Part shown: positions 1 to 32,000 of the stretch, piece by piece
Position numbering within the stretch: the stretch's first letter is position 1
Layout: each line of letters begins with the position of its first letter
From: Candidatus Saccharimonadota bacterium
GTDB lineage: Bacteria > Patescibacteriota > Gracilibacteria > BD1-5 > UBA2023
Direction of reading: 5' to 3'
Assembly: GCA_042852035.1 (NCBI GenBank)
Contig: BAAFHK010000002.1
Span: 180,001 to 212,000, forward strand
DNA: 32,000 bases
Made by a program: the position numbers and the translations under genes
The notes under the pieces: model-generated
What the model was told of the DNA's origin: nothing
The model's input: the letters and a program-made list of their open reading frames with translations, nothing else
The model's database searches: none

Positions 1-881
1 GAGCCCCTATAGGTCATTCTGATAAGGACTTTACCTTTGAAGAAGCTTATAATCTCCATCTTTCTGTGATGAAGGATTTCGATAAGGATTTCCATGATTA
101 TTCGATAAGAATGATCGAAGAAGAGCGTATTGATGCCTTCCCAAGAAAAGGGAAACGAGGAGGAGCCTTTGCAAGTTATAGAAAAGGGGATGAGAGTTTT
201 GTTCTTCTGAATTTTACGGGAAAACTTCGTGATGTCTCGACTATTTCACATGAGCTTGGTCACGCTATCCATGGACACCTCTCTCAAGTACAAGAAGCTC
301 CTGTATACGATTCACCACTTTCGATGGCAGAGACTGCCTCTATATTTTCTGAGATGCTTCTTGGTGAGAAGGTAAAATCTCTGGTATCTGCTGAAGAATA
401 TAAAGATTATCTCAATGAACGACTTTCTGATATTTTTGCGACCATTTTTCGACAGGTTCAGTATGTCATATTTGAGAGGAAGGTCCATGAGATTATCCAT
501 TCTGGACAAGAAGTAACCTATAAAGAACTTAATAGCATGTGGAGAGTTGAGCAAGAGAAGCTCTATGGATGAGTAGTGAAATATGATGTTCCAGGAGAAG
601 AAGAAAGTGGTTGGTCGATGATTCCACATATCTTCCATACACCATTTTACTGTTATGCGTATGCCTTCGGAAATCTTCTCACCTTTGCGCTCTATCATAA
701 GGTGCATGTGGAGAAATCCCTCTCTGTAGAGGATTACAAGGATATTCTTCGTTCCTGAGGCAGTGAACGTCCACGAGATCTTCTAAATAAATACGGTATC
801 GATATTGCTTCCCCAGAGTTTTATCGTGCAGGTCTTGCAGAGGTGGAGCATATGGTAGAGGAGTTTGAGAAACTTATATAA
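1..881 (+). CDS. pepF: Oligoendopeptidase F (M3B zinc metallopeptidase), C-terminal part; the 5' end is outside the window
   Basis: Frame 3 is open from the window edge. HExxH motif '[10 protein letters not shown]'. Track ORFs 66-572 and 576-758 are one frame joined through TGA 570-572 and 759-761. TAA at 879-881. Confidence 0.85.
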
Positions 882-890
882 TTTATAATC

Positions 891-1523
891 ATGCCTCTCA
901 TCCAATCTCCTCTTGCATTCACACTTCCTTGGTATGATGCTGGAATCCCTAAAGGATACTGGCAGGAAAGGGTGGTACCAGGAGGGAAAGTTCTCATGAC
1001 GCTTAACCCAAAAATACCAGGAAAACCTGTCGATAGTGAGTATCTTGGGCTTATAGCATACTCTCCGAACCCTGGTTCGGTCCGATTTACTTGAGATGAA
1101 TTTTTTCCACAATTCTCCGAAGCAGGGTATATTTGACAGTGTGTTGCATTTGCAAAGGCGGTATCTGATCAAAGAAATACCCCCACAAAAGATTGGAAGC
1201 CAGGCATTTCGCTTATCGATTTTGTGAATACTCCTGATGCGAAAAATCTATGAAAATACCAAGGAATGATGATTGCCTGTTTCGATGGAAAATCCGATTA
1301 TTCTCTTGCTTTAGCAAACCGCAAACATGTAGCTATACTTCTCAAGATAAACTTTACATCGACGGGAAAGCCTGAAAGTATTGTTGTCGTTGATCAAAAT
1401 TATTATAACTATGCTCCGTATGATTTTTATGCTTGAAAGATAGTGAAGCATACTATTGTGTGGGGTGCCCCCCTACAAAAAGGGGTAGGGTATGCTAGAA
1501 ATTATCATATTGTGAGTATATAA
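891..1523 (+). CDS. CHAP-domain (NlpC/P60-like) cysteine peptidase/amidase, 210 aa, no signal peptide seen
   Basis: Extends track ORF 891-1094 through 4 in-frame TGA. Cys motif 'GQCVAFAKAV' and downstream 'KHVAILL' His motif are typical of CHAP. TAA at 1521-1523. Confidence 0.6.
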
Positions 1524-2390
1524 ATGAAAACACTTCTTCGTAAAGACATTCCGGAGGACTTTGTTTATTATCGAACAGGATCGATAGTTTTTTTTGAGTA
1601 TTTGAAGCAGTTTCGTACCTATATAGTCCAAAAAGTTCATAAGCGATGAGATTTTTTTTCAGCTACTCAGATTTTTCCTGGATTCTGGTCCATTACTGCA
1701 GAGAAAATTGACACTGAACTTTCGAAGGTGATTCTCAAAAAATATCGAATATTTCATGGAATTATCTGGTGGACTCCCATGAGAAGAATAGCGAAACCAA
1801 AATGATGGTTAGGAATGCCAACCTGGTGGGTGAAACGAGATATTCATTCTTCCCGGAGCGCGTTCTCTATTCTTGATCAAGTAAACTATTGGGAAAAATG
1901 GTCATCTAAGGCACGAGCTCATCGCAGGAAGGTGCTGGAGCATATTGAGAATGGGAGCTTTCGTATAAGAAAAGATGTAACTCTTGATGAATTTCTTTTT
2001 CATTATAAGGAAACCCCAGTCCATGATGGAGATAAGGATTTTCGCCTGAGACTTACAAAAAAACTCTTTCACAATACAAAGACTGATTATAGAATTTATG
2101 TTGTTGAAAAAGAATGAAAGATTCTTGCAGGTGCTCTTTTTATCGATATGGGGACAACGAGTGAGTATTGGGTATCATTTTATCATCGAGATGGATACCC
2201 ACTTCATCTTGGCATAGCCATCATGGATATATGGTTTCTTGACTCTTATGAGAAATGAATAAAATATTGTGACCTTGATCACATGAGGGATACTTGGCAA
2301 TCTTGGTGATACAAAGGATATACAAAATTTAAGGAGGCAATTGCAGATTATGATACGTATTTTCATGATATGTGGATAAAAATTTTCTAA
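1524..2390 (+). CDS. FemAB-family / GNAT-fold (BioF2-like) acyl- or aminoacyl-transferase-like protein, 288 aa
   Basis: ATG abuts the previous stop. Same frame as track ORF 1815-2117, with 5 in-frame TGA. C-terminal block 'RIYVVEKEGKILAGALFIDMGTTSEYWVSFYHRDGYPLHLGIAIMDIWFLDSYEKGIKYCDLD' resembles the FemAB/acetyltransf_6 core. Family call is from pattern memory only. Confidence 0.45.
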
Positions 2391-2406
2391 TCATACTTTT
2401 CATACT

Positions 2407-3780
2407 ATGGATTATTCAATTCTCTCTCGCTCATACGATCTTCGTGGAATTTACGAAATAGATATTGATGAGGATTTCTTTTTTCGTCTTGGATATGCTT
2501 TTGTCCGAGTTATAGGGAAGAGTCGTATTGCTCTTGGGTATGATGCCCGAATTTCTTCACCAATACTAAAAGACGCATTTACCCGTGGTGCAAATCTCGC
2601 AGGATCTACCATTATTGATATTGGAATGTGTTCTTCGGATATGCTTTCTTTTGTCACCTGCCATTATGGTGATATCGAAGCTTGAGTTATGATAACGGCC
2701 TCTCATAATCCAAAGGAATATAATGGAATGAAATGCCTTGCTCACTCTGGTGAGCCATATAATTTAAAAAAATATGGCCCCGATATGATTCGTATCATGA
2801 ATGAAATGAATCCATTGAGTTCAGGAACCATAGAAAAGATGGTTGAAAGCAAAGATATACTTGATGATTGGGTGAATCACATTCTTACATTTACATGAAG
2901 GGGAATTGATTTTTCAAAGTATCGAATTGTTGCTGATTGAGGAAATGGGGTTGCATGAATTTTTATGGGTCGACTCAGTGAAAAAGCAGGTTTTCATCTT
3001 GTTCCACTCTACCTCAATCCTGATGGAAATTTCCCAAATCATCATCCCAACCCAATTCTTGCTAAAAATCGAGAAGAGGCTCGAAATGTTATTCTTTCTT
3101 GAGAGGCAGATCTTGGATTTTGTTTCGATGGTGATGCTGACCGTATTATGATACTTGATGACGAGTGAAAGACTCTTACATCTTGAATTATTTCATCCAT
3201 AATTGTGAAGATGCTTGATAAGAAGTTTCCTCATGCAACATATTTAGGAAACACAACAGTTGCTCATATATTTCGAGATACAGTAAGTGAAATCGGTGCT
3301 TCTTATGAGAAGGAAATGGTCGGGCATGTCTATATCCGTGAGCATATGATGAAGAATAAAAATATCGTATATGCAGGAGAGCACTCGGCACACTATTTTT
3401 TTCGGGATAATTACTATATGGATAGTGGTATAGTTGCTGGAATGGTATTTCTTGCTCTCATTGCAGAGTCAGGCATGAAGATATCAGAAGTTATTAAAGA
3501 GTATGAAAAGTATGTTACACTTGAAGAGACAAATTTTGAGGTAAATGACCCAAAAGGCTCTATAGAGAAACTTTCACAAATATACAAAAATGAAAATTGC
3601 GATCTTTCTGATTGAATAACGGTTGAGTATGACGATGGAAGTTGGTGGAACTTTCGACCATCTTCAAATGAGCCACTCCTCAGACTCAATATGGAAGCAA
3701 AATCTCAGGAGAGATTCGATCAGCTCTATGCTGAAATAATGGAACATATAAGAAATTTTTGAAAAGCGAGTGAAAATTAA
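2407..3780 (+). CDS. Phosphomannomutase/phosphoglucomutase (alpha-D-phosphohexomutase), 457 aa
   Basis: Joins track ORFs 2407-2685, 2689-2898 and 3205-3615 in one frame (9 in-frame TGA). Active-site loop is [TGA=G]VMITASHNP. Mg site 'FCFDGDADR'. Sugar loop 'GEHSAHYFF'. TAA at 3778-3780. Confidence 0.9.
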
Positions 3781-3793
3781 CAATAATCACGCC

Positions 3794-3822
3794 TTGAAAA
3801 CTGTGTAAAAATATGCTAGAAT
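3794..3822 (+). promoter_or_regulatory. Sigma70-like promoter: TTGAAA, 17-nt spacer, TAGAAT with extended -10 TG
   Basis: ttgaaa at 3794-3799. 17-nt spacer ending in 'tgc'. tagaat at 3817-3822. It lies 14 nt upstream of ATG 3837 and there is no Shine-Dalgarno sequence. Confidence 0.45.
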
Positions 3823-3836
3823 ATGAGCATATTTTT

Positions 3837-4613
3837 ATGGTCACAAAAGAAGAACTCATTCTTGAAAATGAACTCCTCAAAAAAAAGCTAGCTCTTGCAG
3901 AGGCTTGGATGAGGAGAGAGGTGGCAGCCCAACAAAGAATAATCTCTAGAGATTCTATTAAAGTATGAAAAAGAAATCAACTACATAATGTTTTGGAGAG
4001 AGAAAGTATTGATATTCTTACCAGAAAGATAGACGCTTATTTTGGTGATGGTTTATCAAGTGCTCCAAAATACACACTTGAACATCTCATAGATGCTGAA
4101 ATTTATTGGCAAACGCTTCAGAAATTTCCTACTCTTGACGCTCTTCCTGTGGTGAGTTCGTATCAGAAAATTCTCGATGCTTTTTTCGAACTTATTTTAT
4201 ATAAATTTCGAATATCGATTCCAAAAAATCAAAATCTTAAGAACCCAATTAAGAATGATTCCACTTTAGATAAAGATATCAAAAATGTTATAGAGAAACA
4301 CTATACTTTATCACTAGGGAGATGGTTCCAGTTTTTCGAGAAAGTCCGTGCTTGAAGTGAATTTGGTTGAATCCATGAAGATTTACTGTTGGTTTATCTT
4401 TCTGATAATTACAAAGAGCTTCTTGAAGTCTGCATTACTGATCCGGTATTTTCTTGATTTGAGAAACTTATTGCATTAGAAGTATTTGGTCGTAAACGAC
4501 ATAATTCGAAAATTTCATATATGGATGCCAAAAAAGTAAGAGAGGTGTGTGTCGGGGGGTATGTAAATCCTGGAATTATTCAATTCCTGTTTCAGTCGAG
4601 AGAACCTAAATAA
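3837..4613 (+). CDS. Hypothetical protein, 258 aa, with an N-terminal coiled-coil-like segment
   Basis: ATG 3837 is in frame with track ORF 3993-4355 and continues through 4 TGA to TAA 4611-4613. No family recognised. Confidence 0.6.
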
Positions 4614-4697
4614 TTTATCCTAAAACATGAAAATCCTGTTTTTTGCTAAATCTTCTAAAATCTATACTATGGGTATATTATTAGGCTATTATTCTTT

Positions 4698-5168
4698 ATG
4701 ATTTTTTTAGGGATAGACCCATGAACGGCTACTACTGGTTTTGCTCTTCTTGAGAGAGAATGACGAGTAATTCGGGTGATAGAATATTGAGTTATAGAAA
4801 CAAAGGCTGGGCTCTCTTTATCCGAGAGGCTCGTACAAATTAGTTCCGATCTAAAAGAACTTCTTGATACATATAATCCAAATTTTTGTGGAATCGAGAG
4901 ATTATTTTTTCTCAGAAATGTAACCAATGGGATTGATGTTGCGCATGCTCGATGAGTAATTCTTCATACGATCGCTTCCCGATGAATTCCACTTTTTGAA
5001 TTTACCCCACTACAGGTAAAGCAGGGAATTGCGGGAAATGGTTTTGCTAAAAAACCTCAAGTTCAGAAGGCTCTCCAGATTGTTTTGAAGCTACAAGATA
5101 TTCCTAGACCTGATGATGCTGCCGATGCACTCGCGATAGCATATCTTACCAGTTTAAAGGTTCGATAA
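4698..5168 (+). CDS. ruvC: Crossover junction endodeoxyribonuclease RuvC, 156 aa
   Basis: 'MIFLGIDP[TGA=G][10 protein letters not shown]' at the N-terminus. Catalytic 'GIERLFF' and '[13 protein letters not shown]'. Not present in the track because of 5 in-frame TGA. TAA at 5166-5168. Confidence 0.9.
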
Positions 5169-5214
5169 AATTTTTCTTGCTTTCCGCACCTTCTAGCATA
5201 CAATTCACTAAAGT

Positions 5215-6012
5215 ATGATAGAAGCATTAGCACAAACATTCCAAGTCAGCCCCTTTGATGTTATGTTAGGTGGAGGTATACTTATTCTCTCTGGTATACT
5301 TTACTATACCATATCTCTTCATCGACTTTTTGAGGCCGCATTTGGTGCTATTATTGGTATTTGAGTGTATATTTTGCTTTCGGTGTTGTTGATTTGAGAT
5401 CCTCATCTTTGATCTGAGGGGGGAATTTTTCCACTTGGCTTCTCGGTATTTCTCGTAAGTATCTCAGTCTATTTAGTGTTTATATTGGCAATAATTTTTC
5501 CACTTCATTGAGGTCTTATTATTTCTGAACCAACGCATCCAACTCTCTATACAATATTGTTTTTTTTCGTTTCAGTCTTTCTCTTTTTTGCGCTCGGATC
5601 TGTTATTGTTTACATGGTTGAGCAAAGCTATGTTTTCAAAGTATGAAATATATTCACATGGCTAAAGGACTGATCTTTTTATCTAAATGTAATAAAGCCG
5701 TCAGCATTTTATAGCTTTGTTATGAGTCATCAATATGCTATTATCCCACTGGCAGTTGTTTTGATGCTTTATAAGCTCCTTCTGGCAAATATTGTAACAG
5801 CTGCCGTGCTTTCAGTATGGTATAATCTTGCGAATGTATGATTTTATAGAAAAAAGGAAGATTCTCACTATCGAGTAGAATTTCATGAAGTTTGAGGTTC
5901 TTCTTGATGACACTGATGAGGCCATGATGATCATTGACATGGTGGGGGGCATGCTGATGCTGGCCATGATGACCATTGACATGGCGGAGGTCACGGATGA
6001 TGACATCATTAA
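5215..6012 (+). CDS. Polytopic membrane protein (about 6 TM, possibly CvpA-like) with a C-terminal His/Gly-rich tail, 265 aa
   Basis: Frame 1 is open from 5215 to 6012 with 16 in-frame TGA. Hydrophobic helices run throughout. The tail reads 'HEVGGSSGGHGGGHDDHGHGGGHADAGHDDHGHGGGHGGGHH'. TAA at 6010-6012. Confidence 0.7.
5920..6003 (+). repeat. Imperfect 42-nt tandem duplication (2 units) inside the His/Gly tail
   Basis: Unit 1 (5920-5961) is ggccatgatgatcattgacatggtggggggcatgctgatgct. Unit 2 (5962-6003) is ggccatgatgaccattgacatggcggaggtcacggatgatga. Each unit encodes GHDDHGHGGGH... Confidence 0.8.
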
Positions 6013-6067
6013 TTCAACATTCTTTTAATATTTTCCCTTAAAATCCATTTAATAATTTCTTTCAATT

Positions 6068-6994
6068 ATGACAAAAGAAGGACGATTTGAAGAAAAGATA
6101 CTTTATAGAGCTCATCAACATTGGATAGTTCTGGCAATGAACTTATTGCGATATATTCTTTATTTTTCGTTCCCAACAGGAATCATAGCATACCTCATTT
6201 TATGATCATGAATTGGAGGGTGAATTGTATTTATCATTGTGAGTCTCGTTGTGATTATTTATGATCACTATCTTTGGCATCACTCATGGTTATTAATAGG
6301 AAACCAGAAGATTACACTCACAGTAAGAAATGGCCTATTTTCACAATATGCCATGAACATTCGATATAGGAATATTCGTGATAGTGCTGTCTCAAAAAAT
6401 AACTTACTGTGATATATATTTAAATACGGTACAATTTTTGTTCGCTCGAGCGCAAATGAAGGAGATTTTCAAGCCCATTATGTTCCAAAAGTAGGGAAAG
6501 TATATGCAATTATAAATGCTCTTTCTCGATATTCTGATGATGAAAGAGCAACTATTCATACTATTGAAGAGCTCTATGCTCACCATCAGAAATCAGAATT
6601 CTCTCAAGGATCTTCTCAATCTATGGATATTAATAGGGCTATTTCGACCCTCCAAACAATCGAATGAATTACAGAAGTTATAGAGTTGAGTGATGAGGCT
6701 CGGAAATATATTCGAAACCATGAAGAAATTCGAAATACCTGAGTTCTTGAGACTATAAGCAGGGATCATGTTGTAGTTTTTCTTCATAATTCGCATTTTA
6801 GAAATCCAGTTGAGCCAATTGTAACGAAGAATAATTCAGAAGAGATTTACTTTCCTGGGATTCCATTTCCAGAGATTCAGTGAAAGCGGGTAGTATCTTC
6901 TTCTCCTGGTAAGAAGGTGCATGAATACCTTCTGAATTTCTTCCCATATCATCAGACTGATGATGCGACGGTGCTTGTTGGATGGGATGTATAG
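6068..6994 (+). CDS. Membrane protein with a bacterial PH (bPH/YdbS-YdbT-like) domain, 308 aa
   Basis: Frame 2 is open with 8 in-frame TGA. N-terminal 'YRAHQHWIVLAMNLLRYILYFSFPTGIIAYLILGSGIGGGIVFIIVSLVVIIYDHYLWHHSWLLIGNQKITL' shows the two-TM plus bPH pattern. TAG at 6992-6994. Confidence 0.55.
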
Positions 6995-7000
6995 TTATCT

Positions 7001-7999
7001 ATGAAAATAAAATCTTTCATCATCCTTGTAAGTATTTTCATACTTTCGAGTTGTTTTTCTGATTATTTTGATCACTGGGAAGGTGAAAATACTGAGCCAA
7101 AGATTTCTTCGATTTATCCTTGAGATTTGACAGGAGAGCTTATTATTTTGCCGAGTAAAGACGCACTGAGCAGTTTGGTAGAAAAAATTTCCCAAGCAAA
7201 AAATCGTATATGGGTCGAGACTTATACCTGGACTGAGAAAACTACTCTTGAAGCCGTAAAGAATGCCTGAAAAAATGGAAGAGATGTACGGGTTATTCTT
7301 GAGGGAAATGTTTATTGAACGCCTCGGGTAAATGATAATGCTGTAGACCTAATGAAAGAAAATGGTATTTCAGTTGTATATGCAAGTAGTGACTATGCAT
7401 TTACTCATATGAAAATGTGGATCATAGATAATGAATGGTGTATAAGTACAGGAAATTGGTCACTTTCAACTTTTACAAAGAATAGGGAATTTATTTTCTG
7501 TAGTTCAGATAGATCTATTCTTCATTCCCTTGAAGAAATATTTCTCGCAGATTATAAATACCTTCCTCCAATTTTTCGAACCTATTGATTAGATACAAGA
7601 ATTTGACTTGCACCATTAAATCTCAGGAGCTTCCTTGAAGAGAATATTAAAAATGCGAAAAATGAAATTATTCTTTATAATCAGTCTATATCTGATGAAA
7701 GAATCCTCCAGTTGCTTTCTATAAAGGATAAAGAAAAAGTGAATGTTGAATTGTGTCAGTCATCAAAGTCAAATACTTGATCAATGATAAAATCTTTGCC
7801 CTATTTTACGAGTAATGAACCCTATCTTCATGCTAAAGTGTATCTTATTGATGGTAAAAATATCCTTCTCTGAAGTGCTAATATGACACAAAATGCAATT
7901 GATAATAACCGAGAAATTATGATAAAGATTGAAAATAACAAAAATATCTATGATAAAATCAAAAATCTCTACAATATTGATTGCAAAAGGCAATACTAA
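7001..7999 (+). CDS. Phospholipase D / cardiolipin-synthase / Nuc-family lipoprotein with two HKD motifs, 332 aa
   Basis: Lipobox 'FILSSC'. HKD 1 is 'HMKMWIIDNEWCISTGNWS'. HKD 2 is 'HAKVYLIDGKNILL[TGA=G]SANMT'. Same frame as track ORF 7352-7588. TAA at 7997-7999. Confidence 0.8.
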
Positions 8000-8072
8000 A
8001 TCTTATTTTTTGCTTGAGTATTTTGCAAAATAATCAACTTTTTGCTACAATAATGAGAGTCGTTACCATTTT

Positions 8073-10427
8073 ATGAATAAAGCATTCTATAATATTCTCA
8101 TTTTTTGTTTTGCAGTAGGTGTTTCTGTAGCTTTTTCAGTATCCACTATTACTATCTGATCAAATCAACAAATCGTAACCAAGAAAGTAACAGAAGAGAT
8201 TGTATGGAGTAAAATAACACCAGTAACCCCGCCTTGAGGGGGTTATGATATAAATACAGAGAAAATTGAGAACATTTCCGCCCAATCATTCTCACAAAAT
8301 ACCCCAATACTGGTTGATTTTTGAAGGCTTAGCTCTTTTTTATATAATTCAACCCAGTGATCTCAGTCGTGAATTCTTCAAAAGATAAATGGTTCAGGAA
8401 TCCTTATAGGTGAGGTTTCAGGTATTGTTTCTCTCTATGATCTATTCATGATGTATACCATTTATGATAATAAAGATCGATTTAGAATTGATCAAATTAC
8501 AAATGGAAGTTTCTATATAGGAAAGGAGAAAGAAGAGAATTGAGTTCAAAAAATTAGCATATATGCGATTGATTGAGTTGCACGCCTCACATTTCTATAT
8601 AACAATGAAGAAATGACAAGTCTTGTTCTCTTTCCTTGATCATATATTCGATTTGATCCGAGTCGAAATAGGTCTCTTAAGGGTGCAGATTTATTTCGTA
8701 CAATATTATCCCTCAAGGAGAGTGAGAATGAAGTATTTGAATTTGTGAATCCACGTGTAAATATCGGCCAGGAAGATGCATTCTTTAATTATAGACTCTC
8801 TTCTCCGGAATCGATGAGACTTTTTCGTATCCTTTCGGCACAATCTCGTAAAAGGGTTGAGGCTACTTCTGATAAGAAGAGGAAAATTAATATTATAAGT
8901 AATCAATGATCAACAGAGAGTCAGTGGCTTCTTAATCCAAGTAAGAAAGATCATAATATGCTCGTCAGACTTTCTGAGCTTTTGTCACATGTTATTACAA
9001 AGAAAGATTCAGAGAGGCAGATTACTGAAATTTCTAAAATATATAACGAGGCAAAAAATCTAAAGTTGAAGGACGCAACGGCAAAATGATTAGTTGAGCA
9101 ATTCCTTCTTGACGGTCGTTTCGAGGTCTACGGATGAGTTGCAAATAGCAAGTACCAGGCTTTCTATGAACAAATCGGTGAGCTTATTGGTATTAAGGCT
9201 GGCACTGGACAAAGTCGCCTTCTCCAAAGTCTTGCAGATATTTACTCGAGAAATCTATTTTCTCAAAATCGAACCGAAAAAAGTATATTAATCGATACCT
9301 ATACGCCTACTGCTTGAGAGCTCACAAAGACACTCGACCAAAATGATGTCTACCAGAAAGAATACTTTGATATTGCCATATATGCATTTAATATTCTCCG
9401 AAAGATGGAAAGATCAGTGGCTCTACTTAATAGTGAAGCAATGACAAATTCGGCGACTTATAGCTATTTTGTAACATTCTTTCGCGCTGCAAACCGCTAT
9501 ATAGAATCAATTACCGATCTTGATAAGAAACAGCAAACAATTATGAGCTTTTCCCGTCAATTCTACGACTATATACTCACAACAATTGTAAATTCACTCT
9601 ATAAGAACTTTACCATTATTGAAGATAAGGCGCTTTACCTTGCTCGAGATTATAGGGAGGGGATTAAGGTGAAAATTCCTGATGACATTCTGAATTGAAT
9701 TCAATCTGTTCAATCAAGCGTAGAATATATGACTCCTTCGATTGATGCCCTATGGACTTCATCATGACAAACTGATGAAGATACAAATACAATAGATCGA
9801 ATTCATAAAAATATCGTTCGCTTAAGGGCATTTATGACCCTCATAGATTCAGAATGATATAAATCATATGCAGAGAGTCCATATCAATATGATGATCTCG
9901 CCTGAGAAAAATGATTAGTTCTTCCTCAATTAAATGAAGAATGAACTGAGATTGTAAGGCTCGATAAAAAAATGGTTGAAAAACTTCGAAATCAGAAGAT
10001 TATCACAACAGATCCTCGAATTGCTGAACTCAAGAAAATATGGACGAGTGCTGATGCTTCAAATTGGTGAATTGAATCGGATAATATTAGAATTATTGAT
10101 GCGCCATATCAAGTAGCTCGAACAGATGGTGAAAACTCAGATATTCTTATGTCATTTCTCTATAAGGATAAGACCTTTACTGAGGGAATTATAAAGTATT
10201 GAGATCGTACTATAACAGTATATGTCCCAACTTGAGAATTCTTAACTATTTCTCAGCTCTATGGGTTCCTTTCTGAGGTATGATCTTATCTTGATACGAT
10301 TGATACCCAACTAGTGGATTATACGGGAGAAACTTGAGAAATACGAATGTATCCATTGAAGCAAAGAGTATTTGTTCGAGGAAGTATTTATCCAGTAGCC
10401 GTAGGTTTAGGAAATACAAAAAAATAG
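8073..10427 (+). CDS. Large N-terminally anchored hypothetical protein, 784 aa
   Basis: Checked codon by codon. Frame 0 is open from ATG 8073 (in-frame TAA at 8031) to TAG 10425-10427, with about 27 in-frame TGA. Includes track ORF 9405-9698. N-terminal TM is 'FYNILIFCFAVGVSVAFSVSTITI'. No P-loop or other motif recognised. Confidence 0.75.
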
Positions 10428-10445
10428 TATCCATATGATACTATT
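10423..10445. terminator. Bidirectional rho-independent terminator shared by convergent genes
   Basis: 9-bp stem aatagtatc/gatactatt with loop catat. An A7 run lies upstream (a T7 run for the minus-strand trmD transcript) and T-rich sequence lies downstream. Both stop codons (10425-10427 plus strand, 10441-10443 minus strand) sit in the stem. Confidence 0.6.
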
Positions 10446-11091
10446 CTCTATTTTCTCTTTTCCATTTTTCGATTTCTTTCATGTTTCCAGAAAGAAGAAC
10501 TCATGGAACTTTGAGTCATTCAAAATTTTCTGGCCTTGAATACTGAGGATATTCTTTTTGTCTCTCAAGAAAAGGAGAAAAAGATTCTTCTTTTATTGAA
10601 TCAGTGCTTAAAACTCAAGGTATAAGTCGAACAACAGAATCAATCCATACGAGACTTGCAAGCTCGCCACTTGATATAATATATTCTCCAAGGGAGAATG
10701 TTTCGATAGGGAAGAGTTGAAATATTCGTTCATCAACCCCTTCATAATGAGGACAAATAATACAAAACGGTGTAGTACTTTCCTGAACATTATTTTCAAT
10801 ATCTTCTTGTTTGAGTACCTTTCATCTTGGAGAAGGGAGAATAAATCGCATTTTTCAATACATACTCTCGAGATCTCTGAGTGCATGAGTAAGGGGTTCT
10901 ATAGTAAGAACTGTTCATGGGAATCAGCCATAAGGTCTATCGTCTACTCGTCTTGTATTTCTTACGGTCCAATCCGTCAGATTATGAAGTTTATATTGAA
11001 AGAGCCCCTTTTCTTGGGCTCTTTTCATGATACTACTTTCAAGATATGGACGTATACTTTCGGGAAATAAGGAAAGGATATGAATTTCCAT
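10441..11091 (-). CDS. trmD: tRNA (guanine37-N1)-methyltransferase TrmD, 216 aa
   Basis: 'MEIHILSLFPESIRPYLESSIMKRA', 'VDDRPYG[TGA=G]FP[TGA=G]' and 'YILSSGELASLVWIDSVVRLIPGVL'. Length is 651 nt, in frame. TAG stop. Confidence 0.9.
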
Positions 11092-11093
11092 TA

Positions 11094-12014
11094 TTATTGA
11101 ACATCAAGAACTTCAACCTCGAAGAACAGAGTTTTTCCAGCGAGTGGATGTGAGTTCGGCATTTCTACTTGAACCTCTTCACCATTGATTGCAACTATCT
11201 TAAGAGGAATAGTATTTCCTCAAGCAGGATTCGTAAGAATTCACTCTACTCCAGCTTCAAACTTCTTTCCAGCAAATGGACTTTTTGAGTTCTGAACATT
11301 CATAGTAACTCAAGTGGCAAGGAGTTCCTTTACCGTAAACTTTGCTCCATCCTTTTCTGCCGTTGCTCAGACAGTAAGTTGCTTTCCGTAGAATGGATGA
11401 TCTTTATTGTCGATAGCAAGAGTAACACTATCTCCATCGATTTTTACAACTTTTGCTGTTATACCAAGTCCTCCAGTAAGAGTCTGACCTTCCTTAAGGT
11501 TGTTTCCAGCTTCTCCAAGACTTGATTTTGGTACAGCCTGAGTGATAACATCCTGAAACCTTGACTTATCAACAGTAACAGTGAATTCAGGAGCTACTTC
11601 ATATTTTGGAACAGTCCTTACAACAGTCGCTTCACCATAACCATCTTTTGGTGATACTTCAATCGTCTTCTTCTCTCCCTTTTTCATGCTTGCGACTCCA
11701 GCTTCAAATCCTGGAATAACGCTATTTGTTCCAAGTACGAGCTTGAATGGCTCAAAAGTCATACCACTTTGGTAGAGACCATTTTCTTTTGCTACAGATT
11801 CAATAGTTGATTCAAGAACTTTTCCATTTGCAGCACCTTCACGTAGAGTGTAATTGAGGCTTACTACAGCATTTTGTGGCATTGGCTCAGTTGCCTTCTG
11901 TTCAGCTACTGGAGCAGGTGCAGGAGGATTAGCTGCTGACGGAGGATTTGGAGTATTTGGTTTTGTACAAGCAGAGAGTACTAAGAGCGCGGATATAATA
12001 ATAAGTTTTCTCAT
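11094..12014 (-). CDS. Lipoprotein with FKBP-type peptidyl-prolyl isomerase domains (SlyD/FkpB-like C-terminal module), 306 aa
   Basis: Track ORF 11367-12014 extended through TGA 11367-11369 to TAA (complement of 11094-11096). Lipobox 'LLVLSAC'. Pro/Ala-rich linker. 'VIPGFEAGVASMKKGEKK' and C-terminal 'HPLAGKTLFFEVEVLDV'. Confidence 0.8.
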
Positions 12015-12056
12015 AAAAAAATGGAGTAAAAATACTAACGAAGTATATATAGAGTC

Positions 12057-13064
12057 CTACTTTTTCAAACTCATGATAGCTCGCTCAATTCAAAATATAC
12101 GTCATAATTCAGGATCATGAAGTCATTTTCCGCTTCTGTAAGCAATATTTATGGAAACGATTTTATCATAAAAGTCACGTAGGGATTCCCAATTCACAGA
12201 TGACTGAAATGCTTTTTTTACAACGAAAGGATGGAGTTTGAGTGATTGTATAATTTCTGGCTCAGAATATCAGTGATATTTCATATATTTTACATAAACA
12301 CTTCCTCGTAAAAGTCAGATAAAACTCGGAAGAAATTGATACATGGTTGATTCTCATTCAAGAGTATGAAATAACTGGAGTGATTTTTTCACATTTCCTG
12401 AAAGGATTGCATCTGTAAGATCAAATATTCTTCACGAAGATTCAATGAGAATTGATAAAGAAATATCTTCCTCCCCAATTCTTGTAGTTTGACTCAAGAG
12501 GGAAAGTTTTTCAAGGGATTCTTCGATAAGAGTAGCTATGCTTCTTGGTTTTTTATCTTCATCATAGAGAGCATAGATTCGTTCATAGGTATCAAGAACT
12601 TTTTTTAGAATTTCCAAAGAAAGTTGAGGATATCTTTTTTCCCATATTTGAGCTGAGAATATGCTATCGAAAACCCGCATATCTGCATTTTCTTTTGTCC
12701 ATTTTTCGAATCATCCCCCTATATCTCATTCGAAAACAATAATTATAAATGTTTCGTCATCAATTTGTTCAAGAATTTTAATAAGTGAATCGGACCGATT
12801 TTCTTCCTTTTTTTCTTTTCATTTTTTTTCTGTCTTTTCAAAAAAACTTCCTTTAAGAATAAATAATCGTTTTTCAGCAAAAAGCCCCACAGAGAGAATC
12901 ATTTGTTCGAGGTTATGAAAATTTATGTTCTCTTCAAATCGAATAATTTCTATATTTGCATCAGATTGTCTTTCCTTAAAGGCATCCATAAATCTCTTGA
13001 GCTCATTTCTTACTCAAACTCGGTCACGCCCCGAGATGCTGATAATATTTTTTCGAATTGCCAT
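12057..13064 (-). CDS. holA: DNA polymerase III delta subunit HolA, 335 aa
   Basis: Checked line by line. Includes track ORF 12432-12680. 'IFDLTDAILSGNVKKSLQLFHTLEG', 'LKLHPFVVKKAFQ' and 'INIAYRSGKG' fit the HolA domain III pattern. K/E-rich insert 'EKTEKKGKEKKEENRS'. TAG stop. Confidence 0.7.
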
Positions 13065-13071
13065 AAATAAG

Positions 13072-13099
13072 AGTATAAGAAAATACTCTAAATCGCCAA
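13072..13099 (-). promoter_or_regulatory. Candidate promoter for holA (TTGGCG, 16-nt spacer, TATACT), giving a near-leaderless mRNA
   Basis: On the minus strand, ttggcg (complement of 13094-13099), a 16-nt spacer, then tatact (complement of 13072-13077). The -10 element ends 7 nt before ATG 13064. Confidence 0.3.
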
Positions 13100-13108
13100 G
13101 GTTTTAAA

Positions 13109-13131
13109 AAAACTCCTTTAGGAGGAGTTTT
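13109..13131 (-). terminator. Rho-independent terminator after mscL
   Basis: 9-bp stem aaaactcct/aggagtttt with loop ttagg. On the minus strand it is followed by a T7 run (complement of 13102-13108). It starts 4 nt after the mscL stop. Confidence 0.7.
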
Positions 13132-13134
13132 AGA

Positions 13135-13527
13135 TTATTTGCTTTTCTTTAAGAGATCTCTGATTTCCATAAGGAGTTCATTATCACTTGGACCTGTTGG
13201 GGCAGGTGCTGGAGCTGGCTTCTTGAGTTTACTCATTGGTTTTACTACAAAGAAGAATATAGCAAATGCTACGATAATAAAATTGATAAGAATAGTAATA
13301 AATGAACCATACTTTATGGCAACCTCATTTCCAGTTACACCATGAAGATTAAGTACCAGTGAGGAGAAATCTACTTTCCCAAATGCAAATCAGATTGCTG
13401 GCATCATGAGATCTTCAACAAGAGAGGTAACAATTTTACCGAATGCAGCACCAATAACGACTCAGACAGCAAGATCAACGACATTACCCTTCATGGCAAA
13501 ATCCTTGAATTCTTTAAGCATACTCAT
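13135..13527 (-). CDS. mscL: Large-conductance mechanosensitive channel MscL, 130 aa
   Basis: 'MSMLKEFKDFAMKGNVVDLAV[TGA=G]VVIGAAFGKIVTSLVEDLMMP'. Start is taken at the internal Met of track ORF 13462-13680. TAA stop. Confidence 0.9.
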
Positions 13528-13622
13528 ATGAATAAAAATTAGAGAATAAATTGATACGAAATACTCTATTTCTATTTCACTATCAATACTTTCATTGTAC
13601 AGAGTTTCTTTGTTTTTCCATT

Positions 13623-13650
13623 TTGGAAATATAGGCAATTTCTTTATAGT
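13623..13650 (+). promoter_or_regulatory. Candidate promoter (TTGGAA, 16-nt spacer, TATAGT) for the protease lipoprotein
   Basis: ttggaa at 13623-13628 and tatagt at 13645-13650, 10 nt before ATG 13661. Confidence 0.35.
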
Positions 13651-13660
13651 ATTTTTAATT

Positions 13661-14221
13661 ATGAAAACTATAGCTTTCATTATCGTTCTTTCTTTTCTTA
13701 CGGGATGTTCAATATTGCCTTTAAAACAAGGGAATCATCGAAATATAGTAGAACTATTTGCATGAGACATGAGAATTGGTTATGGACTAATGCTAGAAAG
13801 TGGTGCTTACATGACAGCCACGCATGTTCTAAATAATTGTAAGAAATTGAATTGTTATATTCATGGAAAGAATATCTGAAATAGGGTAATTAGTTTGGAT
13901 TGAGATATAAGTATTATAGGGGAAGATGTTAACCTCGAAGATGTAAAGCTTGCATGAGTAATAAGCTGAGAATCTCTCTATCTTCTTCGTCCAGAGAATT
14001 GAAGAATGAATCGATATACCACAAAAGTTACTTGAGTAAATATCGATTATATAGCGTATGATAGCCTCCTATCAGGATCATATTTAACTTGAGGAATTGA
14101 GATTGGTATATCGCTTCAAAAGGGTGATAGTGGACTCCCTGTTTGGAATGAATGAGACCAACTCGTCGGTGTTGTGAGTTCTACGGATGTGGTAGGAGGA
14201 AAAAGTTATATAGCACAATAA
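13661..14221 (+). CDS. Small trypsin-fold (S1-like) serine protease lipoprotein, 186 aa
   Basis: Lipobox 'FLTGC'. His motif 'MTATHVL'. Asp 'GDISIIG'. Ser motif 'KGDSGLPVW'. About 11 in-frame TGA, so absent from the track. TAA at 14219-14221. Confidence 0.6.
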
Positions 14222-14223
14222 AA

Positions 14224-14254
14224 AATCCCCATCTCTTATTTTGGAGAGGGGATT
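14224..14254 (-). terminator. Hairpin terminator between convergent genes
   Basis: aatcccc(a)tctc, 8-nt loop, gaga-ggggatt. On the minus strand it is followed by a T5 run. There is no T-run on the plus-strand side. Confidence 0.45.
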
Positions 14255-14279
14255 GGGTGAGATTGGCTTATCTCCTTTG

Positions 14280-16670
14280 TTAAGGATTTATTGGGGGTTG
14301 CTTAGTAGTTGTAGCTTGTGCTTGATCTCCCGACTTTTTCTCTTCAGGCTTAAAATAATCTTTATTAATGCTTGTTATGGCTTTTGCTACTTCTTCGGCA
14401 GCTTTTAGGGTCATAGAATTAGATGTCATAAGTGATTTTAGGAAATCATCCTTTGAGATAATTCATTTTTTTCATTCTACTTGTTTTTTAATTTCCTCAG
14501 TAGTATAGCTAATTGTATCCTCCCCAGCCTTATTCTTAATAGTTATAGGTGTTCCTCAATTGATGGTAACATTTACCGAATCAGAAGATCCTACTCTTCA
14601 AGAAAGGAATCAGGCTGAAGTATTATTTCCACCTTTCGATCAACCAGTAAGTGATTTAAAGGCACTCATTAACTCGCTGTCATTTGTGTTAATCTTTCAG
14701 TCTTTTGCATCATTTGTTCGATTCACTATTAGTTCAGCTTTTTCTTTGTCGTATCACATCTGCTGAAGGGCTTCCATTTTTTTATACTTGTTATCACCAT
14801 ATTGGTCATTTAAATGTTTTACAAGATCAGTGAATAATGTAGAATATTCTTGGTTTGTGCCTGAAGTTTTCCTGAGTATTTCTCAAGCTTCTTTTAAGGC
14901 AGGACTATTTATGTCATTCTTTGCATTCTTTAGGGTATCTCTAAATTTAACTTCATCAGCTGCTGATGTGACCTTATCGCCACCAAATAATTTTCCATAA
15001 TTTGATTTTTTAAAGTCCTCATCTCATTTACGTTGGAGCGCGATACCCGCATTATCAAGTACTTTATCTGCAGCTTTAAGACTGAGACCACCTGTACCAG
15101 GGATAGGTGTATATTTTGGTAAGTCCATCGCAAGTTTTCCAACACGTTTCCCCATTGCTTCAAATGGTTCAAATGCAGCCTTTGCAACCTTCGTAACATT
15201 CTTTGCTGCCATGAAGGCTGACCAAAGAAAAATAAGTGCAATAATATCGATGATAAGCGTTCAGAATACGCTTCATGTGGCTGATAATACACTATTTACA
15301 GTAGTGGCAGCCGCAGCATATTCTTTTATATCTGTAACTATTGATCCGTAGAATTTAAATGTAACTCATCCAAAGATTACTTCAGTTACACTCACATTTA
15401 TCGTTGAATTTGCTGATTCTGATCAATCATCTCTTTGTTCAACCTTCTTTTTGATAACGTTATCAGGAGATCCCATAATCCCAAGGATTTGACAGCCTTG
15501 ACCTCCTGGTTGCATGTAACTTTCTTCACATTTAACAGGAGTTGTTCCTAGACTTGGGCTTTGCAGAACAGATATGACAACTATACCAAAAGAGAGTGAT
15601 AATCCTACAAGTGCTGGTACAAAGGCGAGTCCTATAAATTCTTTAATTTCGAAGCTATCTCCATTTTCTTTTCCTCCAAAGAAACCATCTCACACAACAT
15701 ATCTGAGAGTAAGAAGGGGGGAGAAAATGGCATAAAACCAGAGTTTAATGGCTCTCATCATAAGCATAAATATGAGAGCAACGACCAAAAATCAGAATAT
15801 AACAAACATTACAACACCAAGGATTCATTTATTAACTATTCCACCTATGGACTGCATAACATCGGTTGTTGTGCTTAGTTTTTTTATTTCATTAAATTTA
15901 AAAAGACCATTTCCATAGATAAGAAGTGAACCGTAGATTCAGGAAGAGTTCGTAAGGATATCTTTTGGTTTTAAAAGTTTTGTTGGACTATACTGAGTTT
16001 GTCAGCTAACGACTGAATACGCAGGATCTGTAAAAAACTCATATTTATCAGGTATGGATTCTGTGTTCCACCAAGAATCAGGTGAGTTATTTCCCGCCAT
16101 ATACTTCTCCATCACTTCAGTTGGTATATTCATAACTGAAGCTGTGACAATTGTTGAGAGTGAAATGATGAATTGAACAAACCACCACGTCATCGGTACA
16201 AGTATAATTCCGAGAGCAAGACGAGGAAGAAGTTTTTTATATCAATAGTTCTGGGAATTAAATATCGTTGCCAGAGCTATGAATATGAGAAGTATCGCAT
16301 AGATAAAATAGGTGATATTTGACACAAGTACCCATAGATCATGAAGGATCGGTCTCAGGTTAAAAAGATCTCCCGTTGTCCAATCAGGTGACATGAGCCA
16401 TCCTGCGAGCATTATTGCAGGAGATACAACAAAAGATAAGAGTTCTAGTGCTATATTGAGTCAGCCTATTAATTTATTATACATTTTTACCATCTCTTCA
16501 TCTGAGGTACATTGCGGTTGATTTGCTCATCCACACTCTGTCGCAGCAAATGTAGGAGTTACGATTGAGACACTTGATAGTATATCCGTGCTCTTGGTAT
16601 CTATTTCGATAAAAAATCCTCCCAATATCGTGAGAGATAATATTATTGATGTAAGGATTTTTCGAGGCAT
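14280..16670 (-). CDS. 796-aa polytopic envelope protein. Topology, size and synteny suggest TrbL/VirB6/TcpH-like (inference only).
   Basis: Minus strand translated triplet by triplet. Open from ATG 16670 to TAA (complement of 14280-14282) with about 22 in-frame TGA. Contains track ORFs 16002-16193 and 15024-15212. Signal/anchor 'MPRKILTSIILSLTILGGFFI'. About 8 more TM helices (e.g. 'LLPRLALGIILVPMTWWFVQFIISLSTIV', 'ILGVVMFVIFGFLVVALIFMLMM', 'FIGLAFVPALVGLSLSFGIVVISVL'). Two loops carry Cys pairs ('ECGGANQPQC', 'KCEESYMQPGGQGC'). About 290-aa K/E/N/S-rich soluble C-terminus. Confidence 0.6.
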
Positions 16671-16687
16671 AGAATATATGTATTTTT

Positions 16688-16716
16688 ATTAAACCATAAG
16701 TCTCATTTTTTTGCAA
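16688..16716 (-). promoter_or_regulatory. Possible internal promoter (TTGCAA, 17-nt spacer, TTTAAT) upstream of the polytopic gene
   Basis: ttgcaa at 16711-16716 (palindromic hexamer), a 17-nt spacer, then tttaat (complement of 16688-16693). It lies in the 55-bp gap between the two minus-strand genes. Confidence 0.3.
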
Positions 16717-16725
16717 ATATCATAA

Positions 16726-17568
16726 TTATTCTGTCAGAGACGCTTTATAGTCTGACTCTGTACTAATAAGATTCAATTTTTTTACAAGTTCTGTTCCAGA
16801 GTCAGGAAGTACTACCACTACTTGCTTTATTATAGCGTCTCTATTGTTAATAAGAGTATCGAGAATCTTTCTATTTTGAGCCTGAAGGATGCTATATCAG
16901 CGCTGGAATCTTTCAACATAAGCAAGATAGACTCGAGCCCTATTTTCATCATTTTTTGCTTGAACATAGGTATCGATGACTGAGTCGACCCCATCGTATT
17001 CAAATGCTTTATACTTTGTCTCCATGTTAGACTTTGCCTCTTCTGTAAGAGAACTACTTTCGCTAATTACCCTTTGAAGCTCATTTGCTTGTTCTCTGAG
17101 CATTGCCATTCTGTCCGTTGTTTTTGTATAGTATGATTTGAGTATTTCAATATGCTCATCAAGTGCTGTCATGCGATCATTTGACTCCTCAAGCATGGTT
17201 TTGATATCGATCTTGAGCACGTTTACATATGATTGTAAAGCGAGCATATTTGTTCCGATGAGCTTTGTTTGAGCGTCGCGAGGATTTGCAAGCGCTTCTG
17301 CAACGGTAATATTCTCATCGAGTCCATTACGAGCTGAAGTTTTCTTTATGGTTGACTTCTGCTCAGAGATAGAAAGAGAAGCAGCTGTCGCATAACTTCC
17401 CAAATAGACCATATTTGCTTGTGTAAAATTTCCATCATTTCCAGCAACTACCCTCGGAGAAATATATGGAGTTATATAACCCCAAGAAAGATGAAGAACG
17501 AGCGTGAAGAACAGCGTGAATATTAGTGTGTTTTTGGTGAAATCCTTGATTTCAGGGTGCATATGCAT
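16726..17568 (-). CDS. N-terminally anchored coiled-coil protein, 280 aa (TrbJ/VirB5-like by architecture and position; inference only)
   Basis: Track ORF 16897-17568 extended through TGA 16897-16899 to TAA (complement of 16726-16728). TM 'TLIFTLFFTLVLHLSWGYI', then long heptad-like helices ('DIKTMLEESNDRMTALDEHIEILKSYYTKTTDRMAMLREQANELQRVISE'). Confidence 0.6.
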
Positions 17569-17628
17569 ATGCTGAATCGGTCAATAAAGATAGTCGAGTA
17601 CTCTTATATTACACGTTTTTAGAAAAGA

Positions 17629-19944
17629 ATGCAAAAAATACGTACAATCTTCACATCACTTCTCTTATCTATTTTTGGATATTCTCTGGTTTTTCCAGTA
17701 TTTGCCTCGATAGAATTCGTAGATAAATATGATTATAGTGATTATATTGATAAAATCAATATCACTTCAAGCGATAATGAATTTCATTTCAAGAAACAGT
17801 TTGAAAGTGAAAGAACGACCTTTTTTCTACGTTTTAGTGACTACATTCCTGAATCTTCGGATGAAGTTGATGTTATTTGGCACATTGATGGAAAAGACTA
17901 TCATCGTCACCTTGATTGGGACAATGAAGAACAATATGGAGATACGACATTCCCTCTTGTTACAAAAGAAAGAAGAGAAATTAGTTTGACTTTGGTTTTT
18001 CACTGAATGAAGAGACCAAAATCAGTTGAGTTAGTCACGAGTAATCAATCGAGTCAATGAAAAAGAATCATATTTCGTAAAGAATATACGAGCGTACAAG
18101 CAAGTGAATCGAATAGCGTAAAAGTCATAAGTCGTGCAGAGTGGTGAGCTGATGAATCACTTCGATATATGTCGAGCTCAAGAATAGCACAAAAAAAACA
18201 TGAATGGGAAAATCGTGGAAGAACCCCAAAAATTATCGAGGAAACAGAGATTGAAAGAGCGAAACGAATCAATTCAGATAAGGAATATAATAGCCTTATA
18301 TCTTTAGATAATGATTCCAATACGGTAGTTCGTCTCACTCGTTATGAATGAGGTAATAAGCTTATCTTCCCAATCCGAACGGCAAAAAAAATAAGCCGAA
18401 TTTTTATCCACCATACTGCAGAAGGCCTTGAACAAGATGCTGATGATGCGAGCCTTATTCGAGCAATCTACCTTTACCATACAAAAACAAAATGATGGTG
18501 AGATATTGGATATAATTTTATTATTGGGCAACGATGAGTCATATATGAGTGAAGATCATGATGAGATTATGTCGAATGAGCTCATGTATATGCTAATAAT
18601 CTTTGAACCGTATGAATTTCTGTTATATGAAACTATCAGACACTTCATCTCAATCGTGACCAAAGGACCTGACTTGTTGATGCAATATCATATGTTGCCA
18701 AAAAATACGGAATTAATGTTGATGAAGAGACTTCGGGTATTATGACGTGTAAATGAGGGGAGAATTGTTCTTGGAAAAAAGTTACTACCCAACGACTTGC
18801 TTGACATAGAGATGCATGAAATACAAGTTGTCCCTGAGATAATATATATGATGAGCTCCCAGCCATCAGAAATGAAGTTGTATGAAAAGTATGAAAAGTA
18901 AAACCAGTATATAATCCAGAAGTTCAAAAGAAAGATCCACTTGATCCTGAAGATGAAATTCAGTTCATGATACAGGCAAGCGCTCAAAATATAACAAAGA
19001 TTTCTTCTACTATTTTGAATTCACAAAATATTAATCCCCCCGCAAAGAGTATCCCATCAAAGAGTATTAAGATCCGCCTTTCCTATCCTTCTGATACGCT
19101 GAGTTTCCAGTCAGCCACAGAGAACAAGGCTATTGTAAGAATGAATGCTAAAATTCTCCCATTTCAAAAAAATACGGAAGGAAATGTATTCCTCAAGGGA
19201 ACTAATGAAGTGGTATTTAAATCAGGAAATAAGGAGTACAGCTGAAAAACGCTTACCGTAAGTTCCGATGTTATTCGTATTTCTTCATGGAATAGAATCC
19301 CACTCTGGGATAGTTCACGACGATACAACGATAACCTCTTTCGTGGGAAAATCTATATTTCGAATCAAAATGGTAAGCTTCTTGTTGTAAATGAATTACC
19401 TATAGAAGATTATCTTCGCTGACTAGGAGAAGTTTCTGATACTGACCATACTGAAAAAATTAAAACGATTCTTGTTGCAGCTCGTACTTATGCGTATTTT
19501 TATATAAAACCAACAAATAGAAAGTATGATACAAAACTCTATGATGGATCAGATAATCCTGATGAGTTCCAAAAATATCTTGGTTATGGATATGAGATGC
19601 GATCACCAAATGTAGCAAAACAGGTAGAGGAAACAAAGTGACTGGTTATTACCTTTAAAGAAAAGCTCATCAAACCATGGTATTTCTCAAGTTCAGATGG
19701 AAATACTCGATCTTTTAAAGAATACTGCCAATCAAATAACCCAGGGAAAAGCTGCGAAGATATCCCATACCTTCAATCTGTATCAGATCCTGCAGGAATT
19801 GGACACCAGAGAAGTGGTCATTGAGTTGGTATCTCTTGAATCGGGGCAACCTATGCTGCAAATATGGGGAAGAACTTTAAACAAATTATCGGTTATTATC
19901 TCAATGGAACACTTATACGAAATATTGAATCAATCAAGGAATAG
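17629..19944 (+). CDS. Secreted/anchored peptidoglycan hydrolase fusion of N-acetylmuramoyl-L-alanine amidase (Amidase_2/PGRP) and SpoIID/LytB, 771 aa
   Basis: Frame 1 checked line by line, with 26 in-frame TGA. Joins track ORFs 17629-18006, 18169-18351 and 18967-19245. Signal 'MQKIRTIFTSLLLSIFGYSLVFPVFA'. Amidase_2 motifs are 'RAEW[G]A', 'IFIHHTAEG', 'K[G]W[G]DIGYNFIIGQR[G]VIYE[G]RS[G][G]' and 'LA[G]HRDA[G]NTSCP[G]D'. SpoIID motifs are 'LPIEDYLR[G]LGEVSD..ILVAARTYAYFY', 'PWYFSSSDGNTRS' and 'GH[G]VGIS[G]IGATYAANMGKNFKQIIGYYLNGT'. TAG at 19942-19944. Confidence 0.9.
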
Positions 19945-20047
19945 AGAAAACATCTCTCCCATTAATACTTTATTTTCTCTTTCCTTCAACTTGATTGTGA
20001 TTCATTATTGCGTATTCTTCTATTTATAGAATTGTAACTGTCATTTT

Positions 20048-20593
20048 ATGTATCTTTCCGATAAAGACATCAAAAGTTCCATTCAGACTGGTGAAATTAC
20101 TATTACTGACTTTGATAATAATCGACTTCAACCAGCAAGTTATGATATACGGCTTGGATCGAAATTTCTTATCGTAAAAGATTATTCTGTGGTAAATATT
20201 GATCCAGTAAACAAAGTTCTTCCTGAATATGAAGAAATAACAGTAACTCCTGAAGATGGATTTATTCTGCGTCCTGGAGTTACAGTTCTTGGCACTTCAA
20301 TAGAAAAATTTTGATCGGAGAAATACCTTATTCAACTTTCAGGAAAGTCTTCACTTGCACGACTTGGTCTAATCGTACATAATACAGCTGGGCTTATTAA
20401 TCCTGGTCACTATCTCAATATTACCTTTGAGCTAGCAAATATGAATTCTATACCAATTATTCTTAGGCCTGGAATGGAAATTGCTCAGATTTTATTTTCT
20501 GAGATGAGTTCCCCACCTCAGAAAGACTACAGAAAAATATGAAGGTATGGTGAAGGGGAGGCAAATATGGTGAGCTATGTCCATAAAGATTAA
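20048..20593 (+). CDS. dcd: dCTP deaminase, 181 aa
   Basis: Track ORF 20048-20314 extended through 2 TGA. 'LQPASYDIRLG' and 'GKSSLARLGLIVHNTAGLINPGHYLNITFELANMN'. TAA at 20591-20593. Confidence 0.85.
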
Positions 20594-23475
20594 CTTGTCA
20601 AAGTGTGCATAAAAGCATATCTTTCTATTGGAAAATCTAGCATTATTACACTTAATATTTTCGGGCGTTCTTTTATGAAAGTATGATATTTTCATTTTGG
20701 ATCTGCTACCTCTTGTCTTATAAAATCCTCATAGATTTTTCGATCAAGGCGAGACATTCACATATAGAAGAAGTGTTCCAAGTTCGAAACCCTAAAAAAT
20801 GAAATATCTCATTTTTGTACCATGAGAAGTCTTCTTTCGACTCATCATGCTTCGGTTCGTAAATCTTCAAAATCCATATTCCACAAATTATATAATGCGG
20901 ATTTTTTATCTTTTAGCTGAGCGATAGTTTGTTCATTTGTGCTATCAAATTTTAGGAAATGATCTATTAGTAAGCGGAGTCATCATCAGATTTTTACTCT
21001 TAAGGTTGATAGGAGTCATTCAAAAACTTTTCCCTCAAAAGCAATTTTATTTTTTATGAGGAGTTTTACGAGTTTTTCTCATCAGTTTCCTCAAAGAATT
21101 CAAACAATCCTGTCATCCTCGATTAATCATCGAAGAAGTCATGCTATATTTCCTCATTGAGACTCCAATCAAAGAACTGCATCGAGTGCTTTTTCTCAAT
21201 TTGCTTGATTGAACAAGATTCTGAGTGAACTCGAGCTGTCAGGTTCTCACAATTTTTTTATATACCTTCATACCTCTTCATGACTTCATTCCCTGATAAA
21301 TGATATGGCCAATTCAGCTGTTTTTGAGTCTATAACCGCAGGAATCTCTGAGAATTTGAGCAACTTTACTCTTCCTATGAGTTTTTCAATTCATTTAATA
21401 CTCAGCGCATCTAGAGCTTTCTGGAGTCATGTCATTTCGTACTTTATATCATATAGTTCAAGAAATTCTGCCAATTCTTTAGTTGTAGAGGTGTTATTAA
21501 ATTCGGCTACCGCATCGAGTAATCACTGTGATGCAGTTTGTCAGCTAAATCGTTCAAGAAAATCTGGTCAATACCTATTTAATTGTTCTTTTATCTTTAT
21601 GGAATCTTGTTCTCATAAGATTTCATCAGCCTTTCATGCATATCATTTTATAAGCATTTTTCTGGCTTCTACTTTAGTGAGTTTTCCTTCGCCTTCTCGA
21701 GTCATAATTCGAATCTTCTCCGCAAGTTGTTTTATCCCATAGTTTCACAAAGATCACTTTACTTTATTGTGTGCATCTATAACTCTCTCGGCTTGAGCTG
21801 GAGTTAATCATTCTCTTTGAATAAGGAATTCTTTCCTAATAACATCTTCCTTTACTCATCTTTGCTTCGCTAGAGCAGCTATTTCATCATTAAGTCTGAG
21901 TGCGTTTGGAAGGTTATCTATTTTTGATGATCCCATTTTTTCTCACTTGTTGAGTCAGTGACTTATGCTTTTGAAGAGCACATCCTGAGTATCTTTCGTA
22001 TTAATTCATATTTTTTCAAGCGCAGGTCAAAGTGTGGTGAAGAGAATTCATATCTTTTCTATAAACTTTGCTTTTGCATCTGTCATTTTTTCCTGCGCAA
22101 GAGCTCGTTCTAATATGGTAGGAAGTTGAGAAAGAACACGTTTCATTCTCCCTAAAGCTTCTGCGATTTTCTTTGCTTTAATAAGCTTACCGAATTGTCC
22201 TACTCAGAGGGTAATGCTATCGAGAGTGTCAGCGAGGGTGGAGAGTCATTCAAGTGGCATATTCACATTTTCTCACGTCATATTTATTCCATTTGCCATA
22301 TTTCTTCATGAGTCTATAGCTCAAGCAATGCTTCATACAGTAGGGAGTATAGGAATAAGTTGTGATAAAAGAATAAGTATTTGTTGTATATTCATTCATT
22401 TCATTGATTCAGAAATATCTCATGAAATGAGTTTTCCTCATTCAAAATTCGGGGTATTTGAGAACAATCAATCTTTTCATCATTTTGCAGTTGAGCGTAT
22501 GGATCTTGCCTCGTTCTCATACGCTTGAAAATAAGAACTCGACTGATTATTTCAAAGAAGTACTTTTATTAGGTCAATCTTCTCTCAGTTTACTGTGACA
22601 TATCTATCAGGTGATCAGATTGGTATTGAAAGTTCACTGAGATTTCCTGCTTTTAGAAAATTTAAAAGAGTTTGTCTTCAGTTCAAGGGAGCCCTTTGAT
22701 TTAATTCATCAAGAAGCGCTCTTCAGACTATGTAGCTAAGATTTGCACTTGAAAGATTTCTTCCTATTCGCATCTCAGTTTGTATTTCATCGGGCAGAAG
22801 TTGTATTTTCCCAGCCAAGAGTGGGAGGATGATTTTTTCGTGTATATGAGTTCAAAACTTCTTATCGAGTCATTGAACGGAGAGTACATATTTCCCAAGA
22901 TTCTCTTTTTGATACTCAGATCCATCTGGAGCTTTGATGCGTTCCTCATGGAATGCTTTCGCAACAGATTCACTAAATCATAACTGTCATGAGACTCTTG
23001 CTTTAAGTATCTCTGAGAGATAGTAGGCTGAATCGGTAGAGGCAAATGGTCCAGCAATTTCTGTTTGCCTATTTTTTACAGAAAGAATTTGTTCTATTGT
23101 AACTTCCGAAAGATCGTCTACCGCTTCACGAGCAACTTGCATATACCTATCTTTCACATCATCCGGAATAGATCTATCTCATAGAAAAGAAAGTATGACC
23201 GCAAGAACGGGTGCAACTATCGCATCAATTTTTTGTTTATCAATTTTGAGTCATTCGAGAAGCCTCTCTGTTTTTCTTATGAGATCTTTTGATATTCCAT
23301 CCACTTTTGTTGTTATAGTTTCTGGGACTCATAGAGACTTTAGTCATTTGATTTGTTCTGTAATATTTCAGAGAGACCGTACTCAAAAATCCCGAGGTAA
23401 GAGAGGGGCGCTCTTCATTTCTCGGGTTGCTCTTATGCCATCGAGGGAATTTTCTAGAGATGCGGTGACGGACAT
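20590..23475 (-). CDS. 961-aa hypothetical protein, mostly helical by composition, with a central hydrophobic segment; no family recognised
   Basis: Minus strand translated triplet by triplet. Open from ATG 23475 to TAA (complement of 20590-20592). About 65 of about 86 Gly codons are TGA, so the standard track shows only antisense ORFs here. Central 'MNIQQILILLSQLIPILPTVGSIAGAIDSG'. Gly-rich helical repeats near the C-terminus ('GLLRGLIEDDRIVGILGGNGGEKLVKLL'). No Walker A motif seen. Confidence 0.75.
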
Positions 23476-23484
23476 GTGACTACT

Positions 23485-24531
23485 CTACCATACTCTCTCA
23501 TTTCATGCAAACAACATGCTTCATTTTCTTTTTCTCCATCGAGAAGGCTGAAATACCTTACTCATGTATTGATGGAATTTATTTCAAACTTCATAGAGGG
23601 GAACCCATTTATTGTCAACAAAAATTCCACTAGGATATATGTAACGGTCTCTTGGCAAACCAGAAATTTTTGCCAATCTCCCCATAATTGATATTCCATA
23701 CAAATCCGAAGAAAAACTTCTTTTCACTACACTATCTCATGTGTTTCACCATTCGAGCCCCCTTGGGAACTGGGGAACCTGGGAGACTTGAGTTGATCAA
23801 TACCTTTCACTCAATGCATCAATATTTGTAAGAAAAGCCTCTTCTAAAGTTATACCATTTTCATGATGAGAAAACGGAACTCAAGAAGTGGGAAGATTCT
23901 CATTACTTATATATGACGGAAGGATGAGTCAACTGTAGGTATCAGGATCTCTCGTATCGCTGAGATGGACTTCTCATATTCAAAGTGCTTTATATGCCCT
24001 ATCTGCCATTCTTTGTGAGAGTGGTCAAATCTCGAATCATTTTATATCGATATTTCGCTTTCATTGCCTTTGGGCTCATATAAATTGTGCTAATCCAAGA
24101 ATTCCACTTCCGGCTCAAATATCCCAACCATGAAAATGTGATCATTCTGTAGTTTCTATTCAAGAAATAATATCCTGCATAATAGCAACTGTTGAGGGTA
24201 TATCGAGCAACATGGCAATCTGATATCAGATAGTTTGAATTACTTGATGAGTTTCTGAAGGATAAGAGAAATGTGTTCTGTGGTTCTGTTGCCCAAGGGA
24301 ACCTCAAAATACTTCTCAAAGGATTTTGAGGTATTGTGTGCCAACGAATTCAACATCTTTTCTCTCATTCTGGTCAACTTGCATGAGAAAAACCAAAAGA
24401 TATTTTATACAGATACTTCAGAGAAGTGAAAAATCTAAAGAAGATTTCTCTCATTTTGCTTCCTCAAGATCTTCCAGAAGTGATGTCTCCTCTCGAAATA
24501 CTCACTCTTTAAATGGAACTCAAAAGTACAT
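23485..24531 (-). CDS. Class I SAM-dependent methyltransferase, 348 aa, substrate unknown
   Basis: Open from ATG 24531 (in-frame TAA just upstream at complement of 24547-24549) to TAG (complement of 23485-23487), with about 24 in-frame TGA. Motif I is 'HFHGWDI[G]AGSGILGLAQF'. An acidic residue follows beta-2 ('IDIK[G]FEI'). No NPPY/DPPY motif. ATG 24384 is an alternative start. Confidence 0.65.
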
Positions 24532-24629
24532 ATTGAAAATGAAGATTTACTTTGTCAATAGTAATATAAATCCACACTTTGTAAAGTATAAATTTTCTTT
24601 TATAATCAAATTCTCTTCATATAAAACTT

Positions 24630-25310
24630 ATGCATAATTACGAAATCGAAATAAAGGTCCTTCTCGGTGACAAAGACGGTATGGAAAAATTCATGAAGGC
24701 TATCGAAATAAACTTTCCTGCTTATAAGCATTCCTATACAGAAAGCCAGAAAAATCACTATTTTGAGTGAGGAAACCTCCTTCATCTGCTCGGTACTTTT
24801 AGGCAATATATCTCTGAAGAGGAAGCAACGTCTCTCCATAAACTTACAAAAGAAGCAAAATCTTTCTCTGTTCGCACGCGAGGAACGAAAGATGAGACTA
24901 TTCTTGTTGTGAAAGCAACAGTAAATGATGAATCGAGTTCAAATGGTACTGCTCGAATTGAGTGGGAAGTGGATCTTGCTCCCATGAGTCTTGAAGAAAT
25001 GGATAAAAAAGTTCTTGAAGCAGGCTTTCAATATCAAGCGAAGTGGTCACGTGCACGCGATGAATATCGACTCAATGCTGATACAGCCCTTTGTATCGAT
25101 AAAAATGCATGATATGGCTACCTCGCGGAATTCGAACGAGTCATCACTGACGAATCAAAAATCACAGAAACTCGCCATGAGCTCCTTCGTATGATTCGAT
25201 CTCTTGGTTATGATGAACTTGATCAGGATCGGCTTGCACGAATGTTTGATTTTTATAACAAGAATTGGAGCGAATATTACGGTACCGAAAAGGTATTTAG
25301 TGTTTTATAA
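24630..25310 (+). CDS. CYTH-domain protein (CyaB/ThTPase-type triphosphate tunnel metalloenzyme), 226 aa
   Basis: N-terminal ExExK signature 'MHNYEIEIKV'. 'FSVRTRG', 'ARIEWEVD' and '[G]YGYLAEFERV'. Includes track ORF 24909-25112. TAA at 25308-25310. Confidence 0.75.
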
Positions 25311-25660
25311 TGATTATCCAACTTTGACATTCTCGAGATTATGATTTTGTAAATGAGCTCTATAATCCTATTAAAAAATCACGATTTTTTCCTGAACAGA
25401 GTTGGATTTTTCCGCACGATGGAACGGAGGTCAATTCTCGTGAATCATTAAAAAATGTTGATATTTTTCTTGCTGAAGTAAGTTATCCTTCGACTTGACT
25501 TGGTATTGAACTTGGATTCGCAAGTCTTTATGGGAAGAGAATAATTTGTCTTTCAAAGAGATGATCAAAAATCTCTTCGAGCTTGAGATATATAACTCAC
25601 GAATTTCTCGAATATGATGATGCATGAGAGCTATGTGCTATTATAGAATCAATTCAATAA
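25310..25660 (+). CDS. Nucleoside 2-deoxyribosyltransferase-like (NDT/RCL/LOG-type Rossmannoid) protein, 116 aa
   Basis: ATG overlaps the CYTH stop (TAATG). 'NVDIFLAEVSYPST[G]LGIELGFASLYGKRIICL' matches the NDT-family D...E..G pattern. TAA at 25658-25660. Confidence 0.5.
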
Positions 25661-25661
25661 A

Positions 25662-26429
25662 ATGTCTGAAGAATATAAGCTCATCATCATCTTCTTTATC
25701 TGACTTTTTTCTTCCTATTTTGGGAGTTTTTCTTCATGAGGAGTTTCGGTTCTCGGGGTTGGACTTCTTACAGCACTTGGTCTTTCGCCCCAGATGTCGA
25801 GTATTACTTATAAACTTGGGAAAATCGGAGATGTTCTCGGAGGTCTTTACCAGTTTCATAAAAGCGGAAATATTCCAACCCGCTTTCTCTGGATTGGTGG
25901 AGTAGTTTCTATCATTGGGAGTTTTCTCGGGTCGTATTTTATCTTCTCGATTCCGAATTGGCTTATCTATTTTGTTTCCGCGGTGAGCATGATTGCCCTC
26001 ACGATTACTGCAATTATAAAGAAATCATGAATTCAAACGAATCTTCATGTTTCAAAAAGAAGAGAGCGACTCTATTATTTTGGACTCTTTTTTCTCAATA
26101 TCTTCGGAAATATGTTTATCGCGGGTTCATGAGTCTGGTATTATTTCAATAATACCTTTATTCTTCGCCTCCCAGCACTCATGGCAAAATGACTTGCAAC
26201 CGCGATGAGTGTTTTTTGGTTTATTGGGAGCTTTCTAGCCATCATGGTTCGAGGACAATATCTCGTTTTTGAGACCATATGTTTCGGAATTGGGATGTTT
26301 GTCGGAGGGTGGTTTGGTACGAAGCATGTTATCAGACTCGGGAATCATCTTTTTCGAAATATTCTTCTCATTTCTATTGTGATTTTTGCTTTGTATTTCC
26401 TCTATCTTGCATATAATTCGCTTGAGTAA
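25662..26429 (+). CDS. TauE/SafE (TSUP, DUF81) family anion-exporter-like membrane protein, 255 aa
   Basis: Joins track ORFs 25794-26030 and 26205-26429 (same frame, 5 TGA). Two-fold hydrophobic repeat with 'GSFSS[G]GVSVLGVGLL' and 'GMFVGGWFGTKHV'. Confidence 0.65.
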
Positions 26430-26446
26430 TTTTTAAGCAAATTTCC

Positions 26447-27409
26447 ATGCCAAAACACCCAGAAGAACAATATCTCGACCTTGGTCGTGAACTTATCGAA
26501 AGTGGTATATACAACAAAGATCTCTGAAGTGGTGATGTCACCTATAGTTTTTTTGGACGACAATTTCGTTTCGATTTCGCAGATGGATTTCCTCTCCTCA
26601 CAACCAAAAAAGTCTATTGGAAGTGAGTTGTAACTGAACTCCTTTGGTTTCTCAAGGGGGATTCAAATATTCGATTCTTGGTACAAAATAATGTCCACAT
26701 TTGGGATGATTATCCGTACTACATTTACAATAATAAGGTAAAAAAGGGACTTGAGCCAGCCATGGAGAAGGACGCATTTATAGCCAAAATCCTCGAAGAT
26801 GAGGCTTTTGCAAAAGCTCACGGAGAACTCCCGAAAATCTATGGAGAACTCTGGAGACGTTGGCCGACGAAGACTCCGGGTCGTACAGTCGATCAAATAG
26901 CTTGGATTCTTCGTGAGTTAAACGAGGATCCCTATGCTCGAAATACTTGTCTCACAGCATGGAACCCTGAATATCTTTATTCGATGGCGCTTCCAGATGA
27001 GGCAGCACGTTATCCTATTTGTCATGGTTTTTCTCAGTATTCGATTAAAGATGGGAAACTCTATGGTCAGCTTTACCAACGATCGGCCGACCTTTTTCTC
27101 GGTGTGCCATTTAATATCGCATCATACTCACTTCTCGTGCATATCCTCGCGCACCTTCTTGGGGTGAAGCCAGGAGGATTTATCCATACTTTCGGTGACG
27201 TCCATATCTATGAGAATCATATCGAGCAGATGAAGGAACAAATGGCTCGTACTCCACATCCATTCCCAAAAGTGACGATAGATTCAAGTCTCAAGTCGAT
27301 TGATGAACTTGATTTCCATCATATTATCCTCGAAGGATACGAGGCAGAAGCTCCAATAAAAGCAAAGATGGCAGTGGTTGGGGGGATGGTGGGAAGAGAC
27401 AATAATTAA
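26447..27409 (+). CDS. thyA: Thymidylate synthase ThyA-family protein, 320 aa (divergent, see findings)
   Basis: ATG 26447 is in frame with track ORF 26678-27409 through 2 TGA. '[12 protein letters not shown][G][15 protein letters not shown]', 'TAWNP', catalytic 'ICHGFSQY' and '[26 protein letters not shown]'. Confidence 0.85.
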
Positions 27410-27449
27410 AATTCGATAGTGGAAATTACGGATTTTTGTATTTTTGAAA

Positions 27450-28319
27450 ATGATCTACCTCTACGCCTTCTTCGTCCTCTCCTTCCTCAATGCCTTTAAG
27501 GATATTTCGACCAAGCAGTCGCTCAAATCGATTGATGCTGGAGTGATGACGGGGATTGCATCATTTGTCCTCCTCATTGTCACGGGTCCGATGCTTATAA
27601 AAGAGGGGATTCCAGATCATATTGAACCTTCATTTTTTTGGATTGTGCTTTTTGGGGGACTATTTTATTATCTTGGAAAGTATTTTAATTTTCAATCACT
27701 TGCACTCGGGGATATTTCTCTTATTGCACCGATGAAAGGACTCATCACCCTTGCGACGATATTCTCAAGTATTCTCCTGCTCGGTGAATGGGTCAATATC
27801 TATGGTTTTTTAGGTATAATTCTCACTCTTACAGGGACGTATTATCTCGCCGTGGAGAAATCACATATTCGTTTTTCTGATCCTATAAAGTCACTTTATA
27901 GAGATCCTGGGGCAAAAATGTTTCTCATTGCTCTTTGTTTTTATGGTTTCACGGTCACCTTTGACCGTATGGGGATACATGCGAGTTCTATCTGGGTTTG
28001 GTCTTTTCTCATGAACTTTATTGTCTTTACCTTAAGTATCCGAGATATCTATAAGTATCGAAAAGAATTGAGGCAAAATATCAAATCACAGTATCGAGCT
28101 CTTATACTCGTAATCGTACTTCATGTTTGGGTCTATCTCTCTCAGATGTATATTGTATCTGAAGTAATCGCCCCATATACGAGCGCCTTTAAATCCACTT
28201 CAGCTCTCTTTGCTGTTGTCCTTGGAGGGTGGTTCTTTCAGGAAAAACATCTTTTTCAGAGATTTATCTGAGCCTGTATTATTCTTTTCGGCATTATTCT
28301 TATTTCATTTTTTGGATAA
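27450..28319 (+). CDS. EamA/DMT-superfamily transporter, about 289 aa
   Basis: Track ORF 27444-28271 (TTG 27444 or ATG 27450) extended through TGA 28269-28271 to TAA 28317-28319. About ten hydrophobic helices. Confidence 0.7.
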
Positions 28320-28321
28320 TC

Positions 28322-28915
28322 ATGTGAAAAATCAAATACATTCTCTTTGATGTCGATGGAGTTCTTCTTCATAGTCCAACATGGAGTAGTGAATTTATTG
28401 AGAAAAATCATCTCCCATCTGATATTATGAGTGATTTTTTCACTTGAGTATTTAAGGAATGTATTATTGGAAAGGCAGACCTTAAAGTAATCCTCCCTTC
28501 TTTTCTTGAAAGATGGGGTTATGAAAAATGAGTAGAGGCATTCCTTAAGGAATGGTTCGACTTTGAAAATTCTCCTGATAGTGAACTTATAGAGAAGATC
28601 CAAGAACGAAGAAAAGATGGTGTGAAATGTTTTATAGCAACAAATCAAGAGAAATATAGACTTAATTACATGAAGAAATCCATGGATTTTGAGAAACTTT
28701 TTGATGGAATATTTGCCTCGTGTAAAATTGGATACAAAAAACCACAAAAAGAATACTATGAATATATAATCTCCTTTTTCAAGGTGAATCCAGAAGAAAT
28801 TCTTTATTTTGATGATTCCCTTGAAAATGTAACAGTTGCTCGTAGTATGGGTATAGAAACGGTACTGTATAAGAATATTGCTGATTTTACCCAAATACAC
28901 TTCTCATGTATATAG
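28322..28915 (+). CDS. HAD-superfamily hydrolase (phosphatase-like), 197 aa
   Basis: 'M[G]KIKYILFDVDGVLL' (DxDG motif I), 'IATNQ' and 'ILYFDDSLENV'. In frame with track ORF 28622-28915. Confidence 0.75.
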
Positions 28916-29529
28916 CTTTCGAAGGCATCGTTGGATCAGGGAAGACAACACAAGTAAAAAATCTTGTGGAGTACTTTCGAAGCTTGTGAAAGGATGTAAC
29001 CCAAGTAAGAGAACCTGGAACGACGGTAATTGCAGAGGATATCAGGCATCTTGCCCAAGGGAAAGAGTGGGAAAATGAGATAATGCATCCACTCACAAAT
29101 GCTTACCTCTATGCTGCAGCGAGGGCTCAAACACTCGAAACCGTAGTCAAGCCAGCCCTAGAACGCTGAGAGATTGTGATTTCTGATCGATGTTTTCTTT
29201 CTTCATGTGCTATTCAGGGCGAAGCACAGTGACTCGGTATTAACAGGGTTCTCTGGGTAAACAAGACTGCAGTAGGAAAAATTTTTCCTGATATGATTCT
29301 TTACCTTGATATTGATATTGAGAGGGCGTTAGCTCGCACCTTTGATGAATGAGGTGATAAGTTCGAAAGAGAAGGAAAAGACTTTTATAAAAAAATCATT
29401 CGTTGATATGAAAAAATTTCGAAATGGAAAAAATTAGAAAGCAAATTTATTCGAATTAATGCGGATTGAAATGAAGAAGAAGTTTTTCAGGAGATAATTC
29501 ATCATATTAATAAATTTCTATGACTTTAG
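28906..29529 (+). CDS. tmk: Thymidylate kinase, 207 aa
   Basis: 'MYIAFEGIVGSGKTTQ', 'REPGTT' and 'SDRCFLSSCAIQG'. 7 in-frame TGA, including the third-from-last codon. TAG at 29527-29529. Overlaps the HAD gene by 10 nt. Confidence 0.9.
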
Positions 29530-30065
29530 ATCAGCTCATATTATCTCTTCGAGAGCATACCCATGCTTTTCCCGAAGATTGAGACGCAACAGCAAAGGTG
29601 ATTGTCTGGATTGAAAAATACAGGGAATTGGCTTTTACCAGAGAGAATCTTGAAGGACATATAACGGGTTCACTTTTCATCGTCAATGAGAATCATACAA
29701 AAGTTCTTCTTATGTTTCATCATAAACTCCAAAAATGGCTACAATTCGGAGGTCATGCAGATGGAGAAATCGATGTACTTTCTGTGGCAATTCGTGAATT
29801 TCAAGAAGAGTCTGGAATTCAGGAAGAGCCGAGAATTATTGGTGAAATTTGCGATATTGATATACATACTATTCCAGCTCGACATTCCGAGCCGGAGCAT
29901 CTTCATTTTGATATTCTCTTTCTTGCGAGTATATCAGAATCAGTATCAATGCAGAAAGAGGTTGGAAAGGTTGAGGATTTGAAGTGGGTGGATATCTCTG
30001 ATATTGAAGACTATTCAACCGAAGAAAAAGTGCTAAGAGTTATTCAGAAACTTCGTAACCTCTAA
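29520..30065 (+). CDS. NUDIX hydrolase, 181 aa
   Basis: Nudix box 'GGHADGEIDVLSVAIREFQEESGI'. ATG 29520 is in frame with track ORF 29598-30065 through one TGA. Overlaps tmk by 10 nt. Confidence 0.8.
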
Positions 30066-30096
30066 TCTTATGAAGAATATTACTACAAGAGCTCAA

Positions 30097-30540
30097 TATG
30101 ATGCCCTCACGAGAGATAGAATCCTTGGAAAGTCTGAATGCCCATTTTGTGATATATCCTGACAAACATGACATACTATTTGGAAAGGGAAGTATTGGTA
30201 TATTTTAAAAAATCTTTTTCCATATTCTTGAAATGAGGATCATATTATGGCCGTACCATATGAGCATAAATGCTTCTCCTATGAGTTAAATCAATCTGAA
30301 ATCTTAGAGCTGAGTTGAATATATGAGTTTGTGAAAAATTATTACGGTGAGAAAGACTATTTTTCTTGTACCAGGGAGACTTTTTCGAATCGCAGCATAG
30401 AACATTTCCATATGCATTTTATACCAGGAAAGCTCCAGTGAAAATGGCTCAGAAAGATGCTTGAATGACAAGGATTCCCCATTCATGAGGATCTAAAAAT
30501 AGAAGAAAACTTGGAAGGAAGGAATTCTTCATTACTATAG
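30097..30540 (+). CDS. HIT-family (histidine triad) nucleotide hydrolase/transferase, 147 aa
   Basis: Frame 1. 'CPFCDIS', 'HIMAVPYEH' and triad 'HFHMHFIPG'. 7 in-frame TGA. TAG at 30538-30540. Confidence 0.75.
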
Positions 30541-30544
30541 TAAT

Positions 30545-31765
30545 ATGAAAAATCTCTACGTCATTGATGCTTATAACCTTATCTATCGGATGTTTTATGC
30601 TATCCCAGAAATGCATACCCGAGATGGCCAAGTGGTTAATGCTGTCTTTGGAGTAGTAAAGTTTATAAAATCCCTTACTGAAATGAGTCCTGATGATGCT
30701 ATTATTATTGCATCAGAGAGTGGATCAAATTTTCGGGAAGCCCTGTTTGCTGATTATAAGGGTACTCGAGACCGTATGCCCGATAATCTTCGATCCCAAA
30801 TAGACCCAATCTTTCAATTCTTTAAAAGCGCGGGGATTCCTATTCTTGTGAAAGAAGGATATGAAGCTGATGATATTATTGGATCAATTACCCATGACCC
30901 TGATGGGTATAATGAGATTATTATCATCTCATCGGATAAAGATTTATGTCAATTTGTAAAAGATGGAAGAGTTCGAATATTTGATGCAATGAAGCAAAAA
31001 AATATGCGACGAGCAGATGTAATAGAGAAATTTGGCGTTCCTCCAGAACAAGTAAAAGATTATCTCGCTATCGTAGGAGATAGCTCTGATAATATTCCCG
31101 GTATGAGTTGATTTGGTCCAAAAAAGGCTGTGGAACTTCTTACAAAATATAATACTCTACGGGGTATATATGAGGCCATAGGATTAATGAACTATGAGCT
31201 CTGAAAAGAATCTCCTCTCGATCAGGAGAAATATACATGAAATGAGCTTACAGAAAAGACAAAACAATGACTTCTTGAAAATATTGAGAATGCTATTCTT
31301 TCAGAGAAGCTTGCAAATATCGTAACAGATCTCGATATCCCTCTTGAAGCAATCCATGGAAGTGATTCTCGTAGTATTTTTACAAATTCTCTTGTGATTG
31401 ATTTCCTCAAGAAATATGAGTTTAAGTCACTTATTCCTCCCGAGTATCGGGAGGCTCGAAAAGAGATTCAGAAGCCCAAACCTATAAGAATTCAGAGCTC
31501 TACTGAACTTGAGGAGTTAGGGAGGAGAGTAGATGAAAACAAAAAGGTCTACCTTGCTACAAGCCCTGAAGGAAATGTTATGATATCGATAGATGAAGAT
31601 GTATATATCATATCTATGGATTATATTGATGGAATTGATTTTTTTGAGAGACTCTTTTCGTCAGATTGTACGATTGTTGGTTATGACCTTAAGGAAGATA
31701 TAAAACGGATTATGAAGCAAAAAAATACCCTCGATGGAATCGAGGGGCAGGGGAGGTTGTTTTAG
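30545..31765 (+). CDS. Pol I-type 5'-3' exonuclease (FEN-like) with a vestigial 3'-5'-exo-like C-terminal region and no polymerase domain, 406 aa
   Basis: Joins track ORFs 30545-31111 and 31394-31765. 'VIDAYNLIYRMFYA', 'YKGTRD', 'GYEADDIIGS' and 'GDSSDNIPGMS[G]FGPKKAVELL'. TAG at 31763-31765 overlaps the stop of a convergent gene. Confidence 0.8.
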
Positions 31766-32000
31766 GCTGATTGGATTCGGAGTACTTTTCCATTTTTTGC
31801 TCGTCATTCTCCAAGAAGATCATATTTTTCAATTCTTGGTGGTATTCCGCCATTTGGATAGCTTACTACTTCGACGATTCAATTAATTGGTCTTGAGAGG
31901 GCAATCACGCTATGAGTTCTTCCACGACCAAACTCTCATCCTTCCATGTGATCTACCATGATGTGATTACCTGGTTGTATTACGCTGATTTGATCTAGAG
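31762..32000 (-). CDS. 3' end of an unidentified CDS (last 78 codons); the rest is outside the window
   Basis: The minus-strand frame is open from the window edge to TAA (complement of 31762-31764). '...VIQPGNHIMVDHME[G]GEFGRGRTHSVIALSRPIN[G]IVEVVSYPNGGIPPRIEKYDLLGE[G]RAKNGKVLRIQSA'. Family not recognised. Confidence 0.5.

Follow-up and report, generated by a model that had tools for sequence, protein, structure and literature searches.

Gene content of the window

The window, the whole 32-kb stretch of DNA analysed, carries 32 coding sequences (CDS), given here with their coordinates (plus strand unless marked minus) and their numbers of in-frame TGA codons. It opens within CDS 1 (3..881; 5' partial; TAA terminator), an M3 oligoendopeptidase whose Pfam Peptidase_M3 match (E 4e-38) spans both of its TGAs. 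CDS 2 (891..1523; four TGA; TAA) is a hypothetical protein with no match in Pfam, NCBIfam or PADLOC, and CDS 3 (1524..2390; five TGA and 13 TGG; TAA) is a weakly GNAT/FemAB-like protein, its Pfam Acetyltransf_6 match (E 5.5e-4) lying under the curated cut-off. The phosphomannomutase/phosphoglucomutase of CDS 4 (2407..3780) has four PGM_PMM Pfam domains and nine TGA codons, one of which (2683-2685) precedes VMITASHNP. The longest ORF of CDS 5 begins at 3597, and four TGA codons are counted from the likely ATG of this hypothetical protein (3813..4613; TAA), for which the only match was the sub-threshold NCBIfam HP0729. RuvC Holliday-junction resolvase is encoded by CDS 6 (4698..5168; Pfam RuvC, E 8.7e-41), with five TGA codons including 4722-4724 in the motif I-D-P-TGA. 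CDS 7 (5215..6012; 16 TGA) is a multi-pass membrane protein whose tail, HEVxGSSxxHxxGHDDHxHGGGH..., is a low-complexity run rich in Gly and His in which TGA and GGN alternate.

CDS 8 (6068..6994; seven TGA; TAG), a hypothetical membrane-anchored protein without family matches in Pfam, NCBIfam or PADLOC, is followed by a phospholipase D-like lipoprotein, CDS 9 (7001..7999; seven TGA; Pfam PLDc_2 in two stretches, E 2e-31), and by CDS 10 (8073..10427; 23 TGA; TAG), a 784-aa hypothetical secreted protein with homologues in five related loci and no Pfam match. Four genes then lie on the minus strand: the tRNA (m1G37) methyltransferase TrmD (CDS 11, 10441..11091; Pfam tRNA_m1G_MT, E 1.3e-36; seven TGA, including the complement of 10924-10926 in P-Y-G-TGA), an FKBP-type PPIase lipoprotein syntenic in a related locus (CDS 12, 11094..12014; Pfam FKBP_C, E 1e-13; four TGA), the DNA polymerase III delta subunit HolA (CDS 13, 12057..13064; Pfam DNA_pol3_delta_C and DNA_pol3_delta; 11 TGA) and the mechanosensitive channel MscL (CDS 14, 13135..13527; E 9.6e-44; two TGA). 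CDS 15 (13661..14221; nine TGA) is a small lipoprotein, weakly trypsin-like, for which the Pfam Trypsin match (E 5e-3) appears only if TGA is read as Gly.

CDS 16 (14280..16670, minus; 22 TGA) encodes a conserved multi-pass membrane protein (796 aa) of no assigned function; its 102 homologous clusters are all labelled hypothetical, and its AF2 model (pLDDT 77) found no fold or sequence match in the PDB. Next to it lies a coiled-coil protein carrying a TM segment at its N-terminus (CDS 17, 16726..17568, minus; one TGA), which shows 54% identity and synteny in another related locus. CDS 18 (17629..19944; 26 TGA, including those at 18493, 18499 and 19822) is a secreted fusion of a PGRP-type amidase and SpoIID (Pfam Amidase_2 and SpoIID), and CDS 19 (20048..20593; two TGA) is a dCTP deaminase (Pfam DCD, E 9.7e-37). 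The region 20590-24531, previously treated as one gene, consists of two ORFs in the same frame on the minus strand, with a TAG and three codons between them. CDS 20 (20590..23475) is a 961-aa helical hypothetical protein (AF2 pLDDT 44) in which 65 TGA make up 76% of its own Gly codons. CDS 21 (23485..24531; 24 TGA) is a 348-aa hypothetical protein with its TAG at 23485-23487 and, if TGA is Gly, a GWDIGAGSG motif. Searches of Pfam, NCBIfam and PADLOC returned no family match for either.

The remaining genes include a CYTH-domain protein (CDS 22, 24630..25310; Pfam CYTH, E 6.6e-7; two TGA), a small protein weakly resembling nucleoside 2-deoxyribosyltransferases (CDS 23, 25310..25660; Pfam Nuc_deoxyrib_tr, E 2.8e-3, under cut-off; four TGA), a TauE/SafE family membrane protein (CDS 24, 25662..26429; Pfam TauE, E 1.4e-18, profile 1-236/237; five TGA), thymidylate synthase ThyA (CDS 25, 26447..27409; Pfam Thymidylat_synt, E 5.5e-90; two TGA), an EamA-family transporter (CDS 26, 27444..28319; Pfam EamA, E 3.3e-20; one TGA) and a HAD-family hydrolase (CDS 27, 28322..28915; Pfam HAD_2 and Hydrolase; three TGA). 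These are followed by thymidylate kinase Tmk (CDS 28, 28906..29529; Pfam Thymidylate_kin, E 6.4e-40; seven TGA), a NUDIX hydrolase (CDS 29, 29520..30065; Pfam NUDIX, E 1.5e-9; one TGA), a HIT-like protein with weak Pfam DcpS_C and CwfJ_C_1 matches (CDS 30, 30070..30540; six TGA) and a 5'-3' exonuclease of the Pol I N-terminal type (CDS 31, 30545..31765; four TGA, including 31109-31111 in PGMS-TGA-FG). CDS 32 (31762..31998, minus; three TGA; TAA) runs past the end of the window. All the TGA positions named in the initial annotation, together with the TGG at 18496, proved correct.

Open reading frames and stop codons

ORFs were called greedily and without overlap across the 32-kb window, under code 11 and with each stop codon in turn treated as sense. 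Code 11 gave 65 ORFs with a mean of 100 aa, the longest being 283 aa, and 61.8% coverage; reading TGA as sense gave 30 ORFs with a mean of 322 aa and 90.9% coverage, the longest now reaching 964, 801, 797 and 773 aa, in line with the initial claim that standard-code ORFs mislead here. The controls with TAG as sense (71 ORFs, 72% coverage, mean 107 aa) and TAA as sense (80 ORFs, 79% coverage, mean 104 aa) had no such effect: long, tightly packed genes, about 30-32 of them, arise by read-through of TGA only and not of TAA or TAG.

The independent list of 32 CDS, which matches the initial annotation in number and in having no gene that ends in TGA, contains 302 in-frame TGA codons (2.87% of codons) and no in-frame TAA or TAG. 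Each CDS has at least one TGA, and termination is by TAA in 22 and by TAG in 10. Pfam profiles cross the TGAs with essentially complete coverage in RuvC (2-145/148), MscL (1-123/123), ThyA (1-266/266), Tmk (1-185/185) and PGM (4/4 domains).

Residues aligned with TGA

For the comparison with structures, an X was placed at each TGA of the query, and homologues of solved structure (PDB) were taken from standard-code organisms. Gly occupied 29 of the 42 aligned TGA sites (binomial P = 1.4e-22 against an 8% Gly background) and Trp one; leaving out two weak second-domain alignments, Gly stood at 26 of 37. Each of three RuvC structures has Gly at four of the five TGA sites, and the IDP-G site is Gly in 3/3; TrmD has Gly at 5/7 sites in the S. 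aureus structure and at 6/7 in that of E. coli, and Aquifex Tmk at 4/5 aligned sites. In the phosphomannomutase/phosphoglucomutase, TGA codons 93, 184 and 254 align with Gly in PDB 6nn2 and 4mrq, as does codon 403 in 4mrq, the remaining sites being variable. For the exonuclease, the structures of M. smegmatis Pol I and Taq have, in their DNLPG..G.G segment, Gly opposite the TGA and Arg opposite both CGG codons, and the GH-G-VG site of the SpoIID part is Gly in structures.

The initial annotation placed TGA on an invariant glycine wherever the family is recognisable. This holds for most sites, including most of those in the PGRP part of CDS 18, but not for the second TGA of K-TGA-W-TGA-DIGYNF (18499), where PGRP structures have D, H or V; another TGA site of that domain meets Trp or a gap. 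The wording also overstates the case because 57 of the 127 TGA sites with at least three relatives, about half, fall in columns without Gly conservation. Any Gly codon would be expected to show such a proportion, GGN itself being only 52% conserved.

This last figure comes from a codon-by-codon comparison of the window with 44 related loci (484 kb), in which window GGN codons pair with GGN (46.6%) or TGA (5.8%), together 52%. Window TGA codons pair with GGN (33.6%) or TGA (9.6%), together 43%, and with TGG in 0.4%; window TGG codons pair with TGG in 65% and with TGA in 0.6%, and for the other window codons the partner is GGN or TGA in 3.6%. In these alignments, the pairing profile of TGA matches that of GGN and not that of TGG. 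Column composition in the CDS 16 protein, taken from 93 database homologues, follows the same pattern: window-TGA columns (G 37.8%, W 15.5%) cannot be told apart from window-GGN columns (G 40.1%, W 14.9%), and TGG columns are 91.6% W. Every test run agrees with the earlier reading of TGA as Gly and not Trp or stop, and, judged by sequence comparison, UGA encodes glycine here.

Discussion

Two proteins tie the window to a deposited genome. Translated with code 25, 14280-16670 (796 aa) matches NCBI HHAS10_08730 at 100% identity, and 20590-23475 (961 aa) likewise matches HHAS10_08770 (GAB0174998.1); the four-step gap between these locus tags agrees with the gene count between them, and the identification rests on these two proteins out of the whole 32 kb. 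HHAS10 is named at NCBI as a 'Candidatus Altimarinota bacterium' MAG (taxid 363464 = Gracilibacteria; GTDB class JAEDAM01), and the nearest database relatives are labelled Gracilibacteria and not Absconditabacteria, and the initial taxonomic inference is borne out by two letter-identical proteins.

Taken as a whole, the best explanation is that the window belongs to the chromosome of the published MAG HHAS10 and is written in genetic code 25, to which we give a probability of about 0.97. Under this reading the source would be a small Zoogloea episymbiont from activated sludge (wastewater), belonging to Gracilibacteria/BD1-5. UGA would encode Gly, UGG would be the sole Trp codon, CGA and CGG would encode Arg, and UAA and UAG alone would stop translation. 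By analogy with the literature on the lineage, a dedicated tRNA-Gly (anticodon UCA) would decode UGA, and RF1 alone would terminate translation after loss of release factor 2 (prfB): tRNA-UCA-Gly is reported to be present and prfB to be lacking in the lineage (PMC8629427, PMC6851277). The 32-kb window itself holds no tRNA gene, and among the 44 related loci no tRNA(UCA) was found and no release-factor gene seen.

Two other readings of TGA can be weighed against glycine. Under genetic code 4, which Mycoplasmatales and several insect endosymbionts use, TGA would be Trp. Codes 4 and 25 yield identical ORF structures, and ORF calling therefore cannot separate them. Proteins of relatives in Logan, ENA and JGI have evidently been translated with code 4 (W at most TGA sites, Trp 5.4-5.5%), and in the 5215-6012 gene the TGA at codon 153 is TGG in 5/5 relatives. 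Yet the alignment statistics refute this code: the PDB homologues and the near absence of TGA-TGG pairing are joined by the composition of the window CDS, where TGA as Trp would imply an implausible 3.9% Trp and only 4.7% Gly (TGA as Gly gives Gly 7.6% and Trp 1.05%), and by the deposited NCBI translation, which reads TGA as Gly. We regard code 4 as extremely improbable. The standard code, with the in-frame TGAs being pseudogenes, sequencing errors, selenocysteine or programmed read-through, has nothing in its favour beyond TGA usually being a stop, and its probability is close to nil. It is refuted by the 302 in-frame TGAs against no TAA or TAG in 32 genes and by the Pfam matches that run full length over TGAs, essential housekeeping genes among them; a coding density of just 62% and the interchange of TGA and GGN in orthologues speak against it as well, and no Rfam family turned up, SECIS-type RNAs included.

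A further possibility accepts code 25 but adds other changes, which would leave that table incomplete: Codetta predicts CGA/CGG to Trp in Absconditabacteria and CGG to Trp in some Gracilibacteria (PMC8629427). The lineage is sister to clades with that prediction, and CGG is rare in the window CDS (19 codons, 18 per 10,000). CGA, however, is common (126 codons, 120 per 10,000), and both codons fall on conserved Arg residues, in GYDAR of PGM, RRVDDRPYG of TrmD, Thy[15 protein letters not shown], DR of Tmk, YDIRLG of Dcd, and IYRMFYA and NFREALFADYK of the 5'-nuclease (compared with Pol I and Taq). In related loci, CGA pairs with Arg codons in 45% and CGG in 49%, and Trp is absent from the five most frequent partners. 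The extra reassignment is thus very unlikely, and codon alignments indicate that CGA and CGG remain Arg in the window.

The confirmation that UGA is Gly here is not new, because this assignment is already published and annotated for the HHAS10 genome. Using Codetta, Fujii et al. 2024 reported UGA=Gly both in HHAS10 and in the class it belongs to, JAEDAM01 (PMC11393006), and Hanke 2014, as cited in PMC6851277, supports it in the lineage by proteomics. Among known systems, the extended code of Absconditabacteria (SR1), a sister lineage within Patescibacteria, shares UGA=Gly and differs in CGA/CGG, which are predicted to be Trp there (Codetta; Shulgina & Eddy 2021) and are ordinary Arg in the window. 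Code 4 of Mycoplasma/Spiroplasma and insect endosymbionts is alike in the codon captured, in gene breakage at TGA only under code 11, in low GC and in RF2 loss as the proposed route, but differs in the amino acid: in the window, TGA columns resemble those of Gly and TGG columns those of Trp, and the two codons hardly ever pair with each other. NCBI translation table 25 (Candidate Division SR1 and Gracilibacteria) has the same UGA=Gly, UGG=Trp and stops at UAA and UAG only. It was reportedly first described by Campbell et al. and Rinke et al. in 2013. The lineage is the same and so, to judge by exact protein identity, is the published genome, HHAS10 (GC 36%, 1.3 Mb) being a Patescibacteria episymbiont as in that system. 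There is no difference in kind from table 25; the local trait is that TGA, at 2.9% of codons, is the most frequent Gly codon in the window CDS, its share of Gly codons ranging from 5% to 76% per gene.

Open reading frames and terminators

The initial annotation had claimed that the window is written throughout in genetic code 25, in which TGA encodes Gly, and re-calling its genes with alternative stop-codon sets agrees with this claim. Greedy, non-overlapping ORF calling was compared across four such sets. With the stops of code 11, the window (GC content 36.2%) yielded 65 ORFs with a mean length of 100 aa, and treating TGA as a sense codon reduced these to 30 ORFs with a mean length of 322 aa while raising coverage from 62% (61.8%) to 91% (90.9%). 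The control sets, in which TAG or TAA was treated as sense, produced 71 ORFs (72% coverage, mean 107 aa) and 80 ORFs (79% coverage, mean 104 aa), respectively. The longest ORF measured 283 aa under code 11, compared with 964, 801, 797 and 773 aa for the longest ORFs with TGA as sense.

After a few antisense shadow ORFs had been swapped for frames supported by homology, the final set comprised 32 tightly packed CDS, which contain 302 in-frame TGA codons, at least one in each CDS, and no in-frame TAA or TAG. The number is the one in the initial annotation, where all 32 CDS were likewise said to end in TAA or TAG, and was reached independently; 22 terminate in TAA and 10 in TAG, although termination restricted to these two codons follows partly from the ORF definition and is therefore weak independent evidence. 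Every codon that had been cited as an example of in-frame TGA is indeed TGA, and 18496 is TGG. With TGA masked as X, Pfam profiles run across the TGA sites of RuvC (2-145 of 148 positions), MscL (1-123 of 123), ThyA (1-266 of 266) and Tmk (1-185 of 185), and TrmD and all four PGM domains likewise show full profile coverage. Read-through of in-frame UGA hence restores full-length conserved proteins, which is a feature of code 25. The default code 11 splits the window into about 65 fragments of about 100 aa, so that every gene is mis-called.

TGA behaves as a glycine codon

Since codes 25 and 4 (UGA = Trp) give the same ORF structure, we aligned the translations, with TGA masked, to homologues of solved structure from standard-code organisms: RuvC (E. 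coli, P. aeruginosa, T. thermophilus), PGM (Xanthomonas, P. aeruginosa), TrmD (S. aureus, E. coli), Tmk (Aquifex), insect PGRPs, the 5'-nucleases of Pol I and Taq, and SpoIID. Taking the best homologue per family, Gly lies opposite TGA at 29 of 42 aligned sites, and Trp at a single site, located in a gapped part of the 'GRGW' region of PGRP; the other sites carry D, E, N, A, Y, T, S or Q. Excluding five sites from weak second-domain alignments leaves Gly at 26 of 37. The enrichment of Gly opposite TGA is strong (P = 1.4e-22 against a background of 8% Gly), and the family alignments of RuvC, PGM, TrmD and Tmk, which had been suggested as a check, contribute to this preponderance of Gly over Trp. 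The related claim that TGA falls on invariant glycines holds for six of the seven example sites, which are conserved Gly (IDP-G, G-VMITASHNP, PYG-G, PGxx-G-xG, GH-G-VG and K-G-W), but not for 18499 (W-TGA-D), where PGRPs have D, H or V. In all three PGRP structures, Trp stands opposite the W of G-W-x-DIGYNF.

Codon-by-codon comparison with relatives points in the same direction. The 44 related loci used (484 kb) came from a GTDB scan and a metagenome scan for which the protein encoded at 14280-16670 was the seed; the loci are partly syntenic with the window, in the blocks TrmD-FKBP-HolA-MscL-14280-16670 protein and 14280-16670 protein-coiled-coil protein (16726..17568)-PGRP/SpoIID. Window TGA codons pair with GGN in 33.6% of cases, with TGA in 9.6% and with TGG in 0.4%, and window GGN codons follow a similar order (GGN 46.6%, TGA 5.8%, TGG 0.3%). 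The partners of window TGG are TGG in 65%, GGN in 0.8% and TGA in 0.6%, and those of all other codons are GGN in 2.6%, TGA in 1.0% and TGG in 0.3%. A GGN-or-TGA partner is thus found for 43% of window TGA codons versus 3.6% of other codons across the 44 loci, which indicates that TGA behaves as a codon for Gly and not for Trp. Among the 127 TGA sites covered by at least three relatives, 64 are at least 50% Gly/TGA and 57 lie in variable columns. At only one of the 127, codon 153 (~5671-5673) of the gene at 5215-6012 (+), does TGA stand opposite TGG in all five relatives; this would look like a W-to-G change through a single transition. The 45 C-terminal residues of the same gene product form a low-complexity Gly/His run in which TGA and GGN alternate.

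Alternative readings of the code

Under code 4, Trp would be expected in the TGA columns of homologous proteins, and some is indeed present: when the 14280-16670 protein is compared with 93 database homologues, the TGA columns contain 37.8% G and 15.5% W. The GGN columns of the same homologues contain nearly the same mixture (40.1% G, 14.9% W), and the TGG columns contain 91.6% W. The W fraction in the TGA and GGN columns is an artefact of pipelines that used code 4 on the relatives' own TGA codons. UGG retains its Trp meaning and does not interchange with UGA, a further feature of code 25. Composition differs accordingly between the two readings, with 7.6% Gly and 1.05% Trp under code 25, and 4.7% Gly and 3.9% Trp under code 4. 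We reject code 4 on the basis of the single Trp among the 42 structural sites, the TGG pairing of 0.4% and the implied Trp content of 3.9%, and the W content of the TGG columns further sustains the earlier statement that TGA does not encode Trp here. Explanations of the in-frame TGA codons as marks of pseudogenes or as selenocysteine were also considered and rejected.

An extended code has been predicted in related groups, with Trp as the meaning of CGA/CGG in Absconditabacteria and of CGG in some Gracilibacteria (Shulgina & Eddy 2021, PMC8629427). The Absconditabacteria code leads one to expect that CGA and CGG are rare and located in Trp columns, whereas the window contains 126 CGA codons (120 per 10,000 codons) as well as 19 CGG, and both occupy conserved Arg positions in PGM, TrmD, ThyA, Tmk, Dcd and the 5'-nuclease. 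In the comparison with relatives, the partners are Arg codons for 45% of CGA and 49% of CGG. This extended code is therefore rejected, and no reassignment beyond UGA = Gly is present.

Lineage and the public record

The use of UGA for Gly in this lineage was recognised by 2013 and is part of NCBI table 25. The TGA = Gly translation of 20590-23475 is letter-identical over 961 aa to GAB0174998.1 (HHAS10_08770), a hypothetical protein encoded on a 289,822-bp contig of the activated-sludge MAG HHAS10 ('Candidatus Altimarinota bacterium'), and that of 14280-16670 equals HHAS10_08730 over 796 aa. The four-step gap between the two locus tags fits the genes called between them. Exact identity of two code-25 translations to NCBI entries implies that the public record has already been annotated with table 25. 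This activated-sludge MAG comprises 1.30 Mb in 3 contigs and is 97.7% complete (Fujii et al. 2022, PMC9530719), and HHAS10 has been shown to be an episymbiont of Zoogloea (PMC11393006). In GTDB it falls into class JAEDAM01, which was once included in Gracilibacteria/GN02/BD1-5 (Fujii et al. 2024, PMC11393006). For JAEDAM01, including HHAS10, Codetta predicts UGA = Gly, while GTDB c__Gracilibacteria retain UGA as a stop (PMC11393006). The statement that Gracilibacteria use code 25 is thus correct if the NCBI name is meant, but not for the identically named GTDB class. Candidatus Altimarinota (taxid 363464) corresponds to Gracilibacteria, and the two GTDB relatives that we found are Gracilibacteria MAGs; together with the HHAS10 protein identities and the code of JAEDAM01 (PMC11393006), this upholds the lineage placement proposed in the initial annotation.

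The observation of code 25 is confirmed and its interpretation supported, with two minor corrections. UGA = Gly is not new here: both the code and the lineage were known, and the reassignment has been published for HHAS10 (Fujii et al. 2024). The check is of value in that an inference from raw sequence proved correct and can serve as a flag for re-annotation; correct handling of the window requires table 25. Several public pipelines have evidently applied code 4 to relatives, which turns each TGA into a false Trp. The database relatives of 20590-23475 (P0004-P0008) and many of the 14280-16670 homologues P0010-P0110 have W at window-TGA positions and a Trp content of 5.4-5.5%. These W-bearing sequences come from Logan, ENA and JGI pipelines, and TGA is presumed in the relatives' own DNA. 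Relatives of the HHAS10 lineage thus seem to be stored as code-4 mistranslations in large protein collections.

Decoding of UGA

In every gene of the window, TGA is a sense codon that is Gly-like in its evolution and is Gly in the deposited translation. As the literature on this lineage suggests, UGA would be decoded by a tRNA-Gly(UCA) bearing the identity elements for Gly, which in tRNA(UCA) are G1:C72, C2:G71, G3:C70 and U73; prfB would be absent and prfA retained. Such a tRNA-Gly(UCA) has been reported for the lineage (PMC8629427), and all BD1-5 genomes lack prfB and retain prfA (Sieber et al. 2019, PMC6851277). Gly at UGA was confirmed by proteomics according to the citation of Hanke et al. 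2014 in PMC6851277. ARAGORN detected no tRNA gene in the window. In the 44 related loci it found no tRNA(UCA), only tRNA-Trp(CCA) in 4 loci plus tRNAs for Glu, Met and Ser, and a scan of the same loci for the GGQ motif of release factors returned no ORF. The tRNA-Trp(CCA) genes lie within ~10 kb of the 14280-16670 homologue in L010, L016, L026 and L032, and the window has none.

Gene content

The window is ordinary chromosome, with recognisable genes for an M3 peptidase, PGM, RuvC, PLD, TrmD, FKBP, HolA, MscL, Dcd, a CYTH protein, TauE, ThyA, EamA, a HAD hydrolase, Tmk, a NUDIX hydrolase, a HIT-like protein and a 5'-nuclease. Counts of promoters and terminators equal the shuffle expectation, tandem repeats are trivial, and an Rfam scan of the window matched no family. 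A joined query of seven housekeeping proteins gave 2 matches, both to PGM. The genes singled out as most interesting (14280-16670, 17629-19944 and 20590-24531) had been described as invisible to code-11 callers; they are fragmented under code 11, but the public record does call them, as hypothetical proteins.

The gene at 14280-16670 (-) encodes a conserved multi-pass membrane protein of 750-800 aa with the invariant motifs GWLxSPDW, PxTWW and RAxKLWxYAxFSP. Its family comprises >100 protein clusters, all unnamed and seemingly restricted to Gracilibacteria-type assemblies, and the gene is syntenic with those for the coiled-coil protein and the amidase/SpoIID protein. With a pLDDT of 77, the AF2 model is fairly confident, but Foldseek found no match for it in the PDB (best E 0.37, TM <0.12). 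A 10-sequence family profile found no match among PDB sequences, nor did the TGA = Gly translation in Pfam, the sole library scanned.

The product of the gene at 17629-19944 (+) is a secreted protein in which a PGRP-type N-acetylmuramoyl-L-alanine amidase is fused to a SpoIID lytic-transglycosylase domain. The gene adjoins the membrane-protein gene in relatives too, and is 48% identical in the related locus L001. Speculatively, its product is a plausible tool against the cell wall of the Zoogloea host, together with the M23 peptidases that the HHAS10 papers mention.

A TGA-rich gene pair

The region 20590-24531 had been taken as a single gene. It instead holds two ORFs in one frame, 20590-23475 (-) and 23485-24531 (-), parted by a TAG and three codons, and relatives start at the downstream Met. 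TGA makes up 76% of the Gly codons in 20590-23475 and 65% in 23485-24531, compared with 31% in the rest of the window (P = 5e-17 and 3e-5, respectively), and falls to 5-15% in ThyA, EamA, the M3 peptidase, Dcd and the 5'-nuclease. A 67%-identical relative retains TGA at up to 41 of the 65 sites. It is possible, if rather improbable, that TGA use as a Gly codon is gene-specific rather than uniform and reflects selection instead of drift or a local GC effect. Such selection could arise if UGA is avoided in highly expressed genes, given that the U34 of tRNA-Gly(UCA) risks misreading UGG. Alternatively, the pair could be a TGA-saturated island exchanged solely among code-25 organisms.

Neither gene of this non-syntenic pair has a homologue in the 44 related loci that carry neighbouring genes, and neither matched a family in Pfam (TGA = Gly), NCBIfam or PADLOC. 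At a pLDDT of 44, the AF2 model of 20590-23475 cannot be used. Once TGA is read as Gly, the upstream gene, 23485-24531, contains the string GWDIGAGSG, which resembles methyltransferase motif I.

Follow-up and report, generated by a model that had tools for sequence, protein, structure and literature searches.

The window, i.e. the whole stretch of 32,000 nucleotides analysed, contains no more than 13 open reading frames (ORFs) of at least 150 aa when translated with table 11, and it becomes full of long ORFs once TGA is taken as a sense codon. Reading TGA as glycine (code 25), as was done for both proteins described here, reveals two adjacent ORFs on the minus strand: gene A at positions 16726–17568, encoding 280 aa and studied through its translation, homologues and AF2 model, and gene B at positions 14280–16670, encoding 796 aa and studied through its translation, alignments, AF2 model and a profile search. 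The gap between them is 55 bp, and the original prediction of a two-gene module hidden until recoding is thus borne out. Gene A has one in-frame TGA and gene B has 22; several conserved columns are occupied by TGA in B and mostly by glycine codons in its homologues, which fits with code 25. Proteins A and B are 100% identical to the NCBI MAG proteins HHAS10_08740 and HHAS10_08730, respectively, each recorded as 'hypothetical protein' of a 'Candidatus Altimarinota bacterium' (Gracilibacteria).

A divergent intergenic region of 60 bp, read directly from the sequence (17569–17628), separates the start of gene A from that of a plus-strand gene (17629–19944) encoding a peptidoglycan hydrolase of 771 aa. 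Pfam recognizes in it an Amidase_2 domain (residues 253–404, E 7.7e-13) and a SpoIID domain (residues 581–676, E 5.9e-12), and the enzyme is predicted from its sequence to be secreted or anchored. The opposite flank is occupied by a convergent plus-strand gene (13661–14221) for a protein with a lipobox, weak matches to trypsin in the domain scan and a GDSG motif. Both neighbours had been named as flanks of the module and both are present; the trypsin-like lipoprotein, however, recurs in locus L002 alone and was ruled out as a member of the conserved module. Directly 3′ of the stop codon of gene B there is a terminator-like hairpin with a U-run (14218–14254, minus strand), which a simple terminator consensus scan missed because of a bulge. 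The minus-strand fold of positions 14212–14282 has an energy of −19.6 kcal/mol (z = −3.3) and none of 200 shuffles was equally stable, suggesting that the A-B transcription unit ends at this hairpin. A promoter consensus scan of positions 17569–17628 performed no better than chance. The divergent arrangement of gene A and the hydrolase gene is kept in the type-1 loci, and the two genes may share regulation via the 60-bp region.

The order of hydrolase (Amidase_2 and SpoIID), A and B was found in some 20 loci, at identities as low as 25%, with the hydrolase gene adjoining the A-B pair in 19 of the 20 type-1 loci; the combination of a coiled-coil protein, a polytopic protein and an amidase-SpoIID enzyme is conserved. 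It is embedded in housekeeping synteny comprising thyA, tmk, dcd, holA, trmD and ruvC, and a mobile or conjugative element as the carrier of the A-B pair was rejected on these grounds. Other lineages possess B together with an A-like gene or B alone: in many of them neither A nor the hydrolase is adjacent, and over the whole set B is found without an adjoining hydrolase in roughly 60 of 82 loci. The best 79 loci, originating from 79 different assemblies, each carry B, as a single copy in all but one of them, which has a tandem pair, and the B family is widespread in UGA-recoded Gracilibacteria. An exhaustive profile search collected 1815 cluster representatives at E ≤ 1e-3, 357 of them at E ≤ 1e-30; among the best 150 representatives listed, all of them close (E < 1e-76), there was no bridge from B to other families.

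Protein A has 126 homologues, mostly of 278–281 aa. Their alignment exhibits a conserved N-terminus of 12 residues, including the short stretch EIKDFTKNTL, ahead of a single hydrophobic transmembrane (TM) helix, and no cleavage motif is evident in the sequence. The AF2 model consists of a hydrophobic N-terminal helix (residues 5–36), a low-confidence linker and three long helices (residues 96–241) with pLDDT of about 90; despite the low confidence, the linker contains nearly invariant residues when the model is compared with alignment A2. As modelled, A is a bitopic protein with a predicted three-helix coiled-coil domain, representing a new family without known relatives. The order of the genes is the same as in trbJ-trbL and virB5-virB6, where a helical protein of 220–280 aa is encoded directly upstream of a polytopic one (cf. 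virB5-virB6 of pTiC58), and A had accordingly been proposed as a TrbJ/VirB5 protein. This assignment was not upheld. Pfam and NCBIfam scans of A, including the VirB5/TrbJ families, were empty, 41 family members scanned yielded coiled-coil noise and no VirB5/TrbJ family, and hhalign gave a probability of 0.1% against the Agrobacterium VirB5. Nor was similarity seen when A was compared with all proteins encoded in a Bacillus T4SS cluster and with VirB1, 2, 3, 5, 7, 8, 9 and 10 of Agrobacterium. The 50 PDB matches listed by Foldseek for the AF2 model included no VirB5 or TraC; they were generic helical bundles of the AhlC, VIPP1/PspA and F-BAR type, with E of 0.013 or worse and TM scores of about 0.3. 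Two further candidates, CagS (2g3v; E 0.006 in the PDB profile search) and IFT57, the latter found together with CagS in the scans of family members, were attributed to coiled-coil bias and noise. VirB5 has a cleaved signal peptide, whereas the conserved hydrophobic N-terminus of A is probably retained as a membrane anchor.

Protein B contains eight hydrophobic segments and the cysteine pairs 46/54 and 381/393. In 49 homologues the cysteines are confined to three loops (23–69, 181–274 and 371–466) and always occur in even number; this pattern is better fitted by about six spanning segments and two non-spanning hydrophobic helices than by the eight TM helices originally counted, while the description of B as a polytopic protein with cysteine pairs holds. 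Hydropathy, loop charge and the family-wide paired cysteines place loops 181–274 and 371–466 outside and the tail inside, so that a large extracytoplasmic loop is predicted before the core of B and a cytoplasmic location for the C-terminus. The conserved membrane domain takes up the N-terminal ~530 aa. The C-terminal ~250 aa (residues ~546–796; 14283–15035, minus strand) form a predicted domain that is charged and free of cysteine and, judging by loop charge and cysteine statistics, probably cytoplasmic. The tail, estimated at about 290 aa, had been taken for just charged low complexity; that view was abandoned, since residues 560–775 are modelled with pLDDT of 80–95 and the profile matches of distant homologues reach the C-terminus. 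The domain is predicted to adopt an α/β fold, in keeping with an 'extended VirB6' architecture. An SPDW motif and the disulfide-type loops are conserved elements unique to B.

The TrbL/VirB6-like core of B (residues ~286–371; 15558–15815, minus strand), recognized by hhalign, tblastn and invariant columns, is built of a TM helix, the motif MRAIKLW...SPL, a loop, the stretch IKEFIGLAFVPA and a second TM helix. Residues R306, W311, S317, P318 and P352 are invariant both in alignment A1 (49 sequences) and in alignment A4 (60 divergent members). Comparison of A1 with a Bacillus T4SS protein annotated as 'type IV secretion system protein' by hhalign resulted in a probability of 90% (E 1.4e-6, 69 columns), and comparison with the family alignment of that protein in a score of 52.7 (E 1.9e-5), with 30 locally shuffled controls and one reversed control all at or below 27.9. 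Against a diverse alignment of Firmicutes VirB6-like proteins the score was 39.7 (E 5.6e-4; shuffles at or below 26.3) with the register unchanged, and this single register was kept throughout, at probabilities from 30% to 90%. Of six Firmicutes VirB6-like proteins compared individually, five aligned to the same segment of B (scores 24.6–61.8), 12 unrelated membrane proteins scored 14.0–22.7, and a divergent B subfamily taken alone also preserved the register (E 0.005–0.02). The similarity covers about 75 of the 796 residues at about 30% identity. That the matched segment corresponds to the TrbL core follows from the Bacillus proteins themselves: P0224 matches PF04610 with 32.1 bits (gathering score 25.9), and residues 178–265 of P0223 correspond to profile positions 100–187 over the aligned stretch. 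In the B family, residues 223–307 of P0091, taken to be the equivalent stretch, match positions 102–187 of TrbL_4 (PF19597) with an E of 9e-5, below threshold; two of 49 members gave such matches, the best reaching 22.4 bits where the cutoff is 27. When two B proteins were compared by tblastn with 72,556 plasmids (7.3 Gb), Bacillus T4SS genes alone were returned, within the core stretch.

Other searches with B were negative. The protein of the window had no Pfam or NCBIfam match even at E ≤ 1, no TrbL-type family was matched by the 60 divergent members, and in HMMER comparisons with TrbL/VirB6 profiles no gathering score was reached; the Firmicutes VirB6 profile gave nothing significant against sequences, its best domain on this B having an E of 0.0085 among 9,550 ORFs. 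The homologues P0091 and P0043 retrieved nothing from the plasmids by tblastn, and no similarity to the Agrobacterium VirB6 was seen. In the Foldseek search with the AF2 model (pLDDT 71.8), the best of the 50 PDB matches listed had an E of 0.62 and none of them was a T4SS entry, a result of less weight given the medium confidence and multi-domain nature of the model; viral structures likewise gave no meaningful match. The PDB profile search with B returned tail noise alone (E 0.7 or worse), and the Bacillus VirB6-like profile has itself no PDB relative by sequence. Transporter, flippase, SpoIIM, FtsX and EnvC families were absent from the Pfam and NCBIfam results for B and its homologues, and no transporter or flippase appeared in the PDB and Foldseek searches. 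The proposal of an extended, TcpH-like member of the VirB6/TrbL group is thus sustained by a remote but consistent profile match to Firmicutes VirB6-like proteins and not by any curated family or structure; in our judgement, B is probably homologous to VirB6.

Among known proteins, B is closest to the VirB6-like proteins of Firmicutes (MPF_FATA-type; PF04610, PF19590), such as WP_215559661.1 from a megaplasmid of the Bacillus cereus group (NZ_CP036079.1) and its pXO1 relatives. In both, a polytopic N-terminal domain precedes a long hydrophilic extension at the C-terminus, and they share the motif MRA(I/V)xL(W/Y)...(S/G)P(L/V), then (K/R)EF(I/M)Gxx(F)(V/I)xA, with TM helices on both sides. The predicted topology of B also agrees with that of VirB6, i.e. 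a large outer loop, a TM segment, a cytoplasmic loop, a TM segment, an outer loop, a TM segment and a cytoplasmic tail. A gene for a large multi-domain peptidoglycan hydrolase adjoins both B and the Firmicutes genes. It directly follows the VirB6-like gene in four of the six Firmicutes clusters examined, the Niallia stretch ending at that gene and the Lactobacillus cluster being without one; this adjacency parallels the B-hydrolase linkage retained at 25% identity, and, as in monoderm T4SS modules, the hydrolase gene next to A-B encodes two activities. The domains differ, being Amidase_2 and SpoIID at B but lysozyme/SLT, M23 and NlpC/P60 in the Firmicutes clusters. Furthermore, B is encoded on the chromosome amid conserved housekeeping synteny, whereas the Bacillus VirB6-like genes are plasmid-borne; and in the loci examined B never adjoins virB4 or prgI, unlike the VirB6-like genes of the Firmicutes clusters, which come directly after virB4. 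TcpH of pCW3 and ConG of ICEBs1 measure about 800 aa and combine an N-terminal part containing multiple TM helices with a C-terminal domain of some 250 aa; their genes stand beside those of cell-wall hydrolases (TcpG and CwlT) in operons with VirB4 (TcpF and ConE) and coupling proteins. B resembles them in size and predicted architecture, but it is located outside any VirB4/coupling-protein operon.

No P-loop ATPase or relaxase family was detected among the window proteins scanned, in agreement with the original prediction of a window without a secretion ATPase, and the absence extends to related loci: 82 loci, together 1.3 Mb of sequence, were found free of VirB4, VirD4 and VirB11-like ORFs up to a distance of 10 kb from B, the genes of the syntenic loci being housekeeping alone. 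The neighbourhood typical of a VirB6, with virB4 and other T4SS genes alongside, was thus found neither in the window nor in these loci. In a 2025 survey, the T4SS of Patescibacteria was described as MPF_FATA-like, VirB6 homologues were reported as 'absent' in Gracilibacteria, 'suggesting extreme sequence divergence', and the T4SS genes of the latter were found dispersed, with VirB3 and TrsD not near virB4 (PMC12102498). Given this dispersal, the missing virB4 cluster weakens the membership of B in the TrbL/VirB6 superfamily without excluding it. Of five B-carrying genomes checked in Table S1 of the same survey, four have VirB4; the complete genome 28_42_T64 contains an intact B (L081), yet is listed there without VirB4 (PMC12102498).

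The explanation that we favour, tentatively and with slightly less than even confidence, is that B as a divergent 'extended VirB6', A as a new stalk-like partner and the VirB1-like hydrolase together constitute that part of a dispersed Gracilibacteria T4SS which belongs to the wall and membrane; B may then be the VirB6 that the 2025 survey could not find. In such a system, B would be a highly divergent member of the VirB6/TrbL group serving as the cytoplasmic-membrane channel or platform of a monoderm-type (MPF_FATA-like) machine, for any substrate that may be transported. A, presumably co-transcribed with B, would probably assemble on it as a stalk or spacer reaching into the wall, being a counterpart of VirB5 or VirB8 in function and not in descent. 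The Amidase_2-SpoIID enzyme would act in the role of VirB1, CwlT or PrgK by stripping stem peptides and cutting the denuded glycan, opening the wall locally. The ATPases with which B would cooperate, VirB4 included, and VirB3/TrsD would be encoded elsewhere in the genome, in line with the survey (PMC12102498).

The main rival, which we consider less likely, is a wall-remodelling complex independent of secretion, in which A and B act as a scaffold or regulator positioning or activating the hydrolase on the cell's own peptidoglycan during division, separation or growth, VirB6 ancestry being an old exaptation. The triad sits in housekeeping synteny and not on a mobile element, there is no ATPase near B in 82 loci, an intact B persists in a complete genome reported without VirB4, and the hydrolase, the sole linked gene of known activity, pairs two engulfment-type activities; amidase and SpoIID work together in the engulfment machinery of sporulation. 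There are functional analogies: SpoIID-SpoIIM-SpoIIP ties an amidase and the SpoIID lytic transglycosylase to a polytopic membrane protein, as the hydrolase would be tied to B, and in FtsEX-EnvC/PcsB a coiled-coil protein is associated with a wall hydrolase, as A would be, coiled-coil partners of wall hydrolases being a known theme. Against this, A and B have no sequence relation to SpoIIM, FtsX or EnvC and match no other hydrolase-regulator family, no FtsE-type ATPase is nearby, the hydrolase is not beside B in most of the loci, the sole sequence signal of B points to VirB6-like proteins, and the hydrolase-VirB6 pairing also characterizes monoderm T4SS clusters. Rather unlikely, in our estimate, is a VirB6-derived B as the core of an ATPase-independent envelope device that, together with A and a processive amidase/SpoIID enzyme, breaches own or host peptidoglycan and holds a conduit open at the cell-cell interface without VirB4; operation of this kind is hinted at by the retention of B in 28_42_T64 and by the fact that B was missing wherever the neighbourhood of an ATPase was examined. 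Least probable is an unrelated lineage-specific membrane protein (a transporter, a lipid/glycan translocase or an adhesion/anchoring platform) with TrbL-like similarity by chance or through convergent helical hairpins. In its favour, the similarity is short, below HMMER significance, without structural match and weaker with the more diverse VirB6 profile (52.7 falling to 39.7), and nothing was seen with one Firmicutes protein out of six or with two of the four tblastn queries. Against it, a single register unites five independent Firmicutes proteins with two B subfamilies, with scores above all shuffles and unrelated membrane proteins tested; presumably the same segment is indicated by two independent TrbL-type families, by PF04610 via the Bacillus proteins and by PF19597 in the B family itself; and transporter and flippase families also lack a match.

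In the sole Patescibacteria strain tested so far, the T4SS is essential for epibiotic growth, and it is suspected of moving macromolecules between parasite and host (PMC12102498; bioRxiv 10.64898/2026.06.21.733656). The B family represents a concrete and testable candidate for the missing VirB6 channel subunit of Gracilibacteria, accompanied by a previously unrecognized partner, A, and a dedicated wall hydrolase. If the T4SS reading of B, A and the hydrolase is true, profiles for T4SS detection could be extended to Gracilibacteria, targets would be defined for cryo-ET and genetics in Gracilibacteria co-cultures, and it would become apparent how widely the genes of a T4SS may be dispersed over a reduced genome. 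If B works without VirB4 instead, it would represent a part of a secretion system rebuilt into a different envelope machine.

The window has a G+C content of 36% and yields just 13 open reading frames (ORFs) of at least 150 aa with the standard bacterial code; when TGA is read as sense, long ORFs fill it. Among these are gene A (16726-17568, minus strand; 280 aa) and gene B (14280-16670, minus strand; 796 aa), which are separated by 55 bp and contain 1 and 22 in-frame TGA codons, respectively. Each product has a 100% identical counterpart, annotated as a 'hypothetical protein', in a MAG named 'Candidatus Altimarinota bacterium' (Gracilibacteria): HHAS10_08740 for A and HHAS10_08730 for B. Glycine codons predominate in homologous genes at several conserved columns where B has TGA, and 82 of the 83 homologous B genes examined contain in-frame TGA; code 25 is therefore appropriate for the window, and the B family as sampled belongs to UGA-recoded lineages. 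In the public copies of both families (alignments of 49 and of 60 divergent B-family sequences, and that of the A family), tryptophan often stands where the NCBI translation and the conserved columns give glycine, the source having translated TGA as Trp (table 4) and not as Gly (table 25), a mistranslation that can lower similarity scores. A hairpin with a U-run (-19.6 kcal/mol, z = -3.3) lies immediately 3' of the B stop codon. At the other end, the start of A lies just 60 bp from that of the divergent hydrolase gene (17629-19944, plus strand; 771 aa), which carries Amidase_2 and SpoIID domains. ORF calling and translation bear out the coordinates, lengths, spacing and flanking genes of the original prediction, in which A and B formed an envelope module resembling TrbJ-TrbL (VirB5-VirB6/TcpH).

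The arrangement hydrolase-A-B is a conserved one. Two distant relatives, with B at 38-41% identity, have the same order of a divergent hydrolase, a ~280-aa and a ~785-aa protein in the same housekeeping synteny, with thyA, tmk, dcd, CYTH and TauE on one flank and MscL, holA, FKBP, trmD, a 750-aa protein, PLD and ruvC on the other, and the trio persists, though in other genomic surroundings, around a B-family member at 25% identity. Across GTDB species genomes, 143 relatives were found; the best 79 of these loci carry a Gracilibacteria, Peribacteria or Patescibacteria label, the exceptions being single records named 'Paceibacterota' and 'bacterium'. The ORFs of these 79 loci, of the earlier loci and of the window were typed by HMMs built in this analysis. 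Hydrolase, A and B occur together in 20 loci including the window (hydrolase seen in 19), and in 14 others a weaker A-like gene abuts B without the hydrolase; in the remaining loci, including the complete genomes HOT-871 and 28_42_T64, B stands alone, mostly just downstream of gatB. In 27 loci of the latter type B directly follows a gene of roughly 484 aa, judged by eye to be gatB, and genes resembling argS and relA/spoT lie nearby. Since the best 79 loci represent 79 different assemblies with one B gene each, except for a tandem pair in one gracilibacterial locus (L055, 9941-14220), the three types may be lineage-specific contexts of one gene. That A and B are linked in two divergent groups (34 loci) speaks for their working together. 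No VirB4, VirB11 or VirD4-like ORF could be detected in any locus within 10 kb of B (1.3 Mb in total), and no ATPase or relaxase family was matched among the window proteins scanned, in agreement with what had been stated for the window.

Several neighbouring genes deserve mention. The convergent lipobox protein (LTGC; 13661-14221, plus strand), which carries a GDSG motif and matches trypsin families weakly, was rejected as a module member, its homologue being found in only one (L002) of 83 loci. Between dcd and the CYTH gene (20590-24531, minus strand) lie two large ORFs of 961 and 348 aa, neither matching Pfam and the former also without an NCBIfam match; this interval is empty in the syntenic locus L001 and holds a 1200-aa ORF in L002, which suggests a slot for variable, lineage-specific insertions. 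At 8073-10427 (plus strand), a 784-aa protein that has a hydrophobic segment at its N-terminus and matches no family adjoins a PLD-type lipoprotein (7001-7999) and has syntenic counterparts in L001 (16324-18570) and L002 (16242-18578). The polytopic membrane protein at 5215-6012 (plus strand), matched in Pfam by glycine-rich proteins only, has a C-terminal His/Gly-rich tail (GGHGGGHDDHGHGGGH...) and could bind metal.

A first search returned 102 homologues of B, most of 700-840 aa, and an exhaustive profile search 1815 cluster representatives at E<=1e-3, many of them probably fragments from standard-code gene calling. Conservation covers the first 530 residues or so, with invariant positions including S94, P95, D96 and W97 (the SPDW motif), R306, W311, S317, P318 and P352. 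Eight hydrophobic segments are present, and about eight transmembrane helices were first proposed; the cysteines of the 49 aligned sequences, however, are confined to loops 23-69, 181-274 and 371-466 and always number 0, 2 or 4, and this pattern together with the loop charges favours a predicted topology with the N-terminus inside, six spanning segments, two non-spanning hydrophobic helices, three disulfide-type loops outside and a cytoplasmic C-terminal domain. That domain, formerly described as a low-complexity tail, is not simply of low complexity, since it is predicted to fold by AF2 (pLDDT 80-95 over residues 560-775) and is alignable in distant homologues.

The 126 homologues of A found in the family search are mostly 278-281 aa long and 34-83% identical. 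Their alignment shows conservation of a short N-terminus (EIKDFTKNTL), of one hydrophobic helix, of a linker that is poorly modelled yet contains nearly invariant residues, and of a helical C-terminal part; AF2 (overall pLDDT 74.7) predicts three long helices over residues 96-241 with pLDDT of about 90. The assignment of A to TrbJ/VirB5 found no evidence in its favour. A and 41 homologues gave no relevant Pfam or NCBIfam family, only coiled-coil-type noise including weak matches to CagS (PF16707, 4 of the 41); hhalign against Agrobacterium VirB5 gave a probability of 0.1%, the other VirB proteins and every protein of a Bacillus T4SS cluster showed no similarity, and the Foldseek matches listed were all generic helical bundles (AhlC, E 0.013, TM about 0.34). 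The top PDB sequence match of the A profile, at E 0.006, was CagS (2g3v) from the cag T4SS of Helicobacter; the CagS matches are treated as probable noise from helical bias. The description that suits A best is that of a new family of coiled-coil proteins, bitopic and tied to B.

For B, no match was obtained in Pfam/NCBIfam even at E<=1, in the PDB by profile, by Foldseek or with Agrobacterium VirB6. PF19597 (TrbL_4) was matched by 2 of 49 family members, the best being P0091, which aligns residues 223-307 with profile positions 102-187 but reaches 22.4 bits where the cutoff is 27; by curated thresholds B is not a formal VirB6/TrbL family member. In tblastn against 72,556 plasmids (E<=10), the window B matched only 186 Bacillus cereus-group plasmids, always through B residues 288-374 (E 0.06-0.2), in a gene annotated 'type IV secretion system protein' in several of the records; the outcome was equally exclusive for a second family member, and two others matched nothing. 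The cluster of the matched gene is a canonical monoderm T4SS with PrgI, a ~300-aa hypothetical protein, VirB4 (DUF87), the matching 1344-aa protein and a lysozyme/M23/NlpC-P60 hydrolase. Relatives of the 1344-aa protein match PF04610 (TrbL) above threshold, and positions 100-187 of the PF04610 core coincide exactly with the stretch aligning to B. With hhalign, the 49-sequence B alignment scored 61.8 against the single Bacillus protein (E 1.4e-6, probability 90%), 52.7 against its family alignment (E 1.9e-5, 77%) and, in unchanged register, 39.7 (E 5.6e-4) against a diverse VirB6-like set from Bacillus, Niallia, Rossellomorea, Paenibacillus, Clostridium and Lactobacillus; the divergent B subfamily alone kept the register with scores of 28.6 and 32.1 (E 0.02 and 0.005). 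As controls, locally shuffled and reversed profiles reached at most 27.9 in the comparison with the Bacillus family alignment, shuffles at most 26.3 in that with the diverse set, and 12 unrelated membrane proteins 14.0-22.7. Five of six individual Firmicutes VirB6-like proteins hit the same B segment (24.6-61.8). Profile-versus-sequence search was not significant. The common pattern, MRA(I/V)xL(W/Y)...(S/G)P(L/V), a short loop and (K/R)EF(I/M)Gxx F(V/I)xA, sits between two transmembrane helices, and some of its residues are invariant in the B alignments. Although the standard searches fail, the weaker profile and tblastn signals converge on one segment. The VirB6/TrbL-like character originally proposed for B is plausible and has gained independent support, and homology of the B core to this superfamily is judged likely, but not established.

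The Firmicutes plasmid T4SS loci (L003, L086-L090) have the order (pilin), PrgI, ~300-aa hypothetical, VirB4 (DUF87) and a VirB6-like protein of 420-1503 aa, next to which most clusters place a multi-domain wall hydrolase; it follows directly in four of the six clusters fetched, which supports the trio as a T4SS sub-module. Outside Bacillus these VirB6-like genes are annotated merely 'hypothetical protein', and that of L003 itself has no Pfam match at E<=0.01. A 2025 survey (PMC12102498) relates Patescibacteria T4SS to the monoderm MPF_FATA class, finds VirB6 homologues 'scarce or absent' in Microgenomatia and Gracilibacteria, 'suggesting extreme sequence divergence', places gracilibacterial VirB3 and TrsD homologues mostly away from virB4, and allows that VirB1 may be replaced by other glycosidases. 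B fits the gap stated for Gracilibacteria. The B-carrying CG2_30_37_12, CG12_big_fil_rev_8_21_14_0_65_38_15, HOT-871 and GN02-872 are VirB4-positive in Table S1 of that survey; the complete genome 28_42_T64, with an intact B (L081), is VirB4-negative there, a single case in favour of B persisting, and perhaps acting, where VirB4 is absent.

Our best reading, a tentative one, is that B would be a divergent extended VirB6 forming the membrane platform or channel of the dispersed T4SS. A would assemble on B to give a stalk or spacer of coiled-coil type, and the Amidase_2-SpoIID enzyme would open the wall locally, as do CwlT, PrgK or TcpG in monoderm systems. The housekeeping context of the trio, the lack of an ATPase nearby and the VirB4-negative genome speak for a secretion-independent wall-remodelling complex, a rival rated somewhat less likely. 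Doubtful, too, is a VirB6-derived, ATPase-independent device, the form in which the proposed 'stripped-down or repurposed conduit' survives. It is quite improbable, given the constant register and the control scores, that B is an unrelated membrane protein with a spurious resemblance to TrbL, as the missing curated matches might suggest. On the whole, the interpretation proposed first is partly supported. With homology evidence of modest strength and a B-VirB4 link that is as yet a candidate, B would represent a VirB6-like family so divergent that current profiles miss it, in a new gene arrangement with a new partner, of relevance to workers on Patescibacteria and on T4SS.

What the first reader, a model, noticed from the sequence alone, without database searches (positions are those of the whole stretch)
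17629..19944. A muramoyl-alanine amidase and SpoIID fused in one 771-aa secreted protein
Both domains are unambiguous (motifs are in the feature table). In sporulating Firmicutes, SpoIID-type lytic transglycosylases act on glycan strands whose stem peptides have first been removed by an amidase (the SpoIIP/SpoIID pair). Here the two sequential activities sit in one polypeptide. They follow an about 125-aa N-terminal domain of unknown function and are separated by an about 200-aa linker region. The gene is divergently arranged with the TrbJ/TrbL-like pair and shares a 60-bp control region (17569-17628). This fits either a dedicated wall-breaching enzyme for that apparatus (a VirB1-like role) or a weapon against host or prey peptidoglycan. 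The catalytic core is also the densest TGA patch in the window, with about 20 TGA between 18481 and 18900.
Basis: partly seen in the sequence, partly recalled or inferred. Interest (0 to 1): 0.62.

Follow-up and report, generated by a model that had tools for sequence, protein, structure and literature searches.

The report
Fused amidase–SpoIID cell-wall hydrolase
This is a real gene (once UGA is read as glycine) for an exported enzyme that joins a peptide-stripping amidase to a SpoIID glycan cutter; it is a standard, near-universal but unstudied gene of Gracilibacteria and their relatives, and most likely remodels the cell's own wall.

Summary
The 771-aa ORF (17629-19944, +) is real under TGA=Gly (26 in-frame TGA). 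Both domains pass curated cut-offs. All catalytic residues are invariant in 88 orthologs (amidase H261, Y295, H393, T399, C401; SpoIID E601). A confident AlphaFold model matches SpoIID and PGRP-type amidase structures.

The "200-aa linker" is mostly folded. The true hinge is about 28 residues, and residues 479-591 are the beta-subdomain of the SpoIID module.

The fusion is not rare. It was found in 276 of 301 genomes of the class (175 of 188 genera), including standard-code Peregrinibacteria/Peribacteria, and in other Patescibacteria classes. Public databases already annotate it, and this scan has met it before on other DNA.

The genome makes its own peptidoglycan and has no other Amidase_2, Amidase_3 or SpoIID.

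The link to the two upstream membrane proteins is real across the order. The 280-aa coiled-coil protein is the hub. I found no support for calling them TrbJ/TrbL. T4SS ATPases lie on another contig and persist in genomes lacking the fusion.

Best reading: a single-chain amidase-then-glycan-cleavage autolysin for the cell's own wall (about 0.5). Host-wall attack (about 0.2) and apparatus-associated wall breaching (about 0.15) are not excluded.

The parts
17629..19944 (+). Whole gene: 771-aa exported amidase-SpoIID fusion (table 25, 26 TGA=Gly, stop TAG)
17629..17706 (+). aa 1-26: N-terminal hydrophobic helix. It is a Sec signal peptide with a VFA|S-type site, or an uncleaved membrane anchor.
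   Evidence: sequence; helix 2-26 in the model; cleavage is inferred
17710..18075 (+). aa 28-149: all-beta N-terminal accessory domain. It is conserved only within the window's own family and absent in family f2 orthologs.
18121..18978 (+). aa 165-450: PGRP/T7-lysozyme-type zinc amidase module. It begins at 'RAEWGAD' and carries an inserted subdomain at about 183-252. The Pfam core is aa 253-404 (18385-18840). Zn ligands are H261, H393 and C401; catalytic residues are Y295 and T399.
18979..19062 (+). aa 451-478: the only real inter-enzyme hinge (pLDDT below 50 at 453-465). In other lineages it is replaced by 300-600 aa of Ig-like repeats.
19402..19941 (+). aa 592-771: SpoIID catalytic domain. 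The catalytic Glu E601 (19429-19431) is invariant in 88 orthologs.
17569..17628 (.). 60-bp divergent intergenic spacer shared with the 280-aa gene. It is 45-88 bp in orthologous loci, with poorly conserved sequence and no promoter signal above chance.
16726..17568 (-). 280-aa membrane-anchored coiled-coil protein (P0122). It is the syntenic hub: divergent from the fusion in families f1 and f2, and in an operon with the 796-aa gene in f1 and f3.
14280..16670 (-). 796-aa multi-pass membrane protein (P0123). The family is class-wide but lies next to the fusion only in family f1. It has no Pfam or PDB match.

Best explanation
The gene encodes an exported, two-enzyme peptidoglycan hydrolase that works on the organism's own wall. 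The PGRP-type zinc amidase cuts the MurNAc-L-Ala bond and strips stem peptides. The SpoIID module is tethered about 28 residues away and then cleaves the resulting denuded glycan strand, as a lytic transglycosylase or muramidase. Fusing the two makes peptide removal and glycan removal obligatorily coupled and local. This gives a single-chain equivalent of the SpoIIP/SpoIID pair, or of chlamydial AmiA followed by SpoIID. In these reduced genomes it most likely serves septal splitting, daughter-cell separation and wall turnover. In this order of Gracilibacteria it is probably positioned or controlled at the membrane by the divergently encoded 280-aa coiled-coil protein.

Shown: the gene, both folds, intact active sites, the phyletic distribution and the synteny. 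Inferred: enzyme activities, order of action, own-wall substrate and the partner's role.
For: Both domains pass curated cut-offs. The catalytic residues H261, Y295, H393, T399, C401 and E601 are invariant in 88 orthologs and align with PGRP and SpoIID structures. The model has pLDDT 89.5 and matches 5I1T and 4RWR (E=6e-12 and 1e-8) plus PGRP and endolysin amidases.

The genome encodes MraY and three PBP transpeptidases. This gene holds its only SpoIID domain and its only Amidase_2 domain, and the genome has no Amidase_3.

The fusion is present in 276 of 301 genomes of the class, 233 of 253 high-quality ones and 175 of 188 genera. It also occurs as one frame in other classes of the phylum. Amidase_3 is present in only 25 of 301 class genomes. 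The single family-f1 genome that has it (G225) is the only f1 genome lacking the fusion.

In distant lineages the neighbours are wall or envelope genes: FtsW/RodA in L007, GT4 glycosyltransferases in L016 and L018, and a polysaccharide cluster in L012. The evolutionary rate is ordinary for the locus.

Precedent: Waddlia SpoIID is septal and digests glycan denuded by AmiA in a reduced genome (PMC6635528). Groundwater Gracilibacteria encode complete peptidoglycan synthesis (PMC11452946).
Against: About 8% of high-quality genomes in the class lack the fusion yet keep PBPs and FtsW/RodA, so it is not indispensable for a walled cell. All these organisms are presumed epibionts or predators, so near-universal conservation fits a host-directed enzyme equally well. 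The order-wide synteny with two membrane proteins of unknown function suggests a dedicated complex rather than a free autolysin. Larger orthologs carry Ig-like spacer arrays typical of surface 'reach' proteins, and they lack known septum- or wall-targeting modules such as SPOR or LysM. Other hydrolase families (M23, NlpC/P60, CHAP, glucosaminidase, SLT) were not surveyed in this genome.
Confidence: 0.5

Rival explanations
1. Host- or prey-directed weapon. The exported enzyme digests the peptidoglycan of the bacterium on which the epibiotic or predatory Gracilibacterium feeds, opening the host wall at the contact site.
For: Cultivated relatives (Vampirococcus, Absconditicoccus) are predatory epibionts, and the authors propose that secreted peptidoglycan hydrolases degrade the host wall (PMC8080830). 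The protein has an export signal. Accessory beta/Ig-like domains are the fastest-evolving parts and vary in number between lineages, as expected for host-adapted reach or binding modules. Some walled lineages do without the enzyme.
Against: No immunity-like partner is recognisable, and there is no link to a secretion system. The catalytic cores evolve at an ordinary rate. The enzyme is the only Amidase_2/Amidase_3-type amidase in a genome that builds its own wall. No viral or plasmid weapon-like relatives carry both modules.
Confidence: 0.2
2. Apparatus-associated wall breaching (VirB1-like or DMP-like). The fusion, the 280-aa coiled-coil protein and the 796-aa polytopic membrane protein form one envelope machine, and the hydrolase opens the wall locally for it. 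That machine could be the dispersed T4SS of Gracilibacteria, whose VirB6 and VirB1 have not been found.
For: The trio is ancestral to the order. Family f1 keeps all three genes. Family f2 keeps the divergent pair of the 280-aa gene and the fusion. Family f3 keeps the operon of the 280-aa and 796-aa genes. PMC12102498 reports that VirB6 is undetectable and T4SS genes are dispersed in Gracilibacteria, and that other glycosidases may replace VirB1. Monoderm T4SSs use two-domain hydrolases encoded near VirB6-like genes, for example PrgH and PrgK in pCF10. T4SS pilin genes lie near the fusion in two unrelated lineages, L008 and L015.
Against: The T4SS identity of the neighbours is unsupported. There is no Pfam hit even at E<=10. 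A precomputed PF19590 hit on one distant homolog was not reproduced. No PDB fold match was found. hhalign against PrgH and PrgL gives probabilities of 2.4% and 0.6%, and PrgK against the fusion gives 0.1%. The VirB4-like and T4CP-like genes are on another contig. Outside f1 the 796-aa gene lies 16-365 kb away. Of the 20 listed fusion-negative genomes, 19 keep the 796-aa protein, and 5 of 5 tested keep VirB4. Pilins are very abundant (17 matches in about 8 loci in this genome, none within 100 kb), so their proximity elsewhere is near the background rate.
Confidence: 0.15
3. LytB-like reading. The SpoIID/LytB module is mainly a non-catalytic enhancer or targeting module for the amidase, like B. 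subtilis LytB (CwbA) for LytC, so the protein is functionally only an amidase.
For: The family is named for both SpoIID and LytB. The score against the sporulation-SpoIID equivalog TIGR02870 is far below its cut-off (76.7 against 234.75). Public annotation calls the protein simply an amidase.
Against: The catalytic Glu (E601) and many surrounding residues are invariant in 88 orthologs. E601 aligns with the catalytic Glu region of 4RWR and 5I1T. The SpoIID catalytic domain is the best-conserved part of the protein, at 56-68% identity.
Confidence: 0.08

Closest known systems
SpoIIP + SpoIID of the DMP engulfment machine (Bacillus subtilis, Clostridioides difficile; PDB 4RWR, 5I1T)
   Same: The chemistry has the same logic: an amidase removes stem peptides, then SpoIID cleaves the denuded glycan. 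The SpoIID fold and catalytic Glu are conserved. A membrane-protein partner is encoded nearby, which is analogous in role to SpoIIM.
   Different: There is one polypeptide instead of two. The amidase is Amidase_2/PGRP-type, not SpoIIP-type. No SpoIIM was detected among the neighbours. The organism does not sporulate. The protein scores far below the spore_II_D equivalog cut-off.
Chlamydiales AmiA followed by SpoIID at the division septum (Waddlia chondrophila; PMC6635528)
   Same: It is a non-sporulation SpoIID in a reduced genome that acts after an amidase on the cell's own septal peptidoglycan.
   Different: The chlamydial proteins are separate, AmiA is Amidase_3-type, and the bacteria are diderm. 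Localisation of the Gracilibacteria protein is unknown.
Bifunctional autolysin Atl/AtlE of staphylococci (Amidase_2 + repeats + glucosaminidase)
   Same: It is a single exported polypeptide that joins an Amidase_2 amidase to a glycan-cleaving enzyme through non-catalytic repeats, and it is used for daughter-cell separation (my knowledge of the family, not tested here).
   Different: The glycan-cleaving partner here is SpoIID rather than a GH73 glucosaminidase. No GW or R repeats are present. Proteolytic processing is unknown.
B. subtilis LytC (amidase) with LytB/CwbA (SpoIID/LytB-domain modifier)
   Same: An amidase is functionally paired with a SpoIID/LytB-domain protein in vegetative wall turnover.
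   Different: These are separate proteins, LytC is Amidase_3-type, both carry CWB2 repeats, and LytB is regarded as an enhancer.
Two-domain VirB1-like hydrolases of monoderm T4SSs (PrgK of pCF10, TraG of pIP501, CwlT of ICEBs1)
   Same: They are two wall-cutting activities in one exported protein, encoded near a polytopic membrane protein.
   Different: The domain families differ (SLT/lysozyme + CHAP/NlpC-P60). hhalign against PrgK gives a probability of 0.1%. The gene is not in a T4SS cluster, and no plasmid holds the fusion.

Membership tests
Amidase_2 / PGRP-T7 lysozyme zinc amidases (PF01510) | Profile score above the curated cut-off | tested here: met
   49.3 bits against 26. Eight distant orthologs score 62-75 bits.
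Amidase_2 / PGRP-T7 lysozyme zinc amidases (PF01510) | Zn ligands His-His-Cys plus the catalytic Tyr and Thr/Lys position | tested here: met
   H261, H393 and C401, together with Y295 and T399, are invariant in 88 sequences. The motifs HHT, GYNF and GHRD..TSCPG align with PGRPs.
Amidase_2 / PGRP-T7 lysozyme zinc amidases (PF01510) | Fold | tested here: met
   Foldseek hits PGRP-LB, PGRP-SA, endolysins 6SRT and 7F5I, and T7 lysozyme 1LBA, with TMt 0.65-0.76.
Amidase_2 / PGRP-T7 lysozyme zinc amidases (PF01510) | MurNAc-L-Ala amidase activity | not testable with these tools
   This needs an enzyme assay on sacculi.
SpoIID/LytB (PF08486, TIGR02669) | Profile scores above the curated cut-offs | tested here: met
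   PF08486 scores 46.5 against 23. TIGR02669 scores 100.9 against 83.3.
SpoIID/LytB (PF08486, TIGR02669) | Catalytic glutamate | tested here: met
   E601 in 'GEVS' aligns with 'SEM' of 4RWR and 'GEM' of 5I1T. It is invariant in 88 orthologs.
SpoIID/LytB (PF08486, TIGR02669) | Fold | tested here: met
   5I1T: E=6.3e-12, with 284 of 285 residues aligned and TMt 0.55. 4RWR: E=1.4e-8.
Sporulation SpoIID proper (TIGR02870 equivalog) | Equivalog-level score | tested here: not met
   76.7 bits against a cut-off of 234.75. The protein belongs to the domain family but is not an ortholog of sporulation SpoIID.
T4SS VirB1-like hydrolase | Encoded within, or co-inherited with, a T4SS gene cluster (VirB4, VirB6, T4CP) | tested here: not met
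   The VirB4-like and T4CP-like genes lie on contig C3, while the window is on C2. All 5 tested fusion-negative genomes keep VirB4.
T4SS VirB1-like hydrolase | Homology to known VirB1, PrgK, TraG or CwlT domains (SLT/lysozyme, CHAP/NlpC) | tested here: not met
   hhalign of A3 against PrgK gives a probability of 0.1%. Pfam finds only Amidase_2 and SpoIID.
TrbL/VirB6 (label for the 796-aa neighbour) | Profile or fold similarity to VirB6, TrbL or PrgH | tested here: inconclusive
No Pfam hit at E<=10 in 5 members. The PF19590 hit on one distant homolog was not reproduced. Foldseek against the PDB gives a best E of 0.57. hhalign against PrgH gives a probability of 2.4%.
TrbJ/VirB5 (label for the 280-aa neighbour) | Profile similarity | tested here: not met
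   Only generic coiled-coil noise was found in Pfam. hhalign against PrgL gives a probability of 0.6%.
DMP engulfment machine | SpoIIP-type amidase and SpoIIM scaffold present | tested here: not met
   The amidase is Amidase_2-type. The neighbours have no SpoIIM or SpoIIP Pfam hits. A genome-wide search for SpoIIM was not run.

The most novel reading that the evidence does not exclude
The order-wide trio is one membrane-anchored wall-cutting machine. It comprises the 796-aa polytopic membrane protein, the 280-aa coiled-coil hub and the amidase-SpoIID fusion. It would be a non-sporulation analogue of the SpoIIM-SpoIIP-SpoIID engulfment complex. Epibiotic Gracilibacteria would use it at the host contact site, or as the missing VirB6/VirB1 parts of their dispersed type IV secretion system.
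Probability: 0.15. Interest if true: 0.7.

Novelty: new variant of a known kind. Interest (0 to 1): 0.36.

Why it matters
Patescibacteria (the CPR) make up a large share of bacterial diversity, have minimal genomes and still build peptidoglycan. How they split and remodel their walls is unknown. In this class the usual AmiA/B/C-type amidases are mostly missing (Amidase_3 in 25 of 301 genomes), and a single fused amidase-SpoIID protein is nearly universal. It is therefore a strong candidate for the core wall-splitting enzyme of the lineage, and it is a natural single-chain version of the two-step SpoIIP/SpoIID chemistry. This makes the coupling of peptide stripping and glycan cleavage directly testable with one recombinant protein. 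If the enzyme instead acts on host walls, it would be a conserved tool of CPR parasitism. Either outcome is useful, but the architecture itself is common and already annotated, so the surprise is moderate.

Tried and rejected
(1) TrbJ/TrbL identity of the neighbours. Pfam scans of five orthologs each at E<=10, a rescan of distant homologs, AlphaFold plus Foldseek against the PDB for the 796-aa protein, and hhalign against pCF10 PrgH and PrgL all gave no support.

(2) Homology of the fusion to a monoderm VirB1-like hydrolase (PrgK): none.

(3) Plasmid or phage origin. No plasmid record covers both domains, with 0 of 54 hits at 80% coverage or more. Viral structure matches hit the amidase domain only.

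(4) T4SS-pilin proximity as evidence for a T4SS link. Pilins lie near the fusion in L008 and L015, but this genome has 17 pilin matches in about 8 loci and none within 100 kb of the gene. I judged the proximity to be near background.

(5) Complementary distribution with Amidase_3. It holds only for G225, and the other fusion-negative genomes lack Amidase_3 too.

(6) Co-loss of the fusion with peptidoglycan synthesis. Rejected: fusion-negative genomes keep PBPs and FtsW/RodA.

(7) Accelerated evolution as a sign of host interaction. The fusion is not an outlier among its syntenic neighbours.

(8) Promoter or operator signal in the 60-bp spacer. There is nothing above chance, and conservation is poor.

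(9) TGA patch as a special feature. It is significant within this gene (Fisher p=0.0009) but not conserved in orthologs.

(10) Read-level or expression evidence.

(11) Fold assignment of the N-terminal beta-domain. It does not appear among the top PDB hits of the whole-chain search.

(12) I could not census the Amidase_2+SpoIID architecture outside Patescibacteria.
Full report
**Observation**

Under table 11 the region 17629-19944 breaks into short frames. With TGA read as glycine (table 25) it is one 771-codon ORF with 26 in-frame TGA, ending in TAG. Every long gene in the window behaves the same way, so this is a UGA-recoded genome.

TGA=Gly rather than Trp is supported directly. In six orthologs TGA and GGN alternate at the same conserved glycine columns, and some columns are TGA in all six sequences, for example G173 in 'EWGAD' and G598 in 'YLRGLGE'. 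In the alignments to solved PGRPs these codons fall on conserved glycines, such as the 'YEGRG' motif.

Pfam finds Amidase_2 (aa 253-404, 49.3 bits, cut-off 26) and SpoIID (aa 581-676, 46.5 bits, cut-off 23). NCBIfam finds the SpoIID_LytB domain model above its cut-off (100.9 against 83.3), but the sporulation-SpoIID equivalog scores far below its own (76.7 against 234.75). The central observation is therefore confirmed.

**Anatomy**

I built an AlphaFold2 model from an 88-sequence alignment. It is confident, with mean pLDDT 89.5. It shows:
- a hydrophobic N-terminal helix (aa 2-26), which is a signal peptide with a VFA|S-like site or an anchor;
- an all-beta accessory domain (aa 28-149);
- a short disordered hinge (aa 154-161);
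- the amidase module (about aa 165-450), which starts at the PGRP-typical 'RAEWGAD' and carries an inserted subdomain at about aa 183-252;
- a second hinge, disordered at aa 453-465;
- a folded beta-domain (aa 479-591) that runs straight into the SpoIID catalytic domain (aa 592-771).

Foldseek against the PDB returns C. difficile and B. anthracis SpoIID first. For 5I1T the E-value is 6e-12, with 284 of 285 target residues aligned. Next come PGRPs, amidase endolysins, T7 lysozyme and AmpD. The true inter-enzyme hinge is about 28 residues. The '125-aa N-terminal domain' is simply the distance to the first TGA.

**Active sites**

Across the 88 orthologs the following residues are invariant: the amidase zinc ligands H261, H393 and C401, the catalytic Y295 and T399, and the SpoIID catalytic E601. 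The motifs align residue for residue with PGRPs and with 4RWR and 5I1T. Neither refutation condition about lost catalytic residues applies.

**TGA patch**

There are 17 in-frame TGA (26 in any frame) in 18481-18900. That equals, and does not exceed, the densest stretch of the minus-strand gene 20590-23475. Within the gene the enrichment is significant: 17 of 23 Gly codons in aa 289-422 are TGA, against 9 of 33 elsewhere (Fisher p=0.0009). However, orthologs use TGA for most glycines throughout (48 of 57, 37 of 53 and 36 of 45), and some family members hardly use it at all. The patch is a glycine-rich catalytic core plus lineage-specific codon drift.

**How common is the fusion?**

A word-indexed search found 622 relatives. 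The best 120 almost all carry both Pfam domains, are about 750-770 aa long, and are named 'N-acetylmuramoyl-L-alanine amidase [Candidatus Gracilibacteria]' or, at JGI, 'N-acetylmuramoyl-L-alanine amidase/Stage II sporulation protein'.

In a whole-genome search of 301 species of the same class, 276 have it. That is 233 of 253 high-quality genomes and 175 of 188 genera. Many of these genomes have no TGA inside the match, so they use the standard code, and they carry both halves in one 840-1,300-aa frame.

A GTDB-wide scan confirmed 592 relatives. The best 80 are all Gracilibacteria, Peribacteria, Peregrinibacteria, Altimarinota or 'Patescibacteria group' MAGs, and nearly all match both domains.

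In a 301-genome sample of the phylum, 118 genomes match. Several families of other classes hold the full fusion in frames of 1,150-1,414 aa, other families hold SpoIID alone, and many hold nothing. I extracted 14 of these loci. In all of them the fusion is a single ORF (671-1,306 aa), and the eight tested pass both Pfam cut-offs. The length differences come from the region between the enzymes, which carries up to four Ig-like repeats (N_BRCA1_IG, NPCBM_assoc). No SPOR, LysM, SH3 or PG_binding modules were found.

No plasmid in PLSDB and no viral predicted structure carries both modules. I found no paper that mentions SpoIID together with the CPR. The scan itself has noted the same architecture before on other DNA. 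One follow-up on another Gracilibacteria genome reached the same conclusion. Another note reports a large actinobacterial family with CWB2 repeats, which I could not test.

The architecture is therefore common and annotated but uncharacterised.

**Whose wall?**

The window's genome is 1.30 Mb in 3 contigs and about 91% complete. It encodes MraY-family transferases and three PBP transpeptidases, so it builds peptidoglycan. This gene contains the genome's only SpoIID domain and its only Amidase_2 domain, and the genome has no Amidase_3.

Amidase_3 is rare in the class, at 25 of 301 genomes. Within the window's family, the single genome that has it (G225) is also the only one lacking the fusion. 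This is a suggestive displacement, but it is a single case.

Other fusion-negative lineages (genera g17 and g72, among others) lack Amidase_3 yet keep PBPs and FtsW/RodA. The enzyme can therefore be dispensed with in a walled cell.

The fusion's divergence from syntenic orthologs (54% and 48% identity) lies within the range of its neighbours, from holA at 43/37 to thyA at 93/91. The SpoIID catalytic domain is the most conserved part (56-68%), and the N-domain is the least (27-41%).

The closest experimental precedent is Waddlia chondrophila. There a septal SpoIID homolog digests glycan strands denuded by AmiA in a reduced, non-sporulating genome (PMC6635528).

**Neighbours**

The two upstream genes encode a 280-aa protein with one N-terminal TM helix and a long coiled coil, and a 796-aa protein with about eight TM helices.

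In four orthologous loci at 38-51% identity the same trio recurs, even where the outer flanks are unrelated. I combined the coordinates from three genome searches and found:
- In family f1 the trio is kept: 14 of the 16 other sampled genomes show it on one contig.
- In family f2 the 280-aa gene is still divergent from the fusion (G022, G201, G243, G117, G271, G168, G069), while the 796-aa gene sits 27-177 kb away. In L017 a DDE transposase occupies its place.
- In family f3 (g17) the fusion is lost, but the operon of the 280-aa and 796-aa genes remains (G219, G089, G266).

The small coiled-coil protein is thus the hub, and the trio is probably ancestral to the order.

The 796-aa family is itself class-wide (277 of 301 genomes), but outside f1 it lies 16-365 kb from the fusion. 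Of the 20 listed fusion-negative genomes, 19 keep it. In other orders and classes the fusion's neighbours are different: FtsW/RodA, GT4 glycosyltransferases, a polysaccharide cluster, and Hsp20 with a solute-binding protein.

**Are the neighbours T4SS parts?**

The 2025 survey of Patescibacteria T4SSs states three things (PMC12102498). VirB6 is undetectable in Gracilibacteria. T4SS genes are dispersed there. Other glycosidases might replace VirB1.
- Pfam scans of five orthologs of each protein at E<=10 give no TrbL, TrbJ or VirB hits.
- A precomputed PF19590 hit on one distant homolog is not reproduced.
- An AlphaFold model of the 796-aa protein (pLDDT 75.6) has no PDB match better than E=0.57.
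- hhalign against pCF10 PrgH, against PrgL (for the 280-aa family) and against PrgK (for the fusion) gives probabilities of 2.4%, 0.6% and 0.1%.
- The genome's T4CP-like and VirB4-like genes sit together on another contig, flanking a SpoIIE-type phosphatase.
- All five fusion-negative genomes tested keep VirB4 at 39-67% identity.
- T4SS pilin genes lie close to the fusion in two unrelated lineages (L008, L015). This genome, however, has 17 pilin matches in about 8 loci and none within 100 kb of the gene, so the association is near background.

I could not reproduce it with the comparisons available, and no solved monoderm VirB6 structure was recovered. I rate that label inconclusive and the TrbJ label unsupported.

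**Mechanism**

My best reading, at about 0.5, is a single-chain, two-step autolysin for the cell's own wall. The amidase strips stem peptides, and the tethered SpoIID cleaves the denuded glycan. Peptide removal and glycan removal are thereby coupled in space, which suits septal splitting and turnover in a genome that lacks AmiA/B/C-type amidases. In this order the enzyme is probably positioned or controlled by the divergently encoded membrane coiled-coil protein.

The gene, the folds, the active sites, the distribution and the synteny are shown. Activities, order of action, substrate origin and partner role are inferred.

Three rivals remain:
- Host-wall attack (about 0.2). It fits the predatory lifestyle of cultivated relatives (PMC8080830) and the variable Ig-like 'reach' modules.
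- An apparatus-associated wall-breaching role within the trio (about 0.15).
- A LytB-like enhancer role for the SpoIID module (about 0.08). The invariant E601 argues against it.

**Novelty and verdict**

The chemistry and both domain families are known. Bifunctional exported autolysins are known (Atl, and the PrgK/CwlT type). The protein family is already in public databases and was met before by this scan. The contribution here is a documented picture: the Amidase_2-SpoIID fusion is the near-universal, usually sole amidase-type hydrolase of a whole CPR class, and it has an order-level link to a coiled-coil membrane protein. I class it as a new variant of a known kind, with moderate interest (0.36).

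Noticed in passing
G000 contig C3, locus L005:7778-14068: The genome's T4CP-like (998 aa; T4SS-DNA_transf) and VirB4-like (684 aa; TraG P-loop/AAA_10) genes flank a 409-aa SpoIIE-type PP2C phosphatase. No recognisable T4SS membrane components lie beside them. This fits the 'dispersed T4SS' reported for Gracilibacteria.
   Followed up: partly
G000 genome-wide (e.g. C2:17667-19022, C1:651914-652612, C3:157432-158166): There are 17 matches to the T4SS_pilin family (PF18895) in about 8 loci of a 1.3-Mb genome, several of them as tandem arrays. None is within 100 kb of the fusion gene.
   Followed up: partly
L008:11247-18786 (genome G017, same class, standard code): Directly downstream of the fusion ortholog lie three genes: a 151-aa 3-TM protein, a 1,258-aa protein with an N-terminal T4SS_pilin domain followed by seven PKD repeats, and a further 1,101-aa protein. 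These look like giant pilin-fusion surface proteins.
   Followed up: no
L017:5402-6580 (genome G022, same order): A DDE transposase sits exactly where the 796-aa membrane-protein gene lies in the window. In that genome the 796-aa gene is 177 kb away, which suggests how the trio was broken in family f2.
   Followed up: no
window 17620-17640 and orthologous spacers (alignment A5): The string [A/T]TGCAAAAA recurs at the 3' edge of the divergent spacer in five of six loci. In the window and in L001 it contains the start codon (ATG CAA AAA). In L003 and L004 it lies about 27 nt upstream of the start. It could be chance in AT-rich DNA or a conserved signal.
   Followed up: no
window 13595-14221 (+); L001:4030-4617; L002:3322-3897: A small (about 190-aa) trypsin-fold lipoprotein gene converges on the 796-aa gene and is syntenic in two orthologous loci.
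   Followed up: no
genomes G133, G182, G261, G281 versus G207, G249, G213 (family f1): Within one family the fusion gene carries from 0-2 to 27 or more in-frame TGA codons. TGA-Gly usage therefore swings widely between closely related genera.
   Followed up: partly
protein P0226 (distant homolog of the 796-aa protein): The database lists a precomputed PF19590 hit for this protein, but a direct hmmscan at E<=1 does not reproduce it. It is probably a faint sub-threshold hit.
   Followed up: yes

Follow-up and report, generated by a model that had tools for sequence, protein, structure and literature searches.

A predicted PRMT-like methyltransferase gene and a clade-restricted neighbour beside dcd in a UGA-recoded Gracilibacteria genome

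The locus and its genetic code

The window, by which is meant the whole stretch of 32,000 nucleotides that was analysed, comes from MAG HHAS10, an activated-sludge episymbiont of the JAEDAM01/Gracilibacteria (class JAEDAM01). Under translation table 25, its minus strand carries two neighbouring genes. Gene A (23485..24531; ATG at 24531, TAG at 23487-23485) encodes a predicted PRMT-like class I SAM-dependent methyltransferase of 348 aa, which belongs to an unnamed family, and gene B (20590..23475; ATG at 23475, stop at 20592-20590) a 961-aa, apparently all-alpha, clade-restricted protein without recognisable domain. The stop of A and the start of B are separated by 9 nt. An earlier, sequence-only reading of this DNA had described these two ORFs, the TAG stop and the 9-nt spacing, all of which were found again, as was the overlap between the stops of B and of dcd (dCTP deaminase; 20048..20593, plus strand; Pfam DCD, E=7e-37). 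The dcd gene is convergent with B and serves as a syntenic anchor; on the other side, the same role is played by a CYTH-domain gene (24630..25310, plus strand; Pfam CYTH, E=2e-7) divergent from A. The intergenic region between A and the CYTH gene (24532..24629) contains promoter-like sites in both directions (minus strand, 24592..24563 and 24585..24558; plus strand, 24579..24606), which are consensus matches only and whose number is not above shuffle expectation.

It is the UGA recoding (code 25) that makes the region seem devoid of genes under table 11. With table 11, only ORFs of up to 145 aa are obtained across 20590-24531, and the whole window holds 13 ORFs of at least 150 aa, whereas table 25 gives dense coding. 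The choice of code 25 in the sequence-only reading was thus correct. The idea that both genes are invisible comes from the table-11 track alone; they are publicly annotated, and GenBank contains exact matches to A (HHAS10_08780) and to B (HHAS10_08770), both as hypothetical proteins. Selection acting on B and the family homologs of A, both described below, also speak for real genes. UGA usage is unusually high in the two genes, accounting for 24 of the 37 glycine codons of A and 65 of the 86 of B. In the ortholog alignment, UGA codons of B stand opposite UGA or GGN and never opposite TGG, which supports decoding as glycine rather than tryptophan. This is the recoding of other code-25 genomes (Gracilibacteria, Absconditabacteria, JAEDAM01), without any difference, and this part of the finding is already known, UGA=Gly having been published for MAG HHAS10 (PMC11393006).

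Gene order in relatives and the A/B boundary

The sequence-only reading saw in A and B a cryptic operon encoding a co-translated functional pair, and named lack of co-occurrence in related genomes as one of the observations that would speak against it. The comparison set consists of three relatives that bear B and two that have A at dcd. In the former (L001, L002 and L003), the gene order is CYTH-B-dcd-amidase, without A; in the latter (L004 and L005), an A-like gene adjoins dcd, without B. No B relative was found within 5-8 kb at about 60 other A-family loci, nor among the 72 fetched loci besides L001-L003. Moreover, the gene contexts of A-family members differ completely from each other. Thus, A and B are never together in related genomes (three B loci, about 60 A loci), and as relatives carry one or the other but never both, the two genes are not a functional pair.

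The short distance between the genes had also been taken as evidence of coupling. A promoter-like element lies upstream of B (23476..23512, minus strand), as seen in a DNA alignment with L001, L002 and L003. It comprises TTGCAT (23510-23505), 17 nt, TGG-TAGAGT (23487-23482), then 6 nt and the ATG; this pattern has one match in the window and no other. The TAG with which this TAGAGT hexamer begins is also the stop codon of A. In the family of A, an invariant R-W pair (R331-W332 in A) is the very C-terminus of most standard-code members. The ORF of A extends 16 codons beyond this point, into the element, with TAG inside it. According to the family alignment and to AF2 confidence, this C-terminus (R331-W332 plus the tail; 23488..23541, minus strand) ends in 16 residues of low confidence (pLDDT <50 at residues 341-348). 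Because B's conserved upstream element sits within the last codons of A and the read-through tail ends in it, the 9-nt gap appears incidental and does not argue for coupling. By its sequence, the element looks like a promoter and, from its spacing, like one giving a leaderless transcript; it was not among the calls of a generic sigma-70 scan. It should be noted that no terminator is predicted between A and B, so that co-transcription of the two genes in HHAS10 itself is possible.

It could be proposed that A and B form a new modification-based defence or toxin system, translated together, in which the methyltransferase protects against B or activates it. The shared orientation, the 9-nt distance with no predicted terminator in between, and the unusually high UGA usage of both genes would fit such a system. 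Yet this is highly improbable, given the three B loci without A, the A-like loci without B (one of them in the same dcd slot) and the conserved upstream element that B keeps for itself. In addition, PADLOC and PHROGs gave no match (PADLOC, for P0001, that is A, P0002 and P0004, at E<=1), there is no nuclease, ATPase or immunity-type neighbour, and the nearest relatives of A are protein, not DNA, methyltransferases. No R-M genes occur around seven A-family members. A itself lacks the (D/N)PP(Y/F/W) motif of DNA methyltransferases, showing NENLP instead, and its neighbours are B, the CYTH gene and dcd. The sequence-only reading was therefore right that this is no classic R-M, BREX or DISARM system; A and B are not a defence or R-M system.

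Another view would hold that A serves no current function in HHAS10, being a passenger gene either in decay or of recent insertion. The gene is missing from the closest relatives, its 3' part codes for an unstructured tail that arises by read-through, and a 10-nt direct repeat flanks the extra segment. We regard this as very unlikely, because the 348-codon frame is intact, all family-invariant residues are kept and the predicted fold is confident. Furthermore, a distant relative has a dcd-adjacent homolog whose identity to A (34%, versus 44-45% for the amidase and CYTH proteins) is typical of vertical descent, and the UGA-rich codons indicate long residence in recoded lineages.

The most probable explanation is that the stretch contains two ordinary, uncharacterised protein genes of a code-25 bacterium, which are neighbours by history and not by function. 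B would then have its own upstream control element, and the 9-nt spacing would result from the entry of A's frame into this element.

Gene B, a fast-evolving protein of one clade

B had been regarded as an orphan. This does not hold strictly, because three homologous clusters exist, all from close relatives (L001, L002 and L003); B is restricted to one clade. No match was obtained in Pfam, NCBIfam, PADLOC, PHROGs or PDB. Comparison of the homologs distinguishes two parts. The N-terminal module (residues 1-490; 22006..23475, minus strand) is conserved in all three, with 79% identity to L001 and 68% to L003. The C-terminal region (residues 491-961; 20593..22005, minus strand) is variable. It shows 65% identity to L001, and in L003 it is swapped for an unrelated region of about 700 aa with calpain-type motifs (GNCYF...HAYS...NPH), for which the Pfam Peptidase_C2 match (E=2e-4) is below threshold. 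The dN/dS of B against L001 is 0.165 overall, 0.12 in the N-terminal part and 0.21 in the C-terminal part, compared with 0.02-0.08 for neighbouring genes, so that B evolves faster than these.

The central hydrophobic segment pointed out in the sequence-only reading is present, at residues ~363-386 (QILILLSQLIPILPTVGSIAGAI; 22318..22389, minus strand; Kyte-Doolittle window 2.0), but a second one, at residues ~84-100 (AIVAPVLAVILSFLG; 23176..23226, minus strand; 1.8 in a 19-residue Kyte-Doolittle window), had been overlooked. Both are conserved in the homologs, the former being a candidate membrane segment and the latter a candidate membrane anchor. As for the Gly-rich helical repeats also ascribed to B, a self-BLAST finds no internal repeat. 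Structure prediction is of low confidence (pLDDT 40.6), so that the case for membrane anchoring and for modularity is built on hydropathy and on three sequences. Taken together, B may be described as a rapidly evolving, all-alpha protein that the two hydrophobic helices of its N-terminal module probably anchor in the membrane, and whose C-terminal region would be exchangeable, one relative having a calpain-like cysteine-protease region there.

Such an architecture, with a conserved 490-aa N-terminus and a C-terminal region swapped between close relatives, is reminiscent of polymorphic toxins and modular effectors. Unlike polymorphic toxins, the window protein shows neither a known trafficking domain nor a toxin domain that can be recognised, no immunity gene adjoins B, and only three homologs are known; on its downstream side, the place of an immunity gene is taken by dcd. 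One may nevertheless imagine that the episymbiont exports B as an effector of host interaction, or that B works like a polymorphic toxin, with an N-terminal module for delivery or membrane insertion and a swappable C-terminus acting on Zoogloea, to which the HHAS10 organism is attached and which it seems to depress (PMC11393006). The calpain-type replacement behind a conserved N-terminus in L003, the evolution faster than that of neighbouring genes and the one-clade restriction go in this direction. However, the proposal is rather doubtful, since neither a signal peptide nor a known secretion domain accompanies the missing trafficking domain and immunity gene, and no toxin or enzyme signature is seen in the C-terminal part of B itself. 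Moreover, a dN/dS of 0.2 denotes purifying, not diversifying, selection, and the positive-inside pattern at the first hydrophobic helix, as judged by eye, would put the C-terminus in the cytoplasm.

Gene A and the PRMT-like family

A is no orphan either. Its family comprises about 84 representatives or clusters, nearly all of 320-370 aa, from Desulfovibrionales and from Gracilibacteria/Peribacteria-type CPR bacteria. It is a compact, uncharacterised family without Pfam or NCBIfam model. Searched alone, A (P0001) has no match in Pfam or in PDB sequence searches. The AF2 model of A (pLDDT 91.4, pTM 0.91) shows alternating beta and alpha elements with a seven-stranded sheet (strands 132-138, 160-167, 186-190, 207-210, 258-263, 298-305 and 308-311) and a beta6-beta7 hairpin. 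Against the PDB, Foldseek returns 37 matches at E<=1e-3, almost all of them methyltransferases. The prediction of the sequence-only reading that A is a class I SAM-dependent methyltransferase is thus supported, by the family profile against the PDB, by the AF2 model with Foldseek and by the hhalign comparison with PRMT1.

Motif I, the predicted SAM-binding glycine loop, is formed by G135-W-D137-I-G-A-G-S-G-I-L-G146 (24094..24129, minus strand). The string 'WDIGAGSGILG' noted earlier is found at residues 136-146, and its first glycine, the one after 'DI', is encoded by UGA. D137-I-G-A-G-S-G fits the pattern D/E-x-G-x-G-x-G after beta1; D137 never varies in the family; G141 and G143 are kept in at least 90% of 51 sequences. 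At the end of beta2, E167 ('GFE'; family consensus 'GIE') is nearly invariant; it stands where class I enzymes have the acidic residue that binds the ribose hydroxyls. A further conserved segment follows beta4 (N210-E211 ... E231, 'SNENLP...EEAF'; 23839..23904, minus strand), where E211 is invariant and E231 nearly so (at least 90% conserved). The invariant residues of the family are M107, D110, D137, A153, E211, F233, P256, R331 and W332.

The best sequence-profile and fold matches of the family are PRMTs. With the family profile, the first PDB match is PRMT2 (E=1.4e-4), followed by CARM1, PRMT1 and PRMT7, in alignments that span 'MLxDxxRT...LDxGxGtGIL'. With the AF2 model, the top Foldseek matches are PRMT7, PRMT5 and PRMT1 (E down to 1.8e-5), over about 200 aligned columns only and with TMq ~0.35. 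An hhalign comparison of the family with a PRMT1 sequence entered by hand gives a probability of 83% (E=9e-6) and stops at PRMT1 residue 180. This alignment pairs GIE with 'GIEC', the two glutamates, and FFP with IFPD, and sets E211 and E231 on the glutamates of the PRMT1 SEW and YES motifs, the loop being longer in A. The helix before motif I (family consensus 'Y.L.ML.D.P.T'), the counterpart of the one that covers the cofactor in PRMTs, aligns with LHLEMLADQPRT of PRMT2 and with PRMT1. The family thus shares with PRMTs the pre-motif-I helix 'ML.D...T' (PRMT 'EMLkDevRT'), motif I 'LD.G.GtGIL', 'GIE' at the end of beta2 and an F-P motif; its two post-beta4 glutamates are candidate counterparts of the double-E loop, whose glutamates hold the guanidinium in PRMTs.

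Differences from PRMTs are also marked. The beta-barrel and the dimerisation arm are absent from the model of A, which keeps the canonical beta6-beta7 hairpin instead, and no THW-loop motif occurs in the family, whose sole conserved C-terminal element is the terminal R331-W332. Unlike PRMTs, the family carries about 90-125 extra residues at the N-terminus, which form a helical domain. The family is bacterial and not eukaryotic, and it reaches no curated Pfam or NCBIfam threshold for PRMTs: A itself (P0001) has no Pfam or NCBIfam match, and PF05185 is matched by one of 51 members (E=0.0025). Because the beta-barrel and the THW loop are missing, arginine specificity is only putative.

Could A be an orphan nucleic-acid methyltransferase, acting on DNA (N6-adenine or N4-cytosine) or on rRNA or tRNA, rather than on a protein or a small molecule? 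Like HemK/PrmC and N6-adenine DNA methylases, it has a class I fold and an asparagine after beta4 with a proline four residues on (N210-E-N-L-P214), at the position where amino-methyltransferases carry (D/N)PP(Y/F). HemK is a weak profile match to the family (E 0.84), and the lower Foldseek matches include rRNA methyltransferases and one methylase subunit of a type I R-M system (3lkd). Nonetheless, such an activity is unlikely. The family has NE(T/N)(L/I)P and not NPPY, the model contains no target-recognition domain, and none of the rRNA or tRNA methyltransferase models of NCBIfam matches A. R-M partners are likewise absent from the examined family contexts, and PRMTs consistently rank first in both sequence and structure searches.

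Returning to a PRMT-like activity, we infer that A would be a stand-alone SAM-dependent N-methyltransferase in which a helical N-terminal domain (~1-125) precedes a Rossmann domain of seven strands. The D137-x-G-x-G-x-G loop, together with E167 at the end of beta2 and D192, would bind SAM. Methyl transfer would most likely be to a positively charged nitrogen, of a guanidino or amino group, placed between E211 and E231 as putative counterparts of the PRMT double-E glutamates. It is possible, though this can be advanced only tentatively, that the family represents a minimal bacterial PRMT, that is, a guanidino/arginine N-methyltransferase with cofactor lid and double-E loop but without beta-barrel, common to Desulfovibrionales and UGA-recoded CPR bacteria.

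B evolves fast, is confined to one clade and has a C-terminus that can be swapped; in a CPR bacterium that depends on a host, such a protein could, on thin evidence, bear on host interaction. What is useful here is that the family of A is now defined, with a catalytic core closest to that of eukaryotic protein arginine methyltransferases. This PRMT-like family is the sole part worth following; nothing of importance attaches to the supposed operon, to defence or to the 'invisible genes'. Since members occur in culturable sulfate reducers (Maridesulfovibrio salexigens, WP_012765721.1; Solidesulfovibrio carbinoliphilus, DFW101_0744), genetic and biochemical testing is possible without the uncultured episymbiont. 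If the family is indeed a minimal PRMT, the catalytic core of eukaryotic PRMTs would have a prokaryotic relative in it, or else bacteria would have a new route to arginine methylation.

Recoded genes downstream of dcd

Under the bacterial code, just 13 ORFs of at least 150 aa are found in the whole window, and coding becomes dense once UGA is read as sense. Between positions 20590 and 24531, the longest ORF given by table 11 does not exceed 145 aa. Translation with table 25 confirmed the two minus-strand ORFs proposed there from the sequence alone: gene A (348 aa; ATG at 24531, TAG stop at 23487-23485), encoding a class I methyltransferase, and gene B (961 aa; ATG at 23475, stop at 20592-20590), encoding an all-alpha protein. 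The stop codon of A and the start codon of B are 9 nt apart, and the stop codon of B overlaps that of dcd (dCTP deaminase). In the SAM-binding loop of A (D-I-G-A-G-S-G), the first glycine is encoded by UGA. Moreover, in the alignment of B with its orthologs, UGA codons lie opposite UGA or GGN, never TGG. Judging from these sequences, UGA is a glycine codon in the window.

Both proteins are identical to GenBank entries (HHAS10_08780 for A, HHAS10_08770 for B) from a 289,822-bp contig of 'Candidatus Altimarinota bacterium', where they are labelled 'hypothetical protein'. The MAG HHAS10 has been published; it comes from activated sludge and belongs to class JAEDAM01, once placed in Gracilibacteria. 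It lives attached to Zoogloea, and its UGA=Gly recoding has already been described (PMC11393006). Thus, the region, said by the sequence-only reading to be invisible, is so solely to a table 11 ORF track; the recoding and both genes are already public and not new.

UGA accounts for 65% of the Gly codons of A and 76% of those of B, against 31% when the 25 remaining ORFs are pooled (Fisher p=5e-5 and 4e-15, respectively). The share is 12-14% in housekeeping genes such as dcd, thyA and the FKBP-type gene. The same bias is seen in orthologs from related loci (59% in the B gene of L001, 48% in that of L003, 55% in the A-like gene of L004), where dcd has 0-7%. Such UGA-rich genes may be lowly expressed, or may have long been confined to recoded lineages.

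The 32-kb window (1-32000) contains neither a tRNA gene nor any Rfam family that reaches the gathering threshold. Among its other genes, one encodes a multi-pass membrane protein (5212-6012, plus strand) ending in a His/Gly/Asp-rich tail (GGSSGGHGGGHDDHGHGGGHADAGHDDHGHGGGHGGGHH) that looks metal-binding. An 801-aa multi-pass membrane protein (14280-16685, minus) and a 312-aa protein (16726-17664, minus) adjoin a 771-aa secreted cell-wall hydrolase with Amidase_2 and SpoIID domains (17623-19944, plus). This amidase is conserved together with dcd in all relatives and may have a bearing on life as an episymbiont.

Gene neighbourhoods and the A-B junction

A and B had been proposed to form an operon of functional partners. 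The gene order of the relatives argues otherwise. The closest relatives (L001, L002 and L003) preserve the order amidase-dcd-B-CYTH; B and CYTH are separated there by just 90-105 nt, and gene A is absent. A more distant relative, L004/L005 (GCA_043769645.1), has the closest A homolog (34% identity) in this same position, convergently oriented to dcd, and B is absent. Identity of dcd to that of the window is 96% in L001 and L002, 87% in L003 and 79% in L004/L005. Other A-family genes are found in wholly different contexts, for instance beside hisS, recQ or prfC, or downstream of ilvBNC, and tblastn with B against all 72 fetched loci gave matches in L001-L003 only. Thus, the slot downstream of dcd carries A, B or both depending on the lineage. 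A and B are not a conserved pair, and their reading as an operon of functional partners is not supported.

In L004, no reading frame translated with code 25 contains an ORF in the roughly 750 nt (7254-8001) upstream of the A-like gene, an unusually long stretch for so compact a genome. In the window, a 10-nt direct repeat (ATTTTCTTTT; 23523-23532 and 24592-24601) flanks an A-bearing segment of about 1.07 kb that is missing from L001-L003. This repeat could be a deletion or insertion junction, or a chance occurrence in AT-rich DNA. Its interpretation as the mark of a mobile insertion was rejected as unsupported, since chance alone should yield AT-rich repeats of this length.

The tight spacing of A and B, previously taken as a sign of co-translation, has another explanation. 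DNA alignment shows that all relatives share an element upstream of B: TTGC(A/C)T, 17 nt, TG-n-TAG(A/G)(A/G)T, 6-7 nt, ATG. The window has a single match to this element, which falls within the final 15 codons of A; its TAGAGT hexamer begins with the TAG stop of A. A extends 16 residues past the terminal Arg-Trp of its family, and residues 341-348 are modelled with a pLDDT below 50. It is therefore the location of B's conserved upstream element inside the 3' end of A that accounts for the short distance. By its geometry, the element would correspond to an extended -10 promoter, with transcription beginning at or near the ATG; this role is inferred from the geometry, the element having gone undetected in a generic sigma-70 scan. 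Alternatively, A and B may be co-transcribed from the promoter of A, as no terminator is predicted between them.

A methyltransferase family with a PRMT-like core

As a single sequence, A had no match in Pfam, NCBIfam, PADLOC, PHROGs or the PDB, and a word-indexed search returned A alone. Its family came to light only when 1.84 billion cluster representatives were searched exhaustively with HMMER, giving 84 relatives at E<=1e-3, of which 16 reached E<=1e-10. With few exceptions their length is 320-370 aa, and every named member is annotated as 'hypothetical protein'. Among GTDB genomes, the family occurs in Maridesulfovibrio, Solidesulfovibrio, Desulfonatronovibrio, Candidatus Peribacteria and Candidatus Gracilibacteria, and in a few Acidobacteriota and 'Proteobacteria' MAGs. 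Maridesulfovibrio genomes (L016-L040) often carry two copies, and the paralogs are far apart on the chromosome in several of them. In about one quarter to one third of the representatives, Trp replaces Gly in the glycine loop or the overall Trp content is high; these are from UGA-recoded bacteria whose genes were translated by code 4, the remainder being standard-code.

In the family alignment, M107, D110, D137, A153, E211, F233, P256, R331 and W332 are invariant, and E167, D192, N210, P214 and E231 nearly so. Among the A-family proteins P0011-P0127, most standard-code members terminate exactly at ...R-R-W, the invariant Arg-Trp being the free C-terminus, which suggests that the terminal residues or carboxylate contribute to the active site or mediate an interaction. 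Short C-terminal extensions are common in recoded CPR members.

Several lines of evidence, independent of one another, link the family to protein arginine methyltransferases (PRMTs). Searched against PDB sequences, the family profile matched PRMT2 best (E=1.4e-4), followed by CARM1, PRMT1 and PRMT7, over the PRMT-specific pre-motif I helix ('EMLxDxxRT') and motif I. The AlphaFold2 model of A is confident (51 sequences; pLDDT 91.4, pTM 0.91) and had PRMT7, PRMT5, PRMT1 and PRMT3 as top Foldseek matches in the PDB (E down to 1.8e-5). Using hhalign, the family was aligned with PRMT1 (probability 83%, E=9e-6, 153 columns): 'GIE' was aligned, E211 and E231 fell on the double-E loop, and 'FFP' fell on 'IFPD'. 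This alignment, with E211 and E231 as the proposed counterparts of the double-E loop, is a strong lead, not a proof. The resemblance ends at PRMT1 residue 180. The A family has no beta-barrel, dimerisation arm or THW loop, and retains the beta6-beta7 hairpin of ordinary class I methyltransferases. The original methyltransferase assignment is thus correct and can be refined: we class A among the class I SAM methyltransferases, with a catalytic core resembling that of PRMTs, and not as a member of the PRMT family. Its chemistry would most likely be N-methylation of a cationic nitrogen gripped by E211 and E231. Literature searches returned no bacterial PRMT-like family.

With A PRMT-like, no PADLOC match and no partner genes, R-M, BREX, DISARM and other defence systems were excluded. 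The interpretation of the locus as a novel system is not supported.

A clade-restricted helical protein

B had no meaningful match in Pfam, NCBIfam, PADLOC or PHROGs. Sequence and profile searches of the PDB returned solely a de novo designed helical barrel, dismissed because the similarity is compositional. The AlphaFold2 model, built from a 3-sequence alignment, is helical throughout and unusable (pLDDT 40.6), and gave nothing in Foldseek at E<=1e-3. B has two hydrophobic helices (residues ~84-100 and ~363-386) and no internal repeats. Only three other clusters in 5.8 billion proteins are homologous; no further relative was found in GTDB genomes, JGI metagenomes (two scans), IMG/VR or, by tblastn, phage genomes, and the window holds no paralog. 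A phage tape-measure-like protein was considered and rejected, there being no phage context, PHROG match or phage match. The dN/dS of B relative to L001 is 0.165, as compared with 0.02-0.08 for neighbouring genes: B is a genuine gene that is subject to purifying selection and evolves faster than its neighbours.

The N-terminal 490 residues of B are well conserved; of the relatives, only the closest conserves the C-terminal 470. The L003 homolog (P0004, 1,200 aa; 2702-6304) has an unrelated region in their place, with a sub-threshold match to Pfam Peptidase_C2 (E=2e-4, 20.9 bits for a cut-off of 23.8). This region contains the motifs GNCYF, HAYS and NPH, which we take for the surroundings of the Cys, His and Asn residues of calpains. 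As it had no calpain match among PDB sequences, the calpain-like assignment derives from the sub-threshold Pfam match and these motifs. A tandem pair of segments of about 60 residues ('VERSRASGG...YPDG') precedes the calpain-type region, the two features lying at residues ~640-760 and ~870-1200. As a working model, B would be a membrane-anchored modular protein, combining a clade-specific anchoring or assembly module with an exchangeable functional C-terminus. Such a modular C-terminus would fit polymorphic toxins, but B has no trafficking domain, toxin domain or immunity gene, so that the analogy is only partial.

What is new is modest: on the one hand, B is a helical protein that is confined to one clade, evolves fast and has a C-terminus that can be swapped; on the other hand, A belongs to an as yet unnamed family of methyltransferases whose core is PRMT-like, shared by Desulfovibrionales and CPR bacteria of the Gracilibacteria/Peribacteria type. 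Since cultured sulfate reducers have members of this family, it is testable there.
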